From: Bacteroidota bacterium
Lineage (GTDB): Bacteria > Bacteroidota > Bacteroidia > Flavobacteriales_F > PHOS-HE28
Assembly: GCA_023418095.1 (NCBI GenBank)
Contig: JAEZDL010000078.1
Coordinates: 142 to 64,141 of the forward strand
Direction: 5' to 3'
DNA length: 64,000 nucleotides
Shown: positions 1-64,000 of the stretch, piece by piece
Position numbering within the stretch: the stretch's first letter is position 1
Layout of the letters: the number at the start of each line of letters is the position of its first letter
Program-made: the position numbers and the translations under genes
The notes under the pieces: generated by a model
The model's database searches: none
Told to the model about the DNA's origin: nothing
Seen by the model: the letters and a program-made list of their open reading frames with translations, nothing else

Positions 1-145
1 CTGATCGTGCCATGGAATGAAGTCAGTAGCGTTGTCGCCTCCGGTGGGCAGCAAATGTAGGGGTGGGCCGTGGTGCGGCCAAGGTATGGTCGTGAATGCT
101 TCGATCCACTTATGGTAACTTGGCTTCCCTTTCAGGACCTTAAAC

Positions 146-1456
146 ATGCGCTATACACCACTTTCCGCCAGCACATACCGCGAACATCGCGCCCGCTTCC
201 GCCAGCATATGGAAAAAGGCGGGCTTGCGATCTTCCACAGTAATGATGTGATGCCTACCAGCGCAGATGGCACCATGCCGTTCAAACAGGCAACGGATAT
301 CATGCACCTCAGTGGTATCGATCAAGAAGAAACGATCCTTCTCCTCTTCCCCGATGCTTTCGATCCGAAGGACCGTGAGATCCTTTTCGTACGCGAAACG
401 AATGAGCACATCGCGATCTGGGAAGGCGCAAAATTCACGCAAAAGGAAGCTTCGGAATTGAGCGGGATCGCCAACGTGCAGTGGACAAGCAATTTCGAAG
501 CGGTCCTGAAGCGATTGGTGCCGCAATGTGAAATGCTGTACCTCAACAGCAACGAACACCTGCGCCAGGGCAACGAAGTGCAAACGCGCGAGGATCGGAA
601 GAACGATCAGCTTCGATCGCAATTCCCACTGCATCCGTTGAAGCGCAGCGCCCCGATCATGCACCGGATCCGATCACGCAAGACCGGTGAGGAGATCGAT
701 CAGATCAAGCGCGCGATCGCCATCACCGGCAAGGCCTTCGATCGCATTTGTGGGTTCGTGAAGCCGGGCGTGAAGGAATACGAGATCGAAGCGGAGATCA
801 CCCATGAATTCATCAGAAATGGCTCGCGCGGCCATGCCTACACGCCGATCATCGCGAGCGGGTACAACGCGTGCGTGCTTCACTATATCGCGAACGATCA
901 GGTGTGCCGCGATGGCGATGTGATCCTGATGGATTTTGGTTGCGAATACGGCGGCTATGCCAGCGATCTTACGCGCAGCATTCCTGTGAACGGCCATTTC
1001 ACAAAACGCCAGCGTGATGTCTATGACGCGGTGCTCCGGGTGAAGAATGAAGCCACGCAATTGCTCAGGCCTGGCACCTTGTTGAACGATTATCACAAGG
1101 AGGTCGGGAAGATCATGGAAAGTGAACTGATCGGCCTTGGCCTTCTCGATCGCGAGGATGTGAAAAAGCAGGATCCCGATCGCCCGCTGTACAAGAAATA
1201 TTTCATGCATGGCACCAGCCATTTCCTCGGCCTGGATGTGCATGATGTGGGCCTGTGGCACGAACCGATCGCGGAGGACATGGTGTTCACCGTGGAGCCC
1301 GGCATCTATATCCGAGAAGAGAACCTCGGCATCCGGCTGGAGAACAACATACTCGTGACCAAGGATGAACCTGTGGATCTATTCGCTGCGATACCTGTTG
1401 AAGCGGAAGCGATCGAGGAGATGATGGCCGGCGCACAACGCACGGTCGCGATCTAG
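146..1456 (+). CDS. pepP: Xaa-Pro aminopeptidase (peptidase M24B)
   Basis: 436-aa ORF starting at ATG 146. M24 metal-ligand motifs DFGCEYGGYASDLTR, HGTSHFLGLDVHD, FTVEPGIY and RLENN follow an aminopeptidase-P-type N-terminal domain. Confidence 0.9.
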   Translation: MRYTPLSASTYREHRARFRQHMEKGGLAIFHSNDVMPTSADGTMPFKQATDIMHLSGIDQEETILLLFPDAFDPKDREILFVRETNEHIAIWEGAKFTQKEASELSGIANVQWTSNFEAVLKRLVPQCEMLYLNSNEHLRQGNEVQTREDRKNDQLRSQFPLHPLKRSAPIMHRIRSRKTGEEIDQIKRAIAITGKAFDRICGFVKPGVKEYEIEAEITHEFIRNGSRGHAYTPIIASGYNACVLHYIANDQVCRDGDVILMDFGCEYGGYASDLTRSIPVNGHFTKRQRDVYDAVLRVKNEATQLLRPGTLLNDYHKEVGKIMESELIGLGLLDREDVKKQDPDRPLYKKYFMHGTSHFLGLDVHDVGLWHEPIAEDMVFTVEPGIYIREENLGIRLENNILVTKDEPVDLFAAIPVEAEAIEEMMAGAQRTVAI

Positions 1457-1457
1457 A

Positions 1458-2438
1458 TCACCATTGCCATTGCGCCCAGAGCGCAAGGATCAACAGTGAT
1501 TCCACTGCTGATTCGCTCAGCCAACTGCGTTTCGTTCCTTGCAGGGAATTCGCGCAGAAGATGGTGAGCGGGACCACCAACATCGCAGCTGGCAGGTGAC
1601 CTGTGATGAGCCAGATGATCGCCAGCAGAACCGCGAGCGCTGCGGTGAACCCAAGAAAGGAAGCGCGGATGTTCTTCAGCCTGATCACTCCCCGGTTATA
1701 GCTGCGGGTGAATGAAAGCATTCCCACAGGAAGCATTCCCGCAAGCACCATGCATAGAAAGATCCGTTGCGATGCCGGCACGGATCCGATCGCCGGGTCG
1801 CCAACATGAGCGTATGCGATCGTAAGCAATGGCCTCCATTCCCCCACTCCGGTGATGAGCAGGATGCCCCATGCCAGATAGAGAACGATCGCCGATGCGA
1901 TCAGCGGAACGAGGTATTCGCGCCATTGCGGCGGGCGGAGCACTGAAATAGTCGTCCAGATCACCACCACGAGGAACAGGTAAGGCAGGTAGAACAATGC
2001 GGCGATCCCGATCAGCATTCCAGAGTCGAAAAGCGCGCCCATCGCCCGGCCCGTATTGCTCATGGACCACGACCGGTGCAATGCTGCGATCACGAAGGGC
2101 ATTCCGGTGAGCGCTGGGTCCAGCGGTGCCATGGGGCCGAAAGCCGCCAGCAGCAACGGAAAGATCATCGCGGAAAGATGGGTGCGCTTCTCCAGCAATT
2201 CTGAATCGTTCACCATCAGATCCACCTGCACAGCGATCAACAGGATGAACAGGGTGGAAAGAATACCCTGCACGATCGGCCTCCCGTTCACCAGACCGTT
2301 GAGCAATGCATGCAACGGCATGGCGAGTTCGGGTGAGGCGATCGGCCGTGTGAAGGCCGGTCCGAAAAGTAGCGGGACCAGCAGGATCAGGCCTGACAGC
2401 ACCACCGGTTGATTGCTTCTGAAGATGCCCGCCAGCAT
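1458..2438 (-). CDS. polytopic membrane protein, function unknown
   Basis: 326-aa ORF made almost entirely of hydrophobic helices (about 9). No catalytic motif recognised. It fills the gap between pepP and purD. Confidence 0.7.
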   Translation of the reverse strand: MLAGIFRSNQPVVLSGLILLVPLLFGPAFTRPIASPELAMPLHALLNGLVNGRPIVQGILSTLFILLIAVQVDLMVNDSELLEKRTHLSAMIFPLLLAAFGPMAPLDPALTGMPFVIAALHRSWSMSNTGRAMGALFDSGMLIGIAALFYLPYLFLVVVIWTTISVLRPPQWREYLVPLIASAIVLYLAWGILLITGVGEWRPLLTIAYAHVGDPAIGSVPASQRIFLCMVLAGMLPVGMLSFTRSYNRGVIRLKNIRASFLGFTAALAVLLAIIWLITGHLPAAMLVVPLTIFCANSLQGTKRSWLSESAVESLLILALWAQWQW

Positions 2439-2664
2439 GGATCAGGAAGTGCCCCTATATTTGCCCGGATCAAGCACGCACCGCATGTACCAGATCTTCT
2501 TTTCGATCGGCCGTTTCCTGGAGAGTACGTTCACCATTCTTGCTGCGCTTGGTTGGGTGCCGGTGATACTCATCTCCGTGATCCTCGCATTCGGCCTGGT
2601 GTACTGGCTGATGATGCAGGACCGGTACAACAAGGAGGCGCGGCGCAAGGGTACCCTCGCATAG
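2437..2664 (+). CDS. small membrane protein, function unknown
   Basis: Short ORF divergent from 1458..2438 with a strongly hydrophobic segment FTILAALGWVPVILISVILAFGLVYWL and a basic tail. The start is ambiguous (TTG 2413, ATG 2425 or ATG 2437). Confidence 0.45.
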   Translation: MDQEVPLYLPGSSTHRMYQIFFSIGRFLESTFTILAALGWVPVILISVILAFGLVYWLMMQDRYNKEARRKGTLA

Positions 2665-2666
2665 GA

Positions 2667-3986
2667 TCATACTTTCTGCTGCGCACTGTTCCTGGGCGCT
2701 GGCATACGCAACAGGTCCTTTCCGATATCGCTTCTCAGGTACATCCCTTCGAAACCGATCATTCCCGCGCTGCGGTAGGTTGAAAGGATCGCCTGCTCAA
2801 GGTCCTTCCCGAATCCGGTGACCGATAGCACGCGGCCCCCTGCGGTCACCAGGCTTCCGTCCTTTTCCAAGGCGGTACCCGCGTGGAACACATAGGCATC
2901 ACGCACCATCTCCATCCCTATTATCCGGCGTCCTTTCTCGTATTTCCCGGGATAGCCTTCCGAGGCGAGCACCACGGTGACCGCGGTCCGATCGTCCACA
3001 TCCACGTGCCTTTCGCTCAGGGTGCCATGGGCGATCCCCTCGAACAGATCGAGCAGATCGCTGCGCAATCGCGGCAGGATCGCCTGTGCCTCGGGATCAC
3101 CGAGCCGAACGTTGTATTCGATCACATAAGGTTCATTGTTCACGATCATCAACCCCATGAAGATGAATCCGCTGTATTCGATCCCATCCTTCTGCAATCC
3201 CCTGATCGTAGGTGCGGCGATCCGATCATGCACTTTCTGCATCAGGTCCTTGTCCGCGAAAGGCGCAGGTGATACGGCGCCCATCCCACCGGTATTCGGG
3301 CCGGTGTCGCCCGCCCCGATCCGCTTATGGTCCTTCGCTGCAGGCAGCATCTTGAATGAGGTTCCATCGGTGATCAGGAATGCTGAGAGTTCCACGCCCT
3401 TCAGGAATTGCTCGATCACCACTTTCTCGCCGGCAGCGCCATGTGCCCCACCCTGCAGCATATCCTTCAATACGTTGGCGGCTTCCTTCTTATCCTCGGT
3501 GATCACCACGCCTTTCCCGGCTGCAAGGCCATCCGCCTTGATCACGTAGGGTGGTGCCATCTTGTCCAGATGCTGGATCGCGTCCTGCAATTGATCCTTC
3601 GTGAAAGTGCGATGCGCGGCGGTGGGAATGTTATGCCGGAACATGAACTCCTTTGCGAAATCCTTGCTGCCCTCGAGTTTCGCGGCTTCCTTCCTGGGAC
3701 CGATCACCGTCACCTTTCCAGCAAGTTCCTTGTCGGCCGCGATCCGATCGTGCAACCCATCCACCAATGGCCCTTCGGGGCCTACCACCACCATTTCGAT
3801 CCCTTTTTCAAGCAGGAATCTCCGCAGGGCCTTCTGGTCCTTCAGGTCAAGCTCCACATTGCGGCCGTGGCGCACCGTACCGGGATTTCCGGGAGCGATG
3901 TAAAGTTCATCCAACAGGGAGCTTTGTGCGATCTTCCAAGCCATCGCATGCTCCCTTCCCCCGCCGCCGATCAACAGAACGTTCAT
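2667..3986 (-). CDS. purD: phosphoribosylamine--glycine ligase
   Basis: Canonical GARS N-terminus MNVLLIGGGGREHAMAWK and ATP-grasp body. The start is trimmed to the internal ATG (cat at 3984..3986), because the 27 upstream codons of the ORF are not PurD-like. Confidence 0.95.
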   Translation of the reverse strand: MNVLLIGGGGREHAMAWKIAQSSLLDELYIAPGNPGTVRHGRNVELDLKDQKALRRFLLEKGIEMVVVGPEGPLVDGLHDRIAADKELAGKVTVIGPRKEAAKLEGSKDFAKEFMFRHNIPTAAHRTFTKDQLQDAIQHLDKMAPPYVIKADGLAAGKGVVITEDKKEAANVLKDMLQGGAHGAAGEKVVIEQFLKGVELSAFLITDGTSFKMLPAAKDHKRIGAGDTGPNTGGMGAVSPAPFADKDLMQKVHDRIAAPTIRGLQKDGIEYSGFIFMGLMIVNNEPYVIEYNVRLGDPEAQAILPRLRSDLLDLFEGIAHGTLSERHVDVDDRTAVTVVLASEGYPGKYEKGRRIIGMEMVRDAYVFHAGTALEKDGSLVTAGGRVLSVTGFGKDLEQAILSTYRSAGMIGFEGMYLRSDIGKDLLRMPAPRNSAQQKV

Positions 3987-4106
3987 TTTCGATGAGCCTT
4001 TGCACAAAGGAAAGATCCACCGTTGGCCGATCGAAAGTTTCTTTTCAACATATGAACAACGCCGCATCCCTCGCGGAAAGCGGCGTTGGGTGGCACGCGT
4101 ACCGGA

Positions 4107-4742
4107 TCAGTGCTGATGCGGCGCGGCGGTTCGCTTGATGCTGCAGCCGATGTTACGCGTGGTCGCCGGTTCGATCGGCTTTCCTTCGCTCAGGTTGGCA
4201 AGTGCGTTCTTCAGCCAATGCTCCTTCACGGCCCCGGCATTCGCCACATTGTCATCGATCGCTCCCTTGTAAACGAGCTTCATGTCCTTGTCGAACAGGA
4301 AGACATGCGGAGTGGTGCGCGCCGCGTAGGCATCGGCCAGTTCACTGTTCTCATCCAGCAGGTAATGGGTGCCGTAGGCCTTGTCCTTGTGGCGCGCCTT
4401 CATTTCCTCCAGTGATTCCCCCTTCTCGCGCGTTGCGTGGTTGCTGTTCACCAGCGCCATGCCCACGCCCATCCTTTTGCTCAGATCGGCGAGGCCGCCA
4501 TAGCGGCCATCCCAGCCTTCACTGCCCTCGGAACCTACCACGAACGGACATTGGTTGCTTGTGAAGATCACGAGAAGACCTTTCTCGCCAGCGATGTCCT
4601 TGAGGGTGATCTCCTTGCCGGAAACATCCATCATGACGCGATCCAGCTTCGGTGCCGCATCGCCGATGTTGAGGTCTTTCAATGGATCATGTGTTGTACT
4701 GATCATGGCCGTTGCGGCCAGGAGGATCGACTTGAGGATCAT
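4107..4742 (-). CDS. secreted thioredoxin-fold thiol-disulfide oxidoreductase (redoxin/AhpC-TSA-like)
   Basis: N-terminal signal-like segment MILKSILLAATAMI and a redox motif in LLVIFTSNQCPFVVGSEG. Length and layout are typical of a thioredoxin fold. Confidence 0.8.
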   Translation of the reverse strand: MILKSILLAATAMISTTHDPLKDLNIGDAAPKLDRVMMDVSGKEITLKDIAGEKGLLVIFTSNQCPFVVGSEGSEGWDGRYGGLADLSKRMGVGMALVNSNHATREKGESLEEMKARHKDKAYGTHYLLDENSELADAYAARTTPHVFLFDKDMKLVYKGAIDDNVANAGAVKEHWLKNALANLSEGKPIEPATTRNIGCSIKRTAAPHQH

Positions 4743-4797
4743 GTTCTGGATCTATGGTGGGTGTGCACAAAGTAAAGACCGTGCCAGATCCGAAAGA

Positions 4798-6339
4798 TCA
4801 CAGCGGGATGTTACCGTGTTTCTTACGCGGCATGGTCTCCACTTTGTTCCGGAGCATCTCCAATGCTGCGATGATCTTCGATCGGGTCTCGCTCGGGCGG
4901 ATCACTTCATCAACGAAACCACGCGCTGCGGCTTCATACGGATTGGCGAATTGCTTCCGGTAATCCTCCTCCTTCTCCTTGTGTTTGGCTGCGGGATCCG
5001 CTGCTTTGCCGATCTCGTTCTTGAAGATGATCTCTGCGGCTCCTTTCGCCCCCATCACTGCGATCTCCGCAGTGGGCCACGCATAGTTCATGTCCGCCCC
5101 GATATGTTTGGAATTCATCACATCGTAGGCGCCGCCATAGGCTTTGCGTGTGATCACGGTGATGCGGGGTACAGTGGCTTCGCTGAAAGCATACAACAGT
5201 TTTGCGCCATGGTTGATGATGCCGCGCCATTCCTGATCGGTGCCGGGAAGGAAACCGGGAACATCAACGAATACGAGGAGAGGTATGTTGAACGCATCGC
5301 AAAAGCGCACGAAACGCGCGGCCTTCACGCTGGCATCAATGTCCAGCACCCCGGCCAATGTTGCAGGCTGGTTGGCCACACAGCCGACCGTACGGCCAGC
5401 GACACGCGCAAAGCCTACCACCATGTTCCGCGCATGATCGGCATGCACCTCCATGCTGCTATCCGGATCGATCACCGCATTGAGCACTTCCCTTATATCG
5501 TAGGGCTGGTTCGGATTCGCAGGTATGATCGTATCCAGCATAGGCCTGCTCTCATCGCCCGGTGTGAACGGGATCATCGGTGGATCCTCCTCGCAATTGG
5601 AAGGAAGATAACCGATCAACTTGCGGAGTTGCTGGATGCACTCCCATTCATTCGGCACCGCGAAATGTGCGACTCCGCTCTTCGATGCGTGTGTTGATGC
5701 ACCGCCCAGATCCTCGCTCGAGACCTCCTCATGCGTAACCGTCCTCACCACGTTGGGGCCGGTAACGAACATGTAGCTGGTTCCCTGCGTCATGAAGATC
5801 ATGTCCGTGAGCGCCGGGCTATACACGGCACCACCGGCGCATGGGCCAAGGATCGCGCTTATCTGCGGGATCACTCCGCTGGCTTTCACGTTACGGTAGA
5901 AGATATCCGCGTAACCACCGAGTGAAACAACACCTTCCTGGATCCGTGCGCCGCCACTGTCATTTAGCCCGATCACGGGTGCGCCGTTCTGCATCGCCAG
6001 GTCCATGATACGGCAGATCTTGGCGGCGTGTGCTTCGGCGAGCGATCCGCCGAGCACGGTGAAATCCTGCGAGAACACGTAAACTGTTCGGCCATCGATC
6101 GTTCCGTAACCAGTGACCACGCCATCGCCCAGGAACTTCTGTTCACCGAGCCCGAAATTCGAACTGCGATGTGTCACCAATCGCCCGATCTCCTGGAACG
6201 ACCCTTCATCGAGTAGCAGATCGATGCGCTCCCTGGCGGTAAGTTTTCCTTTCTTGTGCTGAGCATCCATCCGGTCCTTTCCGCCACCTTCAAATGCCTT
6301 TGCGTTATATGTATCGAGTATCTCGAAATGTTCGTTCAT
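4798..6339 (-). CDS. pccB: acyl-CoA carboxylase carboxyltransferase beta subunit (propionyl-CoA carboxylase beta / methylmalonyl-CoA decarboxylase alpha type)
   Basis: 513 aa with a duplicated carboxyltransferase domain. Typical stretches are [28 protein letters not shown] and [11 protein letters not shown]. Confidence 0.92.
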
Positions 6340-6427
6340 GTTGATCGATCGCGACGGCGATCCGCCTGCGATGGGTGCAAATTAAGCCTGCCGGGGCCAT
6401 GAAGGGCGCTTCCGTAAATTAGCCGCG

Positions 6428-8347
6428 ATGCAGTGGCGGTTCGCCGATCTCCCGGTACGGACGAAATTCATGTGGACCCTTGGCATTCCGGTGCTGGGAA
6501 TGGTCCTGTTGATCGGCAAGCAGGTGGATTCGAGCTTGAAGCGAAGCTCGGTGTATGAGTACATCAAGATACAGGCTGAACGTATCGCGTTGTTCTCCAA
6601 CGTGGTGCATCAACTGCAACGTGAAAGCGCGTATTCCGTCGGTTACCTCACAGGCCAGCCGGTAACGCCGGTGAAGTTGCAGCTGCAGTTCAGCCACACG
6701 GATGAAGCGATCGAAGCGCTGCAGCGCACCTCGCACATGCAGGCGATACAGATGCAGGAGATCAGTGCATTCAGCGGATTGAACATCCTGCGCCAGCGCG
6801 TGCTCGACCAGCGTACCGATCCGATCACCGTTTCGAGGACCTATCGCGCCATGGACAATACCATGCTGGAAGAACTCGGCCGCGTGGGCCGGCTCGCGCT
6901 CGATCCGGAGACCAAGGACCGCTATTACGCGCACCTGCGCCTGCTGAATGCGAAGGAAGCGTTGAGCGTGGTACGCGACAAGCTCAGTATCGGCCTTACG
7001 GACATGGAACTTGCACAGGCCGAACTCGCCGAATTGGGCGAACAGATCTCGCAGTACGAGACCAACATGTTCCTTTTCGAGCGGGATGCACCGCCGGAAG
7101 TGATGAGCACGTACCATGACGTGTTCCAGGGACCGGACGTGAATTTCATGCGCTCGATCATCGGTACGGTGAAGGAGCAGCGAACGCTCGATCGCAACAC
7201 GATCGCGGCCCAGCAATGGTGGGAACTGTCGATCGGTGCGTTGGAGAAACTGCGGTTGGTGGAGGATCATTCCCTGGGATTGATCAAGGAGGCCACTGCG
7301 GCCAACTCACAGGATGCACGGATCAGGCTTTTCATCGTGCTCGCGGCCCTGATCGGCGTGGTCGGAGCGGTCACCGTGATGGGCTTCGTGATCATGCGCG
7401 GCATCCGAAATACGGTGAACGAGGTGGCGCACGCCGCGCGGTCGCTGGCCATGGGCGATGTGCGCGCCACCGTTCCCGTGAATTCCGCCGACGAGATCGG
7501 ACAGATGGCACTTTCGTTCAATGGCATGATCGATAATATACGGTCCTTGGCGAGCAGCGCGGATTCGATCGGAAAGGGCAACTACGATACATACGTGACC
7601 GTGCGCAGCCCACAGGACGTGCTCGGCAACGCATTGCTGCGGATGAAGGAGAACCTGAAGGCGGCCAAATTGCGTGATACCGAGCAGGCAAAGGCCCTGC
7701 AGGAGGAAAAGTTGAAGATCGAGCAGGCCAATGAAAGGATCCATCTGTTGATCAAGGAAATGCACCACCGGGTAAAGAACAACCTCCAGGTGGTCGCAAG
7801 CCTGCTCCGCCTTCAGGCGGGCACGATCGCCGATGAACGGTTGCAGCATGCGTTCGATCAAAGCCAGAGCCGTGTGACATCCATGGCACTGATCCATGAA
7901 AAGCTCTATAAGGGAGATGAACTTTCGCAACTGGATGTGAGCCTCTACATCAACGAACTCTTCACCGAGCTCGTAAGGCTCAACGATGTGAGCGATCGGA
8001 TCCGATACGAGGCCAATATCGACAATGGACTTGAGCTCGACCTGCACACCATGGTGCCGCTCGGATTATTGTTGAACGAGCTGATCACGAACTCGTTCAA
8101 ACATGCGTTCAAGGGGCGTCGCGAAGGAAAGATCAACCTCGACCTGCACCGCGTGAACGATCGGGAATTCGATCTGCACTACACCGATGATGGCGTTGGC
8201 ATACCACTGGACAAGCGATCGGGCAACGGATCGACACTGGGGGTCTCGCTGATCGAGAGCCTGGTGGAACAGCTCAATGGCCGCATGTCCGTGGATGGTG
8301 ATGGATCGGGGACCCGCTATCACATCCGCTTCAGGAAGATCGGCTGA
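6428..8347 (+). CDS. sensor histidine kinase (helical NIT-like sensor, HAMP, HisKA_2, HATPase)
   Basis: A TM segment is followed by a helical periplasmic region with VHQLQRESAYSVGYL (NIT-like). Then come a second TM, a HAMP domain (ADEIGQMALSFNGMIDNI), a coiled coil, the phosphoacceptor box HHRVKNNLQVVASLLRLQ, and a C-terminal ATPase. Confidence 0.85.
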   Translation: MQWRFADLPVRTKFMWTLGIPVLGMVLLIGKQVDSSLKRSSVYEYIKIQAERIALFSNVVHQLQRESAYSVGYLTGQPVTPVKLQLQFSHTDEAIEALQRTSHMQAIQMQEISAFSGLNILRQRVLDQRTDPITVSRTYRAMDNTMLEELGRVGRLALDPETKDRYYAHLRLLNAKEALSVVRDKLSIGLTDMELAQAELAELGEQISQYETNMFLFERDAPPEVMSTYHDVFQGPDVNFMRSIIGTVKEQRTLDRNTIAAQQWWELSIGALEKLRLVEDHSLGLIKEATAANSQDARIRLFIVLAALIGVVGAVTVMGFVIMRGIRNTVNEVAHAARSLAMGDVRATVPVNSADEIGQMALSFNGMIDNIRSLASSADSIGKGNYDTYVTVRSPQDVLGNALLRMKENLKAAKLRDTEQAKALQEEKLKIEQANERIHLLIKEMHHRVKNNLQVVASLLRLQAGTIADERLQHAFDQSQSRVTSMALIHEKLYKGDELSQLDVSLYINELFTELVRLNDVSDRIRYEANIDNGLELDLHTMVPLGLLLNELITNSFKHAFKGRREGKINLDLHRVNDREFDLHYTDDGVGIPLDKRSGNGSTLGVSLIESLVEQLNGRMSVDGDGSGTRYHIRFRKIG

Positions 8348-8350
8348 TCG

Positions 8351-9106
8351 CTACTGGCCTTCGGCGAGCTCCGCCTCCACTTCCTCGGTAAGGTCCATGT
8401 TGTGGTACACCGCGTTCACATCATCATCCTCATCGAGCATATCCACCAGCTTCAACACGTTGCGTGCGGTGTTGATGTCGGCCGGGATCGTTGATAGCGG
8501 GAATCGTTTCAATTCGGCGCTCTTCACTTCCACACCTAGATCGTCCAGCCGTTGTTGCATCTGCCCGAAATTCTGGAAGGGCGCGTAGATGGTGAATCCT
8601 TCCTCATCACGAACCACATCATCGGCGCCTCCATCGATCACTTCCATCTCGAATTCATCCGCATCCTTCCCTTTCAATGCAGCGTTCTCGATCACGAATT
8701 CGGCCTTGCGTTCAAAAACGTGGCTTAGCGATCCGCTGGTACCCAGGTTGCCGCCGGTCTTGGTGAAATAGCTGCGCACGTTGCTTACGGTACGGTTCAC
8801 GTTGTTGGTCGCCGCATCCACGAAAATAGCCACGCCGCCGGGGGCATAGCCTTCATAGGTCACCTCATGGTAGTCCGCTTCCTCGCCACCGGCCGCCTTC
8901 TTGATCGCACGATCCACATTATCCTTCGGCATGTTCATGCCGCGGGCGTTCTGGATCGCCATCTTCAACCTGGAGTTCGATTCGGGATTGGGCCCGCCGG
9001 CCTTCACGGCCATGGCGATCTCCTTCCCGATGCGGGTGAAGAGTTTGCTCAACTTCGCATTACGAGCAAAGATCTTGTGCTTGCGTTTCTCAAAGATGCG
9101 GCCCAT
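8351..9106 (-). CDS. yebC: YebC/PmpR family DNA-binding transcriptional regulator
   Basis: 251 aa. The N-terminus MGRIFEKRKHKIFARNAKLSKLFTRIGKEI and overall length are typical of YebC. Confidence 0.93.
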   Translation of the reverse strand: MGRIFEKRKHKIFARNAKLSKLFTRIGKEIAMAVKAGGPNPESNSRLKMAIQNARGMNMPKDNVDRAIKKAAGGEEADYHEVTYEGYAPGGVAIFVDAATNNVNRTVSNVRSYFTKTGGNLGTSGSLSHVFERKAEFVIENAALKGKDADEFEMEVIDGGADDVVRDEEGFTIYAPFQNFGQMQQRLDDLGVEVKSAELKRFPLSTIPADINTARNVLKLVDMLDEDDDVNAVYHNMDLTEEVEAELAEGQ

Positions 9107-9178
9107 CGTCCAGGGATTGGATTATCAGCGCAGCATGTGCTGCGAGCCGCTAAAGTAGCCTGATCCGTCATAAGCTGG

Positions 9179-9215
9179 AAAAACGAGGACCGCGGAAGAG
9201 TTCCTTCCGCGGCCC
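9179..9215 (-). terminator. Rho-independent terminator downstream of 9270..10247
   Basis: Stem ccgcggaag (9190..9198) pairs with cttccgcgg (9204..9212) around a 5-nt loop. On the minus strand it is followed by tcgttttt (A-run 9179..9183 on the plus strand). Confidence 0.6.
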
Positions 9216-9269
9216 ATTGGATCCAACTCCCTTGTTGCACGATCGCCTTTACCGGACCGGAGGCGTGAG

Positions 9270-10247
9270 CTAGTTGAACCCGATGATCGTGAGCCCCACG
9301 TTGAACGGTGTGAGTTCCGGTCCCTTGCCTTCCTGGAACAGCGGGGTGAGCGCATATTCGGCGAATAGGTTGAGCGCACCGTAACCCAGGCGTACCGAGG
9401 CCGCCGCGCGGTAGGGCAGCAACTGGTAGTCACCGCTATCCCGATCCTTGCGCACCTCACCGCTGTCGTCGCGGTATTTCTGCTTGTACATGGTATCGAA
9501 ATACCAGCTGCCCACCACGCCGAAAGCCATGTGCACGTTCCCTTTCCGATCATGGTCCATGGACTTTCCCGCGAGAAGATCGGCCTCAGTGGGTAGGGGC
9601 GCACGCTTGGTGTTGAACTCCAGCATCAGTGGCAGGCGCAGGCCGATCTGGCGCAGCTTGTTCTTGCGGAATTCAGGTCGTTCCACATCGAGCGCGAAAA
9701 CCGAATCGGCGTCGTACTGAAGCAGCACGTTGTTCTTCAGGTGATAGCTCGTGAACTCAACGCCCAGGCCCGTGAGCAGCCCTGCATGATGCGATCCGAA
9801 CTCGAGCTTCGATTCGGTGAAATTGATGGCGAGGAAACGTGATCGCGGGTTGTCGATCTCCATGAACTCCGCGTTGCCGGAGAGGTCCGCATCACCATCA
9901 TCGCCCAGGAGCGTGTTCACACCCACATCGATCCCGGACCAGTAGGTGAATTGCTGCCTGCGATCCTTTCGCGCCCGATCGATGATGGAGGCCACGCTAT
10001 CGGAGGCTGAAGCCCAGGCTTTGGGTTCCGATGTGATCGTGTATTTGCGGCGCTTCGTCTCGAAGATGAACGGATCTTTCTTCTTCGTTGTATCACCTTC
10101 CTGCTCGATCCGGGCGTAGCCACCTTCCTTGGAGGAAACGCCAACGCTGATCATCCTTTTCCTCTCTTCTTCCGTTCCGGTGCTGTCCGTCTGGCCGAGG
10201 ACCTGGGCAGCGATCAGCATCAGTGCGAAAGGCATCAACTTTTTCAT
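9270..10247 (-). CDS. putative outer-membrane beta-barrel protein
   Basis: Start trimmed to MKKLMPFALMLIAAQVLGQ (signal peptide, cat at 10245..10247). The second half has alternating hydrophobic/polar strands and a C-terminal ...GLTIIGFN. No enzymatic motif seen. Confidence 0.6.
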   Translation of the reverse strand: MKKLMPFALMLIAAQVLGQTDSTGTEEERKRMISVGVSSKEGGYARIEQEGDTTKKKDPFIFETKRRKYTITSEPKAWASASDSVASIIDRARKDRRQQFTYWSGIDVGVNTLLGDDGDADLSGNAEFMEIDNPRSRFLAINFTESKLEFGSHHAGLLTGLGVEFTSYHLKNNVLLQYDADSVFALDVERPEFRKNKLRQIGLRLPLMLEFNTKRAPLPTEADLLAGKSMDHDRKGNVHMAFGVVGSWYFDTMYKQKYRDDSGEVRKDRDSGDYQLLPYRAAASVRLGYGALNLFAEYALTPLFQEGKGPELTPFNVGLTIIGFN

Positions 10248-10305
10248 CTCGATCGGTTTGTATGCATATGACGGGAACATGGATCGATAGTTACAGATGC
10301 ATTGG

Positions 10306-10338
10306 AAAAAGAGAAGCCCCGGTGGCCGGGGCTTCTCT
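10306..10338 (-). terminator. Rho-independent terminator downstream of 10358..10729
   Basis: 13-bp stem agagaagccccgg (10310..10322) pairs with ccggggcttctct (10326..10338) around a 3-nt loop, followed by a T-run on the minus strand. Confidence 0.7.
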
Positions 10339-10357
10339 GGTGGATCATCGTGGCCGC

Positions 10358-10729
10358 TCACGTGCGCTCGGGTTGGAAGGATATCTTCATGTGCGTGGTC
10401 TTCCAGATGCCTGTCGGATTCTCGCCGATATCGATCCGGGCAAGTTTCCTGATCACGTAATCCTTCAACTTTTCATTCTTCGAGGTGCACTCCAGCACAG
10501 CGATCTTCCCTTCCGTATCGATCGCGAAGCTCACATATACCTCGCCGGTCATATCGCCTTTTTCCGCGAGCGGGAAGGAAAGGTGGCGGCTCAGTGCGCG
10601 ATCGAGCATTTTTTCCTGCGCCTTCTTCGAGAGGTTGGAATACACCTTCACGGGCTCCGCAGCGAACGCGGTGGCAAGCGTGAATACGGTGGCCATGATG
10701 GCGATCGAACGTGTGATGTTGGTGTTCAT
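10358..10729 (-). CDS. small secreted TonB-C-terminal-like domain protein
   Basis: Start trimmed to MNTNITRSIAIMATVFTLATAFA (signal peptide). The segment GEVYVSFAIDTEGKIAVLECTS...LKDYVIRKL follows the TonB_C-like pattern G.V.V.F.ID..GKI. Confidence 0.6.
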   Translation of the reverse strand: MNTNITRSIAIMATVFTLATAFAAEPVKVYSNLSKKAQEKMLDRALSRHLSFPLAEKGDMTGEVYVSFAIDTEGKIAVLECTSKNEKLKDYVIRKLARIDIGENPTGIWKTTHMKISFQPERT

Positions 10730-10895
10730 CGGTGTGTGGGTTTGTCCATTGGACGGGGATCGAACGCTTGGAGTTACTGCGAACACCAATGATCGTGACG
10801 AGTGGAACGTTCCATGTTTGAACGGTTCGAACTACCCTTCCGAGCAAGGATCAAAAGGAATTTACTCGGATGATATTTTCCATGGAAAATATTTG

Positions 10896-10903
10896 TATCT
10901 TTG
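10896..10903 (+). promoter_or_regulatory. candidate Bacteroidota -7 promoter box (TAnnTTTG) for yceI-like gene
   Basis: TATCTTTG lies 56 nt upstream of ATG 10959 in an AT-rich divergent intergenic region. Confidence 0.35.
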
Positions 10904-10958
10904 TATCCTTCGACAAAAAAGTGAAAGGCTTTTAAAGAACCATCAGAACCATACGAAC

Positions 10959-11513
10959 ATGAATGAAGCAGCAGTAAAACAAGGGACCACGTGGGCGATC
11001 GATCCCGCGCACAGCCAGATCCAATTCAAGGTGCGGCACATGATGATCAGCACCGTTACAGGCACTTTCGACAAATTCCGATCGGAAGTGGAAATGACCG
11101 GTGAGGACCTTTCCACGGCCAAGGTCTTCTTCGAAGCCGATACCGCATCGATCCATACCGGCTCCGCCGATCGGGACAACCACTTGCGCAGCGCGGATTT
11201 CTTCGATGTGGAGAATCATCCGAAGCTCACCTTCAAGGCTACGAGCATCGAGAACGCGGGCGATAACGAATGGAAGGTGAAGGGCGACCTTACGATCCGT
11301 GGCGTTACCAGGCCGATCACCCTCGACATGGAATGGAACGGCGTGAACAAGGACCCATGGGGCAACATGAAGGCAGGTCTGGTGGTTCGTGGAAAGATCA
11401 ACCGCAAGGACTACGGCTTGAACTGGAACGCCATGCTGGAGACCGGCGGTGTGCTCGTGAGCGATGAAGTGCGGGTGGAATGTGAGGTGCAGTATGCCCG
11501 GCAGGACAAATGA
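10959..11513 (+). CDS. YceI family polyisoprenoid-binding protein
   Basis: Start trimmed to ATG 10959. The sequence WAIDPAHSQIQFKVRHMMISTVTGTFDKF and a beta-barrel-like remainder are typical of YceI. Confidence 0.9.
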   Translation: MNEAAVKQGTTWAIDPAHSQIQFKVRHMMISTVTGTFDKFRSEVEMTGEDLSTAKVFFEADTASIHTGSADRDNHLRSADFFDVENHPKLTFKATSIENAGDNEWKVKGDLTIRGVTRPITLDMEWNGVNKDPWGNMKAGLVVRGKINRKDYGLNWNAMLETGGVLVSDEVRVECEVQYARQDK

Positions 11514-11520
11514 TCACACC

Positions 11521-11574
11521 GATAGTGAAAAGAGAAGCCCTGGCGCATCCGCCGGGGCTTCTCTTTTCACTATC
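11521..11574. terminator. bidirectional terminator hairpin between convergent genes
   Basis: Perfect 20-bp inverted repeat: gatagtgaaaagagaagccc (11521..11540) and gggcttctcttttcactatc (11555..11574), with a 14-nt loop. It lies between the stops at 11513 and 11582. Confidence 0.75.
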
Positions 11575-11581
11575 CGGAATT

Positions 11582-12529
11582 TCAGTTGCGGACCACGCGG
11601 TGTACCGATCCCGCCGATCCATCCTGGATACGCACCAGGTAAACACCGGCCGGCATTCCGCTCATATCGATCTGCGTGCGCGAAGTCGCACCCTGTTGCA
11701 AGAACGAACGGCCTTCACTTACCGTGCGGCCGGTAAGATCCACCAGGGAAACCACTGCGTTGCCCGAAGCAGAAGGCATCTCGATCGTGAGAACATCCTT
11801 CACAGGATTGGGATGGATCGAAATACTTCCGGCGTTGTTCTCGCCAACTGACACTGGCGTCAGATCCACCACGGCCACATCATCGATGTAGAAATGCGGT
11901 ACATCCGTTCCACCTGCGTAAGCGAAGAAATTCACGCCACCCAACTGGTTCATGCCTGCGCCACCGGTGACCTGGGTGGCATAATCCCATGTCATTGGGG
12001 TTCCATCGGCGATCGAAAGCGTGCCCGTGCCGCCGTCCAGATCGATGATCATGCCCACTTCGAACCATTCGCCCTGCGGATATGTTCCCGTGGTGGTCTG
12101 GTCATCGGCGATCATCTCAAAAGTGCCATCGGCCAGGAAATTCACGTCCAGGCCCCACTCGGTGCCCGGTGTTTCGGTCTTCTGAATGTTGAAATAGGCA
12201 CCGTTCCCCGGTGTTACGTACATGCTCCAACCCATGCCGTAGGATCCCGTGGTGCGATCGCCGAGTTGCAATACCACATCGAACGGACCGCCGGCGGCCG
12301 TGCCTTCGAATTCAACACTGTTACTGCCTGAAGATGCCTGGTCGGTGGAGATCAGGGGATCTTCCGATCCGCCGGCGGTACCGCTCCAGGTGGACCAGGG
12401 TGCTCCGGCGGACTGGGTTAGCGGCTCACCGGCTGTATAGCTTTCAAAGTCCTCGGCCACGATGATGGTCTGAGCGCACATCGATCCGGCTACAAGAATG
12501 GAGGTTGCAAAGAGTAACGATCTTTTCAT
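11582..12529 (-). CDS. T9SS-secreted protein with LamG/ConA-like jelly-roll domain
   Basis: Start trimmed to MKRSLLFATSILVAGSMCAQ. The C-terminus ISIHPNPVKDVLTIEM...GVYLVRIQDG matches the T9SS C-terminal sorting domain pattern. The N-terminal domain is beta-rich and lectin-like. Confidence 0.8.
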   Translation of the reverse strand: MKRSLLFATSILVAGSMCAQTIIVAEDFESYTAGEPLTQSAGAPWSTWSGTAGGSEDPLISTDQASSGSNSVEFEGTAAGGPFDVVLQLGDRTTGSYGMGWSMYVTPGNGAYFNIQKTETPGTEWGLDVNFLADGTFEMIADDQTTTGTYPQGEWFEVGMIIDLDGGTGTLSIADGTPMTWDYATQVTGGAGMNQLGGVNFFAYAGGTDVPHFYIDDVAVVDLTPVSVGENNAGSISIHPNPVKDVLTIEMPSASGNAVVSLVDLTGRTVSEGRSFLQQGATSRTQIDMSGMPAGVYLVRIQDGSAGSVHRVVRN

Positions 12530-12709
12530 TTGAATGGGTTTTTTAAGTTCGATCGAGCCGAGCATCGCTCAAGTTGCGGACCGTTCAAGTGATGGGCCGT
12601 TGATATTGGAACAAGTGGTTTGACGGAACGTTCGGCCGGGAGGAACTTCCACGTATCGTGGAGATCTTTTCACACCTGCGATCCTGTAACAGAGAATTAC
12701 CTTCGCGAC

Positions 12710-13222
12710 ATGGCCAGAAAGCTGTTCGCCCGCGTGAACGATCGCACCGAAGAGATCATACTCGAACGCTCCAGACCTTCCTCGGCCTGGTCGATCCCGG
12801 GTGAAGAAGATCCGGATCTGAAGGCATCGGGACCTTCGCAATTCAGCCTGATACGCGAAGGCCGCAGCCATCGCATCCTCATCCTGAAGGAAGACAAGGA
12901 GAACGGCATCGTTCGCATGCGGATCGGGGGAAGGAACTATTCAGTAAGACTGCAGGACGAACAGGCGCGCATGATGCGCACCATGGGCTTCGACAGCGCT
13001 GCAGCGAAAGTGAGCGAGATAAAGGCGCCGATGCCCGGTCTTGTGATCAATGTGATCGTAAAGGTGGGGGAAACGGTGAAGAAAGGTGATGCCTTGCTGG
13101 TGCTGGAAGCGATGAAGATGGAGAACGTGATCAAGGCACCGGCTGATGCCGTGGTGAGCGCCTTGCCTGCGGAAAAAGGAAAGGCTGTTGAAAAAGGCCA
13201 GCTCCTGGTAAGCTTCCATTAG
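12710..13222 (+). CDS. biotin carboxyl carrier (biotin/lipoyl attachment domain) protein
   Basis: Start trimmed to ATG 12710. The C-terminal domain has the biotinylation motif LVLEAMKMENVIKAP. Confidence 0.8.
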   Translation: MARKLFARVNDRTEEIILERSRPSSAWSIPGEEDPDLKASGPSQFSLIREGRSHRILILKEDKENGIVRMRIGGRNYSVRLQDEQARMMRTMGFDSAAAKVSEIKAPMPGLVINVIVKVGETVKKGDALLVLEAMKMENVIKAPADAVVSALPAEKGKAVEKGQLLVSFH

Positions 13223-13276
13223 ATCCAGGCGATCGTTTCTGATCGACCTTATCTTCACGCTTCATCCCATCATATC

Positions 13277-14050
13277 ATGGATCAGATCGATCGAAAAAAA
13301 TTCCTCTCCAATTCAGTAAAGGCCGCCTTCGGCACATTCTTCCTCGGCCCCCTCGTTCTGCAGGCCAGTTCATGCGCGGAGACCACGACGGCCACGGAAA
13401 CCACAGGGAACGATGCGGACACCACATCCACTGGATCGGTGCCTGCTGCCGCATTCGCACTTTCACGGATCGAACTTCCCTATGCGTATAATGCATTGGA
13501 ACCGCATATCGATGCGCGTACGATGGAGTTGCACTACACCAAGCATCACGCGGGTTACGAAAGCAAGTTGAAAGCAGCGATCGAAGAAGAGAGGATCAAT
13601 GCTTCCACTGAGGAAGAATTCTTCTCACGGATCGGAAAACTGAGCGAGACCGCGCGTAACAACGGCGGCGGAACGTGGAACCACAATTTCTTCTGGCAGG
13701 TGATGGCCCCCGCTGGATCGGCGAAGCCAGAAGGAAAAGTGCTCGATGCGATCAATGGCGGTTTCGGTTCCCTTGAAAAGTTCAAGGAGGAATTCGCCAA
13801 CGCGGCAAAGGGCCGCTTTGGAAGCGGCTGGGCCTGGCTGGTGGATCGCGATGGCAAGCTGGAGATCGGCTCCACGCCGAACCAGGACAATCCGTTGATG
13901 GACGTGAGCGAATTCCGCGGAAAGCCCTTGCTGGGCCTCGATGTTTGGGAACACGCCTATTACCTCAAATACCAGAACAAGCGCGACGAGTACATCAACA
14001 ATTGGTGGAACGTGGTGAACTGGAACGAGGTGGCCAAGCGGCTGGGTTGA
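13277..14050 (+). CDS. Fe/Mn-family superoxide dismutase with N-terminal export/lipoprotein-like extension
   Basis: SOD core motifs are LPYAYNALEPHIDARTMELHYTKHH and LGLDVWEHAYYLKYQNKR. The core is preceded by about 60 extra residues (MDQIDRKKFL..., hydrophobic stretch, ASSC, Thr-rich linker). Confidence 0.9.
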   Translation: MDQIDRKKFLSNSVKAAFGTFFLGPLVLQASSCAETTTATETTGNDADTTSTGSVPAAAFALSRIELPYAYNALEPHIDARTMELHYTKHHAGYESKLKAAIEEERINASTEEEFFSRIGKLSETARNNGGGTWNHNFFWQVMAPAGSAKPEGKVLDAINGGFGSLEKFKEEFANAAKGRFGSGWAWLVDRDGKLEIGSTPNQDNPLMDVSEFRGKPLLGLDVWEHAYYLKYQNKRDEYINNWWNVVNWNEVAKRLG

Positions 14051-14054
14051 TCGC

Positions 14055-15092
14055 TCATTCCGAACCGCTTCCTTTTTCGATAGACGCTTCCAGCTTCTTC
14101 AAACGCTGAACGATCCCATCCAGGTTGCGGAAGTGGATGTATGCCTTTTTGTATTTTGAGATCTCGAAGGCTGGTCCGCCCATGTAGGCTTCGCCGGGTT
14201 TGGTGATGCTCTTGCTCACGCCAGCGCCCGCCGCAAGTATCGTGTTGTCCGCGATCTTCAGATGGCCCACGATGCCGACCTGGCCGCTGAACATGCAATT
14301 CCTGCCGACCTTGGTGGATCCCGCGATCACGTTCGCTGCGGCGATGTACGTGTTCTCCCCGATCTCCACGTTGTGTGCGATGTGGATCAGGTTATCGAAC
14401 TTCACTCCTTTGCGCAGGATCGTACTTCCCAACGTCGCGCGATCGATCGCGCAATTCGCACCGATCTCCACATCATCCTCGATCACCACATTTCCGATCT
14501 GCGGGATCTTTTCACCGCCACCAGGCCCGGTCGCGAAACGGAACCCATCGCTTCCCATCACGGTGCCACTATGGATGATGCAACGCGCCCCGATCACGCA
14601 ATCCGCGTAGATCTTCACACCGGCGAAAATGGTGGTGTCATCACCGATCGAAACATTGTCACCGATGTACGCCTGCGGGTGGATCTTCACGTTATTCCCG
14701 ATCCGTGCGTTGTCGCCAATGAACGCCAAAGCGCCGATGTAGCAATCGCTTCCGATCGTTGCACTTTCGCTGATCTCCGCTTTTGGCGAGATCCCTTTCT
14801 TATCGTTCTTCAGCGTGTTGTAGACACCAAGCAACTTTGCAAAAGCTTTCTCCGCGCTCTCCACGCGAAGCAGGCTGGCCGCGATCGGCGCGGTTGCCAC
14901 GAAATCATTGTTCACGATCACCAGCGAAGCGGTGGTGGTATAGATGTATTGCGTGTATGCTGGATTTGCAAGGAATGAAAGTGATCCCGGCCCACCTTCC
15001 TCGATCTTTGAAAGTCTGGTGATCGCCACGTTGCCGTCGCCTTCGATCGTGCCGCCGAGTAGTTCTGCGATCTGTTGCGCTGTGAATTGCAT
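14055..15092 (-). CDS. lpxD: UDP-3-O-acylglucosamine N-acyltransferase
   Basis: Start trimmed to [20 protein letters not shown]. The protein has a long left-handed beta-helix with hexapeptide repeats and an LpxD-type C-terminal helix. Confidence 0.92.
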
Positions 15093-15155
15093 GCTGCGTT
15101 GAAAGTGTCGCAAGCTAAGTCAGGCCGCACTTCGATCGAATAGTTTCGCGATCGA

Positions 15156-16160
15156 ATGGGATTGCCGCGAGTTTCCGTATTGATGCCTTATCACAATGCG
15201 GCTTCCACGATCGAGGCAGCGATCGAAAGCATGATACGCCAGAGCTTCGCCGATCTGGAGTTGATCCTGATCGACAATGCTTCCACCGATGAAAGCCGGG
15301 CGATCATGAAGGAATGGATTAGAAGAGATCATCGCCTCCGATCCGTGGAAGAACCGCGGATCGGGATCGCATTCGCATTGAACACTGGGTTGCTTCATGC
15401 CAAAGGAGATCTGATCGCGCGCATGGATGCCGATGATATTTCCCTTCCCGACCGGATCGAAAAGCAGGTCGCCTTCATGGATCGGAACCCGGACATCGGC
15501 GTGTTGGGCACTCGCACGCAATTCCGATCTACGGTGAATAAGAACAGCGGAATGCAATGGTTCGTTCAATGGCAGAACAAGATCCTTTCAACCGGGGATC
15601 ATTTCATCAAGCGCTTCATCGATGTGCCGCTCGCGCATCCCACCGTGATGTTCCGCAAAAGTTTGATCGCGGAATTCGGAGGTTATTCCACCGATCCACT
15701 TCCTGAAGATCATGAGTTGTGGCTGCGCTGGATGGATGCAGGTGTGCGCTTCGCGAAGCTGCCGGAGGAACTGTTGATCTGGAACGATCACGCTGATAGG
15801 CTCAGCCGGAACCATCCGAACTACAGCGTTCACAGTTTCTACCGGACGAAGGTGAAATGGCTGGCGAAATGGCTGGATCAGATCCTGAATGGAAGAGATC
15901 TGATCATCGCTGGAACGAGCACGATGTGCAGGGAACGCGCGGCATTGCTGGAGAATGAAGGGATCCGCATCCATGCGTTCACCGATGTACGGTTTCGTGA
16001 AGTACCGTGCTATCGCTTCATCGAGCACGATCAACTTCCCCCGAAGGGGGAAGCGTTCATCGTTTCCTTCATTTCGCAACGCGGCACAGGCGATCGGATC
16101 GCAGCTTATTTCAATTCGATCGGCCTGTTCGAAGGCGAGGACTTCATCCTCGCGGCCTGA
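15156..16160 (+). CDS. glycosyltransferase family 2 protein
   Basis: N-terminal GT-A motifs are VSVLMPYHNAASTIEAAIESMIRQSF, IDNASTDES and ARMDADD. There is an extra C-terminal domain of about 90 aa. Confidence 0.85.
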   Translation: MGLPRVSVLMPYHNAASTIEAAIESMIRQSFADLELILIDNASTDESRAIMKEWIRRDHRLRSVEEPRIGIAFALNTGLLHAKGDLIARMDADDISLPDRIEKQVAFMDRNPDIGVLGTRTQFRSTVNKNSGMQWFVQWQNKILSTGDHFIKRFIDVPLAHPTVMFRKSLIAEFGGYSTDPLPEDHELWLRWMDAGVRFAKLPEELLIWNDHADRLSRNHPNYSVHSFYRTKVKWLAKWLDQILNGRDLIIAGTSTMCRERAALLENEGIRIHAFTDVRFREVPCYRFIEHDQLPPKGEAFIVSFISQRGTGDRIAAYFNSIGLFEGEDFILAA

Positions 16161-16397
16161 TCACTCCTCGACCACGCGCTCACCGCGCTTCGGCCGGAGT
16201 TTATCGCGAACGGTCACAAGATGTTTCTCGTCGCATTCCAGGATCGCGATGGATCGCAACTGCTGCTCGCGTACCCAATGCTTGTAATCGCGTATGCCTT
16301 CCCTATCGCAGAACGCATCGATCTTCTCAAGGAAATGTTCAGCGGTGTGCTTCGCATCCGGCCCGAAAAAATCCCAATGAAAACGCAACAACGACAT
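16161..16397 (-). CDS. small conserved-looking hypothetical protein
   Basis: 78/79-aa ORF that exactly fills the gap between the GT2 stop and gpsA. Its start overlaps the gpsA stop (GTGATG at 16395..16400). The composition is balanced and non-shadow-like. Confidence 0.5.
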   Translation of the reverse strand: MSLLRFHWDFFGPDAKHTAEHFLEKIDAFCDREGIRDYKHWVREQQLRSIAILECDEKHLVTVRDKLRPKRGERVVEE

Positions 16398-17389
16398 CAC
16401 GCCAGTTTATCGCTCAACAACCGCATCTCCATCGCTGGTGCCATGCGTTCGTAGAGCATGCGGTACGTTGCTTCACTGATCGGCATGTCGACCTTCAGTT
16501 CCTTGTTGATCTCGTGCACACACTTCACCGCGTAATATCCTTCAGCAACCATGTTCATTTCCAGTTGCGCTGCGCGAACGCTGTATCCTTTTCCGATCAT
16601 GTTGCCGAATTCCCGGTTGCGGCTGAAGGTGGAATAAGCCGTTACCAGCAGATCGCCGAGATACGCCGGTTCATTTATGTCGCGATCGATGGGATGCACC
16701 GCTTCAACGAACCGATCGATCTCCTGGATCGCGCGGCTTACGAGCACCGCACGAAAGTTATCGCCGTAACCAAGACCAACGCTTATCCCTGCCGCGACCG
16801 CGATCACGTTCTTCAGGATCGCTGCGTATTCAGTGCCGTAGATGTCATCGCTCAAGGTGGTCTTCATGAAGCGGCCGTTGAGCGCCCTGCCCATGAACGC
16901 CGCCGATCGCTGATCCTGGCTCGCGATCGTGAGATAGCTCAAGCGTTCCATGGCGACCTCCTCCGCATGGCATGGCCCGCAGATCACCCCGAAATCCTCC
17001 GGCTCCACGCCACAATGCTGGAAAAGGAATTCTCCCACGATCTGGTTGGTCTCTGGAATGATCCCCTTCACCGCACTGAAGATCTTCTTTCCGGCAAGCT
17101 CCGATGGATCGAGAAGATCGATGGTCGCCTTGAGAAACGCGCTGGGAACAGCGATCACGAGAACATCACTCTCGCGCACCACGCGATGGATGTCATCATC
17201 GATCGCCAAACGATCCACATCGAATTGCGCAGCACTGATGTAATCGGGATTGTGGCCATATTTCCTGATGTGCTCGATCGTTTCCTTCCTGCGGATCCAC
17301 CAACCGACACGATCGGAATTGCTGGAAAGCAATTTCACCAAGGCAGTTCCCCAGCTGCCGCCGCCGATCACCGCGATCCTGTTGTTCAT
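16397..17389 (-). CDS. gpsA: NAD(P)H-dependent glycerol-3-phosphate dehydrogenase
   Basis: Has the IAVIGGGSWGTALVKLL dinucleotide fold and a GpsA-type C-terminal domain. The start overlaps the upstream stop (ATGA, 17386..17389). Confidence 0.93.
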   Translation of the reverse strand: MNNRIAVIGGGSWGTALVKLLSSNSDRVGWWIRRKETIEHIRKYGHNPDYISAAQFDVDRLAIDDDIHRVVRESDVLVIAVPSAFLKATIDLLDPSELAGKKIFSAVKGIIPETNQIVGEFLFQHCGVEPEDFGVICGPCHAEEVAMERLSYLTIASQDQRSAAFMGRALNGRFMKTTLSDDIYGTEYAAILKNVIAVAAGISVGLGYGDNFRAVLVSRAIQEIDRFVEAVHPIDRDINEPAYLGDLLVTAYSTFSRNREFGNMIGKGYSVRAAQLEMNMVAEGYYAVKCVHEINKELKVDMPISEATYRMLYERMAPAMEMRLLSDKLA

Positions 17390-19053
17390 TGGAAAGTGAT
17401 CTGCTTCTCGATCCGCTCCTCACCTCGCATTACGACGATCGTTGTCGTACTGCCTTTCTCGAACATGCTCAGCGCTTTCATGTAGGTCATCATATCGCTC
17501 ACCTCGATATCTCCAAGCCGGATCACGACATCACCTGCTTTTAGCCCTGCCACGGCGGCCGGTTTTCCATCGGAAACACCATCGATCCGCATTCCCTTGC
17601 CATCGAACATGTAATCGGGTACCACGCCAAGCGTCACCTTGAAGCGCGGTACGGCCTCAGCGTTCTCCTCCTGCGTTTTTGTGAACGGAAGCTTTCCGCG
17701 ACCGTCCAGCGCATCCATCAAACCAAGGATGTGCGCCCTCACACGCAACATGCCATCGTAGTTGATCTTCTCCTCGGTATCGCTCGGCTTATGATAATCA
17801 GGATGGGTTCCGGTGAAGTAATGGATCGCGGGCACCTCCTTCAGGTAGAAGCTGGTGTGATCGCTGGGACCGATCCCACTTGTGTTCTTCTTCACGTTCA
17901 GATCGCCCGCGGTGATGCTGTCGATCACACTCCACGCCGGCGAAGTGCCGACCCCGTTGATACCGAGATTGTGAGTACTGTCCAATCGGCCGACCATGTC
18001 CATGTTGATCATGTAGTTCAACTTCTCGATCGGGATCGTGGGATCTTTTGTCCAGTGGTTCGATCCAAAAAGACCTTTCTCCTCTCCGCTGAAGGCGATG
18101 AAGAGATGATCGTTGGCTTTCACCGATGAAGCTTGAAGATCGCGAGCCAGCTGCAGCATCACCGCAACACCGCTCGCGTTGTCATCTGCACCATGATGGA
18201 TCGCCTTTTCGCCGCGGTGCAACGAGCCATCATCGCCCCAGCCGAGGTGATCGAAATGCGCACCGATAACGATCACGTTCTCACCAGGCCCATCGATCAT
18301 TGCGGCCACATTGTACGCGGTACGCTGTTCGCGGAGGATATCCACGTTCAACACACATGGATTTCCGTCCGCAAGAAGTTCCTGATGAAGTTCGCCCATC
18401 AGAAAGATGACCGGGATCGAAAGCGGAACTCCTTGGGCTGAAAGCCGATCGGATGGTGCTGGCGCTGCCGGATCGTCGTTGTAGAAGAGCACGGCTGATG
18501 CACCCACGGCCGCAGCTTTTTCTGCGCGTGAACGAAGATCATGATGTGCGAGGAACTTGCTGTGCGGATGAATGCCATCCGGCGAACTGATCGAGATCGC
18601 CGCGATCTTTCCTTTCAGATCCACATCCTTCAGATCATCGTGTTGCAGATCCGGAGCCTGGATGCCGTAACCAATCCGCTGGATCTTGCCACGCGCCAAC
18701 CCACTGCCGGATGAAGAGATCGGATGGAATTCCTCGCCGAGCTTCAGCTTCTTCCGTCCGAGCTGCAATTCGGTCGCGGGGCGCACGATCGGCTGCGCGT
18801 TGAACGTGAACGGTTGCCGATAACTTCCGTCCGTGCCTGCGGGTTTCGCCCCCAATGTCCGGAACGCTGCAGCGATGTGATCGGCGGCGAGCTTTTCTCC
18901 TTCAGTGCCGGCCTCACGACCCTCCAATTCCGCGCTGGCGAGATAGCGCACATCGGCCTGCATCCTTTGCAGCGCAAGCGTATCAGGTTCTTGTGCGCAG
19001 AGAGCGATCGGTAATAAAAGGCCCAGGATCGGAGCAGAACTGTTCGCATTCAT
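17386..19053 (-). CDS. M28 family metallopeptidase with PA-like insert and C-terminal PDZ domain
   Basis: Signal peptide. M28 motifs are IGAHFDHLGWGDDG, HHGADDNASGVA and FSGEEKGLFGSNHW. The C-terminal PDZ contains VAGLKAGDVVIRLGD. Confidence 0.85.
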   Translation of the reverse strand: MNANSSAPILGLLLPIALCAQEPDTLALQRMQADVRYLASAELEGREAGTEGEKLAADHIAAAFRTLGAKPAGTDGSYRQPFTFNAQPIVRPATELQLGRKKLKLGEEFHPISSSGSGLARGKIQRIGYGIQAPDLQHDDLKDVDLKGKIAAISISSPDGIHPHSKFLAHHDLRSRAEKAAAVGASAVLFYNDDPAAPAPSDRLSAQGVPLSIPVIFLMGELHQELLADGNPCVLNVDILREQRTAYNVAAMIDGPGENVIVIGAHFDHLGWGDDGSLHRGEKAIHHGADDNASGVAVMLQLARDLQASSVKANDHLFIAFSGEEKGLFGSNHWTKDPTIPIEKLNYMINMDMVGRLDSTHNLGINGVGTSPAWSVIDSITAGDLNVKKNTSGIGPSDHTSFYLKEVPAIHYFTGTHPDYHKPSDTEEKINYDGMLRVRAHILGLMDALDGRGKLPFTKTQEENAEAVPRFKVTLGVVPDYMFDGKGMRIDGVSDGKPAAVAGLKAGDVVIRLGDIEVSDMMTYMKALSMFEKGSTTTIVVMRGEERIEKQITFQ

Positions 19054-19118
19054 TGTGCCGCGAAGATACCAAGGTGGCCGATCGCAAATTTTTCAGCTCC
19101 CGTTGCGAACTTCACTGA

Positions 19119-19346
19119 ATGAAAAGTGTGCTTGTCGCCCTGGCCGGGATCATTTCATTGATCTATCTGCTGAATCCGACGCTCGGGATCTTCGAATTGC
19201 TTCCGGACAATCTGCCGATCATCGGGAATCTTGATGAAGCCACGGCGATGATGGTGCTTCTCGCCGCACTCCGGTATTTCGGGCTGGACCTTACGCGCTT
19301 TTTCAAGCGATCCAATACGATCGACTTCGGCAAGTACGATCGTTGA
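19119..19346 (+). CDS. DUF1232/YkvA-like small membrane protein
   Basis: 75 aa. ELLPDNLPIIGNLDEA resembles the YkvA-family D.IPD.IP.IG..DD motif. Two hydrophobic helices. Confidence 0.6.
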   Translation: MKSVLVALAGIISLIYLLNPTLGIFELLPDNLPIIGNLDEATAMMVLLAALRYFGLDLTRFFKRSNTIDFGKYDR

Positions 19347-20909
19347 TCACTGCTCGAATTTCTCCGGCCGCATCTGCGGGAAGAGAAGAACTTCCTGTAT
19401 CGCGGGATTATCCGTGAGCAGCATCACCAGCCGATCCATCCCGATACCGATCCCCGATGTGGGCGGCATGCCGTATTCCAAGGCGCGCAGGAAATCCTGA
19501 TCGATGAACATCGCTTCATCGTCGCCACGTTCCTGCAGCTTCAGTTGTTCCTCAAAACGTTCGCGTTGATCGATCGGATCGTTCAATTCACTGTACGCGT
19601 TCGCGACTTCGAAACCAGCGATGAAAAGCTCGAACCTTTCTGTAAGCCTTTGATCTTCCCGATGCTTCTTGCAGAGCGGGCTCATTTCGGTGGGAAAATC
19701 GATCACGAAGGTCGGCTGGATCAATTCAGGCTGCACCAGTTCACTGAACAGCTCATCGATCAGCTTGCCTTTTCCCATCGCAGCTGTGATCGGGATCTGG
19801 TGCTTCAGGCAAAGCTCACCCAACGCGCGTTCATCCATTTCCATCACATCAACTCCGGTCTTCTCCTTGATGGCACCGATCATGCTGATCCGCTTGAACG
19901 GCGCCTTGAAGCTGATCTCGTGTCCCTGGAATTTCGAGATCGGCGATCCGTTCGCGGCGGTGGCAACTGAAGTGAATACGCCTTCGATGAAATCCATCAT
20001 CCACTTGTAATCCTTGTACGCCACGTACAATTCCATTACCGTGAATTCAGGATTGTGCGTGCGATCCATGCCTTCGTTGCGGAAGTTCCTGCTGAACTCG
20101 AACACGCCATCGAATCCACCGACGATCAACCTTTTCAGGTAAAGCTCGTTCGCGATCCGCAGGTAATACGGAACATCCAGCGCATTATGATGCGTGATGA
20201 ATGGCCGCGCTGCAGCGCCACCCGGGATCGCCTGTAGCACGGGCGTATCCACCTCGATGTAACCGGCCTTCTGGAATTCTTGTCGCATCGCGTCGAAGAC
20301 TCGCGTACGTTTCAGGAAGGTCTCCTTCACCTGCGGATTCACGATCAGGTCCACATAACGCATGCGGTAGCGCAATTCCGGATCTGTGAACGCATCATGC
20401 ACATTGCCTTCTTCGTCGGTCTTCACCACCGGCAATGGCCGCAGTGATTTGGATAAGACAGTGAGCTTCTTCACATGAAGCGTGATCTCACCCATGCGCG
20501 TCTTGAACACGAATCCTTCCACGCCGATATGGTCACCGAGATGGAGCAGGTGTTTCCACACCTGATCGTACATCGTCTTGTCCTCGCCCGGAGCGATCTC
20601 ATCCCGCGCGATGTAGATCTGTATGTCGCCGGTATGATCGCGCAACACCGCGAAACTCGCCTTGCCCATCAGGCGGATGCTCATGATCCGGCCGGCGATC
20701 GATACGATCGGCGTGGGTGCTTTTTCCGTTTCGGGCGAGTCGGAAAGCCCCTCGGGATGTGGCGGAGGATCGGTCCAGGCCTCCTTGATGTCCTTCGCGC
20801 TGGAGGTCACCTTGTATCCTTCAGCCGGAAAAGGCTCGATCCCCAGATCGCGTAATTTCTGCAATGCCTCGCGGCGAATTATTTCCTGATCGGAAAGATG
20901 GGTGGACAT
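19347..20909 (-). CDS. lysS: lysine--tRNA ligase (class II)
   Basis: 520 aa with an OB-fold anticodon-binding region followed by class II motifs, including FEFSRNFRNEGMDRTHNPEFT and GIGIGMDRLVMLL. Confidence 0.95.
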   Translation of the reverse strand: MSTHLSDQEIIRREALQKLRDLGIEPFPAEGYKVTSSAKDIKEAWTDPPPHPEGLSDSPETEKAPTPIVSIAGRIMSIRLMGKASFAVLRDHTGDIQIYIARDEIAPGEDKTMYDQVWKHLLHLGDHIGVEGFVFKTRMGEITLHVKKLTVLSKSLRPLPVVKTDEEGNVHDAFTDPELRYRMRYVDLIVNPQVKETFLKRTRVFDAMRQEFQKAGYIEVDTPVLQAIPGGAAARPFITHHNALDVPYYLRIANELYLKRLIVGGFDGVFEFSRNFRNEGMDRTHNPEFTVMELYVAYKDYKWMMDFIEGVFTSVATAANGSPISKFQGHEISFKAPFKRISMIGAIKEKTGVDVMEMDERALGELCLKHQIPITAAMGKGKLIDELFSELVQPELIQPTFVIDFPTEMSPLCKKHREDQRLTERFELFIAGFEVANAYSELNDPIDQRERFEEQLKLQERGDDEAMFIDQDFLRALEYGMPPTSGIGIGMDRLVMLLTDNPAIQEVLLFPQMRPEKFEQ

Positions 20910-20987
20910 GTACGATCCTTGAAAAGAGTGGCGAAGATACTTTCGTTCGATCGGCCGAACCGTTTTCCTTTCGCCTACGCACCACCC

Positions 20988-20995
20988 TAATTTTG
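20988..20995 (+). promoter_or_regulatory. candidate Bacteroidota -7 promoter box (TAnnTTTG)
   Basis: TAATTTTG ends 20 nt upstream of ATG 21016. Confidence 0.35.
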
Positions 20996-21015
20996 CTCCC
21001 CCACACTTTCAAGTA

Positions 21016-22002
21016 ATGAAACAACTTATCGAATCTTTTCCGCGGCAACTGAAGGAAGCGCTCGAGATCGGACGCAAGGCACAATTGAAGGCTCCCGGCG
21101 GACCTTATTCCAACGTAGTAGTGACGGGCCTGGGCGGAAGCGGGATCGGTGGCAAGATCGCCGCGCAGCTTGTGCACAAGGAAGCGAAATGCCCGATCGA
21201 GACCTACAACAATTATTACCTGCCCGGCTATGTGAACCATAAAAGCCTGGTGATCGCCTGCAGCTATAGTGGTAACACCGAGGAAACGATCGCCGCGATG
21301 GATCAGGCGTTGGGAAAAGGCGCGCGTGTTGTCGTGATCACGAGCGGCGGCGCCATGCTGGAAACCGCGAAGAGCAAAGGTCTCGATCATATCGTGATCC
21401 CCGGTGGAAATCCTCCGCGCACGATGCTCGCTTATTCACTTGTGCAACAATTCTTCGTGCTGCATCATTTCGGCATCATTGGCGATGGTTTCGAAGGTGC
21501 GGTAAAGACCGCCGCAGCGATGCTCGAAGATGAAAAGGAGGCGATCAAAAAAGCCGCCAAGAAACTTACCGAAAAGCTGGTGGGCAAGCGGTTGGTGATC
21601 TACAGCGAAGCGAATACGGAAGCAGTTGCGATCCGTTTCCGGCAGCAGGTGAACGAGAACAGCAAGGAGTTGTGCTGGCACCACGCGATCCCCGAGATGA
21701 ACCACAACGAACTCGTGGGCTGGGCCGGTGGAAAGGAAGATATCGCCGTGGTGATCTTCCGCCACAAAGAGGATCACGAGCGCACGCAGATGCGGATGGA
21801 GATCAACAAAGGGATCTTCCAGAAATACACCCCACATATCCACGAGATCTGGAGCAAGGGAGATACAGCATTCGCGCGCCAATTGTACCTGATCAACCTC
21901 GGCGATTGGATCAGCCTCTATTGGGCCGAAGCCAAGGAAGTGGACCCCACGGAGATCGAAGTGATCAACATGTTGAAGGGGAAGCTGGCGGAGGTGAAGT
22001 AG
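21016..22002 (+). CDS. bifunctional phosphoglucose/phosphomannose isomerase (SIS domain)
   Basis: 328 aa. SIS motif VVVTGLGGSGIGGKIAA and the two-SIS-lobe layout typical of the PGI/PMI family. Confidence 0.8.
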   Translation: MKQLIESFPRQLKEALEIGRKAQLKAPGGPYSNVVVTGLGGSGIGGKIAAQLVHKEAKCPIETYNNYYLPGYVNHKSLVIACSYSGNTEETIAAMDQALGKGARVVVITSGGAMLETAKSKGLDHIVIPGGNPPRTMLAYSLVQQFFVLHHFGIIGDGFEGAVKTAAAMLEDEKEAIKKAAKKLTEKLVGKRLVIYSEANTEAVAIRFRQQVNENSKELCWHHAIPEMNHNELVGWAGGKEDIAVVIFRHKEDHERTQMRMEINKGIFQKYTPHIHEIWSKGDTAFARQLYLINLGDWISLYWAEAKEVDPTEIEVINMLKGKLAEVK

Positions 22003-22107
22003 AGCAAGGACCGCAAAGGCGCAAAGACCGCAAAGGGACGATGAGCGAAAGGTGAACTAAAGCAAGGAACCGCAAAGGCGCGCAGGGCGCAAAGGGACGA
22101 TGAGCGA
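22003..22107 (+). repeat. tandem duplication (about 58-nt period) of a CGCAAAG-rich unit carrying the GxxExxY start region
   Basis: Copy 1 (22003..22048): agcaaggaccgcaaaggcgcaaagaccgcaaagggacgatgagcga. Copy 2 (22061..22107): agcaaggaaccgcaaaggcgcgcagggcgcaaagggacgatgagcga. Copy 2 supplies the real ATG (22100). Copy 1 gives ATG AGC GAA AGG TGA. Confidence 0.85.
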
Positions 22108-22486
22108 GAATGAGCTATCGCATCTCATTATTGGCCGCGCAATTGAAGTCCATCGCGAACTCGGACCTGGGCTGCTTGAAAGCATTTACCAGCATTGCCT
22201 CGCGTTTGAATTGATCGAAGCAGGATTGAATATCAGGGTACAACATCCTCTGCCTGTCAATTACAAGGGTCAACCGATGGATCTAGGATTTCGCTTGGAT
22301 ATCTGGGTTGATCATAAGGTCGTTGTTGAGGTGAAGGCGGTCGACGCTTTGCATGATGTTCATCTCGCGCAAGTGCTTACATACCTGAAATTGGTGAACA
22401 AAAAACTTGGCCTGCTGATCAACTTCAACGTACCCCGTCTCAGGGATGGTGTGAAAAGGATCGTTCTCGGTCTGCCGGAAGCGTAA
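22100..22486 (+). CDS. GxxExxY protein (PD-(D/E)XK-like)
   Basis: 128 aa with the family signature GPGLLESIYQHCL and downstream D...E.K-type residues (DIWVDHKVVVEVK). Confidence 0.9.
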   Translation: MSENELSHLIIGRAIEVHRELGPGLLESIYQHCLAFELIEAGLNIRVQHPLPVNYKGQPMDLGFRLDIWVDHKVVVEVKAVDALHDVHLAQVLTYLKLVNKKLGLLINFNVPRLRDGVKRIVLGLPEA

Positions 22487-22490
22487 ACAG

Positions 22491-22540
22491 CTCTGCGTTC
22501 TTAGCGTCTTTGCGGTGTTCATTCCCGAACTTTGCGTCTC
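22491..22540. repeat. inverted copies of the CGCAAAG motif downstream of the GxxExxY gene
   Basis: ctttgcgg (22508..22515) and ctttgcg (22530..22536) are reverse complements of the ccgcaaag/cgcaaag units found upstream at 22003..22107. Confidence 0.55.
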
Positions 22541-22543
22541 TCC

Positions 22544-23248
22544 ATGCGTAAAGTGCATTTCCAGGACCTTGGGCTGATCGACTATTCACAAGCGTGGGAT
22601 CTGCAGAAGGATCTTTTCCAGAAGACGATCGATCGGAAGATCGCGAACCGATCCCTGCCGGAAGATCAGCAGGTCCAGACCGAGGATCATCTTCTCTTCT
22701 GCGAGCATCCGCATGTCTACACCCTTGGCAAGAGCGGGAAACAGCAACACCTATTGCTCAACGAAGAGGGGCTGAAGCAGAAGGGTGTGCAGTTCTTCCC
22801 GATCGATCGCGGCGGCGACATAACCTACCATGGACCAGGGCAGATCGTGGGTTATCCGATCTTCGATCTCGATCATCATTTCACAGACATCCACCGTTTT
22901 CTCCGAACCTTGGAGGAAGCCGTGATCGGCACACTCGAAGCCTACCAGATCAAAGCGGGCCGGATCGATGGCCTAACCGGCGTCTGGCTCGATCCGGAAG
23001 ACCCGATCAAAGCAAGAAAGATCTGTGCATTCGGCATCCGCGCGAGCCGTTGGGTAACGATGCATGGCTTCGCATTCAACGTGAACACGGATCTTTCATA
23101 CTTCGAGAACATCGTTCCCTGCGGCATCGCGGACAAGGGCGTTACCTGCATGGCAAAGGAACTTGGCGGCCTGCTGGACATGGATGAAGTGAAGAAAAGA
23201 CTGAAGCTTGAACTGGCGGATCTGTTCGATGTGGAGATGATCGGCTGA
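22544..23248 (+). CDS. lipB: lipoyl(octanoyl) transferase
   Basis: Start taken at ATG 22544 (the ORF opens at TTG 22532). Motifs are CEHPHVYTLGKSG, RGGDITYHGPGQ and KICAFGIRASRWVTMHGFA. Confidence 0.92.
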   Translation: MRKVHFQDLGLIDYSQAWDLQKDLFQKTIDRKIANRSLPEDQQVQTEDHLLFCEHPHVYTLGKSGKQQHLLLNEEGLKQKGVQFFPIDRGGDITYHGPGQIVGYPIFDLDHHFTDIHRFLRTLEEAVIGTLEAYQIKAGRIDGLTGVWLDPEDPIKARKICAFGIRASRWVTMHGFAFNVNTDLSYFENIVPCGIADKGVTCMAKELGGLLDMDEVKKRLKLELADLFDVEMIG

Positions 23249-23334
23249 TCGGCGCACAACAGGTTGTTCATCCATCTTGATGACAGATCTGCGATCGTAA
23301 CGATCACGCATTTACTTCGTTCAACAATTGAAGC

Positions 23335-24531
23335 ATGCGTGCGATCCTGAAATTCCTGCTTGGCCTGATCCTGCTGATCGGGATATTGATCGTGCTTTCA
23401 TACATCACCGGCAATGAACACCTGGTGCGCGGCGTGCGCTACACCTACCTGATCGGCCGCAGCTCGCCCGAGATCGATGATCTTAACTTCTTTCCGTTCG
23501 CAACGATCGCCGCTACCGATCCACAGCCGTGGCCGAAGGGATCGCGCTATGGCGAACTTCAATTGAAGGAAGCGGATGAAAAAAAATTGACCGATCTGTT
23601 CAGCGTTGGTTTCCTCGTGATCCAACATGACAGTTTGATCTTCGAGAAGTATTGGAACGGCTGGGATGAGGACAGCGTGTTGAATTCGTTCAGCGTGGCT
23701 AAGAGCTATATCAGTTTGCTTACAGGCATTGCGTTGAAGGAAGGTGTGATAAAGGAGCTTGATCAGAAGGCCGGTGAGTTCCTCCCGGAATTCGCAGATG
23801 GGTGCCGATCGAAGATCATGCTGGAACACCTGCTGACCATGAGCAGCGGCATGGATTGGAGCGAGAGCGGCGCCGATCCGTTCAGCGATAATGCGAAAGG
23901 ATATTACGGGCGCAATGTGCGCGAATTGAGTTTCGATCAACCGTGCCGCACTGATCCGGGGATCGAATTCGATTATACCAGCGGCACCACGCAGATCATG
24001 GCCGAAGTGCTGGAAGCCGCATACAACGCGGATCTGGATCAGCTTGTACAGGAAAAGATCTGGAACAAACTCGGCGCTGAAACAACGGCGTACTGGGGAA
24101 AAGATCGCGCGGATGGTGATCTGAAAGCCTTCTGCTGTCTTTATGCATCGAGTCGCGATTTCGCGCGGATCGGCCAGCTATATCTGGACAGCGGCAAATG
24201 GAAAGGCGAAGAGATCATTCCGATCGATTTCTGGAAAAGCTCGATCACGGCTGCAGATCTGCTCGATCAAGGAAGACCGAACGATCGGTACGGATACTTC
24301 TGGTGGCTTGCGGAGATCGATGGAAGGCCGATCCATTACGCGCGTGGGATCCATGGCCAGTATGTGATCGTGATACCGCATGATGATCTGGTGATCGTTC
24401 GCACGGGAATGAAGCGCGAAGAGGTGAACCGGGAAGGCCACCCGACCGATGTATTCGAATGGATCCGGATCGGGCGTGAACTCGCTGACGGCCGCGCTGG
24501 TGGCCCGCATATTGCAGCCGGAACATCATGA
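23335..24531 (+). CDS. serine hydrolase (beta-lactamase/transpeptidase-like)
   Basis: N-terminal membrane anchor and an SxxK motif in LNSFSVAKSYISLL. Size and layout are typical of class C-like esterases. Confidence 0.8.
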   Translation: MRAILKFLLGLILLIGILIVLSYITGNEHLVRGVRYTYLIGRSSPEIDDLNFFPFATIAATDPQPWPKGSRYGELQLKEADEKKLTDLFSVGFLVIQHDSLIFEKYWNGWDEDSVLNSFSVAKSYISLLTGIALKEGVIKELDQKAGEFLPEFADGCRSKIMLEHLLTMSSGMDWSESGADPFSDNAKGYYGRNVRELSFDQPCRTDPGIEFDYTSGTTQIMAEVLEAAYNADLDQLVQEKIWNKLGAETTAYWGKDRADGDLKAFCCLYASSRDFARIGQLYLDSGKWKGEEIIPIDFWKSSITAADLLDQGRPNDRYGYFWWLAEIDGRPIHYARGIHGQYVIVIPHDDLVIVRTGMKREEVNREGHPTDVFEWIRIGRELADGRAGGPHIAAGTS

Positions 24532-24935
24532 TACGCGACATTCACGCGCCGAAGGTGGAAGGAGTGGCGATGGCCGTGGTGCCCGAGCAGGACGAGACCG
24601 GTGAGGATGCCTGGTACGTCTACCTGATCAACGAACAGGAGATCGCGCTGGAGAACGTGCTCGTGCGATCACGCGGATATGGTTCGATCGAAGGTGAAAA
24701 GCGTAACACCAGCGAAATGCGCCATTTCCTCGAAGTGCTTGGCCCGAAGAGCTGGGCCAGGATCGAACGGATCATTGAAGAAGTCTTTCCGCTGAACAAC
24801 CAATACTGGCTCAGTTACTTCATCGGGAAGGATCTTCACGACAAGAAATACATCTTCCTTCCGGAAAGTATCCAGGAAGAGAATTTCACCACGCTTCCGC
24901 TGATGAACAAACGGGGTGTGATGATCAGCAGCTGA
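24528..24935 (+). CDS. hypothetical protein
   Basis: 135-aa ORF with an ATGA overlap to the upstream hydrolase stop (24528..24531). Balanced composition. No motif recognised. Confidence 0.55.
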   Translation: MIRDIHAPKVEGVAMAVVPEQDETGEDAWYVYLINEQEIALENVLVRSRGYGSIEGEKRNTSEMRHFLEVLGPKSWARIERIIEEVFPLNNQYWLSYFIGKDLHDKKYIFLPESIQEENFTTLPLMNKRGVMISS

Positions 24936-25002
24936 CCGATCACGATCTGGATCGTGCCCTTGCTACCTTTCCACCGATCACACAAGTAAGTGATCGGGAA
25001 CC

Positions 25003-25731
25003 ATGCGCGCAGAGCAAGTACGAGATATCGGGAAGATCCTTTTCCTGGACATCGAGACCGTGCCGCAGCATTGGAACTGGGAGGACCTCGATCCGGTCAC
25101 CGCGCGTCTGTTCAGCGACAAAACGCGTTGGGAACAGGAGCGTACCGAACGATCCGTGCAACAGATCTATGCCGATCGTGCGGGCATTCTAGCGGAGTTC
25201 GGAAAGATCATCTGCATCGGGGCGGCATACATCTCCGCGGATCGGGAGGGATCGCGAATGCGGGTCACTTCGTTCCAAGGGGATGATGAACAGCTATTGC
25301 TCCAGCAATTCACCGATCTTCTTCAACAGTATTACAATACGGATGAGCACTGGCTTTGCGGCCATAACATCAAGGAATTCGATCTGCCATACATCGCACG
25401 GCGTTGCATCGTGCAGCGCGTGCGTCTGCCCCGTTTGCTCGATAATTCGGGATCGAAACCGTGGGAAGTTTGCCACATCGATACCATGTCGCTCTGGTGC
25501 TTCGGCGATCGCAAGGCGTTCACTTCACTTTCGTTGCTCGCCCACATACTTGGCGTTCCCACACCAAAGGATGACATCTCCGGTGCCGATGTGGCACGCG
25601 TCTACCACGTCGATCGCGATCTGGACCGGATCGCGATGTATTGTAGAAAGGATGTCATCGCCACCGCGCAGGTCTATCTGCGTCTAACGGGGCGCGAACC
25701 GATCCCTTCGGAACACATCACCACGATCTGA
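25003..25731 (+). CDS. DEDD-type 3'-5' exonuclease (PolB-exonuclease-like, RNase H-like fold)
   Basis: The three exonuclease motifs are ILFLDIETVP, LCGHNIKEFDLPYI and YCRKDVIATAQVYL. Confidence 0.8.
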   Translation: MRAEQVRDIGKILFLDIETVPQHWNWEDLDPVTARLFSDKTRWEQERTERSVQQIYADRAGILAEFGKIICIGAAYISADREGSRMRVTSFQGDDEQLLLQQFTDLLQQYYNTDEHWLCGHNIKEFDLPYIARRCIVQRVRLPRLLDNSGSKPWEVCHIDTMSLWCFGDRKAFTSLSLLAHILGVPTPKDDISGADVARVYHVDRDLDRIAMYCRKDVIATAQVYLRLTGREPIPSEHITTI

Positions 25732-27449
25732 TGAACGCTGTAGCACCTTTGCTCGAAGTGAAGGATCTCACGGTCCGCTTTGGATCGAACGTGGTGGTTG
25801 ATGAGGTAGCGTTCTCGCTGGCCGAAGGCGAATGCCTGGGTCTTGTGGGCGCCAGCGGATCGGGCAAGAGCGTGACATCCCTGGCATTGATGCGGCTCCT
25901 GGATCAACGATCATCGGAGATCACGGGGTCGATACGCTATCAGGGGCGGAACATCCTTGATCTTGAAGAGGATGAATTCAGGCCGCTGCGAGGAAAGGAA
26001 TTCGCCATGGTATTCCAGGAGCCGATGACCTCGCTCGATCCGGTGTACACCGTAGGAGAGCAGGTGGGCGAATCGCTCCGGCTGCACATGGGAATGAACC
26101 GCAAGTCGGCCCGCGAACGCACGATCGAACTTTTCGAGGAAGTGCTTCTTCCCGATCCGAAAGAGATCCATGATCGCTATCCGCATCAGTTGAGCGGTGG
26201 GCAGAAGCAGCGCGTCGTGATCGCCATGGCCCTGAGCTGTTCGCCACGGATCCTGATCTGCGATGAACCCACCACAGCTCTTGATGTGCTCGTGCAGCGA
26301 GAAGTGATCGACCTGTTGAAGCGGATCCAGAAGGAACGCGCCATGGCCATGATCTTCATTACACATGATCTGGGTGTGGTTCGCGAGATCGCCGATCGCG
26401 CCCTGGTGATGCACAAGGGGAAGGTGGTCGAGAATGCGCCTGTGATCGAATTGTTCGATCGGCCGCAACATCCCTACACGAAGGGCTTGATCGCCTGCCG
26501 GCCCGATCCCACCCGGCATCCTAAAAGGCTGCCCACGATCGATGAAGTGATGGAACGGGCTGCCGTTGGGACCGATCTTCCGATCGGGACGATCTCGTCA
26601 GGATCAAGACGCCAGCACGTGGAGGATCTCCTGAGAACACCTCCGCTGCTTCGCGTATGCGGATTGGAAAAGAGCTTCAACAGACAGCACGGAACGACCA
26701 ATGGAACCGCATCGAGCACCAGGGTCCTTCACGACATCTCCTTCAACGTCCATCCCGGCGAAACACTTGGCATTGTTGGTGGTAGTGGCAGTGGAAAAAC
26801 CACACTTGGCCGGACGATCCTGCGATTGATAGAACCGGGTGAAGGCCAGATCCTGTATCACGCGAAAGGCAATGAGGCCGCGGTGGACCTGGCGCACCTC
26901 GACAGCGACCACATGCGGCGGCTGCGGCGTGAATTGCAGATCATCTTCCAGGACCCATATTCATCCCTCAACCCGCGCCTGACGATCGGCGCGGCGATCA
27001 CCGAAGCGATGCGCGTACACGGTCTGCGCGATAACGACGATCTACGTCGTAGCCGGGTAAAGGAACTGCTCGAACAGGTCGGCCTGGAAGCCGCCCACTT
27101 CGATCGCTTTCCGCACCAGTTCAGTGGTGGCCAGCGCCAGCGGATAGTGATCGCGCGTGCCATCGCATTGGAACCAAGGTTGATCATTTGCGATGAATCC
27201 GTGGCAGCGCTCGACGTAAGTGTTCAAGCGCAGGTGTTGAATCTGTTGAACGAACTGAAGGAAGATCATGGGCTCACCTACATCTTCATCAGCCACGATC
27301 TCGCAGTGGTGAAATATTTCTGCGATCGGATCCTTGTGCTGGAACGCGGAAGGAACGTTGAACTTGGTCTTGCCGATCAGGTCTACGACATGCCCGCAGC
27401 CGGTTATACGAAGCAGCTGATCGCCGCGATCCCCGGGACAGGCGCGTGA
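25731..27449 (+). CDS. ABC transporter ATP-binding protein with duplicated ATPase domains (Dpp/Opp D-F fusion type)
   Basis: Two Walker A motifs (GLVGASGSGKSV, GIVGGSGSGKTT) and two signature motifs (LSGGQKQRVVIAMAL, FSGGQRQRIVIARAI). No permease gene is adjacent. Confidence 0.93.
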   Translation: MNAVAPLLEVKDLTVRFGSNVVVDEVAFSLAEGECLGLVGASGSGKSVTSLALMRLLDQRSSEITGSIRYQGRNILDLEEDEFRPLRGKEFAMVFQEPMTSLDPVYTVGEQVGESLRLHMGMNRKSARERTIELFEEVLLPDPKEIHDRYPHQLSGGQKQRVVIAMALSCSPRILICDEPTTALDVLVQREVIDLLKRIQKERAMAMIFITHDLGVVREIADRALVMHKGKVVENAPVIELFDRPQHPYTKGLIACRPDPTRHPKRLPTIDEVMERAAVGTDLPIGTISSGSRRQHVEDLLRTPPLLRVCGLEKSFNRQHGTTNGTASSTRVLHDISFNVHPGETLGIVGGSGSGKTTLGRTILRLIEPGEGQILYHAKGNEAAVDLAHLDSDHMRRLRRELQIIFQDPYSSLNPRLTIGAAITEAMRVHGLRDNDDLRRSRVKELLEQVGLEAAHFDRFPHQFSGGQRQRIVIARAIALEPRLIICDESVAALDVSVQAQVLNLLNELKEDHGLTYIFISHDLAVVKYFCDRILVLERGRNVELGLADQVYDMPAAGYTKQLIAAIPGTGA

Positions 27450-27453
27450 TCAG

Positions 27454-29325
27454 TTAGAGCGGTGCGGATCGATGCAGGAACGCATCCACTCGCAGATCCT
27501 TCAAACTGAATGGATCCCCCGAGCGGTTCCAGATGTATAATTTGCTCGTCGACCCGGCCATGTTCCGTGCGATCTGGAAGCTTGCCGAAAACGCGCCATC
27601 ACGAAGTTCCACCGTCCGGTAATCGATCGATTCATCGCCGCGGCGCACCTCGAGTACGAACAGCAATGGTGGATCGGAAGCTCCCATCGCAAGGTTCCCG
27701 CTCACTTCGATCCTGCTGTATGGAACATGTTCATGATGGATGGGCATCCCACTTATCTCGAATGGGAATTCAGATCCATCGGATCGCCAGGCACCTTCAT
27801 CTGTTCGGATCAGATCCGACCGAAGTATCCCATTCGTTACGCTGTCCTTCCGTTGATCCAGGACCTCGACCGATCCACTCCACCGGTCCGCATCGCGCCG
27901 CTCGAAGATGAACACTTCGAACTGGCGGCCCCCGAGCACCACCATCGGTGTTCCAGGCTGATGCTGCTCGATGAATGTGAGCGCCGGATGCTCCAGCAGC
28001 CATTGAAGTTGCGTGTTCCCTTCATTGGGCGAGAAATGTGCATCCCAGATCACCAGATCACCTTCCACCAGACCAAGATCCTTCTCGCGGCCTTTCAGCA
28101 TAGCTCTTGATCGTTCGGAATAAGGATCGATGTCCGCATAAAAGGCGATCAACGGACTGTTGAAAGACACCCGTGCATCTGGCCTTTTGATCTCCTTGAT
28201 GCGTTCGCCCACCTCTGCAAGGAAAAGTTCCTGTTCATCCGGCGGAACGGGCAACGGCCTGTGATCAAGGAATACGACAGCTGCGGTGTACGCATGTCCG
28301 GTTCCGAGAATGACCGCTATCGCAATACGAACATACCTGGATGAAAAAACCGATCCACCGATCCACACGATCACCCAACAGGTGAACAGGACTAGCATTG
28401 GTGCTGTGGTGGCCAGCACACGGAAGAGTCCCAGCGAACCCTTCAGACCTTCTGCCCACAGGTAGGAGTGTAGAATGAAAATACTTAAGGAGGGAAGCAC
28501 CGCAAGAAGGAAAAGAAGCCTCACCAACCTACCCTGCTCATCCTGCCGTTTCAAAATGAAGAATGAACCAACAAGTGCTGGAATGGACCAATGGACGATC
28601 GTGCCGAAGATCGCATCGGTATGCACCAGGAAATGATCCCATGGCCCATTACCGTAAATGTCCTTCGCACCAGTGTACGGATCACCGTTGAACATCCACA
28701 GAGGATCCCCGAATACAAAAGCCGATACCACGGAATAGATGACCGGACCGGTAAGCAGGTATGCGAGCGACCACCATTGCCTGCGTGATGCGATCCAAAT
28801 GACAAGGAAGGGAATGAAAGCAACATACTCAGGCCGCGAGAAAGGCATGAACGATGCGATGATCGCGGCCTGGCGCGCATTGCCGTTCCATGCTGAACGG
28901 ATCACAAGGATCGAAAGCAGGCCGAACAGTATCTCTGTCATTCCTGCTATCACCATTGTTCCGTAAACAGGGACCAGCAACAGGGCGGCCGGAAAGATCC
29001 AACGTGCGGCTGTACCGGCCCGTTTCAAAATACCATCCGCAGCCCAGGCGGTCGCCACGAAACACACGGCATTGAACACGGTCATTCCCCAGTGGCCCAA
29101 CTGGGCGAAAGGAGAAGCCAGCAGTGTGAACAATGGTTTTCCCCACAGATCGGCGAAGAGCGTGGGATGCTGCCAGGAGAATCTGGCGATCTGGTAATGC
29201 GCGATGGTATCGCCACCCTCCAGCAGACCGACCGAAAGCAGGCGGATGATGATCGGTACAGAAGCGAGGGCCACCCACCACCATGCGGGCGAGATGGATC
29301 CTGTGCGATCGGCTGCTTCTGTCAT
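27454..29325 (-). CDS. GT-C-like polytopic membrane protein 1 (ad hoc GTC1) with soluble C-terminal beta-rich domain
   Basis: 623 aa with about 11 hydrophobic helices in the first ~360 aa. The acidic/aromatic motif LLEGGDTIAHYQIARFSW follows helix 1. About 260 aa are soluble and end in KLYIWNRSGDPFSLKDLRVDAF. There is an ATGA overlap with the upstream gene (29322..29325). The function is inferred. Confidence 0.6.
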   Translation of the reverse strand: MTEAADRTGSISPAWWWVALASVPIIIRLLSVGLLEGGDTIAHYQIARFSWQHPTLFADLWGKPLFTLLASPFAQLGHWGMTVFNAVCFVATAWAADGILKRAGTAARWIFPAALLLVPVYGTMVIAGMTEILFGLLSILVIRSAWNGNARQAAIIASFMPFSRPEYVAFIPFLVIWIASRRQWWSLAYLLTGPVIYSVVSAFVFGDPLWMFNGDPYTGAKDIYGNGPWDHFLVHTDAIFGTIVHWSIPALVGSFFILKRQDEQGRLVRLLFLLAVLPSLSIFILHSYLWAEGLKGSLGLFRVLATTAPMLVLFTCWVIVWIGGSVFSSRYVRIAIAVILGTGHAYTAAVVFLDHRPLPVPPDEQELFLAEVGERIKEIKRPDARVSFNSPLIAFYADIDPYSERSRAMLKGREKDLGLVEGDLVIWDAHFSPNEGNTQLQWLLEHPALTFIEQHQPGTPMVVLGGRQFEVFIFERRDADRWSGSVEVLDQRKDSVTNGILRSDLIRTDEGAWRSDGSEFPFEISGMPIHHEHVPYSRIEVSGNLAMGASDPPLLFVLEVRRGDESIDYRTVELRDGAFSASFQIARNMAGSTSKLYIWNRSGDPFSLKDLRVDAFLHRSAPL

Positions 29326-30683
29326 CGTGCGATCCCTTTTTTCGCAGCTTCGTAATCGGGATAGTTCAAAAAGGGCTCGGAACCAGTTAATGGCTCCATG
29401 GAGCCGAATGTTCCGATGTATGCTTTGAACGTCATTGCATCATGGTGGATGGCGCCCACTTCGTACTGATACGTCTGAAAAACATTCAACCATATCAGGA
29501 ATGCCATGATCGGAAAAGCGACGATCATCAGAACAGGTTTAAGCATGATCCGTCCAATGAATGCAGCAAGCGGAATGCTCATCAAAGAATAGAAATCCAC
29601 CATGCTTCTCTGGCCAAAAGAGCCACCATACCACCAGCACCACCACGAGAAAGTGATATATATCAACAGGACAAGGAATGTCACAATGGCGATCCGCAAG
29701 TGTTCAAGGTTCTTTCTCAGGAAAACAAGACCTATCGTGGCCAAAGCCATTATCGGCGTATAGATGAACCAACCCTTACGAAAACCGAAGAGACCTTCCG
29801 TGATCTTGGGCCGATCAAAATAGAACCGCTCGCCCATATATGAATTGAACAAATATGAACCGGTGATGTAGTTCCAATAGTACAATTGAGGCAGCCAGAT
29901 CAACAGAGCCAGCAAAGCCATTGTAAGGATTTCCGGCCATCTGGACCAGTACATTTCAACCCTCCTCCATATCATGGCAGGGCTTGAGATCCCATATAGA
30001 GCAAAGAACACGATGATCAGGGCATTCGTTGGCCTGATCAGCGAGATCAGGCCGATCAACAATCCAATGGAAATAGTATCGGACCACGATCTCCTTTCGT
30101 ACCAATGGATCGTCTTATGAATGAAAAGGGTGATCAGGAAGAACGAAAAGACATGAGACATACTCCCGGAGTGCGAAGAGTAGAAAAAGAGGTTCGTTCC
30201 GGTACCGAGCAACAAGATCGTTAGAGCTATCGTAATGTCATTGAAACCAAGCCTCTCAAGAATTTTCCTGATCACCAAAAGGCCTATTGTCAAATAGAAC
30301 AAGGCAGCGATCAACAAACCTATCTTGTAAGGAGGCGACCAACCATTTGCCTCGTGATCCGAAATGGTGGCATAAGCATGGCTAAGGAAGAAAAAGGGTG
30401 CATATAACCAGGCAACACCCATTGTGGTCTTTATGATCTTCTCTCCATTTTCCAACTCGCCCGGCCAGAATAAATAATAACCCTGGCCATCGCTATAGTC
30501 ACTATCATCCAGTTCTATGTCCTTGTAAATGAAGATTGCCGGGAGATAAGCATAATATGAATGAACGTCCCATTCGATCACCCGATCCGTTTCTTGCCAA
30601 AGTTTCAGGTCGATGTCCACATATGCACATGCGGCGATCACCAACATTATGGCAACAGAGGACCATTTTCCAAGCGATCTCAT
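29322..30683 (-). CDS. GT-C-like polytopic membrane glycosyltransferase candidate 2 (GTC2; PMT/GT39-like)
   Basis: Start taken at MRSLGKWSS, which gives an ATGA overlap with the GT2 stop (30680..30683). The first-loop motif is IEWDVHSYYAYLPAIFIYKD. About 11 helices. It is a paralogue of the N-terminal part of 33481..35262. Confidence 0.65.
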   Translation of the reverse strand: MRSLGKWSSVAIMLVIAACAYVDIDLKLWQETDRVIEWDVHSYYAYLPAIFIYKDIELDDSDYSDGQGYYLFWPGELENGEKIIKTTMGVAWLYAPFFFLSHAYATISDHEANGWSPPYKIGLLIAALFYLTIGLLVIRKILERLGFNDITIALTILLLGTGTNLFFYSSHSGSMSHVFSFFLITLFIHKTIHWYERRSWSDTISIGLLIGLISLIRPTNALIIVFFALYGISSPAMIWRRVEMYWSRWPEILTMALLALLIWLPQLYYWNYITGSYLFNSYMGERFYFDRPKITEGLFGFRKGWFIYTPIMALATIGLVFLRKNLEHLRIAIVTFLVLLIYITFSWWCWWYGGSFGQRSMVDFYSLMSIPLAAFIGRIMLKPVLMIVAFPIMAFLIWLNVFQTYQYEVGAIHHDAMTFKAYIGTFGSMEPLTGSEPFLNYPDYEAAKKGIAR

Positions 30684-31417
30684 TTTGAACGGAGCAGACC
30701 ATACTTGATGATCGTCCAAAAGATCCGCAAACCATCGCTGTTCCTCAACTTCTTCCCTTCACCCATATTCCGTGGGTGATAATGGACCGGAACCTCCGCG
30801 ATCCAGTTCCGGCGGATCCGTCCGCATTTTATGATCAACTCCGCTTCGAACCCGAAACGATCTTCACGAAGATCCAATTTGTTGAACAGTTCCTTTGTGA
30901 GGAGCTTATACCCACATGCCATGTCCGTGAGATGCACATCGATCAGGATCGAGGTGATCATTGTGAAGATCCTATTGGCGAGGTATCGCCGGTAAGCCGC
31001 TTGCGTCCTGAGAACGCCAGGTAAGTATCTGGAGCCGTTGATGAATGGAACTTGCAATGTTCGCATCGCATCAAGCATGGAAGGAATGTCCTTCGGATCC
31101 AATTCCCTATCCGCATCCTGTATGAGAAGATGATCTCCCGTCGCCAATGCCGCGGCTGTTCGAACTGCTGCTCCTTTCCCTTGATTACGCTCGTGGCGGT
31201 GAACGGAAACGCGTGGCTGGGACGAAGCGTATTCCTTCGCTATTTCATACGACCGATCCGTGGATCTATCGTCCACTACGATCACTTCCACACTTTCAAG
31301 GAACGCCGGATATTGGACCTGCAGAAGCGCATTCAGCACGGGTACGATCAGCTCCTCCTCATTAAAGAGCGGCACTAGAATGCTCAGTCTCATCAGCTCG
31401 TCAGCAGTTCTGCGCAT
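30680..31417 (-). CDS. GT2 polyprenyl-phosphate sugar synthase-like glycosyltransferase (Dpm1/GtrB/ArnC type), copy a
   Basis: About 245 aa, soluble. Motifs are LSILVPLFNEEE, VVDDRSTDRS, NQGKGAAVR, LIQDADRELDP (DxD) and TDMACGYKLL...RFGFEAE. The start is ATG 31417 (the ORF opens at TTG 31420). Confidence 0.8.
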   Translation of the reverse strand: MRRTADELMRLSILVPLFNEEELIVPVLNALLQVQYPAFLESVEVIVVDDRSTDRSYEIAKEYASSQPRVSVHRHERNQGKGAAVRTAAALATGDHLLIQDADRELDPKDIPSMLDAMRTLQVPFINGSRYLPGVLRTQAAYRRYLANRIFTMITSILIDVHLTDMACGYKLLTKELFNKLDLREDRFGFEAELIIKCGRIRRNWIAEVPVHYHPRNMGEGKKLRNSDGLRIFWTIIKYGLLRSK

Positions 31418-31459
31418 CAAAGAAAGGAAAGCGGCTTAACACTATACTTGCTGCGCACC

Positions 31460-33484
31460 ATGAACAGTTGGCCTGAGATGTCGAAGCTTGCGAAATGGTC
31501 GCTTGTCCTCTTTCTGTTCGTGGTGGGTATGTGGTCCTTCACTATTCCAATGTTCGGACCTGACTATTCATCGATCCCGGGGACCATTGGCAAGGCCCGC
31601 ACTGCTAATTATGCTTTGGAACATTTCCATTCCTTCTGCATTGGAAAAACCGATGACTACTGGAATGCGCCATTCATGCATCCTGCCGCGAACGCGATCG
31701 CCTATTCCGATGGTCTATTGGGCACCGCGCCGATCTACTCGGCCTTGCGATCATTCGGATCCAACCGGGAAACGTCCTTTCAAGCCTGGATCGCGATCCT
31801 GTTCGCGCTCAATTTTTGGGCGTGCTTTTTTTCTTTGAAACAGTGGAGTGGCCGGGTGATGATTGCGGGTTGCGGAGCATTCATCTTCGCATTTGGGATC
31901 TTTCAACTCGGGCAGCTGGACCATTGGGGAATGCTCCCGCGGTTCATGGTTCCGATCGCATTCATGTGCGCTTGGAAATACCTGGAGGAGCGCCGGACGA
32001 AATTCATGTTCATGACCGTTCTTGTGGTCGCATACCAATTCTACTGCAGCATTCATATCGGCATCTTCTTATTGTTCTCCATCGTTCTCCTTTCCATTGG
32101 ATCCCTGTTCTTCCACCGGCTTGGCATTTCGACGCGCGCTCCGCGATCGAAGACCATGGTACGAGATGCCGCACTTGCAACTGTTGCGTTGGCCGCTCTA
32201 CTGGCACCCTTGGCCCTGCCATACATTGAAATTCATGGATCATTGCGGGGATCACAATACAACGATGCCCAAGGCCCATCACTGGGAATAGCTTCATACT
32301 GGAACAGTCATCCTGCGGCAAGTTCGTGGCAGGATCTATCCATCCAACAGGAGTCCACCAACGCTGAACAGCTGAACCATTCTCTATATCCAGGGATCTT
32401 GCCATGGCTCGCTGTAATTGCCGGCCTGGCTGTTGCCCTCGGAGGAAAATATCCAGTCATGATCCGGAAGCGGATCGGAATACTTTTAATCGGCTGGACA
32501 CTGAACATGCTCTTTTCCATCGATATCGGTGGATCGACCTTTTATCAATTCGTTCTTCGTCACACACGCTTCTCAATGATCGACCCGACCTTGGGTTCTG
32601 TGACCATGCAGGTGATGTTCACCATGTTCATCCTCGTTCCACTTGCGTCACTTCTGTCGGTCAAACGATGGACTTCGATCGCGATCGCTTTCGCGCTGCC
32701 CGCATTGGTGATCCTGGATAATAAGATCGATGTGCGACGGATCGGAACGTTCAATAAATGGGCTTCACGCGATCAGGTCGGCGAGGTGACCCGGCACTTG
32801 ACAGGCGAACTTTCCGATCAGCGATCGGCCGTGGCATACATGCCAGTACTTCCGATCATGGAACCCGGATCCTTATACGATCACGTCATCGAAATACATA
32901 CATCGGCAATGCTCGCTGCGCAGGAAATAGGCGTGCCGATCGTGAACGCATACTCACGCAAATTCCCAAAACGATACCAGCCTTTCTTTGAGCGCTTGGA
33001 CAAGGTTTCACTGGACTATTGGCTCGCATCCCAAGGGAAACCTAACGTCCATGTCCGGGCGATCGATGGTCTGTTCATTCCGATCGAGCGCACGGACACG
33101 GTAACACTACAAGCCGCCGACGGCAATTTCATTAGCACCAACACCCCTGGTACCTGGTTGCTTGTAGCCGATCGGCCTACGCCGCTCCTATGGGGAACCT
33201 ATCGATCGATCTCTACTTCGGACGGTAGGATCGCGCTCCTTGCGCATAACGGGAACTTCGTGTGCGCCGAGCTTCTACAACACCAACAAGTGAGTGCCAC
33301 TGCGCCGGATCTGGGCGATTTCGGCCTGTTCAAAAAAGTGGATCTGGGCGATGGATGGATCGCGTTGCAAGCACATAACGATCGCTTCCTTTCAGTGAAT
33401 GATGAAGGTCTGATACATGCTTCTTCGGATTCGATCGGCGTAAAGGAACGCTTCAAATTCACGGTGATCAATTCACAGCGATGA
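31460..33484 (+). CDS. polytopic membrane protein (GTC3, possible GT-C/YfhO-like) with C-terminal beta-trefoil (fascin-like) domain
   Basis: Start at ATG 31460 (the ORF opens at TTG 31448). There are many helices in the first ~420 aa, and a loop-1 region ANYALEHFHSFCIGKTDDYWNAPFMHP...AYSDGLLG. A soluble region ends in three ~40-aa repeats (33095..33481). Confidence 0.55.
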   Translation: MNSWPEMSKLAKWSLVLFLFVVGMWSFTIPMFGPDYSSIPGTIGKARTANYALEHFHSFCIGKTDDYWNAPFMHPAANAIAYSDGLLGTAPIYSALRSFGSNRETSFQAWIAILFALNFWACFFSLKQWSGRVMIAGCGAFIFAFGIFQLGQLDHWGMLPRFMVPIAFMCAWKYLEERRTKFMFMTVLVVAYQFYCSIHIGIFLLFSIVLLSIGSLFFHRLGISTRAPRSKTMVRDAALATVALAALLAPLALPYIEIHGSLRGSQYNDAQGPSLGIASYWNSHPAASSWQDLSIQQESTNAEQLNHSLYPGILPWLAVIAGLAVALGGKYPVMIRKRIGILLIGWTLNMLFSIDIGGSTFYQFVLRHTRFSMIDPTLGSVTMQVMFTMFILVPLASLLSVKRWTSIAIAFALPALVILDNKIDVRRIGTFNKWASRDQVGEVTRHLTGELSDQRSAVAYMPVLPIMEPGSLYDHVIEIHTSAMLAAQEIGVPIVNAYSRKFPKRYQPFFERLDKVSLDYWLASQGKPNVHVRAIDGLFIPIERTDTVTLQAADGNFISTNTPGTWLLVADRPTPLLWGTYRSISTSDGRIALLAHNGNFVCAELLQHQQVSATAPDLGDFGLFKKVDLGDGWIALQAHNDRFLSVNDEGLIHASSDSIGVKERFKFTVINSQR

Positions 33485-35262
33485 ATACCAGATCGCTTGT
33501 AGCGCTTGCGCTATCATTCATGGCAATTGTCGTCGTGCGCTGGTCCACACTGGATCCACGGAAAGAACTCTCCTGGGATGTCTTCGGCTATTACCTGTAC
33601 GCACCATCGGTATTCATCCATGGTGATCTTAAGTTGGATGATATATCGTGGATCCACGACGCACAACAGACATACGGCACCACGGAGACATTGTACCAGA
33701 TCACCGATGCGCCCGATGGATCGCGCATGTTCTTCTTTTTGATGGGGATGTCGATCCTTTATTCGCCTTTCTTTTTGATCGGGCATCTGTGGGCTTTTGC
33801 TTCGGGAGCACCGATGGACGGGTTCAGCGAACCTTATCAATGGGCGCTTGGGCTAGGTGGCACCTTATACTCCTTGATCGGGTTGTACTTCCTGCGCCGG
33901 ATCCTTCTTCGCTATTTCAGTGATGTGGTGACGGCCGCGGTGATCATCGTGATCGTTCTGGGGACGAATTATTTCCAATTCAGTACGATCAAGAATCTTG
34001 AGACAGCCAATTTCCTATTTACCGGCGTCGCTTGGATGACGTGGTCCACCATCCGCTGGCATGAGACGTTCCGCCGCGTAGATCTGATCCAGATCGCAAT
34101 TGCGATCGGCCTGATCACACTCGTGAAACCAAGCGAGATCATTTGTGGCCTTGTGCCTTTGTTATGGGGTATCCATGATCGAACGACATTAACCGCCAAG
34201 GTCAACATTATGCGTGTACATCGGCGTGATCTGATGATCGCGATACTCATCGGGCTTTTCGTTCTTTCACCGCAACTGATCTACTGGAAATGGCGCACCG
34301 GTCAGTTCATCTATGATAGTTACCGGAATCCTGGAGTGGGTCTGGACCTGTTCACGCCTCACATTTGGGAAACCTTGTTCAGTTTCAGGAAAGGCTGGCT
34401 GATCTATACGCCGATCATGCTCCTCGCATTGATCGGTATACCAAGGCTTCGAAAGACCCTGCCACACGCGTTCCTGCCAGTCTTGATCCATTCGATCGTC
34501 GCGTTCTGGATCATTTCGAGCTGGTCCGAATGGTGGTATGGTGCAAGTTTCAGCATAAGGCCGATGATAACGCTCTACCCTTTGCTCGCGATCCCGCTCG
34601 GTATTACGCTCCAAGCCTTCGCGCAAAAAGGTGGGTCAATGAAGATCGCATTGGCCACAACGATCGTTCTGCTGATCGGGTTGAACCTGTTCCAGATGTG
34701 GCAATTGAACAATTGGGTGATCCATCCTTATCGTACTACGACCGCATATTATTGGAAGGTCTTTGGCCGGACCACTGTTCCACATGGCGCTCACGAACTC
34801 TTGTCGGTGGAAAGGCGTTTTGATGGAAAGGAAGTATTCGTGGATACAACAGGCTACAGAACGATCGAACTCATCACCGATCGTTCATCCGCTAGCGCTG
34901 AATTGGATACGCTTACCAAAAATGATCCATTCCTCCCGATCATTGAAGTTCCATATTCGGATATCACTTCTGCAGATCACTTTTGGGCAAGACCGAGTGC
35001 TGAAGTGCTCGTTCCTGATGAAGGTGCGCAGAAGGCGGCTGTGTTGGTAGTTCGGATGGAGCGCAAGGAAGGAGGCTACGGAGAGCGGACCTTTCAAGTT
35101 CCTGATCATACCTCGCCCGGAGAATGGGTCACGATCAAAGGCGATTTCATGACGCCCGAGATCCGATCAAGAAGTGATCGTTTCAAGGTGTATCTCTGGA
35201 TCAGAGACGGGGATACGGCGTTTGTCCGGGCGCCGCGGGTGACGGCATTCCTGCCCGATTAA
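33481..35262 (+). CDS. GT-C-like polytopic membrane glycosyltransferase candidate 4 (GTC4; PMT/GT39-like) with C-terminal beta-rich domain
   Basis: ATGA overlap with the upstream stop. The first-loop motif is LSWDVFGYYLYAPSVFIHGD. About 11 helices occupy the first ~420 aa. The soluble tail ends in RFKVYLWIRDGDTAFVRAPRVTAF. Confidence 0.65.
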   Translation: MNTRSLVALALSFMAIVVVRWSTLDPRKELSWDVFGYYLYAPSVFIHGDLKLDDISWIHDAQQTYGTTETLYQITDAPDGSRMFFFLMGMSILYSPFFLIGHLWAFASGAPMDGFSEPYQWALGLGGTLYSLIGLYFLRRILLRYFSDVVTAAVIIVIVLGTNYFQFSTIKNLETANFLFTGVAWMTWSTIRWHETFRRVDLIQIAIAIGLITLVKPSEIICGLVPLLWGIHDRTTLTAKVNIMRVHRRDLMIAILIGLFVLSPQLIYWKWRTGQFIYDSYRNPGVGLDLFTPHIWETLFSFRKGWLIYTPIMLLALIGIPRLRKTLPHAFLPVLIHSIVAFWIISSWSEWWYGASFSIRPMITLYPLLAIPLGITLQAFAQKGGSMKIALATTIVLLIGLNLFQMWQLNNWVIHPYRTTTAYYWKVFGRTTVPHGAHELLSVERRFDGKEVFVDTTGYRTIELITDRSSASAELDTLTKNDPFLPIIEVPYSDITSADHFWARPSAEVLVPDEGAQKAAVLVVRMERKEGGYGERTFQVPDHTSPGEWVTIKGDFMTPEIRSRSDRFKVYLWIRDGDTAFVRAPRVTAFLPD

Positions 35263-35272
35263 GACCTTGGAT

Positions 35273-36766
35273 CTATTCCCGTAACAAGAACCGATCATCC
35301 ATCTTGGACAGACGCAGATCGCCTAAACGATAAGTGGGAACACCATCCTCTTCGGTCAAGAAACCTGATGGCAGGATCTCACCACGGGTCACTTCATGAC
35401 CGATCGCCGATGCGATCCAATGGAAAAAATACATGTCACCGAATAATTGAAAAGATCCATCTGCATGAGAGATGGTATGGTATGAGTGCGAATAATCCTC
35501 ATTCCAAGCCAACACCACCCCGCCTTCGATCGGGTCGCCATTATCATCGATCAGGCGGCCTCTGATCCGAGCATCATCATGATCCGAGTAATTATAATAG
35601 TTCGGTAACATTTCACAGCCGGCCCCGATCTCCTGCTGATCGAATTTCCGGAACGCTTCTACTGTCGCCTTTCCCTTTCCATCGATCGCCAGAAGACCCA
35701 TGTAATCCGAATGGAATCTGCCCCAACGTACATCCTTATACTGCCACCAGGAATATCCGATCCCACCACACGCTTTTGTCTTCGCCAATGTTCGTTCCGC
35801 GAATGATCGTTGCTCATCAAAACTCACCGAATCGCCATCTGCAGGTAACGAGGTTTCACCAATGATCCAGGGCGTGCGAACGTGCTTTCCATACCACGTG
35901 ATCTCATTCACCACTTGACCAGGCTCGTATTCATAGGGATGGAAGGAAATGAAATCAACATCGAGTATATCTGGATCCCACGCGAATACCTCGCGTACTC
36001 CGACAAGGCCGATCGTAACCATGTGGTGTGGTGCGTGTTCCCGCACCAATTCACGCCATCGCTTCATGGTGCTGTATACTTCTTTCTTCGCCCGGTGATG
36101 TGGCCTATCGAAGTACAGTGGCTCGTTGAAAAGATCGTAGGCTAAGATCCCCGGATGATGCTTCAATCGGGAAAGGATCTGAACGGCATGCTCTTCGAAC
36201 ACCCGATCGTCCGGTCTCATCCGTAACAACAAAATCACACGGAGGCCTTCCTCATGCGCAACATCGATCAGGTCGTCCAACGCCTCGAAATACCGCGCCT
36301 GCCAATGTCCTTCGAAGGTCAATAGTGTGTCCGTGCCCAATCCGTACCGGCTCGGTAGTTGAATTTTCCCATTATCAGGGTCGATCACCAGATCCGGAGA
36401 GAGGCCGAAGCGAACAGCGTTGAAACCCATTCGGCGCATTTCACCGAATTCATGCGATAATAGATCACGCGAATCCTTGCGGGAATTCGAATGATAATTC
36501 CCGCCACCCAAATAGTCCATGCCAGATGTGGCCCAGCAACTATCCCCGTTCCATTGAAGATCGACGAGATAATTGATCACAAGAGGAAAGAATTGTTCGT
36601 TATTGAGAACGAATCCGTCATTCTCGATCCCAACGAACTGCGCAGGCCTCTTCCTTGCACAGGAAGGCAGGAGTAAGATCAGTAGGATCCAGGCAAGTGA
36701 AGCGGCAGCTCTAGAGTTTCCGAAAGCAAACGCCGATCGCGGATCCACAAATGCATCATTTTTCAT
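35273..36766 (-). CDS. glycoside hydrolase family 5-like lipoprotein with C-terminal CarboxypepD_reg-like domain
   Basis: Signal peptide with lipobox ILLLPSC. GH5 acid/base context AYDLFNEPLYF and nucleophile context PWIIGETSLPADG. The C-terminal IRGRLIDDNGDPIEGGVVLAW...ADGSFQL resembles a carboxypeptidase-regulatory fold. Confidence 0.75.
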   Translation of the reverse strand: MKNDAFVDPRSAFAFGNSRAAASLAWILLILLLPSCARKRPAQFVGIENDGFVLNNEQFFPLVINYLVDLQWNGDSCWATSGMDYLGGGNYHSNSRKDSRDLLSHEFGEMRRMGFNAVRFGLSPDLVIDPDNGKIQLPSRYGLGTDTLLTFEGHWQARYFEALDDLIDVAHEEGLRVILLLRMRPDDRVFEEHAVQILSRLKHHPGILAYDLFNEPLYFDRPHHRAKKEVYSTMKRWRELVREHAPHHMVTIGLVGVREVFAWDPDILDVDFISFHPYEYEPGQVVNEITWYGKHVRTPWIIGETSLPADGDSVSFDEQRSFAERTLAKTKACGGIGYSWWQYKDVRWGRFHSDYMGLLAIDGKGKATVEAFRKFDQQEIGAGCEMLPNYYNYSDHDDARIRGRLIDDNGDPIEGGVVLAWNEDYSHSYHTISHADGSFQLFGDMYFFHWIASAIGHEVTRGEILPSGFLTEEDGVPTYRLGDLRLSKMDDRFLLRE

Positions 36767-38457
36767 CTACCCTTCGCAGCATTGCCAAGATCCGAATTGA
36801 TCAACCCCAATAGTGTGCAGTTCTCATTGGAATAGATCAGGGTGTAGCGCTTCAAGGCGTCTTTCAGGAAGCAATCGGTCGTATCGTTGGCCAGGTCTTG
36901 ATACTTCCCGAGAATGAAGATGTGATCCACTTCTTGACGGGGCTGATCATTCTGCGCCCAAGGTTCACTTATCAATTCTGCCACCCGCATCTTCCCCATC
37001 CATAATCCTGGGACCTGCTCCTCATTCCATTTCAATGGAAAGTAACCCAACCCCGCCTCATAATTCTCCAAGATCACAACAGGAGTATTCACCCCGAGAT
37101 AATTCGAGTAGTGCCTTCCCAGCCAATTGCCTGAACGATCAAAGGGGTATATGATCGAACCAGCCCGGAGGTACTCGCCTGCCGCTTCGCAATTCATGGC
37201 GATGCGGTTCTGCTCGCGCACTACAGAAATGTAGTATCTACTCAATGCAAGATGGGAGAAAAGGACAAATACGATGGCTGCCCATGTCACCAATTTCGGC
37301 ATTCGGTGAAGCGATAGCGCCGCAATGAAGATCATGAAGAACATGAGACCCAGCCGGACTGTCATGTAACCAGCCGCGCCATTCCCATCAGGCAAGACCA
37401 GATACAACACGAGGAATACAAGACACATGATCCACCAGAAGTAGATCGAATTCCGATCCGATCGGACAGGTTTGGCAGCCGCCGGATGTGAACGAATGCT
37501 ATTGGCCAGAAAGATCGACAGCGAACCCATCAATAGTATGGCAAGTACGTGAACGATACGCCTTGTATGAACGCATTCCAATTCAATGTTGTATGATATG
37601 ATAGGCCTGAGCGTATGGACCCATTCCAATAATTCATTCATGCTCACGAACGTATAGGCCGATGCTTCAGGCATGTGCCAATAGTAGTTCAAGGCCAACA
37701 GGACAGGAACGAACGATGCGAAAGTCAGGCGAACGACCCCAGGCCAGGCGGAACGAAACATCGCATTCAGATCAATACGCCCCCGTGTGATCGAGCCGAT
37801 CACAATATATAAAGCAAGCATGATGAGTGTAAGCCCGAAAACGAAGATGTGCGCGAAATACAATAGAATGAGAAGCCCTGCCAGGCCAAATTGGATGCGC
37901 TGGGTGTGACCTGTGTGATCCGAACTTATCCAGGCAGCCAAGGCGAGGAACATAAGGATCAATGCCAACGAATAATTATAGAAGCCCAGTGTGAACAGGT
38001 ATGAATAACAAAAAGGAAGAATAAAGAAACTGTATTCAATATTATAAGGGCTTATAACCTTTATCAGCCAACGGAACGCGTAAGGCAGACCAACCAGGTA
38101 GGTCAAGAGCACGACTTTTTCAGCAAGAAATGCCGGCAATACGGTCAGGCTGGCGGCTAACATGAGATGGCCCAGCCAATTAGGCACCGGGATCTCCGTG
38201 AGATCGTAGAATGTCCGCACACTTTCGGTCCCGCCGAAGAAAAGCTCGTAGATCAACCTTGAATTATAGAGATGTGCCGGTCCATCCATCGAGGGGAACC
38301 ATTTGAATAGCAACACCGGCAAAGTGTTCAATAACACCGCTATGAGGAAGAGGGACCGCTCAACGGCTCGATAAGATAATTTCCCAAATGCTCCAACCGA
38401 TCGTGAGTTGATGGCCTTAGCTTTATACAGTGGCTCAAAAAAGTGCAGTACACGCAC
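36763..38457 (-). CDS. polytopic membrane protein (GTC5, possible GT-C-like), lower-GC gene
   Basis: 564 aa with about 12 helices. The motif WFPSMDGPAHLYNSRLIYE follows helix 1. About 170 aa form a soluble C-terminal domain. The stop overlaps the GH5 start (ATGA, 36763..36766). Confidence 0.55.
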   Translation of the reverse strand: MRVLHFFEPLYKAKAINSRSVGAFGKLSYRAVERSLFLIAVLLNTLPVLLFKWFPSMDGPAHLYNSRLIYELFFGGTESVRTFYDLTEIPVPNWLGHLMLAASLTVLPAFLAEKVVLLTYLVGLPYAFRWLIKVISPYNIEYSFFILPFCYSYLFTLGFYNYSLALILMFLALAAWISSDHTGHTQRIQFGLAGLLILLYFAHIFVFGLTLIMLALYIVIGSITRGRIDLNAMFRSAWPGVVRLTFASFVPVLLALNYYWHMPEASAYTFVSMNELLEWVHTLRPIISYNIELECVHTRRIVHVLAILLMGSLSIFLANSIRSHPAAAKPVRSDRNSIYFWWIMCLVFLVLYLVLPDGNGAAGYMTVRLGLMFFMIFIAALSLHRMPKLVTWAAIVFVLFSHLALSRYYISVVREQNRIAMNCEAAGEYLRAGSIIYPFDRSGNWLGRHYSNYLGVNTPVVILENYEAGLGYFPLKWNEEQVPGLWMGKMRVAELISEPWAQNDQPRQEVDHIFILGKYQDLANDTTDCFLKDALKRYTLIYSNENCTLLGLINSDLGNAAKGR

Positions 38458-38458
38458 T

Positions 38459-39178
38459 TTACAGGCCGTATTTCATGATACACCAGATCGCACGGAAACC
38501 GTCCTTCCAGCCGATCTTTTTTCCTTCAGCATAGGTGCGACCATAATAGCTGATGCCGACCTCATAGATCCGGATGCCTGGTATTTTGGCAAGCTTGGCG
38601 GTCACCTCCGGCTCAAATCCAAACCTCTTTTCCCGTAGATCCAGGCTTTTTGCGATATCGCTTCGGATCAACTTGTAACATGTTTCCATGTCCGTGAGGT
38701 TGAGGTTATTGAACGCATTGGACAATTGTGTAAGCACCTTATTGCCGATGCTGTGCCAGAAAAATAGGATCCGATGCGGATGATGGCCCATGAAGCGAGA
38801 ACCGTAGACGACATCTGCAAAACCTTCTACAACGGGCTTCAGTAAGAGATTGTACTCACGCGGATCGTATTCCAGGTCGGCGTCCTGCACGATCAGGTGT
38901 TCACCGATCGCTTCTTTGATCCCGCGATGGATCGCCGCTCCTTTGCCCATGTTGCGCGGTTGCTCAAAGAACCTGATCGGGAAGTCGGGGTGCCGATCGA
39001 TGTAGGCGCGGATCGCGGCGGCCGTGCCATCCTTTGAACCATCATCAACGATCACAACGTCCTTTTGGATGCCATGATCAAGGATCACGTTGCGCACGCG
39101 ATCGAGGATCAGGTGGATCGTGCGCTCCTCATTGTACGCGGGAATGATGATGGAGAGCATACGCGGCCTATGTTCCAT
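38459..39178 (-). CDS. GT2 polyprenyl-phosphate sugar synthase-like glycosyltransferase (Dpm1/GtrB/ArnC type), copy b
   Basis: 239 aa. Motifs are [46 protein letters not shown] and [10 protein letters not shown]...RFGFEPE. It aligns along its whole length with 30680..31417. Confidence 0.8.
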
Positions 39179-39211
39179 CCGATCGGAAATGTTGGAAAAT
39201 GCGAACCTCCT

Positions 39212-39871
39212 TCATTCAGAGATCTCCCCTATCTCACCCTCGACCACAAGCCGGCCTTCGGTCTTCGCCTTGATCTCTTCCACCGAAACTCCTGGCGCAC
39301 GCTCCAAAAGTTTGAAACCGTCGGGTGTCACATCGAATACACCTAGATCGGTCACGATCTTCTTCACACATTGCACACCCGTCAGCGGTAGTGTGCATTT
39401 CTTCAGCAACTTGCTTTCGCCTGCCTTGTTGGTGTGCATCATCACCACTATGATGTTGTCCGCGCTGCTCACCAGATCCATGGCGCCACCCATTCCCTTC
39501 ACCATTTTGCCCGGAATCTTCCAATTGGCGATATCGCCGTTGTCCGCCACTTCCATGGCGCCGAGCACGGTAAGTTGCACGTGTTGGCCGCGGATCATGG
39601 CGAAACTGGTGGCGCTGTCGAAAATGCTGCTGCCGGGCAAAAGCGTCACGGTCTGTTTTCCCGCGTTGATCAGATCCGCATCTTCTTCACCTTCGATCGG
39701 GAACGGCCCCATGCCGAGAATGCCGTTCTCGCTTTGGAGCACCACGTTGATGTTCTGTGGAATGTAATTGGCCACCAGCGTGGGAATGCCGATCCCCAGG
39801 TTCACATAATAACCATCGCGCAATTCCCGCGCGATACGCCTCGCCATCTGTTCCTTGTTCAGCCCCATCAC
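39212..39871 (-). CDS. scoB: 3-oxoacid CoA-transferase subunit B
   Basis: 219 aa with the catalytic-Glu context [16 protein letters not shown], typical of the CoA-transferase family I beta subunit. Confidence 0.92.
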
Positions 39872-39904
39872 TTCAATTGAAAGCTTCCAAATGTAGTGGA
39901 CCTC

Positions 39905-41686
39905 TCACAATGGATCGATCACTTCATGGATCGTGACCTTCACTTCATCCATCTCGAACGCCTGCTTTTTCGGGTTCCAGAAATAGATCACCGTTTCATC
40001 CGATCCGCTTCGCGGAAGATCGAGCATCATATGGAGTTCCTCACCCTTCCAGCGCGGCCTGAAGTGGGAGATCGGGATCGAATTGTAATGGATCGTTCCT
40101 CCATTCAATTTTTGTGAAGCGACGATCAAAAGGTCAAGGAACTGTTGATCGGATCGAATGCGGGTACGGATCTCGATCCGAAGATCCCGCAGGCTCACTG
40201 GACGTTCCGGTCTCCAAAGTTCCATGAACTCCGCATCTTCGTTCACTTCGATCTGCAACTGATCGATTTGCCGCGATCGTAGTTCCGCTTTGCGCTTGAG
40301 AAGATGAAGGCCGTTGCCTGGTGAATGATCGATGCTTTGAAAGCCTTGGATCGCTTGGTCGATGAAGCGATCATCCACGATGCGTACATCGTGCGCGCCT
40401 TTCGGGAAACCGATCACATCAGGGGGTTGCAGCCCGATGCCGTTCGTTCTTGCCGCGTACGGTATGGCATAGCTCAACTGGTGATACGCGCCGATCATCA
40501 ATGGTCTTCCCTGTTCCTTCTGAAAGGCCTCGATCTTTTGTAGAAAGCGGATGGGGACCGATTGTTCCGGCCAAAGCAATGTATGGTCAGTGTTCAAGGT
40601 GAATGCCGTGCGAAGTGGCAGGTAAAGAAGCGAGGACATCAAGAAGATGCGCTGCCAGCAGACCTCGATCCCATCAGCGGTGAACGCGATGAACAGTATG
40701 GCGAGTGGCACCATGTGCAACGCAGCACGATCTTCCGGGTAGTTCACGCCAAGGATCCATGCCATTCCGATCCGCATCAGCACATCGGTGAAAAGCAGCG
40801 TTCCGATCAACGCTGCAACCGATCCGCGCTTCCTGCTGAAGATGATGACGAGCGAGGCAACAATGATCAGCACCACGAGCGCGAGTACGATCGGCACGTC
40901 GGAACCGATCACATAACGCGCGAGGGATGAAATAGTCACCTCAATGAATCCTTCGGTCGATCCATGGTAAAGAAGAGCCCGGCGGCGCATTTCCCACGCT
41001 AGCAACAGACCGAAGGCAAGTGGCACAGCTCCAAGCAGGAACCAGATGGCGCCGATCCGCCAGGGGAATGGTCCACGTTGCTTCATCCAGCGGAAACACC
41101 CGTGCACGCCGATCGCTGCTATTATCAAGGCCCATAACGGTACCAATGAAAGCACGGCCATGTCGGCGAGAAAGAGCGAGATCGACAATTGGATCAGATC
41201 TCTTGGATCGGACCCGCGGAAATAGCGGATCGCAGCATCGATCGCCACGATCCAAAAGGCCATGCCCAGTGCGTAGCCGCGAAAGAGCGAGAAGAAATCG
41301 AGCAGGAACGGGCACATGAGCAGGGCTACCCAGCAGATCCACCGGATCCACCGATCGGAGATGAATTCACCTAAACGCCACACCCCCCAGGCGAAGATGG
41401 GGAACGCGAGAATGCTCCCGATCCTGGAACCGGGCAACGAAAGCCCCCAGATCTTGTGTGCAACGATGCCGATCGCGGTGCTCAGGAAATGATTTCCGGC
41501 ATCCCATAAAGCGGTGTAAGGAAGGAATTCGCCACGCTCCACATACCAGTAGATCGTAGTGCTTTCATCATGGACCCAAGGGATGGATGCGGCCCTGATG
41601 ACGATGTAGGTGAAGATGCATGCGCTGAAAAGCAGGAAAACGATCCGATCGATGAACGGGACCGGATGCTTTTCGCCAACGAGCAT
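39905..41686 (-). CDS. GT-C-like polytopic membrane glycosyltransferase candidate 6 (GTC6; ArnT/PMT-like) with C-terminal beta-rich domain
   Basis: 593 aa. The first-loop motif is IPWVHDESTTIYWYVERGEF. About 11 helices. The soluble tail ends in TVIYFWNPKKQAFEMDEVKVTIHEV. It lies between scoA and scoB on the same strand. Confidence 0.65.
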   Translation of the reverse strand: MLVGEKHPVPFIDRIVFLLFSACIFTYIVIRAASIPWVHDESTTIYWYVERGEFLPYTALWDAGNHFLSTAIGIVAHKIWGLSLPGSRIGSILAFPIFAWGVWRLGEFISDRWIRWICWVALLMCPFLLDFFSLFRGYALGMAFWIVAIDAAIRYFRGSDPRDLIQLSISLFLADMAVLSLVPLWALIIAAIGVHGCFRWMKQRGPFPWRIGAIWFLLGAVPLAFGLLLAWEMRRRALLYHGSTEGFIEVTISSLARYVIGSDVPIVLALVVLIIVASLVIIFSRKRGSVAALIGTLLFTDVLMRIGMAWILGVNYPEDRAALHMVPLAILFIAFTADGIEVCWQRIFLMSSLLYLPLRTAFTLNTDHTLLWPEQSVPIRFLQKIEAFQKEQGRPLMIGAYHQLSYAIPYAARTNGIGLQPPDVIGFPKGAHDVRIVDDRFIDQAIQGFQSIDHSPGNGLHLLKRKAELRSRQIDQLQIEVNEDAEFMELWRPERPVSLRDLRIEIRTRIRSDQQFLDLLIVASQKLNGGTIHYNSIPISHFRPRWKGEELHMMLDLPRSGSDETVIYFWNPKKQAFEMDEVKVTIHEVIDPL

Positions 41687-41693
41687 GATCGGA

Positions 41694-42392
41694 TCACATC
41701 CTTGGCCTTACCGTGCGCTGCTCGATCCGCTTTTCGTAGTTCGTGCCTTGATAGATCCGCTGCACGAAAATGCCTGGCGTGTGGATCTCATCCGGATCCA
41801 ACGCGCCCGGCTCCACGAGTTCCTCCACTTCGGCCACGGTGACCCTTCCGGCCATGGCCATCATGGGATTGAAATTCCGCGCGGTGCGCTTATACACCAG
41901 GTTGCCGGACCGATCACCTTTCCAGGCCTTCACCAGGGCGAAATCGGCCCGCAGCCATTCCTCCATCACATACATCTTTCCATTGAACTCGCGCGTCTCC
42001 TTCCCCTCGGCCACTTCGGTACCGTAACCCGCCGGAGTGAAGAACGCCGGAATGCCCGCTCCACCTGCACGACACCTTTCGGCCAGGGTTCCCTGCGGAA
42101 TGAGCTCGACCTCGAGTTCGCCGCTCAACATCTGGCGCTCGAATTCGGCGTTCTCACCCACGTAACTACTGATCATCTTCCTGATCTGCCGCGTGCCGAG
42201 CAGGAGCCCGAGCCCGAAATCATCCACGCCGGCATTGTTGCTAATGCAGGTAAGTCCCTTCACCCCTTTCCTCACCAGGGCATTGATGCTGTTCTCGGGG
42301 ATCCCGCAAAGGCCGAAGCCGCCAACCATCAACGTCATCCCGTCCGATAGACCATCAAGCGCCTCCTGCGCATTTGAAACGACCTTGTTCAT
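41694..42392 (-). CDS. scoA: 3-oxoacid CoA-transferase subunit A
   Basis: 232 aa with [16 protein letters not shown] and the rest typical of the CoA-transferase family I alpha subunit. Confidence 0.92.
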
Positions 42393-42825
42393 TCTTCTAG
42401 ATCATCGTAGCGGACGAAGATAGTCGCCCCGATCGGAGCGTGATCGGGTCGTTCGAGGGAAGCACACTTCCCGCATCTGCGGCACACGGTCCACGATCCG
42501 CCGATCGGCATAACTACGACGGATCGCAGAAAATCCACGTCAGACAAGCCTTTCCGGGAAACGGCACGCGGTTGCATGGCAAGGGTACAAAACCGACAGC
42601 CATGAAACCTGTACTACGATATGGCCCAGCTGGCAGGTTCAATAAACAGAACGATGACAGCCACAACGGCAAAAGGCCCTGCGTGAATGAAAGTGAGGAA
42701 CGCGACGCACGTGTCCGCGAAGGCGTAGGTCTCCGCAGCAAGATCGATGTGATACCTGCGATGTTCGGCAATTACGGCAACGGTCCGTTCATCATGCCAT
42801 CGTTGCACTTTCCAGCATAAGAGGA

Positions 42826-43512
42826 ATGGAACGCACCAAGGGAGGTCCGATACTTACGGTGGATGCCTTGATCGAGGATGAGCAGGGCCGGATCCTCCTT
42901 ATCAAAAGGGCGGTCCCTCCATTCAAAGGCGATCGGTGCCTGCCCGGGGGCAAGGTGGAGAACGGAGAACGCGTGGAAGCAGCCCTGGAGCGCGAGATCA
43001 TGGAGGAATTGGGCGTACGGATCGGCATACGTGAATTGTTCGGTATCTATTCCGATCCCGATCGTGATCCACGTGGTCATTACATCACCGCAGTGTTCCA
43101 TGCGACCATTGTCGGCGGTGAGCCCACAACGAGCAGCGAGGTGGACGAGATCTACTGGTTGTCTCGCAATGATCAGGATATTCCATTCGGTTTCGACCAC
43201 GGAAAGATCCTGCAGGATTGGTGGAACAGAAGAGTGGAGGGCGGCGTGCTGCCCTCACAGGAAACAATGGGAAGGAAGGAACCGGCCAGGATGCGGGAAC
43301 ATCCTGTCGATCGGAAAGTGGCGCAGACGTTCGATGAACGTATCGAAGGAGCGCGCCTGGTGGAAGATGAGGCCGGCCGTGGAAAACGTGTCACGAAAGC
43401 GGCCAGTGATCGGAAGGGAAGAATGGCCGTGCCGATGACCGGCCCCGGAACGAAGAAGACCGCACCTGCCGGCAAGGCAGCGGGCGTAAAGAATACCGCA
43501 CGCAAGCGCTGA
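42826..43512 (+). CDS. NUDIX hydrolase with basic C-terminal tail
   Basis: Nudix box GGKVENGERVEAALEREIMEELGV. About 90 C-terminal residues are rich in K/R/G/A. Confidence 0.85.
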   Translation: MERTKGGPILTVDALIEDEQGRILLIKRAVPPFKGDRCLPGGKVENGERVEAALEREIMEELGVRIGIRELFGIYSDPDRDPRGHYITAVFHATIVGGEPTTSSEVDEIYWLSRNDQDIPFGFDHGKILQDWWNRRVEGGVLPSQETMGRKEPARMREHPVDRKVAQTFDERIEGARLVEDEAGRGKRVTKAASDRKGRMAVPMTGPGTKKTAPAGKAAGVKNTARKR

Positions 43513-43588
43513 AGATGCTATGCAATGAAGAGAGATCGCAGATGGATGCAATGAAATAGAGATACGCAGAATACTATGTTTTGGAACC

Positions 43589-43619
43589 GCCCGGGTGGAA
43601 CATCCACCCGGGCTTTTTT
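43589..43619 (+). terminator. Rho-independent terminator after the NUDIX gene
   Basis: 11-bp stem gcccgggtgga (43589..43599) pairs with tccacccgggc (43603..43613) around a 3-nt loop, followed by tttttt. Confidence 0.8.
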
Positions 43620-43630
43620 ATGTTCCAACC

Positions 43631-46021
43631 CTACCGGCCTCCGCGCTGGCTTCCGCCACTCCGTGAAGGTGCGGACCCGCCGCCGCCGCCACGGCTGGGT
43701 GCGGGCGAAGTACTGCGTTGCGCAGGAGCCGGCGAAACACCTCCCGGCCTTGATCTGGGCGCAGGTGTTACCCGAGGTGGCGAACTTCGCTGGAAGTTCC
43801 GCTGACGTTCGTTCCCACGCTGCCGATCCCGTTGGATCTCGAACGGATCGCGGCGTGAAGGTTCGCGCGGTGCGGCTTCAGGACGGGGTTCACGTTCCGC
43901 AGGTCGCGCCTGTGGCTCATTGCGCGGTGTGATCTTTCCATCACGAGGTTGCTGCACGTTATCATGCTTCGCAGGCTGAGGTACTTTTTCGCGGCTCTCC
44001 CTGGGAGGAGTGACCCTGCTCCACGAACCATTCTCGTAACGCTGTGTCGCATCTCCGTGCTGCCTGTAGACATTACCCGCAGCATCGGTGAAATGATCTG
44101 ATCTCATCGGCTTATTGGAAGCGTCGCGCTGTAGGGCTTCCTTTTGCACGGTGCGCTCACGCGAGATCGTCGCAGGCCTTATACCCTCCCGATCGAGCGA
44201 TGCGTAGAGATCGCCCGTGTTGGTGGATCGCGCCATGCCACCATCGACCAACCGGCTTGCCCCACTGGAACGGCCTGATACCGATGGCCTGTAGCCATAA
44301 TAGACATCATTGGTGGAGACACAGCAGGGCGGGCACCAGGCGGTAGGGCCCCACCACCCTCCCCAACCATACGGGTAACCCCATGTGGTCCATGCGGGAT
44401 AGACCCAGCCATAACCCCAACCGCTGCCAAAGCCCCAACCGTACCACGGATCGTAATACATGCCGAAGCCCCAGGTCCATGGACGTGGGCGCCAGAAAGC
44501 GGGCCATGGCCGGTAATAGAATCCAGTACCGTAGATCACTACACCGTGCTGTATATATGATCCATAATATCCTGGCGTGTAACCCATGTAGACAACATCG
44601 GGTGTGTGATCGTAGATGTACACATAACGAACATTATAGACCGGACTGCTCGGCGGGATCGAGTTCACTTCATTCGGCACCTCCGTGCTTACAGCCCACG
44701 GCCCATCAGGGGTGGCACCATTGTACCAAACACCATTGTCGCATACATGATAATGGCCGTTGATCCGCAACACATCCGTATTCGCGTTCACCGCATACTC
44801 CACGTTCGTTCCTGTGATCTTTTCGAAGACCGGTGATCCTTCGTAGGAAACCCTCACCGATGCGGATCGGCGATCCACTCGGGCGGTCTGTGGGATCTGC
44901 GCATCTCTCGCAGCCTCGCGCGCCGCATCGGTACCGGCAACGTGGGCAAGAACCATGTCACGATCACTACCTTCGGGAATGTTCTTGAATTCCTCTGGAA
45001 GTTGATCGGCGGGAACGAAAGTCCATTCACCGCTGGAAAGATCCTTGGTGCGGAACCACCGCCCGCTCGCCAGGAAATAGTAGTCCTGCGATCCGATATC
45101 GAGGAACACGCTCCTTGAAGTGTTGGTCACCGTAAGGAGTTCGGTGTTCTGGATCGGTTTTAGGTCCGGAGGCCCGTCGATCGCCAGGAGTTCGGCAGGC
45201 TTCCGCCTCACGATGATCTCCAATTCCGCCGGTGCGGGCGCATCATCGGTGGTGAGCGCCGCACTTTCCGTCACATCCGCGGCGAGCTCCTGCAGTTCCT
45301 GCGGAACGTTCTGTTCTCGCCGCCATGGACCTTCAAGGTCACGCGAAACGAACCACATGCGCGATCCATACAGATAATGTTGTCCGCCCTGGTCCCGCAG
45401 GATCATGAAAGGTGAGTTCACCACACGCTCCAGGCCCATGCGGCTTTCAGGTTGATAGATCGGATCCCCACGTGCCGTTACGGTCTCGGACAATTTTTCA
45501 TACTGTGGATCCCCATCGATGAACACAAGAGCGGCAGGTCGTTCACGGTAGATGATCTCAGGCGGATCGTTCGCGTACTGATCGCCCGCCTGCACCTCCT
45601 GCTCCAACGCCGAGACCATCCAATCCAGAGAGATCACCGGCGCGATCTCAGGGATCGCCTTGCTGATCGCCGAGCGGACCGAAGCAAGTTCCATTGCATC
45701 ATCCACGCCTGGGAAACGTGCGTCATCCACCTCGTACTTCACGATCCTGGCCAGGCGTGATCCGCGATCGAGCTCCAGCACACCATCACCCCAGACCGCA
45801 CCGAAAACAGGCGACTTGTCCCCCGCACGCTCCATGGAAACAGCAGCACGTGCACTAAAGGTGTTGCCGTTCAAACTTTCCGGTTGCGGCTTGAAGACCT
45901 GGTATTCTATCCCATCGGACTCAAAGCGCACCGGCCAATCCTCCTGGGCCACCGCAACGGTTCCGATCAACGTGAACGGAACGAACAACGACCGGATCAA
46001 TAGCCTGCTCATTGTGATCAT
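43631..46021 (-). CDS. secreted protein with Trp/Gly/Tyr-rich (YXWGXW-like) repeats and Arg/Pro/Gly-rich disordered tail
   Basis: Start trimmed to MITMSRLLIRSLFVPFTLIGTVAVAQ. The repeat segment is WGFGMYYDPWYGWGFGSGWGYGWVYPAWTTWGYPYGWGGWWGP. The last ~150 aa are low-complexity R/P/S/G. Confidence 0.75.
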   Translation of the reverse strand: MITMSRLLIRSLFVPFTLIGTVAVAQEDWPVRFESDGIEYQVFKPQPESLNGNTFSARAAVSMERAGDKSPVFGAVWGDGVLELDRGSRLARIVKYEVDDARFPGVDDAMELASVRSAISKAIPEIAPVISLDWMVSALEQEVQAGDQYANDPPEIIYRERPAALVFIDGDPQYEKLSETVTARGDPIYQPESRMGLERVVNSPFMILRDQGGQHYLYGSRMWFVSRDLEGPWRREQNVPQELQELAADVTESAALTTDDAPAPAELEIIVRRKPAELLAIDGPPDLKPIQNTELLTVTNTSRSVFLDIGSQDYYFLASGRWFRTKDLSSGEWTFVPADQLPEEFKNIPEGSDRDMVLAHVAGTDAAREAARDAQIPQTARVDRRSASVRVSYEGSPVFEKITGTNVEYAVNANTDVLRINGHYHVCDNGVWYNGATPDGPWAVSTEVPNEVNSIPPSSPVYNVRYVYIYDHTPDVVYMGYTPGYYGSYIQHGVVIYGTGFYYRPWPAFWRPRPWTWGFGMYYDPWYGWGFGSGWGYGWVYPAWTTWGYPYGWGGWWGPTAWCPPCCVSTNDVYYGYRPSVSGRSSGASRLVDGGMARSTNTGDLYASLDREGIRPATISRERTVQKEALQRDASNKPMRSDHFTDAAGNVYRQHGDATQRYENGSWSRVTPPRESREKVPQPAKHDNVQQPRDGKITPRNEPQARPAEREPRPEAAPREPSRRDPFEIQRDRQRGNERQRNFQRSSPPRVTPAPRSRPGGVSPAPAQRSTSPAPSRGGGGGSAPSRSGGSQRGGR

Positions 46022-46135
46022 TTCTGCGTCGATCGAAAAATTCCGATCGATGCACATCAACAACCTTCGCGCCGAATTGGCGAATGGCGATGGAAGCATA
46101 CAGCATCAAGGCATTCGAGCGATCGGCCGGCATGA

Positions 46136-46161
46136 AAAAGGGATCGGTCCCGATCCCTTTT
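46136..46161 (-). terminator. terminator hairpin downstream of the PfpI-like gene
   Basis: aaaagggatcgg (46136..46147) pairs with ccgatccctttt (46150..46161) around a 2-nt loop. The T-run is on the minus strand. Confidence 0.6.
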
Positions 46162-46181
46162 CATATAGTTCCCATTATGGA

Positions 46182-46751
46182 TCAGGCGTGATCATGGATC
46201 CCCTCCTTCACTTCTTCCACCAATTTTCGATTGAACGCCGGAAGATCCTCGGGCGATCGACTGGTGATCAAACCCTGATCGACCACGACCTCATTGTCCT
46301 CCCAGATCGCCCCGGCGTTCTTCAGATCGGTGCTCACACTATGGAACGAGGTCATTTTTCTTCCGCGCACCACGTCCGCTTCGATCAACAACTGTGGGCC
46401 ATGGCAGATCGCGGCCACCGGCTTCTTCTCCGCGAAGAAATGTTTCACGAACTGAACAGCCTTCTTCTCCCGGCGCAACTTATCCGGATTGATGACCCCG
46501 CCGGGGATCAGCAACGCGTCGTATTTCCCGGGATCGGCTTCATCCAGCGAATGATCCACTTTCTGGCTATCACTCCACTCGCCTTCCTTCCAGCCCTTGA
46601 TGCTGCCGCTCTTCGGCGCGATCACATCCACTTTGGCACCGGCATCCTCCAGGGCCTTCTTGGGTGACAGGAACTCACTTTCCTCAAAACCATCCGTGGC
46701 CAGTAACGCCACCCGCTTTCCATTCAGATCTTTCATGTGTGTCCGTTTCAC
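46182..46751 (-). CDS. DJ-1/PfpI family protein (type 1 glutamine amidotransferase-like)
   Basis: Nucleophile elbow VAAICHGPQLLIEADV. Length is about 185 aa. Confidence 0.88.
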   Translation of the reverse strand: MKRTHMKDLNGKRVALLATDGFEESEFLSPKKALEDAGAKVDVIAPKSGSIKGWKEGEWSDSQKVDHSLDEADPGKYDALLIPGGVINPDKLRREKKAVQFVKHFFAEKKPVAAICHGPQLLIEADVVRGRKMTSFHSVSTDLKNAGAIWEDNEVVVDQGLITSRSPEDLPAFNRKLVEEVKEGIHDHA

Positions 46752-46775
46752 GGAACGGCCGCAGATCCTTTGCCG

Positions 46776-47333
46776 TTAGCGTTCGTAATAGAAGATGAGG
46801 CTCGCACGCGCCTTGGAATGGGAATTCAGGTTGAATCCTATCAACGCTGGTGAGGCATCCTCGGGCACTTCGAGCTTTTCCGTATCAAGGGCATGGATCG
46901 TAACCACATAACGATGCGGACCGTGACCTTCGGGTGGGCAAGGCCCGCCATAGGCACGGGTGCCGAAATCGGTGCGGCCCTGCACAGCACCCTTGGGCAA
47001 GGCGGTGCTATTCTCAACACCGGCGCCCGGGGGCAATTCCGTTACAGAGGATGGGATGTTGTAGACCACCCAATGCCACCAGCCGCTTCCGGTCGGTGCA
47101 TCGGGATCGTGCATGGTGATCGCGAACGACCTGGTCCCTTCCGGCACTTGCTCCCAACTCAACTGAGGGCTCTGGTTCTCTCCGCTGCAACCGAAGCCAT
47201 TGAATACATGGCGCATGGTCGCCTGGCCGCCCACATCATTGGATCGAAGTGTGAAAGGCCCTTTCCGCTGCGCAGGTTGTGCCATCAGTAGGATGGGCGA
47301 CATCAGAAGAAGAAGTAATACACGACGTATCAT
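46776..47333 (-). CDS. YbhB/YbcL family Raf-kinase-inhibitor-like (PEBP) protein, secreted
   Basis: Start trimmed to MIRRVLLLLLMSPILLMAQ. PEBP motif FAITMHDPDAPTGSGWWHWVVYNIP. Confidence 0.88.
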   Translation of the reverse strand: MIRRVLLLLLMSPILLMAQPAQRKGPFTLRSNDVGGQATMRHVFNGFGCSGENQSPQLSWEQVPEGTRSFAITMHDPDAPTGSGWWHWVVYNIPSSVTELPPGAGVENSTALPKGAVQGRTDFGTRAYGGPCPPEGHGPHRYVVTIHALDTEKLEVPEDASPALIGFNLNSHSKARASLIFYYER

Positions 47334-47386
47334 TTTCAGGATCGTTTCCAGCGAAAATAATCCATGTCGATGTCGTTCGGTGTGCA

Positions 47387-48550
47387 CTACCAGGTGAAAT
47401 GGACAATGTGCGCTTCGGCTTCGCTGTGCTGTTCGATCTGGGCTCCCTCGATCGTGAAATATCCTGGATCGACCTTGGGATCCACAGGGAACTTCACCAT
47501 GAACATGGGCCTGTCCTGGGCAACCTGCAATTCAGCTCTCATCGAAATAAGGGGATCGCCGGTACTTTTCGCAAGGCCGATCACCTTCGCCAGCAACTCC
47601 ACCGATCGACGTACGGGAAGCGGAAGATCACGATCCAATAGTTTCCGATCAGCCTCCACTTCGTACCGGAAACTTCTTCCCGATCGCGCGGCCTCAAGTT
47701 TCAGGTATTGCCGCAGCAAGGCGATCGTTTGTTGCGCAGGCAGGAGATCCTCTGCCGGTACATCATCCAGCAATTTCATCAGGCGCGACAGCGAACCTAC
47801 ATGCATGGCGGCTTCCACGATCTCGCCTTTGTTCAATTGATCGGCAATGAGCGAAAGGTGTGAATGCACGAAACCCCGATCTGGCCGGCGATCTACGGCT
47901 ACCACCGTTGTCCGGACCGAAGTGCTTTCAGCTGGCCCGGGCGCTGGTGCTGCTACCGCGGCAGGCGCAATGGGCGAATTGGGAGGCGATCGCCTGATCT
48001 TGAAGGCCACGAATATCACCAGAAGCAGCAGCAGGGAAACCGCACCCACCAGGATCAATTGTCCACGCCCCTTTTCTTCACCATGCCGCTTTTCGAGTTC
48101 GGCTTTTTGAAGCTCGTATTCTTCAGCCATGGCGGATAAGCTATCCACAGCATGGTGGTATGCATCGATCGAGCGATCCAACTCGTTCTGCATCCACTTC
48201 AACCTTTGTTCGGAATACACCCGCAACGTATCGAACGCGCGCTGGTGATCACCCTGTGCATGAAGTACGAATGCGGTAAGCTCACCTCTCGCATCATGCA
48301 ATTGCGGATCGGGGATACCGCTATCGATCGCCATGTTCTGCAGGATCCTGATCGCCAGATCGGTTTGCCCGGACAAGTGAAGGATACGGGCGCGATCCAA
48401 ACTGTCCCAGGCGGCCTGCACCTGCAACAGCGGAGCGGAACTGGTATCGGGCAATTGGGCGCTGGCGCCAGTGACCATAAGTAGAAGGATCGGAAAGAGT
48501 ACGCAGATCCTGGAACGGATCGCTTTTGCCCTATGCCGTACCGGACGCAT
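47387..48550 (-). CDS. membrane-anchored protein: periplasmic helical/TPR-like domain, one TM, cytoplasmic degenerate LytS-type histidine-kinase-like region
   Basis: Signal peptide, helical N-domain and TM LILVGAVSLLLLLVIFVAF. The C-terminal LPAQQTIALLRQYLKLEAARSGRSFRYEVEAD resembles the dimerisation/phosphoacceptor region of LytS/YehU kinases, but no N/G1/G2 ATP-binding boxes are seen. Confidence 0.6.
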   Translation of the reverse strand: MRPVRHRAKAIRSRICVLFPILLLMVTGASAQLPDTSSAPLLQVQAAWDSLDRARILHLSGQTDLAIRILQNMAIDSGIPDPQLHDARGELTAFVLHAQGDHQRAFDTLRVYSEQRLKWMQNELDRSIDAYHHAVDSLSAMAEEYELQKAELEKRHGEEKGRGQLILVGAVSLLLLLVIFVAFKIRRSPPNSPIAPAAVAAPAPGPAESTSVRTTVVAVDRRPDRGFVHSHLSLIADQLNKGEIVEAAMHVGSLSRLMKLLDDVPAEDLLPAQQTIALLRQYLKLEAARSGRSFRYEVEADRKLLDRDLPLPVRRSVELLAKVIGLAKSTGDPLISMRAELQVAQDRPMFMVKFPVDPKVDPGYFTIEGAQIEQHSEAEAHIVHFTW

Positions 48551-48626
48551 GAATATGATCGATGCCGATGACCACCTGAAAGATCAGGCGATCACCGGCA
48601 TCGAACGAAGGTACTGCCTCGAACGA

Positions 48627-48782
48627 TCACGCCACCCTGTCGCCGCGGATCAACCGCACGAGAATGGCGATCACAGCCAGTACCAATAGGATATGGATGA
48701 GCGCACCAGCACTGTAGACAAAGGCGCCGAACACCCATCCAATGATCAGAATAATCGCGATCAGATAAAGCAGATTTCCCAT
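48627..48782 (-). CDS. tiny two-helix membrane protein (lmo0937-like family)
   Basis: 51-aa ORF not in the supplied track (below the length cutoff): MGNLLYLIAIILIIGWVFGAFVYSAGALIHILLVLAVIAILVRLIRGDRVA. ATG is cat at 48780..48782 and the TGA stop is at 48627..48629. Confidence 0.65.
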   Translation of the reverse strand: MGNLLYLIAIILIIGWVFGAFVYSAGALIHILLVLAVIAILVRLIRGDRVA

Positions 48783-48986
48783 GACTTATTCTTTTTTTGA
48801 GCGAATGGTTCGACGCATATCGTGCCGAAGATCCCTGTTGACTATCCTTCAAGGCTGAAGCTTGATGAAATGACGGCCCTCCTATATCTGAATATGTAGA
48901 AAGTATTCCCCAACTTTGTGTAGCCCTGCCTGCGTTCGGCTAGCGATCCCTTCCCGACGAACGCAGCACCGGTGGATTTTGATGGA

Positions 48987-49003
48987 TGGTACAAAGCTTG
49001 GCA
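48987..49003 (+). promoter_or_regulatory. weak sigma-54 (-24/-12)-like element upstream of the receiver gene
   Basis: TGGTAC-aaagc-TTGGCA compared with the consensus TGGCAC-N5-TTGCW. The spacing is correct, with one mismatch in each half. It lies 66 nt upstream of ATG 49069, next to a sigma-54 activator gene. Confidence 0.2.
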
Positions 49004-49068
49004 AGATGGAGCGCGAACAAACCACCGTCGATCGGCCCACCGATCTGTCCATAGTCCACCACCACCCG

Positions 49069-49443
49069 ATGAAATTGCTTTTAGTGGATGATGAACCGGA
49101 GATCTGCCTCCTGTTGAACGCCATGCTCGTACGCTATGGAGCAAATACGTCCATGGCCCATTCACTGCGCGATGCCGAGCAGAAGATCGATGGCATTCCC
49201 CATATCGATGGGGTGTTCCTGGATGTGAACCTGCCCGACGGCAAAGGCTATGAACTGATCCCATCGATCAGGGAACATTCGCCCGATGCGCGTGTGATCG
49301 TGATAAGTGCGATGGACCAGGAAAGGACCCATGCCCTTGACGCAGGCGCGGACCTTTTCCTCGCAAAACCGTTGGACCGGAGCAGTGTGCTCGACGGACT
49401 GCGCAAAGTGCAATTGCTCGACCCCGAAAAAGAAACTTATTGA
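49069..49443 (+). CDS. stand-alone response regulator receiver protein
   Basis: Start trimmed to MKLLLVDDEPEI. The phosphoacceptor context is VFLDVNLPDGKG, with S in VISAM and K in FLAKPL. There is no output domain. Confidence 0.85.
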   Translation: MKLLLVDDEPEICLLLNAMLVRYGANTSMAHSLRDAEQKIDGIPHIDGVFLDVNLPDGKGYELIPSIREHSPDARVIVISAMDQERTHALDAGADLFLAKPLDRSSVLDGLRKVQLLDPEKETY

Positions 49444-49451
49444 ACAGACCC

Positions 49452-50870
49452 ATGGCCGCCTCAAGGATCCTACTGGTCGATGATGATCAGGATATCTGCC
49501 TGCTCCTGTCACGCTTTCTTGAAAAGAAAGGTTATGTGGTGCGCACGGCAGGACGCAAAAGCGCAGCGCTGCCGCTGCTGAAGGAGGAAAAGTTCGATCT
49601 GATCCTGTGCGATCACCGGCTTCCCGATGCGGACAGCCTGGAGATGCTCGATCATTTCAAGAGCATGGCGCTCGGGGTGCCTGTGCTCATCATAACCGGT
49701 TATTCCGATGTGCGCGTAGCAGTGGAATTGATGCGGAAAGGTGCACGGGACTACGTGGTGAAACCGCTGTATCCCGATGACATCGCCTTGCGGATCGAAG
49801 AAGCGCTCTCAAAAGGGAACGATCAGCCCGTGGCCACTTCCAATGGAAATGGAAGGGCGCGATCCACAACGGCAAATCCCGGTACCGGCAATTTCGTACA
49901 TGGATCGGGAACCTTCGCCGGCCAGCTCAACAAACACATCAAACTCGTCGCACCTACGGATCTTTCGCTGCTCATCATCGGCGAAACGGGAACGGGGAAG
50001 GAATTCGTGGCGAAGGAGATCCATCGCCTTGGCGTGCGATCGGACAAGCCGTTCGTTGCGTTGGATTGCGGTGCCCTACCTGCAGAACTCGCAGGAAGTG
50101 AATTGTTCGGCCACGTGAAGGGTTCCTTCACAGGTGCGTTGAATGATAAGGCCGGCTGCTTCCAGCAGGCCGATGGCGGCACCTTGTTCCTTGACGAGAT
50201 CGGCAATCTCAGTTATGAGAACCAGGTGAAACTTCTGCGTGTATTGCAGGAGCGCAAAGTGCGCCGCATCGGCGACAACAAGGACATCGCAGTGGACGTG
50301 CGCATCATCGCCGCAACCAACGAAGACCTTACGATCGCCACACGCGAAGGCCGTTTCCGCGAGGATCTTTTCCACCGCTTGAACGAATTCACGATACAGC
50401 TTCTACCTCTCCGCGATCGAAAGGAGGATATACAGATGTACGCGGAGCATTTCCTGCGGATCGCAGCGGAAAGGCTTGGCCGAAACGTTACCGGCATGTC
50501 GCCGGAGGTGCTCGAAAAATTGAAGCATCACGCCTGGTACGGAAACCTGCGTGAATTGAACAACGTGATCAAGCGCGCCGTTCTTCTCTGCAATACCGAA
50601 ACGCTTCAATTGGAGCAACTGCCCATGGAGATCATTGCCGGCACCGCATCGCGACCCATGGAACGTGCGGTGGCCGGTGGCGGAAGTACGGAACAACGTG
50701 TACTGGCCGGCGATGATGATCTGCGCGCCGTGGCCCAGCATGCCGAGAAACAGGCGATCCTGACCGCTTTGGAGCGCAACGGTTTCAATAAATCGCGCAC
50801 CGCCGAGATGCTCAACATCGATCGGAAGACGCTGTACAACAAATTGAAATCCTTCGGGATAGACCTCTAA
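49452..50870 (+). CDS. sigma-54-dependent response regulator (NtrC family: REC, AAA+, Fis-type HTH)
   Basis: REC domain (ILLVDDDQDI, LILCDHRLPD). AAA+ Walker A is LLIIGETGTGKEF. The sigma-54 contact loop is GSFTGA and Walker B is TLFLDEIG. The C-terminal HTH is NKSRTAEMLNIDRKTLYNKLK. Confidence 0.92.
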   Translation: MAASRILLVDDDQDICLLLSRFLEKKGYVVRTAGRKSAALPLLKEEKFDLILCDHRLPDADSLEMLDHFKSMALGVPVLIITGYSDVRVAVELMRKGARDYVVKPLYPDDIALRIEEALSKGNDQPVATSNGNGRARSTTANPGTGNFVHGSGTFAGQLNKHIKLVAPTDLSLLIIGETGTGKEFVAKEIHRLGVRSDKPFVALDCGALPAELAGSELFGHVKGSFTGALNDKAGCFQQADGGTLFLDEIGNLSYENQVKLLRVLQERKVRRIGDNKDIAVDVRIIAATNEDLTIATREGRFREDLFHRLNEFTIQLLPLRDRKEDIQMYAEHFLRIAAERLGRNVTGMSPEVLEKLKHHAWYGNLRELNNVIKRAVLLCNTETLQLEQLPMEIIAGTASRPMERAVAGGGSTEQRVLAGDDDLRAVAQHAEKQAILTALERNGFNKSRTAEMLNIDRKTLYNKLKSFGIDL

Positions 50871-50885
50871 AGTTCCCGTAGCCGC

Positions 50886-52712
50886 ATGAGCACGGGAACC
50901 AGCGGACCACCTGCGAGCGGATCAACTGCCCGGGGAAAGACCTTCCGGGTGATGGACACCGATCAGGAGAACAGGTTCATCAAGGCCATTGCCATCGCCA
51001 GCGTTCTGCTGGTGGTGGCCCTGCTCGGTTTCGCCTACAATAACCTGGATCGTTACAAGGCGGAGAACGATGCGATCCGGCGGTCGCACCAGATCATGCA
51101 TGCCACCGATCGGTTCTTCGAATTGGTGAACGATGCTGAACTTGGTTGCCGTGGTTACCTGCTCAGCGGCGATTCCGCCTTGTTGGAGCCGTACAAGGCC
51201 GCGTTGCCCAAACTGGATGAACGTTTGAGCGAATTGCTCACCCTGCTTCCGGATACCGAAGGTGTAAGCCGGCCGCTCGGCATCAAGGTAAGCCTGCGCC
51301 AGAAGCTCACCAACCTTCAAATGCTGATCAAGGATCAGCGCACGGGCCGATCCACGATCGGGCAACCCGATCCGGAATTGTTGAAGCGCGGGAATGCACA
51401 GATGGAGGAACTACGGCGGATCCATCGTGAGTTGCTCACACGCCACGGTCACGCGCTACAGTACCGCGCCATGCAGGAAAGATCGCTCGGGCTGGTGACG
51501 CCAATGATGATCCTGCTTTACGCGTTGCTCGCCTTGCTTGGCATCGGTCTGCTCTTCTTCCGGTTGATCCGCACCTTGGAGCGCGTGCAGCTTGCCGAAC
51601 GCGTGGCCCGAAATACCGCGCGCGAACGTGACAAGGAAGCACGAACGCGTGAGCTTGCGGAAAGAAGTTTGAAACGCGTGCTGGACAGTTCGCCGAGCGG
51701 GATCATGGCCTTCCGATCCATACGTGATGAAAAAGGTGAGATCTCGGATTTTGAATGGATGCAGGTGAACGATGCAGCCACCTCCATGGTCGGCAGCCCA
51801 TCTGAAGAATTGATCGGTGCCCGGCTTTCAATGAAGATGCCGCTCCTGATCGCCGAAGGATTGTTCGATCGTTTCAAACACGTGGTCGATAGCGGTGAAC
51901 CGCTCTTCATCGAACATATGATCGACCAGGAAGGCCAGAAGCTCTGGTACAATATCTCGGCAGTGCGCCTGCTCGATGGCTTCGTCGTCACGTTCATGGA
52001 CATTACGGAGACCCGGCGGCAGCAACAGATCATACAGGAAAGCGAACGCCTCGCCGTAACGGGGAAATTCGCCCGATTGATCGCCCACGAGGTACGCAAT
52101 CCGCTTACGAACATCCAGCTCGCATTGGAGCAATTGGAAGTGGAATATCCGCCTGGCGAAAGCAATGGGGCCGGCCTGTACACCGATATCCTGAAAAGAA
52201 ATGCAGGGCGGATCCGCACGCTGATCAGCGAAATGCTCCATTCATCGAGGCCGATGGAGATGGTGCTTCAACCCGGCTCGATCAATACGGTGATCTTGAA
52301 GGCCTATGAATTGATCAAGGACCGGTGCGAATTGGAAAGCATCAACTGCGCGCTGGACCTCGGCGAAGATCTTCCTTTCGTGAACATGGACAAGGAAACG
52401 CTCACCATCGCTTTCGTGAACCTGCTGATCAACGCCACGGAAGCGATGGAGTCAGGAAAGGGCCAGTTGAACGTATCGTCCGTGGAAGTGAATGGAAAAG
52501 TGCGGGTGGTGATCCGCGATAACGGAAAAGGCCTCACCTATGAAGAAAAGGAGAAGATCTTCCAGCCATTCTTCAGCGGAAGGAAAGGTGGCATGGGACT
52601 CGGTCTTACGGAATCACGCAATATCCTGAACGCGCACGGTGCCCTGCTTAGCGTGGAAAGCGAAGTGGGCAAAGGCACCGCCTTCAGCATCCTGTTCAAC
52701 GCGGTGAATTGA
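50886..52712 (+). CDS. sensor histidine kinase (CHASE3-like sensor, PAS, HisKA, HATPase)
   Basis: TM, then a helical extracytoplasmic domain with GCRGYLLSGDSALLEPYKAAL (CHASE3-like), a second TM and a PAS region. The H-box is HEVRNPLTNIQLALEQL, the N-box NLLINATEAM, and the G-boxes IRDNGKGL and GGMGLGLTESR. An alternative start is ATG 50952. Confidence 0.9.
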   Translation: MSTGTSGPPASGSTARGKTFRVMDTDQENRFIKAIAIASVLLVVALLGFAYNNLDRYKAENDAIRRSHQIMHATDRFFELVNDAELGCRGYLLSGDSALLEPYKAALPKLDERLSELLTLLPDTEGVSRPLGIKVSLRQKLTNLQMLIKDQRTGRSTIGQPDPELLKRGNAQMEELRRIHRELLTRHGHALQYRAMQERSLGLVTPMMILLYALLALLGIGLLFFRLIRTLERVQLAERVARNTARERDKEARTRELAERSLKRVLDSSPSGIMAFRSIRDEKGEISDFEWMQVNDAATSMVGSPSEELIGARLSMKMPLLIAEGLFDRFKHVVDSGEPLFIEHMIDQEGQKLWYNISAVRLLDGFVVTFMDITETRRQQQIIQESERLAVTGKFARLIAHEVRNPLTNIQLALEQLEVEYPPGESNGAGLYTDILKRNAGRIRTLISEMLHSSRPMEMVLQPGSINTVILKAYELIKDRCELESINCALDLGEDLPFVNMDKETLTIAFVNLLINATEAMESGKGQLNVSSVEVNGKVRVVIRDNGKGLTYEEKEKIFQPFFSGRKGGMGLGLTESRNILNAHGALLSVESEVGKGTAFSILFNAVN

Positions 52713-52874
52713 TCATGTGCTGGCGCTTCCGCGGATCAGCGATAGAACGAAGAGCACAAGGAATATGAAGAATAGCACTTTGGCGATCCCTGCGGCTCCT
52801 GCGGCAACACCACCGAAGCCGAGCACGGCGGCTATGATCGCGATAACAAGAAAGGTCAATGTCCAGCGTAGCAT
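52713..52874 (-). CDS. DUF1328/YtjA-like tiny membrane protein
   Basis: Start trimmed to [53 protein letters not shown] (53 aa, cat at 52872..52874), which matches the family pattern. Confidence 0.75.
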
Positions 52875-53114
52875 GATATGAATGATTTGATCACACCGGT
52901 CCTGGATCATAAACCCGTGCCAGAGCGTGCCTGATAGCGGAAAACCGAACTCCATTCACAAAGCTGATCGGGGCGTGTTGGGTTTGAGCAACCCGATCCG
53001 TGGGGTGCATCGGCCACAGAATGCTGGAACATCGGCAGGCTGTTCCCTCTTTCTGCGGCCCGATCCTTCTGCACATCAAAGATCCCGGCCAGATCCGGCA
53101 TGGATCTGTAGGGT

Positions 53115-53528
53115 GTGGATCACGTGAGAACGATCATCACGATATTGATCCTGGCGGTTTCCGCTTCTTTGCATGGACAGGATGTCCCGGCAGGAGCATC
53201 GCCCACCGATCGCTCCCCGGTGCAAACACCCGTGGAAGAAGCACGGGCACTTTCAGGAACGTTGAAGGACCTGTTGGGCCAGGTGCATAAGCAACTCGGC
53301 CGGATCGACCAGGAATTGAAGATCTCGACCACTGAAAAACAGAATTCGATCCTCGCCGATCAACTGGAGGATATGATGGAAGCCCGGGCGGATCTTGAAC
53401 AAGCTTTGGACTTGGTGAACAGTACACGACCACAGGATATGAAGAACATCCGATCGGAAGTGGATGATGTGATCCGATCGGTGAAGGAGGAACTTGAAGA
53501 GATCGGATCGACTTCCGCCGTGAACTAA
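53115..53528 (+). CDS. secreted coiled-coil protein, function unknown
   Basis: GTG start (53115 or 53124), signal peptide RTIITILILAVSASLHGQ, then a helical E/L/K/D-rich sequence. Confidence 0.5.
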   Translation: MDHVRTIITILILAVSASLHGQDVPAGASPTDRSPVQTPVEEARALSGTLKDLLGQVHKQLGRIDQELKISTTEKQNSILADQLEDMMEARADLEQALDLVNSTRPQDMKNIRSEVDDVIRSVKEELEEIGSTSAVN

Positions 53529-53566
53529 GAGCGAGGCGGCTCATGGCGGCAGAAGGGCCGTTGCCT

Positions 53567-54019
53567 TTATGGGCGACGGCCCTTTCCTTTTGGCCGCAGC
53601 GCCAGGTACCGATCCTCCATTTCGCGCATGCTCTTTTTCTGCGCCGCGGTCTTGTCGCGGTGGCCGAGCAGGTGCAACAATCCATGCACCATCACACGCT
53701 CCAGTTCCGATCGCAGGCTCACATTGAACGTACGCGCATTCTCGCGGATCCGATCATAGCTCATGAGTATGTCGCCGCTGATGCCGGTCCCGGTCTGTCC
53801 ATCGAATGTGATCACATCGGTGTATTCGTCATGATCAAGGTACCGGCGATTGAATTCCAACAGGGCATCATCGCTCATCAGAACATAATTCAACTCCCGC
53901 AGCTGATGGCCATGATCCCGCGCCACCGACGCCAGCCATTGACGCAATGCCGCCCGGTCCCTGAAGGCGGATGGAACCCCTTGTGACTTGAATGTGATCG
54001 ATGCGGCGGTACGGCTCAC
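53567..54019 (-). CDS. ybeY: rRNA maturation endoribonuclease YbeY
   Basis: Zinc motif RVMVHGLLHLLGHRD. 150 aa. Confidence 0.93.
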   Translation of the reverse strand: MSRTAASITFKSQGVPSAFRDRAALRQWLASVARDHGHQLRELNYVLMSDDALLEFNRRYLDHDEYTDVITFDGQTGTGISGDILMSYDRIRENARTFNVSLRSELERVMVHGLLHLLGHRDKTAAQKKSMREMEDRYLALRPKGKGRRP

Positions 54020-54453
54020 TCCGCCACCGGCTTCAAACTGAAGGCAAGGATCGCAGTGGCTCCATTGTCCATGAACTCGACCTCATCGGCGAGAGCGCGC
54101 ATAAGGAACACCCCGCGGCCGTGCGGCTTCTCCAGGTTCTGTGGATCGGTCGGATCGGGAAGGTTCTCATGGTCGAAGCCGGGACCCTGATCCTGCACCA
54201 TGAAGATGATGCGGTCGCCTTTCTTCTCGTAACCCAGTGTTACCGTTTTGGAGGGATCGAGCCTGTTGCCATGGTGGATCGCATTGTTCACGGCCTCTGT
54301 GAGAGCGATCAGCAAATTGCCGTAGATGCTTTCGTGCACCTCGTACCGCGCACATGCCTCATCGATCAACTTCTCTGCGATCGCGATGTTCTCCGCCTTA
54401 GCCGGAAAATCGATCCGCTGCGTGAATTCCAACTCTTGGGTCAATGCTGCCAT
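54016..54453 (-). CDS. GHKL ATPase, anti-sigma-factor kinase-like (RsbW/SpoIIAB type)
   Basis: N-box LTEAVNNAIHHGN, G1 VQDQGPGFD and G2-like HGRGVFLMRAL. 145 aa. The stop overlaps the ybeY start. Confidence 0.8.
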   Translation of the reverse strand: MAALTQELEFTQRIDFPAKAENIAIAEKLIDEACARYEVHESIYGNLLIALTEAVNNAIHHGNRLDPSKTVTLGYEKKGDRIIFMVQDQGPGFDHENLPDPTDPQNLEKPHGRGVFLMRALADEVEFMDNGATAILAFSLKPVAE

Positions 54454-54461
54454 GGGACTTC

Positions 54462-57400
54462 TCAGGGTCGGTCAAATGTACCGAAATAGGCGTTCACGCG
54501 ATCGCGGTAATAAGGCTTCAATCCCGGGGGCACTGTTCGCAACAATTCCGCCTCGCGCGCCTTGCGCCGGTGATGTTCGAAGAACCGGGCCGGATCGGGT
54601 GCTGGCTGATCCCGGCCTTCATTGCTGGTGCGTTTCTGATCGAGTTCGCGTTCACGTTCGGCCTTCTCATGTTCGAGCAGGCGTGTCATTATATCCTGCT
54701 GGCGTCTCATGGTCTGCTGATCGATCTTCTTGTTCACGATATCCTTCTCCTGCTTTTCCATCTCCTCGGCGAGCTTCTGAAGGCCGTTCCCTGATCCGCT
54801 TCCATCCTTGTTCAATTCCTGCGCGAGCCGCTGCATCTCCTTGCGGATCGCAGCCTGCTGGGCCGCCATCTGCGCCATCTGCTGGCTCATGCCCGGCATA
54901 CCAAGTCCACCTGGATTCTTCTCTCCCGGCTTTTCTCCAGGTTTCTTTCCTTTCTCCATCGCCTTCCGCATTTCCTCCAACTGCTTCTGAAGTGCCTCCT
55001 GCTGCGCCTTCATCTTGGCCATGCTCGGCTTGTTCCCCTGGCCCTGGCCGCTACCGGGTTTGCTGCAACTGCCACTGCCCGGTTTACCCTGTTGCATCAT
55101 CTGTTGCATCATCTGCTGCAGCGCTTCATCAAGCAACAAGGCGAGGTTGTTCAGTGAAGTCATCGCATGTTGTTGCTTATCGGCGGCCATCGGTTTGAAA
55201 CGTTCGTTCGCGCGCGCTTCGCCGAGATGTTCCACCGCCTCGTCCATGTTGGAATTCACCGCGTTCATTTCGCGGTTCACGATGCCCTCCAACTGCGGAA
55301 CGCGCTTGCTGAGCGCGAAAAGCGAATCCTCGATCACCTTTGCATCATCGCGAAGTTTCCGTTGCTCCCGGCCATGTTCCATGAAGCGCGGATCGCGGAT
55401 GTTGGTTGTGGTCATCTCCTCCATCACCTGCTCCTGATCGAAGCTCAGGTGCACGATGTTCTCCAACAATTGACGAAGCGCATCCATGTCCTCCTCCTGC
55501 TGTTCCTGCGCATTGTCCGCCATGGCGCTCTCCATCTGGAAGGCCATCTGTTCCATTTTCTCCGCAGCGTTCTTCTGTGACCCGCTCGCTTTCTGGTTCT
55601 GTTTCTTCTGAAGTTGATCGCTGCTCTGCTGCTGATCCTTCTGGATCTCCTGTTCCTGCTGATCGGTATCCGGCAGATCCATGGGCTGCTCCAGTTCGGC
55701 GTTCTTCTCCTGAAGCTTGTCCATTTCCTCTCGAACCTGTTCGAATTCCTTGTTCAATTCATCCTGCTTTTTCTGGAGTTCCTCCTGATCGGCCTTCCCT
55801 TCCTTCGTTTCCTCAGCGAGCTCATCCTGCTTTTCGGCAAGGTCCTTCAGTTGTTCGGCCAGATCGGTAGCTTTCTGTTCCACCTCCATCTGCTTGAAAA
55901 GCTCCAGCGTGCGATCGAGTTCCTTCTCAATGTCCTCCTGGCTCAACTGCATATCCTTCAATTGCTCCTGCAGTTGCTCCTTATCCAGCGCCTCCATCAT
56001 CTCCTGCACCTTGCGGTACAGTTCCTTCATCTCCTCGGTGAGCACGTTCTCGAAAAGCTCCTGGATCTGTTGTTGCTTTTCAAGCAACTGCTCGTCCATC
56101 TGGCGGAATTCCTGCTGTTGCTGCTGGCTTTCGCGCAGCTGCTGCGTGTTCTGTTCGATCCGCTGTTGAAGCTCCTTCTGCCGGTCGAGCACATTCTGCA
56201 TCTTCTGCTTGTCCTGCCAGCCAAGCTCCTTCTTGTCCAGCATTTCGCGGCGCAACTTCTCCAATTCCCGCTGGATGTCCTGTGCCTCCCTGATGCTTTC
56301 GGTCAATTCGCTCTTGATCGTTCCACTGCTCTGCTCCTGTTGCTCGGATAATTCCTTCAGTGTTGGTGCGGCGAATACCTGCACAGCGCTCCGTGCGCTC
56401 TTGCTTCCGTTCACACCATCATTGTCCCACACCTCGAACCAATGTTCCACCCGATCGCCCGGGTTGATGGTGAGATCGTACAATTCCCAACTATGGAAGA
56501 ATTCCTGGCGGGCCGCTTTCCTGTCGATCGGAAGTTCCATGGAGCCACTGCGCCGATCGGCGGCTACACTATCGCCACCTGTAACGAACCTGTAATGGAA
56601 AACCAATCTTTTGAAACCGTGGTCGTCACCGATCTCACCGCGGTAGAAGAGACGCTTGATCGCTGTACTGTCCGTGCGCGTTTCCACCTGGATCGTGGGG
56701 TGCAGATCGGGGATCACTTCAACCCGGTAGCTGAGCGGATCGGGCGCGATGCGATCACCATTGCCCGGGCTCATGCGGTACGTATGGCTGCGGAGGAAAC
56801 GCCGCTCCATATTGAAGCGATCGCTACGGCCGGTGGCATCCACGGAATGGATCACATGCGTGGTATCGTCAAAGATGAACTCGAGCCGATCCGCGCTTCG
56901 TGCGTTCACGTTCCACTTCACCTCAGTGCCTGCCGGGATATTCAGATCGCCCATGTTGTGCACGGTCTCACTGGCGATGCCCAGATAATCCGGATAATCG
57001 AGCTCCATGCTGAAATCAAGCAGCAGTGGATCGGGGATCGTGCGCAGGGTGTGCATCCCGGAATTGAACCCCTCAGCGGTGAAGCGGAAATCCACCGGTT
57101 CACGCACATTGCGGAATCGATGCTGGAATCGCGTGGCATCCTTCTTCACCAGTGGGATCCGCTGGCCATTTATATCAAGCTCCACCAATTGCGGGATCGC
57201 CGATCCCTCCAACTCGACGACGAGTTCGAAATCCTGCTCCTCCGGGACCACCAGTTCATCATTCAACACCACGAAACGGAAAGGTGCTTCCGGGATGAAT
57301 TCACTGCCATGTGCGATGATGCGCTTCGTAGGGCCGGTGATCAGGCTCGGTGCAGCGAACAACAGGATGACCAGCACTGCGAGCGGTGGTAATGCGTAAC

Positions 57401-57875
57401 GCAAGTAGCGCGTGTTCCGGCGCAGGTCGATCGCGCTTGAGAAGGGCACCGGCACCAGTTCCCGGCTTCGCTGTTCGATCGCAGCATCGATCAATGCGCG
57501 CTGCTGCGGCGAAACATCGCTCATTTCACGCAGCTGCAATGTGTTCAGGAGCTTGTCCTTCACTTCACTGAAGTGCGTGCCGATGATGCGCGCCGCTTCC
57601 TTGTGGCCGATCACTTCACCCAGGCGGAACAACTTAACCAGCGGGATGGCGATGAAACGAACAAGAATGAAAAGCGCCGACGCGATCGTTCCCCAGAACA
57701 TGGCCGTACGCGCAGCGGTGCCGAAGCGGCCAAGGTGTTCCAGCAACGCCACAGCGAGAAAGACCAGCACCAACAGGCCCAGACTGTAAAGCGCGCCGCG
57801 GATCAGCTGGTCCTGGTAGTACCGGCGGATGAACACATCAAGCTTGGCGATCAGGTGATCGAGTTCTGTAGGCAT
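54462..57875 (-). CDS. giant membrane-anchored coiled-coil protein (DUF4175-like)
   Basis: Start trimmed to MPTELDHLIAKLDVFIRRYYQDQ. Two N-terminal TM helices are followed by a beta-rich region of about 450 aa. Then comes an E/Q/K/M-rich predicted coiled coil of about 400 aa and a conserved-looking C-terminal end VPPGLKPYYRDRVNAYF. Confidence 0.8.
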   Translation of the reverse strand: MPTELDHLIAKLDVFIRRYYQDQLIRGALYSLGLLVLVFLAVALLEHLGRFGTAARTAMFWGTIASALFILVRFIAIPLVKLFRLGEVIGHKEAARIIGTHFSEVKDKLLNTLQLREMSDVSPQQRALIDAAIEQRSRELVPVPFSSAIDLRRNTRYLRYALPPLAVLVILLFAAPSLITGPTKRIIAHGSEFIPEAPFRFVVLNDELVVPEEQDFELVVELEGSAIPQLVELDINGQRIPLVKKDATRFQHRFRNVREPVDFRFTAEGFNSGMHTLRTIPDPLLLDFSMELDYPDYLGIASETVHNMGDLNIPAGTEVKWNVNARSADRLEFIFDDTTHVIHSVDATGRSDRFNMERRFLRSHTYRMSPGNGDRIAPDPLSYRVEVIPDLHPTIQVETRTDSTAIKRLFYRGEIGDDHGFKRLVFHYRFVTGGDSVAADRRSGSMELPIDRKAARQEFFHSWELYDLTINPGDRVEHWFEVWDNDGVNGSKSARSAVQVFAAPTLKELSEQQEQSSGTIKSELTESIREAQDIQRELEKLRREMLDKKELGWQDKQKMQNVLDRQKELQQRIEQNTQQLRESQQQQQEFRQMDEQLLEKQQQIQELFENVLTEEMKELYRKVQEMMEALDKEQLQEQLKDMQLSQEDIEKELDRTLELFKQMEVEQKATDLAEQLKDLAEKQDELAEETKEGKADQEELQKKQDELNKEFEQVREEMDKLQEKNAELEQPMDLPDTDQQEQEIQKDQQQSSDQLQKKQNQKASGSQKNAAEKMEQMAFQMESAMADNAQEQQEEDMDALRQLLENIVHLSFDQEQVMEEMTTTNIRDPRFMEHGREQRKLRDDAKVIEDSLFALSKRVPQLEGIVNREMNAVNSNMDEAVEHLGEARANERFKPMAADKQQHAMTSLNNLALLLDEALQQMMQQMMQQGKPGSGSCSKPGSGQGQGNKPSMAKMKAQQEALQKQLEEMRKAMEKGKKPGEKPGEKNPGGLGMPGMSQQMAQMAAQQAAIRKEMQRLAQELNKDGSGSGNGLQKLAEEMEKQEKDIVNKKIDQQTMRRQQDIMTRLLEHEKAERERELDQKRTSNEGRDQPAPDPARFFEHHRRKAREAELLRTVPPGLKPYYRDRVNAYFGTFDRP

Positions 57876-58028
57876 CTTCGTGGTCCCTTCTTCAACGCTT
57901 CTGCGCCAAGGGCTATTGCACCCCGAAGGTACGGCACAACGGCAGTAGCGTACACGGCAGTACACGCTGCGGTGGTGGGAGGTTCAGCAACGGCTTATTG
58001 GATGATCGGTCACCGGCCCGTTCAAGAC

Positions 58029-60848
58029 TTACTGCTCCAGGACCAATCGAAGTACGGCCATTCCATTGTTATCACCTATCTGAACAAAATAGGTGCCCGA
58101 CGTTACCGCATTTAGCCGGAACTCGGCCCTGCCTTCCACTGCATCCGGTGAACCAGTGAATACGATGCGGCCGGCAACGTCCCGCACATTGATGTTCAGC
58201 ATATCCACATCAGGAGGGATGCCGTTTATGATCACATATCCTTGCGAAGGATTCGGATGTAAGCTGAATTGGATCGGTGTGGTGGCCTCACTGAGCGACA
58301 TGCCGCCGGCAACAAGGATTGAAGCTGAAAGCGTACAGCCATATGGCGTCACCAGGGTCACGCCATAGGTCCCACCGGCTTCGATCTCGATCGTTGGGCC
58401 GGTGAGATCAGGCAGTATTGAGCCTTCGTAGTACCATGTGAATACGCCTTCCGTCTCGCCTTCCACGATCAAGGTTCCCGAGCTTTCCGTGAGTTCGATG
58501 ACCGGACAGTACAGAGTGTCGGCTGAAGCCATGGCACAACCTTCCTGTGGGATCGCAACAACCTGCCAGTTGCCATAAGGAATACTATCCAGGCATGCCT
58601 CTGCCGTTGAACTGTATATCTGTCCATTGTGATACCAGATGAACTCCTCAGCAACATTATCGGTGCAGATCGTTGGCGTTGCAGCATCCAGCGTGATCCC
58701 AATGATCATCGCGCCGGAAGCATCCACCCAGACACTATCGCTGGCTGAGCATCCTGCAGGTCCCGGAACTGTAACAGTGAGGGTGTACCATTCGCTTACC
58801 GTCGCATAAACGGAAGGTTGCAGGACCGTTGGATCGGAGAGTCCATTTGCGGGGGACCACAGCGCTTGGAAGGGCAGGCAATCCACCATTTCATTGAAGT
58901 GGATACCCGAGAATGGATCATTGCCCGATATGTATAAAGTGTCACCGGCATCACTCAATAGTGTGAAACTGTTCTCAGTATTGAATAATGCTCCAGGCAC
59001 GTAAATAAGTTGCAACTCCTGACCTCCAACGACCGGAAGCGCTACTGAGATCTCGATCGCTCCTGGGACATCATGGGAATAGCTGAGCGTATCCCCATCC
59101 GTGATCACTTCGACGAATGCGCCACCGTTCCAGCCATCACCGAATGAATCGTGCAATAGCAGTGTAAAACCACAGGTACCCCCTGCGCCGATGGCACTCC
59201 CTTCCAATATTCCGGGCCCATCGCACAGATCCACAGGCTGTCCGGCCTCGACCAATGGATCTGCGATGCTTACGATCACGGTCGTATCATGAATGCAACC
59301 ATAAGTATCCATTACATGATATGTGAATGAAGCAATGCCGGTTGCGTTCGAGACTGCGGTAGCCAACCCAGGGATATCCGTGTCATTCTCAATGTTCGGA
59401 CCGCTCCAATATGCTGAATCCGGCCCTGATCCCAATTGCGGACCTAGAATAATATAGGTGGAATCGACCTCGGAGTTGAACCCATTGCACCAATTGCACA
59501 GATATCCATTGTCGGCACCCCAGAGGTCCACGATGGAGATCGTCCACGGCCCGTCCACCGGACATCCGATCAAATTGGACAATGGCTGCACCGGGCTATA
59601 TGTGTCCGGCGCCAATGCCGGGTAGCCCGAAAATGGAGCTATAACAACATTAGGTGTGGTCCCGAAGGTCGCGGATTCTTCCCACGTACCCAGCGTTGCA
59701 TTGTCATTCCAGCAGTAATACCAACAGGTACCCGGTAACGGAACATTTGTATCCGAGTCATTCGCGTCACCGAGAAATGTACTGCCTCCGCCCTGTTGAT
59801 GCAGGGTCGTTGACTGACCATTTGGACATGTAATGGCAATGACCAGGTCACCCATGTAGGAATGCTCCAGATCCACACAGATGTCCCCGAGATCTGATGT
59901 ACTGTTGATCACCGATCCAGGTACGGCACCGTTGACCATGATGGTGGATGTGAATTCGACGCCCACATTATCCGGTATGGGCAGGCCATTACCGGAAAGG
60001 GAGCAGTTCAATTGCAATGGAGCATAGGCCTGAGGCGAGGCCATGCCATTCAATACAAATGAATTTCCCGCGCATACTACAGCGGGTGCATATGTACCAT
60101 TGAAATCAGGAAGCGCACTTACGAGCACCTGGATCGGGGCCGAAGGAATGCTCGCACACCCTGCACTATCGACCACAACAACCGATACAAGACTTACTCC
60201 GCCCTCATCGAATTGCAGCGAGTGAAGGGGTACGTTCGTGGTATCCACTGCGGCACCGTTCACATTCCATATGTACGATGTGATCGATCCACCCGGAGCT
60301 GAAAAAGAACTGCTCGCATCAAATTGCATCGATCCTCCTTCGCAGGCTGTCACCTGTGGGCCGGAGCTGGATGTAAGAATTGCTGTCGGCATAGGACAAG
60401 GTGCTGACGAACAATTGATGCTTAAAGCAAAATCCCCTGTTCCGGTGCCGTTGGAAACGAATCTCACCGTGAGGCATCCGGAGGTGTTGGCTTCTGATGA
60501 GGCGACCGTTACGCCAAAACCCTGCACTCCTTGAAATACGCCGAGCAAAGGTGCGGAAGTGGTCGGCCCATCCCAGATTATCAATTGGTCCAACGAACCA
60601 GAACCTTGGAGTGAAAGATTGAACAGTGAGAACGTCAATGTCAGCCCTTCACCCTGATCCGGGCATATGGTGCTGGTTAGAACTTCGTTGTTATCGTAAT
60701 TCGAACTAGGGCCCCCACTGTCTTCAAGCACACCTGCACAACTTGTGATCGACGGCATACCGATCGTATACTGCTGCCCTTGGGTCAATGACATCGCCAA
60801 CGAGAAGAAAATCACGATCGGTAATTTCTTCAATATCATCGTATTCAT
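58029..60848 (-). CDS. multidomain T9SS cargo protein (CUB-like, PKD-like, proprotein-convertase P-domain-like, GDGW module, Ig-like modules, T9SS CTD)
   Basis: Signal peptide. CUB-like aa 27-146 (SCAGVLEDSGGPSSNYDNNE...LIIWDGP...CLTVRFVSNGTG). P-domain-like aa ~296-457 (ICVDLEHSYMGDLVIAITCPNGQ...GPWTISIVDLWGADNGYL). A DSFGDGWNGG module. The C-terminus FSLHPNPSQGYVIING...GTYFVQIGDNNG is a T9SS sorting domain. Confidence 0.85.
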   Translation of the reverse strand: MNTMILKKLPIVIFFSLAMSLTQGQQYTIGMPSITSCAGVLEDSGGPSSNYDNNEVLTSTICPDQGEGLTLTFSLFNLSLQGSGSLDQLIIWDGPTTSAPLLGVFQGVQGFGVTVASSEANTSGCLTVRFVSNGTGTGDFALSINCSSAPCPMPTAILTSSSGPQVTACEGGSMQFDASSSFSAPGGSITSYIWNVNGAAVDTTNVPLHSLQFDEGGVSLVSVVVVDSAGCASIPSAPIQVLVSALPDFNGTYAPAVVCAGNSFVLNGMASPQAYAPLQLNCSLSGNGLPIPDNVGVEFTSTIMVNGAVPGSVINSTSDLGDICVDLEHSYMGDLVIAITCPNGQSTTLHQQGGGSTFLGDANDSDTNVPLPGTCWYYCWNDNATLGTWEESATFGTTPNVVIAPFSGYPALAPDTYSPVQPLSNLIGCPVDGPWTISIVDLWGADNGYLCNWCNGFNSEVDSTYIILGPQLGSGPDSAYWSGPNIENDTDIPGLATAVSNATGIASFTYHVMDTYGCIHDTTVIVSIADPLVEAGQPVDLCDGPGILEGSAIGAGGTCGFTLLLHDSFGDGWNGGAFVEVITDGDTLSYSHDVPGAIEISVALPVVGGQELQLIYVPGALFNTENSFTLLSDAGDTLYISGNDPFSGIHFNEMVDCLPFQALWSPANGLSDPTVLQPSVYATVSEWYTLTVTVPGPAGCSASDSVWVDASGAMIIGITLDAATPTICTDNVAEEFIWYHNGQIYSSTAEACLDSIPYGNWQVVAIPQEGCAMASADTLYCPVIELTESSGTLIVEGETEGVFTWYYEGSILPDLTGPTIEIEAGGTYGVTLVTPYGCTLSASILVAGGMSLSEATTPIQFSLHPNPSQGYVIINGIPPDVDMLNINVRDVAGRIVFTGSPDAVEGRAEFRLNAVTSGTYFVQIGDNNGMAVLRLVLEQ

Positions 60849-60855
60849 GGTTCGA

Positions 60856-62616
60856 TCAATTCAAGATCACGATCCGATCGGTGAAATATAGCTTTCCATC
60901 GGACAATGAAAGTAAATATGTCCCGGGTAAAACTCCGGAAAGTACGACTGCATGGATCACTCCATTTCCAGGATCGATCCGATCAGAGTGGATCGTTCTT
61001 CCTGCAGGATCAATTATCTCCAGCGAAGTTGTCCCTGAAAAACCTTCTGCGATCACATTGACGTGATCTTTGGCCGGATTGGGAAACACTACGATCCCTT
61101 CATGCGCCGGATCCATCTCCAACACGGAGGTGATCAGATCAAGACCCGCCGTGATAACACAACCATCACCCGCATCAACTTCCACGGAATAATTTCCAGC
61201 TCCTTCAATGATCAGAAAAGGTTGGTCCGCACCTTCGATCGGTTCGCCGTTCAACAGCCATGCATAACTGTTGAAGCCCGAAGGCACATGCAGTACATTA
61301 TCGGTCTGCGTGATCTCGATCTCCGGGCAAATGATGAACGGCTCGCTGATCCCGGCACAGCCGATCGTATCCGAGGCGATCAATTGGTACGCTCCCGGTA
61401 CGATCGGTTCGATGCAAGGGCCGGCCCCGCCTTCGATCGTATCCCCATCCAACAGCCAGATCGCACCGATCAAGGTGTCCGATCCACAGATCGAACTTCC
61501 GACCTGTCCGATCGTGATCACCGGTGCGGGATGAACAACAACGGTATCCGTGGCGGTTATCACCTGTTGTGGCTGTATAGCGATCCCTAATTGACCGGTG
61601 GTCCCTCCCGCCACATTGATGAAATAAGTGCCATCTCCATTTGCAGGAATATTGAAGGTGCCCAGCTGATCGTTCTGGCTTACTCCATCCTCATCGTAGA
61701 ACGTGATCGAATACGGCGGTTGATCCAGCGACAAGGAAAGCCCGTTCCATGAAGCGGAGAACGTATTGTCCTGCGTGCTCGATCCATACGTTCCGCCATT
61801 CCCATCCGTAAGAACGAAATACAGATCGGGCGAACCCGTGCAACCGACAAAAGGCACGTTCGGTTCCTCAACATCGCCGCACCAGTTACCATTCACGCCG
61901 CTTATGGAAACGTTCGTGATCACATGGCCGCCGATCGTGGTGGTCAACGTTACCGGATGGATCCCCGGCTGATCGAATACGTGCATGGGTTCTGGATCGG
62001 TACTTGTCACACCATCCCCGAATTCCCACGTATAGGAAGTCAATGAAGGATCGCCCTCGATCAAGGCATTGAACTGTACCGGAACGCTTCCACAGCCACT
62101 TTCAGGAGAAAAGGTGAAGCTCGAGTTGCCACCGCTACCGGGCGCGATCTGCAGCAGCAGGATGAATTCCTCCGGCACCTGAGTGACAAAACCTCCCAGT
62201 TCCACGGTGGCGAGTATGTTGATCGTTATGCTGTACAGCCCGGCTATCACCGGGGTGCCACAGATCCGCGCGCAACCGAATTCGTTCTGCTGCGGAAAAT
62301 AAACTCCAGCCGGATCACTTGTTTCCAACTCAAGTCCCAACGGCAGTCCACTTATTCCGGTTACCGTCATTTGCTGGAACTGCACCGTTACACCGCTTCC
62401 CGGATCGCTGAAGCTGGCCGGCATCCAGAAGGAAAGATCGGCCTCGTAAGGCAAACCGGCAATTCCACCGGGAGGTTGTGCCGGGCAGATCGTAGGGAAC
62501 GCCGGCACGCTAACGCATGTGAGATCAGGCGTGCAGCCCGGACACTGCGCGATGGAACCGACCGGTGGAAGTAACCCAGCGATCGAGAGAACGAACATGA
62601 AAAAAGTGTTTCCCAT
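60856..62616 (-). CDS. T9SS cargo protein with PKD domain and Ig-like modules
   Basis: Start trimmed to MGNTFFMFVLSIAGLLPPVGSIAQC. The PKD motif is YTWEFGDGVTSTDPEPMHVFDQPGIHPVTLT. The C-terminal VVFPNPAKDHVNVIAEG...GTYLLSLSDGK is a T9SS sorting domain. Confidence 0.85.
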   Translation of the reverse strand: MGNTFFMFVLSIAGLLPPVGSIAQCPGCTPDLTCVSVPAFPTICPAQPPGGIAGLPYEADLSFWMPASFSDPGSGVTVQFQQMTVTGISGLPLGLELETSDPAGVYFPQQNEFGCARICGTPVIAGLYSITINILATVELGGFVTQVPEEFILLLQIAPGSGGNSSFTFSPESGCGSVPVQFNALIEGDPSLTSYTWEFGDGVTSTDPEPMHVFDQPGIHPVTLTTTIGGHVITNVSISGVNGNWCGDVEEPNVPFVGCTGSPDLYFVLTDGNGGTYGSSTQDNTFSASWNGLSLSLDQPPYSITFYDEDGVSQNDQLGTFNIPANGDGTYFINVAGGTTGQLGIAIQPQQVITATDTVVVHPAPVITIGQVGSSICGSDTLIGAIWLLDGDTIEGGAGPCIEPIVPGAYQLIASDTIGCAGISEPFIICPEIEITQTDNVLHVPSGFNSYAWLLNGEPIEGADQPFLIIEGAGNYSVEVDAGDGCVITAGLDLITSVLEMDPAHEGIVVFPNPAKDHVNVIAEGFSGTTSLEIIDPAGRTIHSDRIDPGNGVIHAVVLSGVLPGTYLLSLSDGKLYFTDRIVILN

Positions 62617-62758
62617 GGAACTTTTTCCTGGCTTCCCCCAGAGGGCTGAAAAGGTTGACCGGCAGTGACCTGGATCGATATTGAACGGATACACGGATCG
62701 TGGATGAAGCGTTGAATATAGCGCCCACCGCCGGATACAGGGAAACGCTATTAATCGG

Positions 62759-62766
62759 TACCTTTG
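62759..62766 (+). promoter_or_regulatory. candidate Bacteroidota -7 promoter box (TAnnTTTG), would give a near-leaderless mRNA
   Basis: TACCTTTG ends 7 nt upstream of ATG 62774. Confidence 0.3.
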
Positions 62767-62773
62767 CAGCCGC

Positions 62774-63103
62774 ATGGCCAAGAAGACTACCTCACCCAAG
62801 ACCTACGATATCGACGTTCTGCAACTTACGGATGAGGAGGAGGCTCGCCAGCTGGTTCTGCGTGTCGGCGAGCACCGCGTCCGCATGGAATACGATCGCA
62901 GCGGTGATCGTATCTTCCTCACGAACCTCGATGTGCCGCGCACCTGTTGCATCGAGAACATGCATGTGCGCATGATCGAAAAGGTGTTCAACTGGGTTGA
63001 GGCGAACAACCTGAAGATCATTCCCACCAACCAGGTCGTGAAGGCCTACCTGCGCGAGAACAAAGGCTGGCAGCGGCTCTTATTGAAGGGCGTGCAGGTC
63101 TGA
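62774..63103 (+). CDS. small GNAT-like (YjdJ-type) acetyltransferase-fold protein
   Basis: 109 aa. The layout (..[26 protein letters not shown]......[24 protein letters not shown]) resembles the single-domain N-acetyltransferase-like family. Assigned from memory only. Confidence 0.6.
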
Positions 63104-63236
63104 TCTATTCCGCTTCGGTGTAGTTGAACGTCCGCGACCAATAGGTCGCTTGGCGTATGCGGTCCCATTAACTTCGCAACCCCTCAGCGATCCGCACGAT
63201 CGTCTGATCATCCCATTATCCGATCATCTGATCAAA

Positions 63237-64000
63237 ATGTCGGTTCGCGTTCGTTTTGCACCCAGCCCCACCGGTCCCCTGCACATGGGCGGCGTGCGCA
63301 CTGCTTTGTACAATTATCTCTTCGCCCGCAAACACGGCGGCCAGTTCCTGCTTCGGATCGAGGATACGGACCAGAACCGATTTGTTCCCGGTGCGGAGGA
63401 TTACATCCGTGAAGCGCTGGATTGGTGCGGGCTCACGCCGGATGAAAGTCCTTGGATCGGCGGCCCCGATGGACCTTACCGCCAGAGCGAGCGCAAGGAG
63501 ATGTACCGGCAGTACGCCGAGCGGTTGATCGCCGAGGACAAGGCGTATTACGCGTTCGATACGCCGGAAGAATTGGAGGCGATGCGCGAACGCTTGAAGG
63601 CCGCTGGTGTGGCCGCGCCCGCCTACAACGCGGTCACGCGCGAGCACATGAAGAACAGTCTCACCTTGAGCGCCGATCAGGTGAAGGAGAAGCTCGATCG
63701 CGCGGAGGACTATGTGATCCGCCTGAAAGTGCCGCGGCACCAGGAAGTGCGTTTCGAGGATGCGATCCGTGGGTGGGTAGTGGTGCACAGCGCCAACATC
63801 GATGACAAGGTGCTCTTCAAGAGCGATGGCATGCCCACGTACCACCTGGCGAACATCGTGGATGATCACCTGATGCGCATCACGCACGTGATCCGTGGTG
63901 AAGAGTGGCTTCCGAGCGCTCCGCTGCATGTGTTGCTTTATGAAGCTTTCGGCTGGGAGCGGCCCGTGTTCGCTCATCTTCCATTGATCCTGAAACCCGA
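63237..64000 (+). CDS. gltX: glutamate--tRNA ligase, 5' partial (runs off the window)
   Basis: Open frame from ATG 63237, not in the ORF track because it has no stop. My translation is [48 protein letters not shown]...[25 protein letters not shown], with the class I HIGH-type motif PLHMGG. The listed minus-strand ORF 63216..63977 is its antisense shadow. Confidence 0.93.

Follow-up and report, generated by a model that had tools for sequence, protein, structure and literature searches.

Why should a single tetranucleotide fill a large share of a bacterial genome, in genes and between them alike? The 64,000-bp stretch analysed here (the window, positions 1-64000) contains 1346 copies of GATC. 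This is 21.0 per kb, or about one per 47.6 bp, evenly spread, and 8.4% of the bases of the window fall within some GATC.

The excess of a bare tetramer in genes and intergenic DNA

Among the tetramers of the window GATC is the most over-represented. After the Markov correction for composition that the preliminary description had proposed, computed here on the window, the observed/expected ratio (O/E) stays above 1 at every order: it is 5.49 under a zero-order model, 2.46 at first order and 1.42 at maximum order, the last correction being over-conservative because 65% of the GAT trimers themselves sit in GATC. Dinucleotide-preserving shuffles (n=100) give 549±16 copies, the largest count is 582, and none of the 100 reaches 1346. 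The local density is uniform (26-59 per 2 kb) and the spacing is near-geometric with the codon period of 3 as its sole periodicity, which rules out a periodic or clustered placement. The longest GATC-free gap (Table 1) encodes a segment nearly devoid of Asp and Ile and thus has few coding opportunities for GATC. The earlier local counts for 1-780 and 42393-42540, and the positions 713 and 31694 reported for the octamer HIP1, are all reproduced.

Table 1. Positions of the features of the window discussed in the text
Feature	Position	Strand	Remarks
Stretch at the start of the window	1..780		20 GATC, mostly within the aminopeptidase P gene (146-1456, +)
HIP1 octamers (GCGATCGC)	713..720; others start at 12254, 25505, 31694, 32681, 47986, 54377, 54498, 56817		9 copies in all
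Lysyl-tRNA synthetase gene	19347..20909	-	35 GATC, 83% of the 42 positions permitted by the protein
GxxExxY/PDDEXK_3 small nuclease	22100..22486		
Divergent intergenic region between CoA-transferase and NUDIX genes	42393..42825		7 GATC in 433 bp (42393-42540: 6)
ORF in this region	42440..42820		No family match
Intergenic region	52713..53136		13 GATC in 424 bp
Longest GATC-free gap (486 bp)	54846..55332	-	Encodes a Q/A/G/M/K-rich low-complexity segment

The over-represented unit is the bare tetramer. C precedes about 40% of the sites and G follows 39%, a 1.4-fold flank preference, and no base beyond ±1 is conserved. The preliminary description had pointed to HIP1, the highly iterated palindrome of cyanobacteria. 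This link does not hold: GCGATCGC occurs 9 times in the whole window against 14.9 copies expected from the 198 CGATCG and the flank base frequencies. Being below expectation, these copies are incidental. HIP1 or any other longer motif as the unit is ruled out by their number and by the lack of bias past ±1.

GATC is found at 20.8 per kb in the 47 genes and at 21.7 per kb in strict intergenic DNA (79 copies in 3643 bp, pooled). A trivial cause would be codon usage, amino-acid composition, a repeated element, or an artefact of assembly or sequencing, and the favoured codons do include ATC, which encodes 80% of Ile, and GAT, which encodes 75% of Asp. However, synonymous shuffles that keep codon usage retain 721±16 copies, while the genes contain 1214 (z=30). 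All three codon phases are enriched, with 370, 111 and 733 copies observed against 301, 35 and 384 expected from the same shuffles. Together with whole-codon shuffles and the intergenic density, this rules out codon usage and amino-acid composition as the cause, as had been argued for codon usage from the first counts. The near-geometric spacing, the unconserved flanks and the presence of the same bias in independent NCBI, ENA and JGI assemblies also speak against a trivial cause, which has next to no probability. The excess is a DNA-level property, alike in coding and non-coding DNA. It reaches into the proteins: about 70% of the synonymous opportunities for writing GATC are taken, and dipeptide frequencies too are shifted, toward the amino-acid pairs that encode GATC. 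The long stop-free antisense frames, earlier regarded as a side effect of GATC, have a different origin. Synonymous shuffles with 721 GATC give 39.7±4.4 such runs and the window has 43; since fewer GATC yield equally many, the runs stem from codon usage in general.

A graded trait of one clade

The lysyl-tRNA synthetase (LysRS) gene allows a controlled comparison over 85 genomes. The filling of its permitted GATC positions in the window (Table 1) compares with a median of 15% in the orthologues of other Bacteroidota. The trait is shared, in graded degrees, by a clade of uncultured 'Flavobacteriales' MAGs. The nearest relatives have 16-24 GATC per kb and the more distant members 7-12 per kb, forming a series from about 2-fold to about 6-fold enrichment. 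In 76 other Bacteroidota the median O/E is near 0.9, and several outgroup genomes avoid GATC, for example Riemerella (0.06) and a Parabacteroides (0.09). Confinement to the window, which would have spoken against a genome-wide driver, is not found: the independent assemblies of the relatives are also enriched, including in non-syntenic neighbourhoods. An earlier report of GATC excess in Bacteroidota was not found in open-access literature text. The earlier placement in Bacteroidota is confirmed by the T9SS sorting domains encoded in the window and by the relatives of its LysRS.

Between species, 190 GATC sites are shared and 81 unshared, while generic tetramer identity is 63%. Polarised with the locus L083 as outgroup, the differences amount to 11 gains and 24 losses, a ratio not relied on here because L083 is itself GATC-rich and the polarity therefore biased.

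Loss of the transition neighbours at the cytosine position

The words that are missing from these genomes are highly specific. GATT and its complement AATC, the transition neighbours of GATC at the cytosine position, are depleted 15-140-fold at synonymous sites throughout the clade, whereas transversion and inner-position neighbours are down merely 1-6-fold. For example, four-fold degenerate sites that precede an ATC codon carry A in 0.3%, C in 15.6%, G in 80.7% and T in 3.4% of cases, compared to 20.7, 36.2, 34.9 and 8.2% before other codons starting with A. Thus A drops about 60-fold and C and T about 2.4-fold (Fisher odds ratio (OR) 0.038, p=3e-15). Following G, Ile is encoded by ATC 733, ATA 54 and ATT 7 times, and following C 252, 36 and 96 times (OR 0.049, p=3e-16). 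Lys, Glu and Gln codons end in G in 98.6% of cases before ATC against a baseline of 61%, and Leu following GAT is always CTN (105 CTN, no TTR), although TTR makes up 27% elsewhere.

At the inner positions no such effect is seen. The choice between GAT and GAC is the same before C as before G (OR 1.15, not significant), and at position 2 the three alternatives are reduced to a similar degree (odds ratio 6.4), with no preferential loss of GGTC. Asp before codons starting with T is still 79% GAT. GATT is depleted whatever its flanks, so the recognised core is GATY alone. A GANTC restriction site is rejected as the reason for the loss of AATC and GATT, because GATT is low in all flanks and most of the eight four-fold families, which pooled have A before ATC in 2 of 595 cases, cannot form GAATC. 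In intergenic DNA GATT is about 10-fold depleted relative to GATC, which is weaker than at synonymous sites and rests on small numbers.

The same signature is seen between species and in the less enriched clade members. When the window is compared with a relative of 89% identity, the single differences at the outer GATC positions are 1 transition and 24 transversions, and those at the inner positions 19 transitions and 13 transversions (background 56% transitions). The members with 7-12 GATC per kb already have the transition-specific loss (A before ATC 1.6%, ATT after G 1.4%) with transversion neighbours close to their normal level (0.8-0.9x), and neither effect is seen in outgroups. A specific loss of the T-variant at the cytosine position is the predicted signature of very-short-patch (VSP) repair, one of the drivers that had been suggested from the sequence at the outset.

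Repair, selection and the meaning of the excess

The position- and transition-specific pattern points to VSP-like correction of T:G to C:G at the GATC cytosine, atop a weaker general pull. Our main reading, to which we give a probability of roughly 0.4, is that the excess reflects a lineage-wide motif drive acting at the DNA level and not the gene content, with VSP-like repair as its most likely mechanism. The main, clade-wide component would be a directional conversion of GATT/AATC to GATC, in which C/T transitions at the GATC cytosine are resolved almost always toward C. A sequence-specific T:G mismatch endonuclease or glycosylase may act in the GATY context, probably in partnership with a cytosine methyltransferase acting on GATC, in which case the site would carry 5-methyl- or N4-methylcytosine. 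Deaminated GATC sites would be restored by T:G repair, and T:G mismatches arising at GATT during replication would be 'corrected' to GATC, beating general mismatch repair. Because repair purely specific to C/T changes cannot give a 2-6-fold preference at inner positions and over transversions, a second force is needed. For this weaker component, which raises GATC above each of its other neighbours by about 2-fold in the distant members of the clade and by about 6-fold in this species, selection for dense sites is one candidate and a broader repair bias another. Between them, the two components could have filled that share of synonymous opportunities and shifted the dipeptide usage. A further, tentative step is to regard the drive as self-reinforcing, that is, as a module of GATC-specific modification and mismatch repair that would turn near-cognate GATT/AATC into GATC.

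The search for the genes of such enzymes covered a small fraction of a genome of some 4 Mb. VSP-type systems usually have a vsr-like or Mig-like gene beside one for an m5C methyltransferase. No gene for a cytosine methyltransferase, a Dam or other D12-class methyltransferase, a Vsr-like or Mig-like nuclease or a MutH-like protein was found in the 64-kb window (Pfam/NCBIfam), and no methyltransferase, Vsr or MutH gene in the family-annotated loci of the clade. In tblastn, E. coli Dam and Vsr (approximate query sequences) had no match in any collected locus, and seqA was not found within the DNA examined. The small GxxExxY/PDDEXK_3 nuclease, which among the first 85 loci is present only in those of the clade, was rejected as the driver: O/E for GATC ranges from 0 to 3.6 (median near 1.5) in 80 metagenome contigs bearing this family, just two of which (L086 and L088) are probable clade contigs, and given this variation the family is not linked to the trait.

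Selection offers a possible, though doubtful, alternative. Here very dense GATC would be functional, as targets of an orphan Dam-type adenine methyltransferase, in strand marking, replication control, chromosome organisation, self-recognition or DNA exchange, and near-cognate GATT/AATC decoys would be selected against separately. Orphan GATC adenine methyltransferases do occur in some Bacteroidota. In the most enriched genomes GATC is preferred to all its neighbours at each of the four positions, with odds of about 6; it is kept between species above the average tetramer, and amino-acid pairs have moved toward those encoding it. Cyanobacterial HIP1 has likewise been argued to be under selection (PMC5861425). 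However, a single benefit of GATC at mutation-selection equilibrium depletes all alternatives by one factor, while the depletion seen here is 10-25-fold stronger for the outer-position transition neighbour than for the others, and in distant members of the clade that neighbour alone is depleted. Nor is GATT avoided where an escape is available, as seen for Asp before T. One site per 47 bp is also far denser than GATC in E. coli, and with about 80,000 sites the selective value of each would be tiny.

Two further explanations also invoke modification of the site. In the methyl-directed mismatch-repair 'ratchet', Elhai's model for HIP1, a new site on the nascent strand is methylated, repair is misdirected, the error is kept and sites accumulate as a side effect. 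Mismatch repair is most efficient on transition mismatches, and misdirection should therefore hit transitions far more, in line with the 15-140-fold against 2-6-fold effects. The model already exists for HIP1, a related palindrome that shares the GATC core (PMC4390886). Yet under this model transitions that create a site should be favoured at every one of the four positions, and the inner ones experience little or no specific drive (from GACC to GATC the OR is the 1.15 given above, and GGTC behaves as described) and stay common between species (19 against 1 outer). Its saturation near one site per kb is not seen, and Bacteroidota, to our knowledge, lack MutH and use MutL-endonuclease repair. 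The ratchet is thus unlikely. Still less probable is protection only, in which N4-methylation or another state of the GATC cytosine lowers deamination while GATT changes to GATC at the normal rate. It would account for a restriction to C/T changes at the cytosine, which is what is observed, but lowering one class of mutation moves GATC:GATT only a few-fold, not 40-140-fold, and yields no general preference for GATC at other positions.

Among known systems, E. coli Dcm/Vsr is similar to VSP-like repair at GATC in that the T-variant is depleted and the C-variant enriched, T:G being corrected to C:G in E. coli according to a passage of PMC5337935. That passage cites the view that VSP repair with Dcm alters oligonucleotide abundance in E. 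coli (Bhagwat & McClelland 1992). The site is CCWGG there and GATC here, where the overall enrichment is 5.5-fold, an extra general pull toward GATC exists and no vsr/dcm-type gene is present in the loci searched. The effect of VSP repair on k-mer abundance in E. coli is modest, and the 15-140-fold effect at synonymous sites here is a point against the VSP-like reading. Dam/MutH/SeqA of Gammaproteobacteria uses the same tetramer, and methylation gives genome-wide functions to GATC there. In E. coli, GATC occurs about 4 times per kb (roughly once per 250 bp), close to random, and serves methyl-directed mismatch repair, a process that Bacteroidota are not known to use. A system of this type would entail m6A at GATC along with the dam, mutH and seqA genes, which were not found in the loci searched. 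Unlike the pattern here, that system predicts no selective loss of GATT/AATC. Restriction-site avoidance (DpnII/MboI- or DpnI-type) is also a palindrome-specific k-mer deviation that arises from DNA-modification systems (PMC4687349), with the opposite sign to the excess described here.

A further likeness is to HIP1 and the alternate highly iterated palindromes of cyanobacteria, which are palindromes with a GATC core, hyper-abundant genome-wide in particular lineages, and debated between selection and a methylation-linked repair ratchet (PMC4390886, PMC5861425). HIP1 too occurs in coding and non-coding DNA and overrides codon preferences. A palindrome of the HIP1 type would be expected together with orphan methyltransferases for GATC and CGATCG; the window encodes no methyltransferase. 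It is an octamer, reported at 0.3-2.7 per kb, and the unit here is a bare tetramer at about 21 per kb in Bacteroidota. Deviations from HIP1 in cyanobacteria mostly affect the outermost octamer bases, whereas in the present case a single transition neighbour, GATT/AATC, is nearly absent.

HIP1-type hyper-abundance has been known for three decades with no agreed cause, and the same kind is now found in a second phylum in a simpler and much denser form. Its mutational footprint is clean and distinguishes a repair bias specific to the cytosine from uniform selection; with the graded series of relatives, it allows drive versus selection to be tested directly on existing MAGs and long-read data. Pressure from a motif at the DNA level can reshape the dipeptide composition of proteins, and the excess is relevant to codon and substitution models, to the interpretation of methylomes and to tetranucleotide-based binning, where these genomes will be extreme outliers. 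Methylation of the sites, if present, would put a methyl group on about 9% of all adenines or about 8% of all cytosines. If motif drive is the true explanation, one tetramer would be written into about 8% of the genome across a whole clade of uncultured Bacteroidota. No stronger case of a site-specific repair bias shaping the genome and proteome of a bacterium would then be known, and the unsolved puzzle of HIP1 would have a tetramer counterpart in a second phylum.

GATC abundance in the window

The window (64,000 bp, 54.8% G+C) contains 1346 copies of GATC, one per 47.6 bp, and GATC is its most over-represented tetramer. The observed/expected ratio (O/E) is 5.49 against base composition and 2.46 under a first-order Markov model. 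Under a maximum-order model it is 1.42, a value deflated because the GATC signal itself supplies 65% of the GAT trimers and 29% of the AT dinucleotides. Dinucleotide-preserving shuffles of the window (n = 100) gave 549±16 copies, with a maximum of 582. The local counts in the preliminary description (20 sites in 1-780 and six in 42393-42540) are exact, and the HIP1 octamer is located at 713 and 31694 as it stated. Each 2-kb bin contains 26-59 copies, and the spacing is near-geometric except for a codon period of 3. The core motif is bare GATC: C at -1 and G at +1 are favored just 1.4-fold, with no bias beyond ±1. Where GATC is missing over the longest distances, the DNA encodes protein segments that are of low complexity or poor in Asp and Ile. 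The longest such gap (in a DUF4175-like gene; see the table of features) also causes a strong AT skew in the 54-56 kb bin.

The GATC excess is not a coding effect. The 47 genes have 20.8 GATC/kb, and strict intergenic DNA (3.6 kb) has 21.7/kb. When synonymous codons were shuffled within each gene, keeping protein sequence and codon usage, 721±16 copies were obtained vs. 1214 observed in genes (z = 30), with enrichment in all three codon phases. Codon usage is thus insufficient to explain the excess, as had been claimed from the sequence. The 1214 copies occupy 70% of the 1740 codon pairs able to spell GATC synonymously: 83% where Asp precedes a C-starting codon, 71% where Ile supplies ATC, and 43% in the phase needing rare xGA codons. 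The lysyl-tRNA synthetase (LysRS) gene of the window has GATC at 35 of 42 opportunities; the median for other Bacteroidota LysRS genes is 15%. Asp is encoded by GAT in 75-84% of cases before C, G, or T, despite a GC3 of 65%, while most other two-fold codon pairs lean to C (His is the exception). This preference extends beyond the GATC context (82% before G), possibly through avoidance of GACG/GACT or decoding co-adapted to GATC pressure.

Long antisense open frames had been regarded as a side effect of GATC, but synonymous shuffles with 40% fewer GATC yield equally many. Such frames arise from codon usage (rare TTA, CTA, and TCA). Non-coding frames contain 43 runs of 150 or more codons free of stops, and 28 of these fall in one antisense frame. 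Three long antisense ORFs have no family match and the genes opposite them are family-confirmed; gene callers may be misled by such frames.

Other k-mers are also biased in the window. GACTC/GAGTC (O/E 0.09), GACT/AGTC (0.17), and the trimers GAC/GTC (0.46) are depleted, as are the palindromes GACGTC (0 copies), GTCGAC (0.16), and GGGCCC (0.15). These deviations might be traces of restriction systems, current or former, e.g., of GAGTC- or GANTC-type and AatII-type. CTAG (0.07) and TTAA (0.11) are depleted as well. Over-represented are GAATTC (47 copies, O/E 3.75) and CAATTG (2.79), and AATT has the highest maximum-order Markov ratio (1.98); a codon-pair effect (Glu-Phe as GAA TTC) might account for this.

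Distribution among relatives and gene content

Loci of about 20 kb around LysRS were compared from 80 species representatives and six closer metagenomic relatives. GATC density drops with growing LysRS distance from the window. Loci with 97% LysRS identity (L081/L082) have 22.7-23.8 GATC/kb (O/E about 6), those with 87% (L083, L167) have 16-16.5/kb (about 4.2), L084 (88%) has 11.6/kb (3.1), and L001-L004 and L166 (74-79%) have 7-12/kb (2.1-3.2). In the 76 other Bacteroidota (L005-L080, identity below 68%), the median O/E is about 0.9 (range 0.06-2.4). The relatives with 75-97% identity all come from metagenome-assembled genomes (MAGs), and the named ones are labeled 'Flavobacteriales bacterium'; we refer to this lineage as the clade. 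No record in the collection searched matched the LysRS of the window exactly. Complete or near-complete assemblies of the clade include GCA_026129465.1 (JAHCIA010000001.1, 3.86 Mb, GATC O/E about 2), GCA_023430945.1 (97% LysRS identity, about 6), contig Ga0451525_00011 of JGI 3300042995 (569 kb, 4.2), and CAVPLQ01 (MFD09964.bin.1.3). The Microflora Danica and Danish wastewater MAGs seem to derive from long-read sequencing. GATC-rich loci are found in NCBI, ENA, and JGI assemblies that are independent of one another, and the L084 neighborhood is non-syntenic, indicating that the bias is a property of the lineage's genomes. The excess is therefore not confined to the window or to one assembly; confinement to the window had been named in the preliminary description as a refuting outcome. 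GATT/AATC is depleted in all clade members (O/E 0.16-0.67), but not in comparators of similar G+C (1.3-1.5).

One comparison locus (L005, CAYRZQ010000040.1) is labeled 'uncultured Comamonadaceae bacterium'; its LysRS is 67% identical and ranks among Bacteroidota matches, and it is probably a mis-binned contig. GATC is almost completely avoided (O/E 0-0.26) in L014 (Riemerella anatipestifer), L058 (Parabacteroides), L006, L042, L089 (zero GATC in 19 kb), L094, and L151, a pattern that fits the presence of GATC-specific restriction systems there.

ORF listing with Pfam and NCBIfam searches found ordinary housekeeping and envelope functions in the window, e.g., aminopeptidase P, PurD, a carboxyltransferase, LysRS, GpsA, LpxD, SodA, CoA-transferase subunits, two-component and sigma-54 regulators, glycosyltransferases, and T9SS-sorted surface proteins. 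It has no tRNA genes or Rfam matches, and these Pfam/NCBIfam searches found no DNA methyltransferase, Vsr, MutH, or restriction enzyme encoded in it. No candidate enzyme was found among the family-annotated genes of clade loci, nor did E. coli Dam and Vsr queries match any comparison locus in tblastn. The only nuclease-family gene that appeared clade-associated is a small GxxExxY/PDDEXK_3 gene (TIGR04256), present once or twice in the vicinity of LysRS in clade relatives. In the 97% relative (L081/L082) its reading frame is interrupted by a stop (W to *), and that copy is probably a pseudogene. As the driver this gene was rejected: 80 metagenome contigs with the family span GATC O/E 0 to 3.6, uncorrelated.

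Features in the window and in comparison loci (L-numbers)
Feature	Locus	Positions	Strand	Remark
LysRS gene	window	19347-20909	-	anchor of the comparison
GxxExxY/PDDEXK_3 gene	window	22100-22486	+	between PGI-like and LplA-like genes
GxxExxY/PDDEXK_3 copy	L081	1062-1445	-	
GxxExxY/PDDEXK_3 copies	L083	8464-8838, 17366-17728		
GxxExxY/PDDEXK_3 copy	L002	1298-1678		
GxxExxY/PDDEXK_3 copies	L166	8484-8867, 11561-11959		
Long ORFs, 225-492 aa	window	16007-17485, 39090-39767, 41610-42350	+	antisense to gpsA and two CoA-transferase subunits
DUF4175-like gene	window	54462-57965		1167 aa
Q/M/A/G/K-rich low-complexity segment	window	54846-55332	-	QQMMQQMMQQ, KPGEKPGEK; longest GATC-free gap

Footprint at synonymous sites and in proteins

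At four-fold sites before ATC codons in the window, A, C, G, and T make up 0.3%, 15.6%, 80.7%, and 3.4%, vs. 20.7%, 36.2%, 34.9%, and 8.2% before other A-starting codons. Ile codons ATC, ATA, and ATT number 733, 54, and 7 after G and 252, 36, and 96 after C. Before ATC, Lys, Glu, and Gln codons have G as their last base 98.6% of the time (baseline 61%), and Leu after GAT is never TTR (0/105; 27% elsewhere). Thus, the transition neighbors at the outer positions, GATT and AATC, which in duplex DNA are the same substitution (C/T at the GATC cytosine), are depleted 40-140-fold at synonymous sites. For transversion neighbors the drop is only about 2-5-fold (Fisher p between 1e-14 and 1e-16). The loss of GATT is seen whatever the flanking bases, implying that the recognized core is GATY and not CGATCG. 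At the inner positions, GAT vs. GAC before C is the same as before G (odds ratio 1.15, n.s.), and GATC is favored at position 2 (GGN/CGN before TCN; odds ratio 6.4) with the transition alternative not singled out. Moderately enriched clade members have A before ATC at 1.6% and ATT after G at 1.4%, with transversion neighbors at 0.8-0.9 of baseline and a position-2 odds ratio of 2.2. Outgroups (other Bacteroidota) show no G preference before ATC and position-2 odds ratios of 1.05 and 0.65. A direct comparison of the window with an 89%-identical relative agrees: single differences at GATC sites comprise 1 transition and 24 transversions at outer positions and 19 and 13 at inner positions, against a background of 56% transitions. 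Polarized gain/loss counts are unreliable because the sole available outgroup is itself GATC-rich.

GATC pressure extends to protein sequence, as shown by dipeptide frequencies. The control pairs Glu-(Leu/Pro/His/Gln/Arg) and Asn-(Phe/Tyr/Cys/Trp) change little from outgroup values.

Dipeptide O/E by coding possibility
Dipeptide	Possible tetramer	Window	Closest relatives	Distant clade members	Outgroups
Asp-(Leu/Pro/His/Gln/Arg)	encodes GATC (GAT, C)	1.50	1.46	1.22	about 1.0
(Arg/Gly)-Ser	able to encode GATC (xGA, TC)	1.53	1.46	1.18	about 0.9
Asp-(Phe/Tyr/Cys/Trp)	only neighbor GATT	0.58	0.77	0.89	1.3
Asn-(Leu/Pro/His/Gln/Arg)	only neighbor AATC	0.56	0.70	0.72	1.05
(Lys/Gln/Glu)-Ser	only neighbor AATC	0.54	0.46	0.62	0.88

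Known systems and possible drivers

The closest known phenomena are cyanobacterial HIP1 with its variants and the skew from very-short-patch (VSP) repair in enterobacteria. Identity with HIP1 was rejected: the window has 9 copies of the octamer where about 15 are expected from its 198 CGATCG, i.e., no enrichment beyond the core, and the phylum is different. Five GxxExxY metagenome contigs (L124, L128, L144, L147, and L133), probably cyanobacterial, have GATC O/E 1.7-3.6 and HIP1 O/E 10-21 with GATT undepleted, showing that HIP1-type and clade-type excess leave different footprints. DpnI/DpnII-type systems have been linked to avoidance of GATC (PMC4687349), a bias of opposite sign that several outgroups show. 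In its workings the bias most resembles a VSP footprint, but here the site is GATC and the effect far stronger.

Two components are present in the bias. The first, C/T-specific at the cytosine position, is clade-wide and comes on top of the general effect with roughly another 7-20-fold. The second, general component favors GATC over all of its neighbors; its strength is about 2-fold in distant clade members and rises to about 6-fold in the window. A single selective advantage for GATC would, at equilibrium, deplete every alternative to the same degree, and the observed depletion is unequal; selection for dense GATC is somewhat less probable than the repair model favored below, and it could contribute to the general component. 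Considerably less probable is a ratchet driven by methyl-directed mismatch repair, as put forward for HIP1 (PMC4390886), which predicts drive at all four positions; such drive is not observed. The C/T-specific footprint matches, by analogy, that of VSP repair, in which T:G in a specific context becomes C:G, and we favor a VSP-like activity at a probability of about 0.4. T:G-specific repair enzymes of the VSP type clear deamination products. In E. coli, shifts in the abundance of oligonucleotides have been attributed to Dcm/Vsr repair (Bhagwat & McClelland 1992, as cited in PMC5337935). In the clade, a VSP-like enzyme would turn T:G mismatches into C:G at the cytosine of GATC. If it out-competed general mismatch repair, G misincorporated opposite the T of GATT would be fixed as a T-to-C change, and GATC could plausibly gain on GATT by one to two orders of magnitude. 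The general component would need an extra force, which may be a repair bias of wider scope or selection for densely placed (perhaps methylated) sites.

We found no earlier report of GATC hyper-abundance in Bacteroidota in the open-access full-text literature. The effect is extreme and graded across available MAGs, and should be of interest to specialists in genome evolution and methylation. Its footprint makes the question of drive versus selection testable.

Follow-up and report, generated by a model that had tools for sequence, protein, structure and literature searches.

The results of our computational analysis indicated that a 15-kb interval of a Flavobacteriales genome is likely to be a variable envelope-glycan glycosylation island, in which GT2 enzymes would supply lipid-linked sugar donors, membrane proteins of the GT-C type would transfer the sugars, and a GH5 hydrolase would act on the product. 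Viewed in this way, the island is a Bacteroidota variant, with several transferases, of the three-component systems known for periplasmic glycosylation. It represents a known route by which cells decorate their surface sugars outside the cytoplasm, here crowded into a Bacteroidota island, and most of its membrane glycosyltransferases come from unannotated families. The framework for this proposal was taken from work on three-component (GtrB, flippase, and GT-C) systems and on GtrB/GT-C protein glycosylation (PMC11127046, PMC11092751). A first-pass annotation had interpreted the interval along the same lines. That interpretation was supported overall, and the checks that had been named beforehand as able to refute it, which were carried out directly or by approximation on the sequences, structural models, and literature, did not do so.

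The window, that is, the whole 64-kb stretch of DNA that was analyzed, contained all nine open reading frames of the first-pass annotation at the positions given there: six large polytopic proteins (M1 to M6), two GT2 enzymes, and a GH5 (Table 1). That gene list was correct for the nine genes, but it omitted scoA and scoB, between which M6 is inserted. M1 to M6 were the sole open reading frames in the window that encoded 400 aa or more and had seven or more transmembrane (TM) segments; six were located within 15 kb and none across the other 49 kb. A hydropathy scan yielded 8 to 12 hydrophobic segments per protein. The genes are organized in modules, namely, a GT2a-M2-M1 string, a divergent M3-M4 pair, and a scoA-M6-scoB-GT2b-M5-GH5 string. 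There were 4-bp overlaps between GT2a and M2, M2 and M1, M3 and M4, and M5 and GH5; GT2b and M5 were separated by 1 bp, and scoB was separated by 33 bp from GT2b and by 33 bp from M6. Searches of the window for GtrA, SMR, MATE, or Wzx-like flippase genes yielded none, and neither a WWDYG-type motif nor genes of the diphosphate pathway (PGT, Wzx) were present in the locus, in keeping with the earlier observation that PGT and Wzx genes were missing.

Table 1. Genes of the candidate glycosylation island and the associated CoA-transferase genes (positions in the 64-kb window)
Feature	Coordinates	Strand	Description
M1	27454-29325	-	623-aa polytopic protein; distant GT87/PimE-like GT-C candidate; C-terminal jelly-roll (CBM-like) domain
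M2	29322-30683	-	453-aa polytopic protein; PMT_2-like GT-C candidate; no C-terminal domain
GT2a	30680-31417	-	245-aa GT-A glycosyltransferase without TM helices; candidate polyprenyl-phosphate hexose synthase
M3	31460-33484	+	674-aa polytopic protein; probable GT-C; C-terminal beta-trefoil (Fascin/FRG1/DUF7910-like) domain
M4	33481-35262	+	593-aa polytopic PMT_2-like GT-C candidate; C-terminal jelly-roll (CBM-like) domain
GH5	35273-36766	-	GH5-family glycoside hydrolase; signal/lipobox-like N-terminus (LLLPSC)
M5	36763-38457	-	564-aa predicted GT-C-fold membrane protein; C-terminal alpha/beta periplasmic domain
GT2b	38459-39178	-	239-aa GT-A glycosyltransferase without TM helices; candidate polyprenyl-phosphate hexose synthase
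scoB	39212-39871	-	CoA-transferase subunit B; same gene string, outside glycosylation machinery
M6	39905-41686	-	593-aa predicted GT-C-fold membrane protein; C-terminal jelly-roll (CBM-like) domain; between scoA and scoB
scoA	41694-42392	-	CoA-transferase subunit A; last gene of interval; conserved right border of island

The proposed similarity of the membrane proteins to GT-C enzymes was borne out by structural models for M5 and M6 and by profiles for M1 and M2/M4, and it was moderate for M3. AlphaFold models of M5 (pLDDT 89, pTM 0.91) and M6 (pLDDT 92, pTM 0.91) showed a predicted GT-C fold in both cases. When the models were compared to the PDB with Foldseek, the top 13 matches of M5 were all GT-C enzymes (Stt3 8age_A, E 3.7e-4 and TM-score 0.47; ArnT; AftA; AglB; Pmt4; AftB), as were the top 28 matches of M6 (EmbC 7bve_A, E 6e-7; ArnT; Stt3; PglB; AftD), whose best TM-score was with ALG12 (9s6t_A, 0.45/0.53). 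The Foldseek probability was 1.00 for the top GT-C matches of the two proteins and at most 0.3 for unrelated helical membrane proteins. None of the 120 M5 homologues listed carried a Pfam entry, and the family had no NCBIfam model. Residues D58, G59, A61, H62, Y64, and N65 were invariant across 50 M5-family sequences, and D40 and E41 were invariant across 53 M6-family sequences.

For M1 to M4, we infer GT-C status from profile matches below the curated thresholds. M1 itself had no Pfam match, and 11 of its 47 homologues matched Pfam GT87; some M1 homologues were named GT87/DUF2029 by their sources. The M1 and M6 families aligned over their full lengths (hhalign probability 96%, E 1.8e-9), and D39 and H43 were invariant across the 47 M1-family sequences. 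M2 is a paralogue of M4, with which it shares 33% identity. M4 matched Pfam PMT_2 with 22.7 bits (E 1.3e-4) against a cut-off of 26.1, 25 of 70 M2/M4 homologues matched the same model (best 2.8e-8), and M2 had a weak match to the NCBIfam LA_3751/3752 putative glycosyltransferase. D33, the Asp of a WDV motif, was conserved in M2/M4 (at least 90% in the M4 family). The C-terminal domain of M4 is related to those of M1 and M6 and weakly matched the CBM22 tandem 4xup (E 0.005). M1, M2, and M4 are treated here as GT-C candidates.

The case for M3 as a probable GT-C was weaker. Its family comprised 2,413 representatives at E ≤ 1e-3, and no Pfam or NCBIfam model matched the TM part in any of 63 members. 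Alignment to the M2/M4 family with hhalign gave a probability of 85% in local mode and 89.7% (E 2.2e-7) in global mode. In the window's M3, the family motif IPGDxGDARFNNYILEH reads IPGTIGKARTANYALEH; the near-invariant Asp pair is replaced by Thr and Lys (GDxGD to GTIGK), and therefore this copy may be inactive or divergent. E54 of M3 is the family-conserved first-loop acidic residue. The first-loop motifs quoted in the first-pass annotation were all present, and an acidic residue after TM1 was invariant or nearly so in all five families (M1, M2/M4, M3, M5, and M6); the exception to the expected conservation was the missing Asp pair of the window's own M3. A crude positive-inside count did not confirm the topology.

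GT2a and GT2b, paralogues with 35% identity, probably make the lipid-linked sugar donors, as had been proposed. GT2a, in which a DAD motif could be read, matched Pfam Glycos_transf_2 (E 1.7e-31), and its top NCBIfam matches were AglJ, PgfS, PpgS, a Dol-P-hexose transferase, and ArnC, each under its cut-off; neither GT2 reached an NCBIfam equivalog cut-off. The best PDB match of both proteins, extending over their full length, was the Pyrococcus furiosus dolichol-phosphate-mannose synthase (DPMS) 5mlz (GT2a, E 1.1e-17, residues 8 to 223; GT2b, E 4.4e-16, residues 7 to 236), followed for GT2b by the PcManGT-type GT2 6yv7, GtrB 5ekp, and ArnC. DPMS reached into the C-terminal (acceptor) half of both proteins, ArnC and GtrB also did so for GT2a, and ArnC aligned with GT2a over its full length, whereas matches to non-lipid GT2 structures were confined to the nucleotide-binding half. 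Unlike GtrB and ArnC, neither protein has C-terminal TM helices. GT2b is highly conserved across Bacteroidota at the sequence level, with identities of 74% in Chondrinema, 68% in Hymenobacter, and 60% in Bernardetia. In the cultured relative Chondrinema litorale, the orthologue is flanked on one side by a GtrA-family gene and on the other by a gene for a 544-aa polytopic protein, and this trio sits within an EPS locus. The Hymenobacter orthologue adjoins a gene for a "GT39 protein," and the Bernardetia orthologue is surrounded by housekeeping genes.

The embedded GH5, whose identification held up, matched Pfam Cellulase with 29.1 bits (cut-off 23.5), and its FNEP and GET motifs were invariant in five orthologues. 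Its best PDB profile matches were endo-beta-mannanases, which were weak (E 0.009 to 0.09). We regard it as a probable trimming or processing enzyme.

Conservation of gene order in relatives, which had been expected, was found for modules (GT2b-M5-GH5, GT2b-M4, and GT2a-M2); the whole cluster is not kept. The GT2b-M5-GH5 order was kept in related loci L001, L005/6, L008, and L156, the last of which reads GT2b-M5-GH5-M4, and the GT2a-M2 pair recurred in L081. Among 80 metagenome loci, 20 had a GT2b orthologue no more than 5 kb from an M4 homologue, in many cases immediately upstream of it, and among 79 genome loci, 9 had one near an M5 homologue. The flanks (exonuclease/ABC ATPase on one side and scoA/B on the other) were kept in L001, L004, L005/6, and L084, and the membrane-protein content between them varied; GC content was about 5 points lower over 28 to 39 kb of the window. 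ScoA was readily assigned (Pfam CoA_trans, E 1.7e-80; TIGR02429, 290 bits against a cut-off of 128.5), and for ScoB, the orthologues in related loci (E of about 1e-100 or better) had the Pfam CoA_trans domain. The order scoA-M6-scoB was kept in L004, L005/6, L166, and L167, and the GC content of M6 resembled that of the flanks; as a conserved gene located within the scoA-scoB operon, M6 does not belong to the variable block. The density of GT-C genes, which had been considered unusual for Bacteroidota, is high but not unique, because clusters of two to five such genes were common in relatives. No characterized system matching the whole locus was found in the literature searched.

We propose the following scheme, in which the roles of the two GT2 enzymes are taken from homology and gene context. 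The peripheral, TM-less GT2a and GT2b would load polyprenyl phosphate with a hexose taken from a nucleotide sugar at the cytoplasmic face, and the lipid-linked monosaccharide would be flipped by a flippase encoded elsewhere. Three-component systems combine GtrB, a flippase, and a GT-C enzyme, whereas the island pairs GtrB-like GT2s with GT-C candidates and has no flippase gene in the window. In the periplasm, the GT-C-fold transferases would move the sugar onto an already exported acceptor, each by means of the acidic residue conserved in the loop that follows TM1. The periplasmic C-terminal domains differ among M1 to M6, which suggests that each enzyme recognizes a distinct site or linkage of the glycan, and the GH5 lipoprotein would trim or process the product. 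This mode of working can be likened to mycobacterial lipoglycan assembly, which depends on polyprenyl-phosphate-mannose. The most likely acceptor is a polysaccharide that has been exported or, alternatively, the glycan moiety of a glycoconjugate, and it may be built on mannose or glucose; we lean towards mannose from the DPMS, GT87, ALG12, and weak mannanase matches, although such distant homology does not fix specificity. We infer that all six membrane enzymes act in one pathway. However, the flank-like GC content of M6 and its conserved place inside scoAB mean that the six may serve more than one pathway.

An alternative account is that the genes do not form one system and that the exonuclease/ABC-scoAB site is a recombination hot spot gathering independent GT-C genes, each of which serves its own pathway, be it for the LPS core or lipid A, for EPS, or for glycoprotein, with donors partly made elsewhere. 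The site content varied in every relative examined, homologues of M5, M4, and M1 were often single or otherwise combined (M5 homologues were solitary in most distant loci), and both the stable placement of M6 and the housekeeping neighborhood of the Bernardetia GT2b fit this account, but the tight coupling of genes within strings and the recurrence of the GT2b-M5-GH5 and GT2b-M4 modules make it somewhat unlikely. It is a less probable idea that the same enzymes glycosylate proteins in a PMT-like manner, adding O-linked sugars to envelope proteins stepwise in the periplasm from polyprenyl-phosphate sugars, in which case they might contribute to core-glycan or transfer steps of Bacteroidota general O-glycosylation. 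A 2025 review noted that the Bacteroidota pathway resembles O-mannosylation and that its OTase, ligase, and core-glycan machinery are undiscovered (PMC12871550), and streptococcal GtrB-type synthases and GT-C enzymes do glycosylate proteins (PMC11092751). PMT_2 was matched by M2/M4 homologues and some M6 homologues, and the best fold matches of M5 included oligosaccharyltransferase subunits and Pmt4. However, the M5 family is not phylum-wide (300 stretches were confirmed in a scan of ~186,000 species genomes), the CBM-like jelly-roll and beta-trefoil domains and the GH5 within the island are more in keeping with a glycan as the substrate, and the Chondrinema GT2b trio is located in an EPS locus.

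Two further accounts question the donor or the enzymes themselves. In the first, at least some of the membrane proteins would act like oligosaccharyltransferases or ligases and take preassembled oligosaccharides from polyprenyl-diphosphate carriers, in place of monosaccharides from monophosphate carriers. Stt3 and AglB were indeed among the top fold matches of M5, and M6 also matched PglB, but with TM-scores of 0.4 to 0.5 these matches were no better than those to users of monophosphate donors (ArnT, Aft, Emb, and ALG enzymes). Monophosphate donors are also favored by the Dpm1-like synthases, whose genes are adjacent and co-oriented, and with the WWDYG-type motif, PGT, and Wzx missing from the locus, we consider transfer from diphosphate carriers improbable. 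It is very hard to sustain the view that the polytopic proteins are transporters or structural proteins and that the GT2s are ordinary glycan-chain enzymes acting on non-lipid acceptors. Four of the six membrane proteins had no family match above a curated threshold, and the GT2s fell short of the equivalog cut-offs, yet the fold matches of M5 and M6 were specific to GT-C enzymes, invariant acidic residues were found where GT-C enzymes have their catalytic loop, only lipid-phosphate GT2 structures aligned into the C-terminal half of GT2a and GT2b, and a GtrA gene is a neighbor in Chondrinema.

A minor observation concerned the start of M5. The public gene call begins at M57 and encodes 508 aa, which cuts away TM1, whereas the 564-aa protein from a GTG start is backed by upstream conservation and by the AlphaFold model.

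The first-pass annotation had read the island at 27454-42392 as a candidate periplasmic glycosylation system made up of six GT-C-like polytopic membrane proteins (M1 to M6), two paralogous soluble GT2 enzymes resembling Dpm1/GtrB (GT2a and GT2b), and a lipoprotein-like hydrolase (GH5). All of these genes were present in our ORF list, at the positions shown in the table. The interval also contained two genes that the annotation had overlooked, scoA and scoB, which encode CoA-transferase subunits; M6 is situated between them. Across the whole 64-kb window, no ORFs other than M1 to M6 combined a length of 400 aa or more with seven or more hydrophobic segments.

Table. Genes of the membrane-protein island
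Feature	Coordinates	Strand	Length
M1	27454-29325	-	623 aa
M2	29322-30683	-	453 aa
GT2a	30680-31417		
M3	31460-33484	+	674 aa
M4	33481-35262	+	593 aa
GH5	35273-36766		
M5	36763-38457	-	564 aa
GT2b	38459-39178		
3-oxoacid CoA-transferase subunit B (scoB)	39212-39871		
M6	39905-41686	-	593 aa
3-oxoacid CoA-transferase subunit A (scoA)	41694-42392		

The genes were organized in three strings. In GT2a-M2-M1, adjacent genes overlapped by 4 bp. The divergent pair M3-M4 also overlapped by 4 bp and started about 40 bp from GT2a. The third string, scoA-M6-scoB-GT2b-M5-GH5, had successive gaps of 7, 33, 33, and 1 bp and then a 4-bp overlap. The divergent start codons of GT2a and M3 were separated by about 40 bp (31418-31459), or by 27 bp if the M3 TTG codon at 31448 is used, so any promoters of these two genes must overlap coding sequence. 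Scans for promoter (including σ70) and terminator consensus sequences gave matches at chance level only, and no tRNA gene was present.

A hydropathy scan identified 8 to 12 hydrophobic segments in each of the six membrane proteins. The loop after the first segment was 36 to 94 aa long in five of the six; in M1, the crude segmentation split the first transmembrane (TM) helix and made the loop unmeasurable. The structural models of M5 and M6 each contained more than 10 long helices. These properties agreed with the polytopic domain of the GT-C superfamily, which has about 8 to 13 TM helices and a long first extracytoplasmic loop. In addition, family alignments indicated that an acidic residue in the loop after TM1, which the first-pass annotation had likened to the catalytic residue of GT-C enzymes, was conserved in every family. 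A crude positive-inside count on the hydropathy segments gave no clear bias; judging from fold homology, the first loop would face the periplasm.

The family libraries were nearly silent on these proteins, and none of M1 to M6 scored at or above the Pfam gathering threshold of GT87 or PMT_2. When profiles of the M5, M1, M3, and M2/M4 families were compared with all PDB sequences, no GT-C enzyme was matched, which indicated that the solved structures lie beyond the range of sequence comparison alone. The GT-C claim for all six proteins held to different degrees: the structural models placed M5 and M6 in the GT-C fold, the profile evidence supported this fold well for M1, M2, and M4, and M3 was a plausible member only.

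In the case of M5, a Pfam entry was found for 0 of the 120 homologues listed, out of 181 homologues in all. Residues D58, G59, A61, H62, Y64, and N65 of its first-loop motif were invariant in an alignment of 50 sequences. The AlphaFold model of M5 had a pLDDT of 89 and a pTM of 0.91, and its best 13 PDB fold matches were all GT-C enzymes at a probability of 1.00 (yeast and human Stt3, ArnT, AftA, AglB, Pmt4, and AftB). Unrelated helical membrane proteins appeared in the fold search only at probabilities of 0.3 or less. The TM-scores of M5 were 0.38 to 0.47 (0.35 to 0.53 for the GT-C matches of M5 and M6 together), modest values that are as expected for distant GT-C families. The nearest relatives were Flavobacteriales and Cryomorpha MAGs, in which M5 was 55 to 59% identical. 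The public M5 gene call (508 aa) starts at M57, right before the invariant DGPAHLYN, and thereby drops TM1 from the N terminus (38289-38457). The GTG start at 38457 was backed by upstream conservation, by a confidently modeled helix at residues 23-44, and by a second gene call of 564 aa.

Similar results were obtained with M6. Residues D40 and E41 were invariant (n = 53), the model had a pLDDT of 92, and the best 28 PDB matches were all GT-C enzymes at a probability of 1.00 (EmbA/B/C, Stt3, ArnT, AftD, PglB, ALG9, ALG12, and AftA). The lowest E-values were those of EmbA/B/C, and the top TM-score was that of ALG12 (0.45/0.53). PMT_2 was weakly matched by 6 of the 53 M6 homologues. The C-terminal 150 residues of M6 formed a jelly-roll beta-sandwich in the model, and Emb proteins likewise carry a C-terminal jelly-roll domain. 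The scoA-M6-scoB order (39212-42392) was conserved in related loci from Flavobacteriales MAGs (L004, L005/6, L166, and L167), in which M6 was 37 to 39% identical, and was absent from L001. In L166 and L167, the position upstream of scoA was taken by a PBP1a gene; in L005, the neighbors were NUDIX and alpha-2-macroglobulin-like genes. Glycosylation and ketoacid CoA transfer had no apparent functional connection.

The GT-C assignment of M1, M2, and M4 came from their homologues and profiles. In the M1 family, D39 and H43 were invariant (n = 47), and 11 of the 47 homologues matched Pfam GT87 (PF09594; PimE/DUF2029), with a best E-value of 1.6e-6; some of their database records are named GT87 or DUF2029. 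M1 itself had no match to GT87 at an E-value of 0.01 or less. The M1 and M6 family profiles aligned over their full length in hhalign, with a probability of 96% and an E-value of 1.8e-9. M4 matched PMT_2 (PF13231) at 22.7 bits (E = 1.3e-4), which is below the 26.1-bit gathering threshold; M2 did not match PMT_2 and had a weak match to a Leptospira "putative glycosyltransferase" family. In an alignment of 70 M2/M4-family sequences from related loci, the Asp of a WDV motif (D33) was conserved in at least 90%, and 25 of the 70 matched PMT_2 at an E-value of 0.01 or less (best, 2.8e-8). With a subthreshold score for M4 and matches for homologues, M2 and M4 are related to PMT_2 but are not filed members.

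The M3 family was large, with 2,413 cluster representatives at an E-value of 1e-3 or less. No Pfam or NCBIfam model covered the membrane part of any of the 63 members analyzed; their NCBIfam matches were weak and were rejected as spurious. The C terminus of M3 matched beta-trefoil models only (Fascin/FRG1/DUF7910). When compared with the M2/M4 profile in hhalign, M3 gave a local probability of 85% over 295 columns and a global probability of 89.7% with an E-value of 2.2e-7. The first-loop motif of the M3 family is IPGDxGDARFNNYILEH; R47 and E54 were invariant (E54 in 63 of 63), and both Asp residues (D42 and D45) were found in at least 90% of the members. The copy in the window reads IPGTIGKARTANYALEH at this motif. 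Its residues 39-47 (31574-31600) are IPGTIGKAR, such that T42 and K45 replace the two near-invariant Asp residues. The first of these Asp residues was retained in all four of the nearest orthologues and, with few exceptions, in the 62 other members of the alignment. A frameshift artifact at these sites was rejected: the codons of T42 and K45 (acc and aag) are in frame, and a one-base shift runs into a stop codon. The change from Asp to Thr and Lys is therefore a real substitution in the assembly, and this M3 copy may be a catalytically altered paralogue, inactive or repurposed.

Comparisons among the families indicated that the six proteins are not one sequence family, because hhalign alignments of the M5 family with the M1, M6, or M3 families, and of M3 with M1 or M6, were not significant. 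By these profile comparisons, the six proteins fall into four or more families without sequence-level relationship to one another. BLAST detected paralogy only between M2 and M4, which were 33% identical. The C termini of M1 (approximately residues 500-623), M4 (490-593), and M6 (470-593) had in common a jelly-roll domain of about 100 residues that ended in a (V/L)Y(I/F/L)W(N/I) motif. The M4 domain was homologous to those of M1 and M6 (82-84%) and weakly resembled the CBM22 tandem 4xup (E = 0.005). Two members of the M2/M4 family carried an M3-type beta-trefoil in place of the jelly-roll, which indicated that periplasmic recognition domains have been shuffled among GT-C cores.

GT2a and GT2b were GT-A enzymes that matched Glycos_transf_2 with E-values of 1.7e-31 and 6.5e-30, and a QDAD sequence was read at the DXD motif of both. 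No TM segments were predicted in either protein, and the C-terminal TM helices of the GtrB/ArnC subtype, of which GtrB has two, were absent. In this respect, the pair presumably resembles the TM-less subtype that includes Ppm1, PpgS, and human DPM1. The top NCBIfam matches were AglJ (94 and 92 bits), PgfS (75 and 65 bits), PpgS (57 bits), a haloarchaeal Dol-P-hexose transferase, and ArnC (41 and 52 bits). No curated equivalog cut-off was reached for AglJ (325 bits), PpgS (370 bits), ArnC (529 bits), or PgfS (500 bits), and the sugar specificity of the two enzymes is not assignable from scores so far below these values.

The first-pass annotation had placed both enzymes with the polyprenyl-phosphate sugar synthases, and the PDB-wide profile searches bore this placement out. 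The top match of both was the Pyrococcus dolichol-phosphate-mannose synthase (DPMS; 5mlz), which aligned over the whole catalytic domain (GT2a residues 8-223, E = 1e-17; GT2b residues 7-236, E = 4e-16), so that the similarity extended through the acceptor half. ArnC spanned the full length of GT2a (residues 7-222); GtrB and ArnC matched GT2b over its N-terminal half only. The matches to non-lipid GT2 enzymes, among them chondroitin synthase and GpgS, were confined to the nucleotide-binding half (approximately residues 1-125). The adjacency of these Dpm1-like genes suggests that the GT-C enzymes may use lipid-phosphate-linked donors.

GT2b was 60 to 74% identical across orders of the phylum, and its gene context supported the assignment independently. 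In 20 of 80 metagenome loci, an orthologue of GT2b (E-values of about 1e-100) was found no more than 5 kb from an M4 homologue, in many cases immediately upstream of it; in 9 of 79 genome loci, such an orthologue was close to an M5 homologue. The Chondrinema litorale GT2b (74% identity) was located between a gene that PGAP assigns to the GtrA family, which precedes it, and a gene for a 544-aa polytopic protein; this trio lies inside an EPS locus. In Hymenobacter (sp. NBH84), a 68%-identical GT2b adjoined a gene annotated as "glycosyltransferase family 39 protein." The partner proteins in Chondrinema and Hymenobacter did not match any of the five family models built here. From this comparative evidence, GT2b appears to be a conserved synthase that supplies donors to GT-C enzymes which can replace one another.

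GH5 matched Pfam Cellulase at 29.1 bits, above the gathering score of 23.5. Its catalytic glutamates, E215 (FNEP) and E304 (GET), were invariant in five orthologues, and a lipobox-like LLLPSC followed the signal sequence. The closest solved relatives by profile were, weakly, endo-beta-mannanases (E = 0.009 to 0.09). GH5 was co-conserved with GT2b and M5 in the related loci L001, L005/6, L008, and L156.

As the first-pass annotation had stated, the island contained no phosphoglycosyltransferase, Wzx/Wzy/Wzz, or nucleotide-sugar genes. No flippase gene (GtrA, SMR, MATE/Wzx-like, or a small 4-TM protein) was found in the 64-kb window; beyond M1 to M6, the only ORF with more than three TM segments was 1458-2438 (326 aa, 8 TM segments, and a weak match to DUF6427). 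We also considered the ABC ATPase at 25731-27449 as part of an exporter. This candidate was rejected: the double ATPase carries an oligo_HPY domain, has no permease, and, in relatives, stays beside the exonuclease gene regardless of island content.

The expectation that gene order would be conserved was borne out in part. The modules GT2b-M5-GH5 and GT2b-M4 recurred, but the sets of polytopic proteins differed between relatives at the same site. The left border (25003-27449), a gene pair encoding a PolB-exonuclease-like protein and the double ABC ATPase, was kept in L004, L005/6, and L084. In the nearest relatives, the site lay between the exonuclease/ABC-ATPase gene pair and scoA/scoB, and it held families that are absent here, among them DUF6311, GT_STM0557_N (by the name of its Pfam model, STM0557-like glycosyltransferases), and a PMT_2-type protein. 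Two to five large polytopic proteins were encoded in 26 of the 44 loci that were anchored on M5 and spanned 15 kb or more. In the window, GC content was 0.47 to 0.53 over 28 to 39 kb, compared to 0.54 to 0.59 in the flanks, M6, and scoA/scoB; because the soluble GT2 and GH5 genes were included, the dip is not only a codon effect of membrane proteins. The variable content at a fixed chromosomal site suggests a surface-glycan diversity locus, which would be relevant to interactions with phages and predators. An M5 homologue stood alone in Schleiferia thermophila (L002, 3245-7133; see also L003), in a quite different context: it directly followed GH16 and Peptidase_S74-domain genes and was near a group II intron reverse transcriptase.

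The reading of the island with the best support is that of a three-component periplasmic glycosylation system expanded to several transferases. GT2a and GT2b would charge polyprenyl phosphate with a hexose, and an unlinked flippase would export the lipid-linked sugar. The six proposed GT-C enzymes, which would each recognize the acceptor through a separate periplasmic domain, would then jointly add sugars to an exported acceptor, and GH5 would trim the product. The acceptor may be a glycan or a protein; a glycan is somewhat more likely in view of the CBM- and lectin-like domains, the presence of GH5, and the EPS locus in Chondrinema. The distant matches to DPMS, GT87, ALG12, and mannanases lean toward mannose, and none of them fixes specificity.

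The system logic is already known from Gtr, Ppm1, CsbB/YfhO, PgfS/PgfM, and GtrB/PgtC2, and the component identities are those that a specialist would expect. In the GtrA/GtrB/GtrC systems of O-antigen glucosylation in Shigella and Salmonella, and in the related systems with GT136 in Klebsiella and Citrobacter, a GT2 synthase and an extracytoplasmic GT-C enzyme act on a finished glycan (PMC11127046). The island has the same pairing of a candidate GT2 polyprenyl-phosphate-sugar synthase with GT-C enzymes, and the Chondrinema GT2b is part of a GtrA trio. However, the window lacks a flippase gene, and the single transferase of Gtr is replaced by six, which come from four or more sequence families. 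A phage-borne origin, as in gtr-like seroconversion, was not supported for the island, with 0 homologues of M4 or M5 in 50,697 phage records.

The PPM-dependent assembly of LM/LAM and arabinan in mycobacteria and corynebacteria, in which the role of Ppm1 has been described (PMC3485146), similarly combines a TM-less Dpm1-like synthase with many GT-C enzymes (PimE, Mpt, Emb, and Aft). M1 homologues matched GT87, the PimE family, and M6 matched Emb and AftD. Unlike those systems, the host here is a Gram-negative member of the Bacteroidota, decaprenyl-phosphoribose genes are absent, and the enzymes are clustered in one 15-kb island. The Gram-positive systems CsbB/YfhO and GtlA/GtlB (lipoteichoic acid) and PgfS/PgfM1/PgfM2 and GtrB/PgtC2 (protein O-glycosylation in streptococci) (PMC5836110, PMC11092751) also pair an Und-P-sugar synthase with an extracytoplasmic GT-C enzyme. 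PgfS was the second-best NCBIfam match of both GT2 proteins, but at 65 to 75 bits against a 500-bit cut-off; the island differs from these systems in its envelope type and its GT-C families, with additional transferases and a GH5. Eukaryotic and archaeal Dol-P-Man/Glc pathways (Dpm1/DPMS, PMT, and ALG3/9/12) include the closest match of both GT2 enzymes, the Pyrococcus DPMS, as well as the best TM-score of M6 (ALG12, with ALG9 also matched) and the PMT_2 signal of M2/M4. However, the fold-level identity was about 10 to 13%, at which membership in GT22, GT39, or GT58 is not claimable, and the context is bacterial. Membership at curated thresholds failed for PMT_2, GT87, and all GT2 equivalogs, and the literature searched contained no description of such a locus type.

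Periplasmic glycosylation from lipid-linked monosaccharides is well understood in enterobacteria, Gram-positive bacteria, and mycobacteria and is essentially undescribed in Bacteroidota, in which no genes have yet been assigned to key steps in the glycosylation of the envelope and of proteins (PMC12871550). We considered it unlikely that the island and the widely conserved GT2b belong to the Bacteroidota periplasmic machinery that builds or transfers envelope glycans. If it were, one possibility would be PMT-like stepwise O-glycosylation of proteins, and another would be a mannan-like lipoglycan assembled wholly outside the cytoplasm, as in mycobacteria, in a Gram-negative cell. The M5 and M3 families, which have no Pfam or NCBIfam model (more than 2,400 cluster representatives for M3), would then represent new families of GT-C glycosyltransferases, and their acceptor specificities would be new as well. 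A 2025 review noted that the OTase, ligase, and core-glycan machinery of Bacteroidota O-glycosylation is undiscovered (PMC12871550). A genome scan confirmed 300 M5-family stretches among approximately 186,000 species genomes, a distribution that is too patchy for general O-glycosylation machinery; some island enzymes may act in such machinery. The useful part of the locus is its set of candidates: a phylum-wide donor synthase, four or more sequence families with a modeled or putative GT-C fold, two of which (M5 and M3) have no Pfam or NCBIfam model, and gene modules that are testable in cultured relatives. Cultured species with M5-family genes include Wandonia haliotis, Fluviicola chungangensis, Taishania pollutisoli, Thermaurantimonas aggregans, and Schleiferia thermophila.

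Several other genes in the window were noted. An 822-aa ORF at 43631-46099 (minus strand) matched no Pfam family at an E-value of 0.01 or less. A third GT2 gene (15156-16160, 334 aa) adjoined lpxD (14055-15113). At 58029-62799, two large proteins carried PKD domains and type IX secretion (T9SS) C-terminal sorting domains, and one of them also had CUB and P-domain matches; the presence of these T9SS cargo proteins confirmed the Bacteroidota origin of the window.
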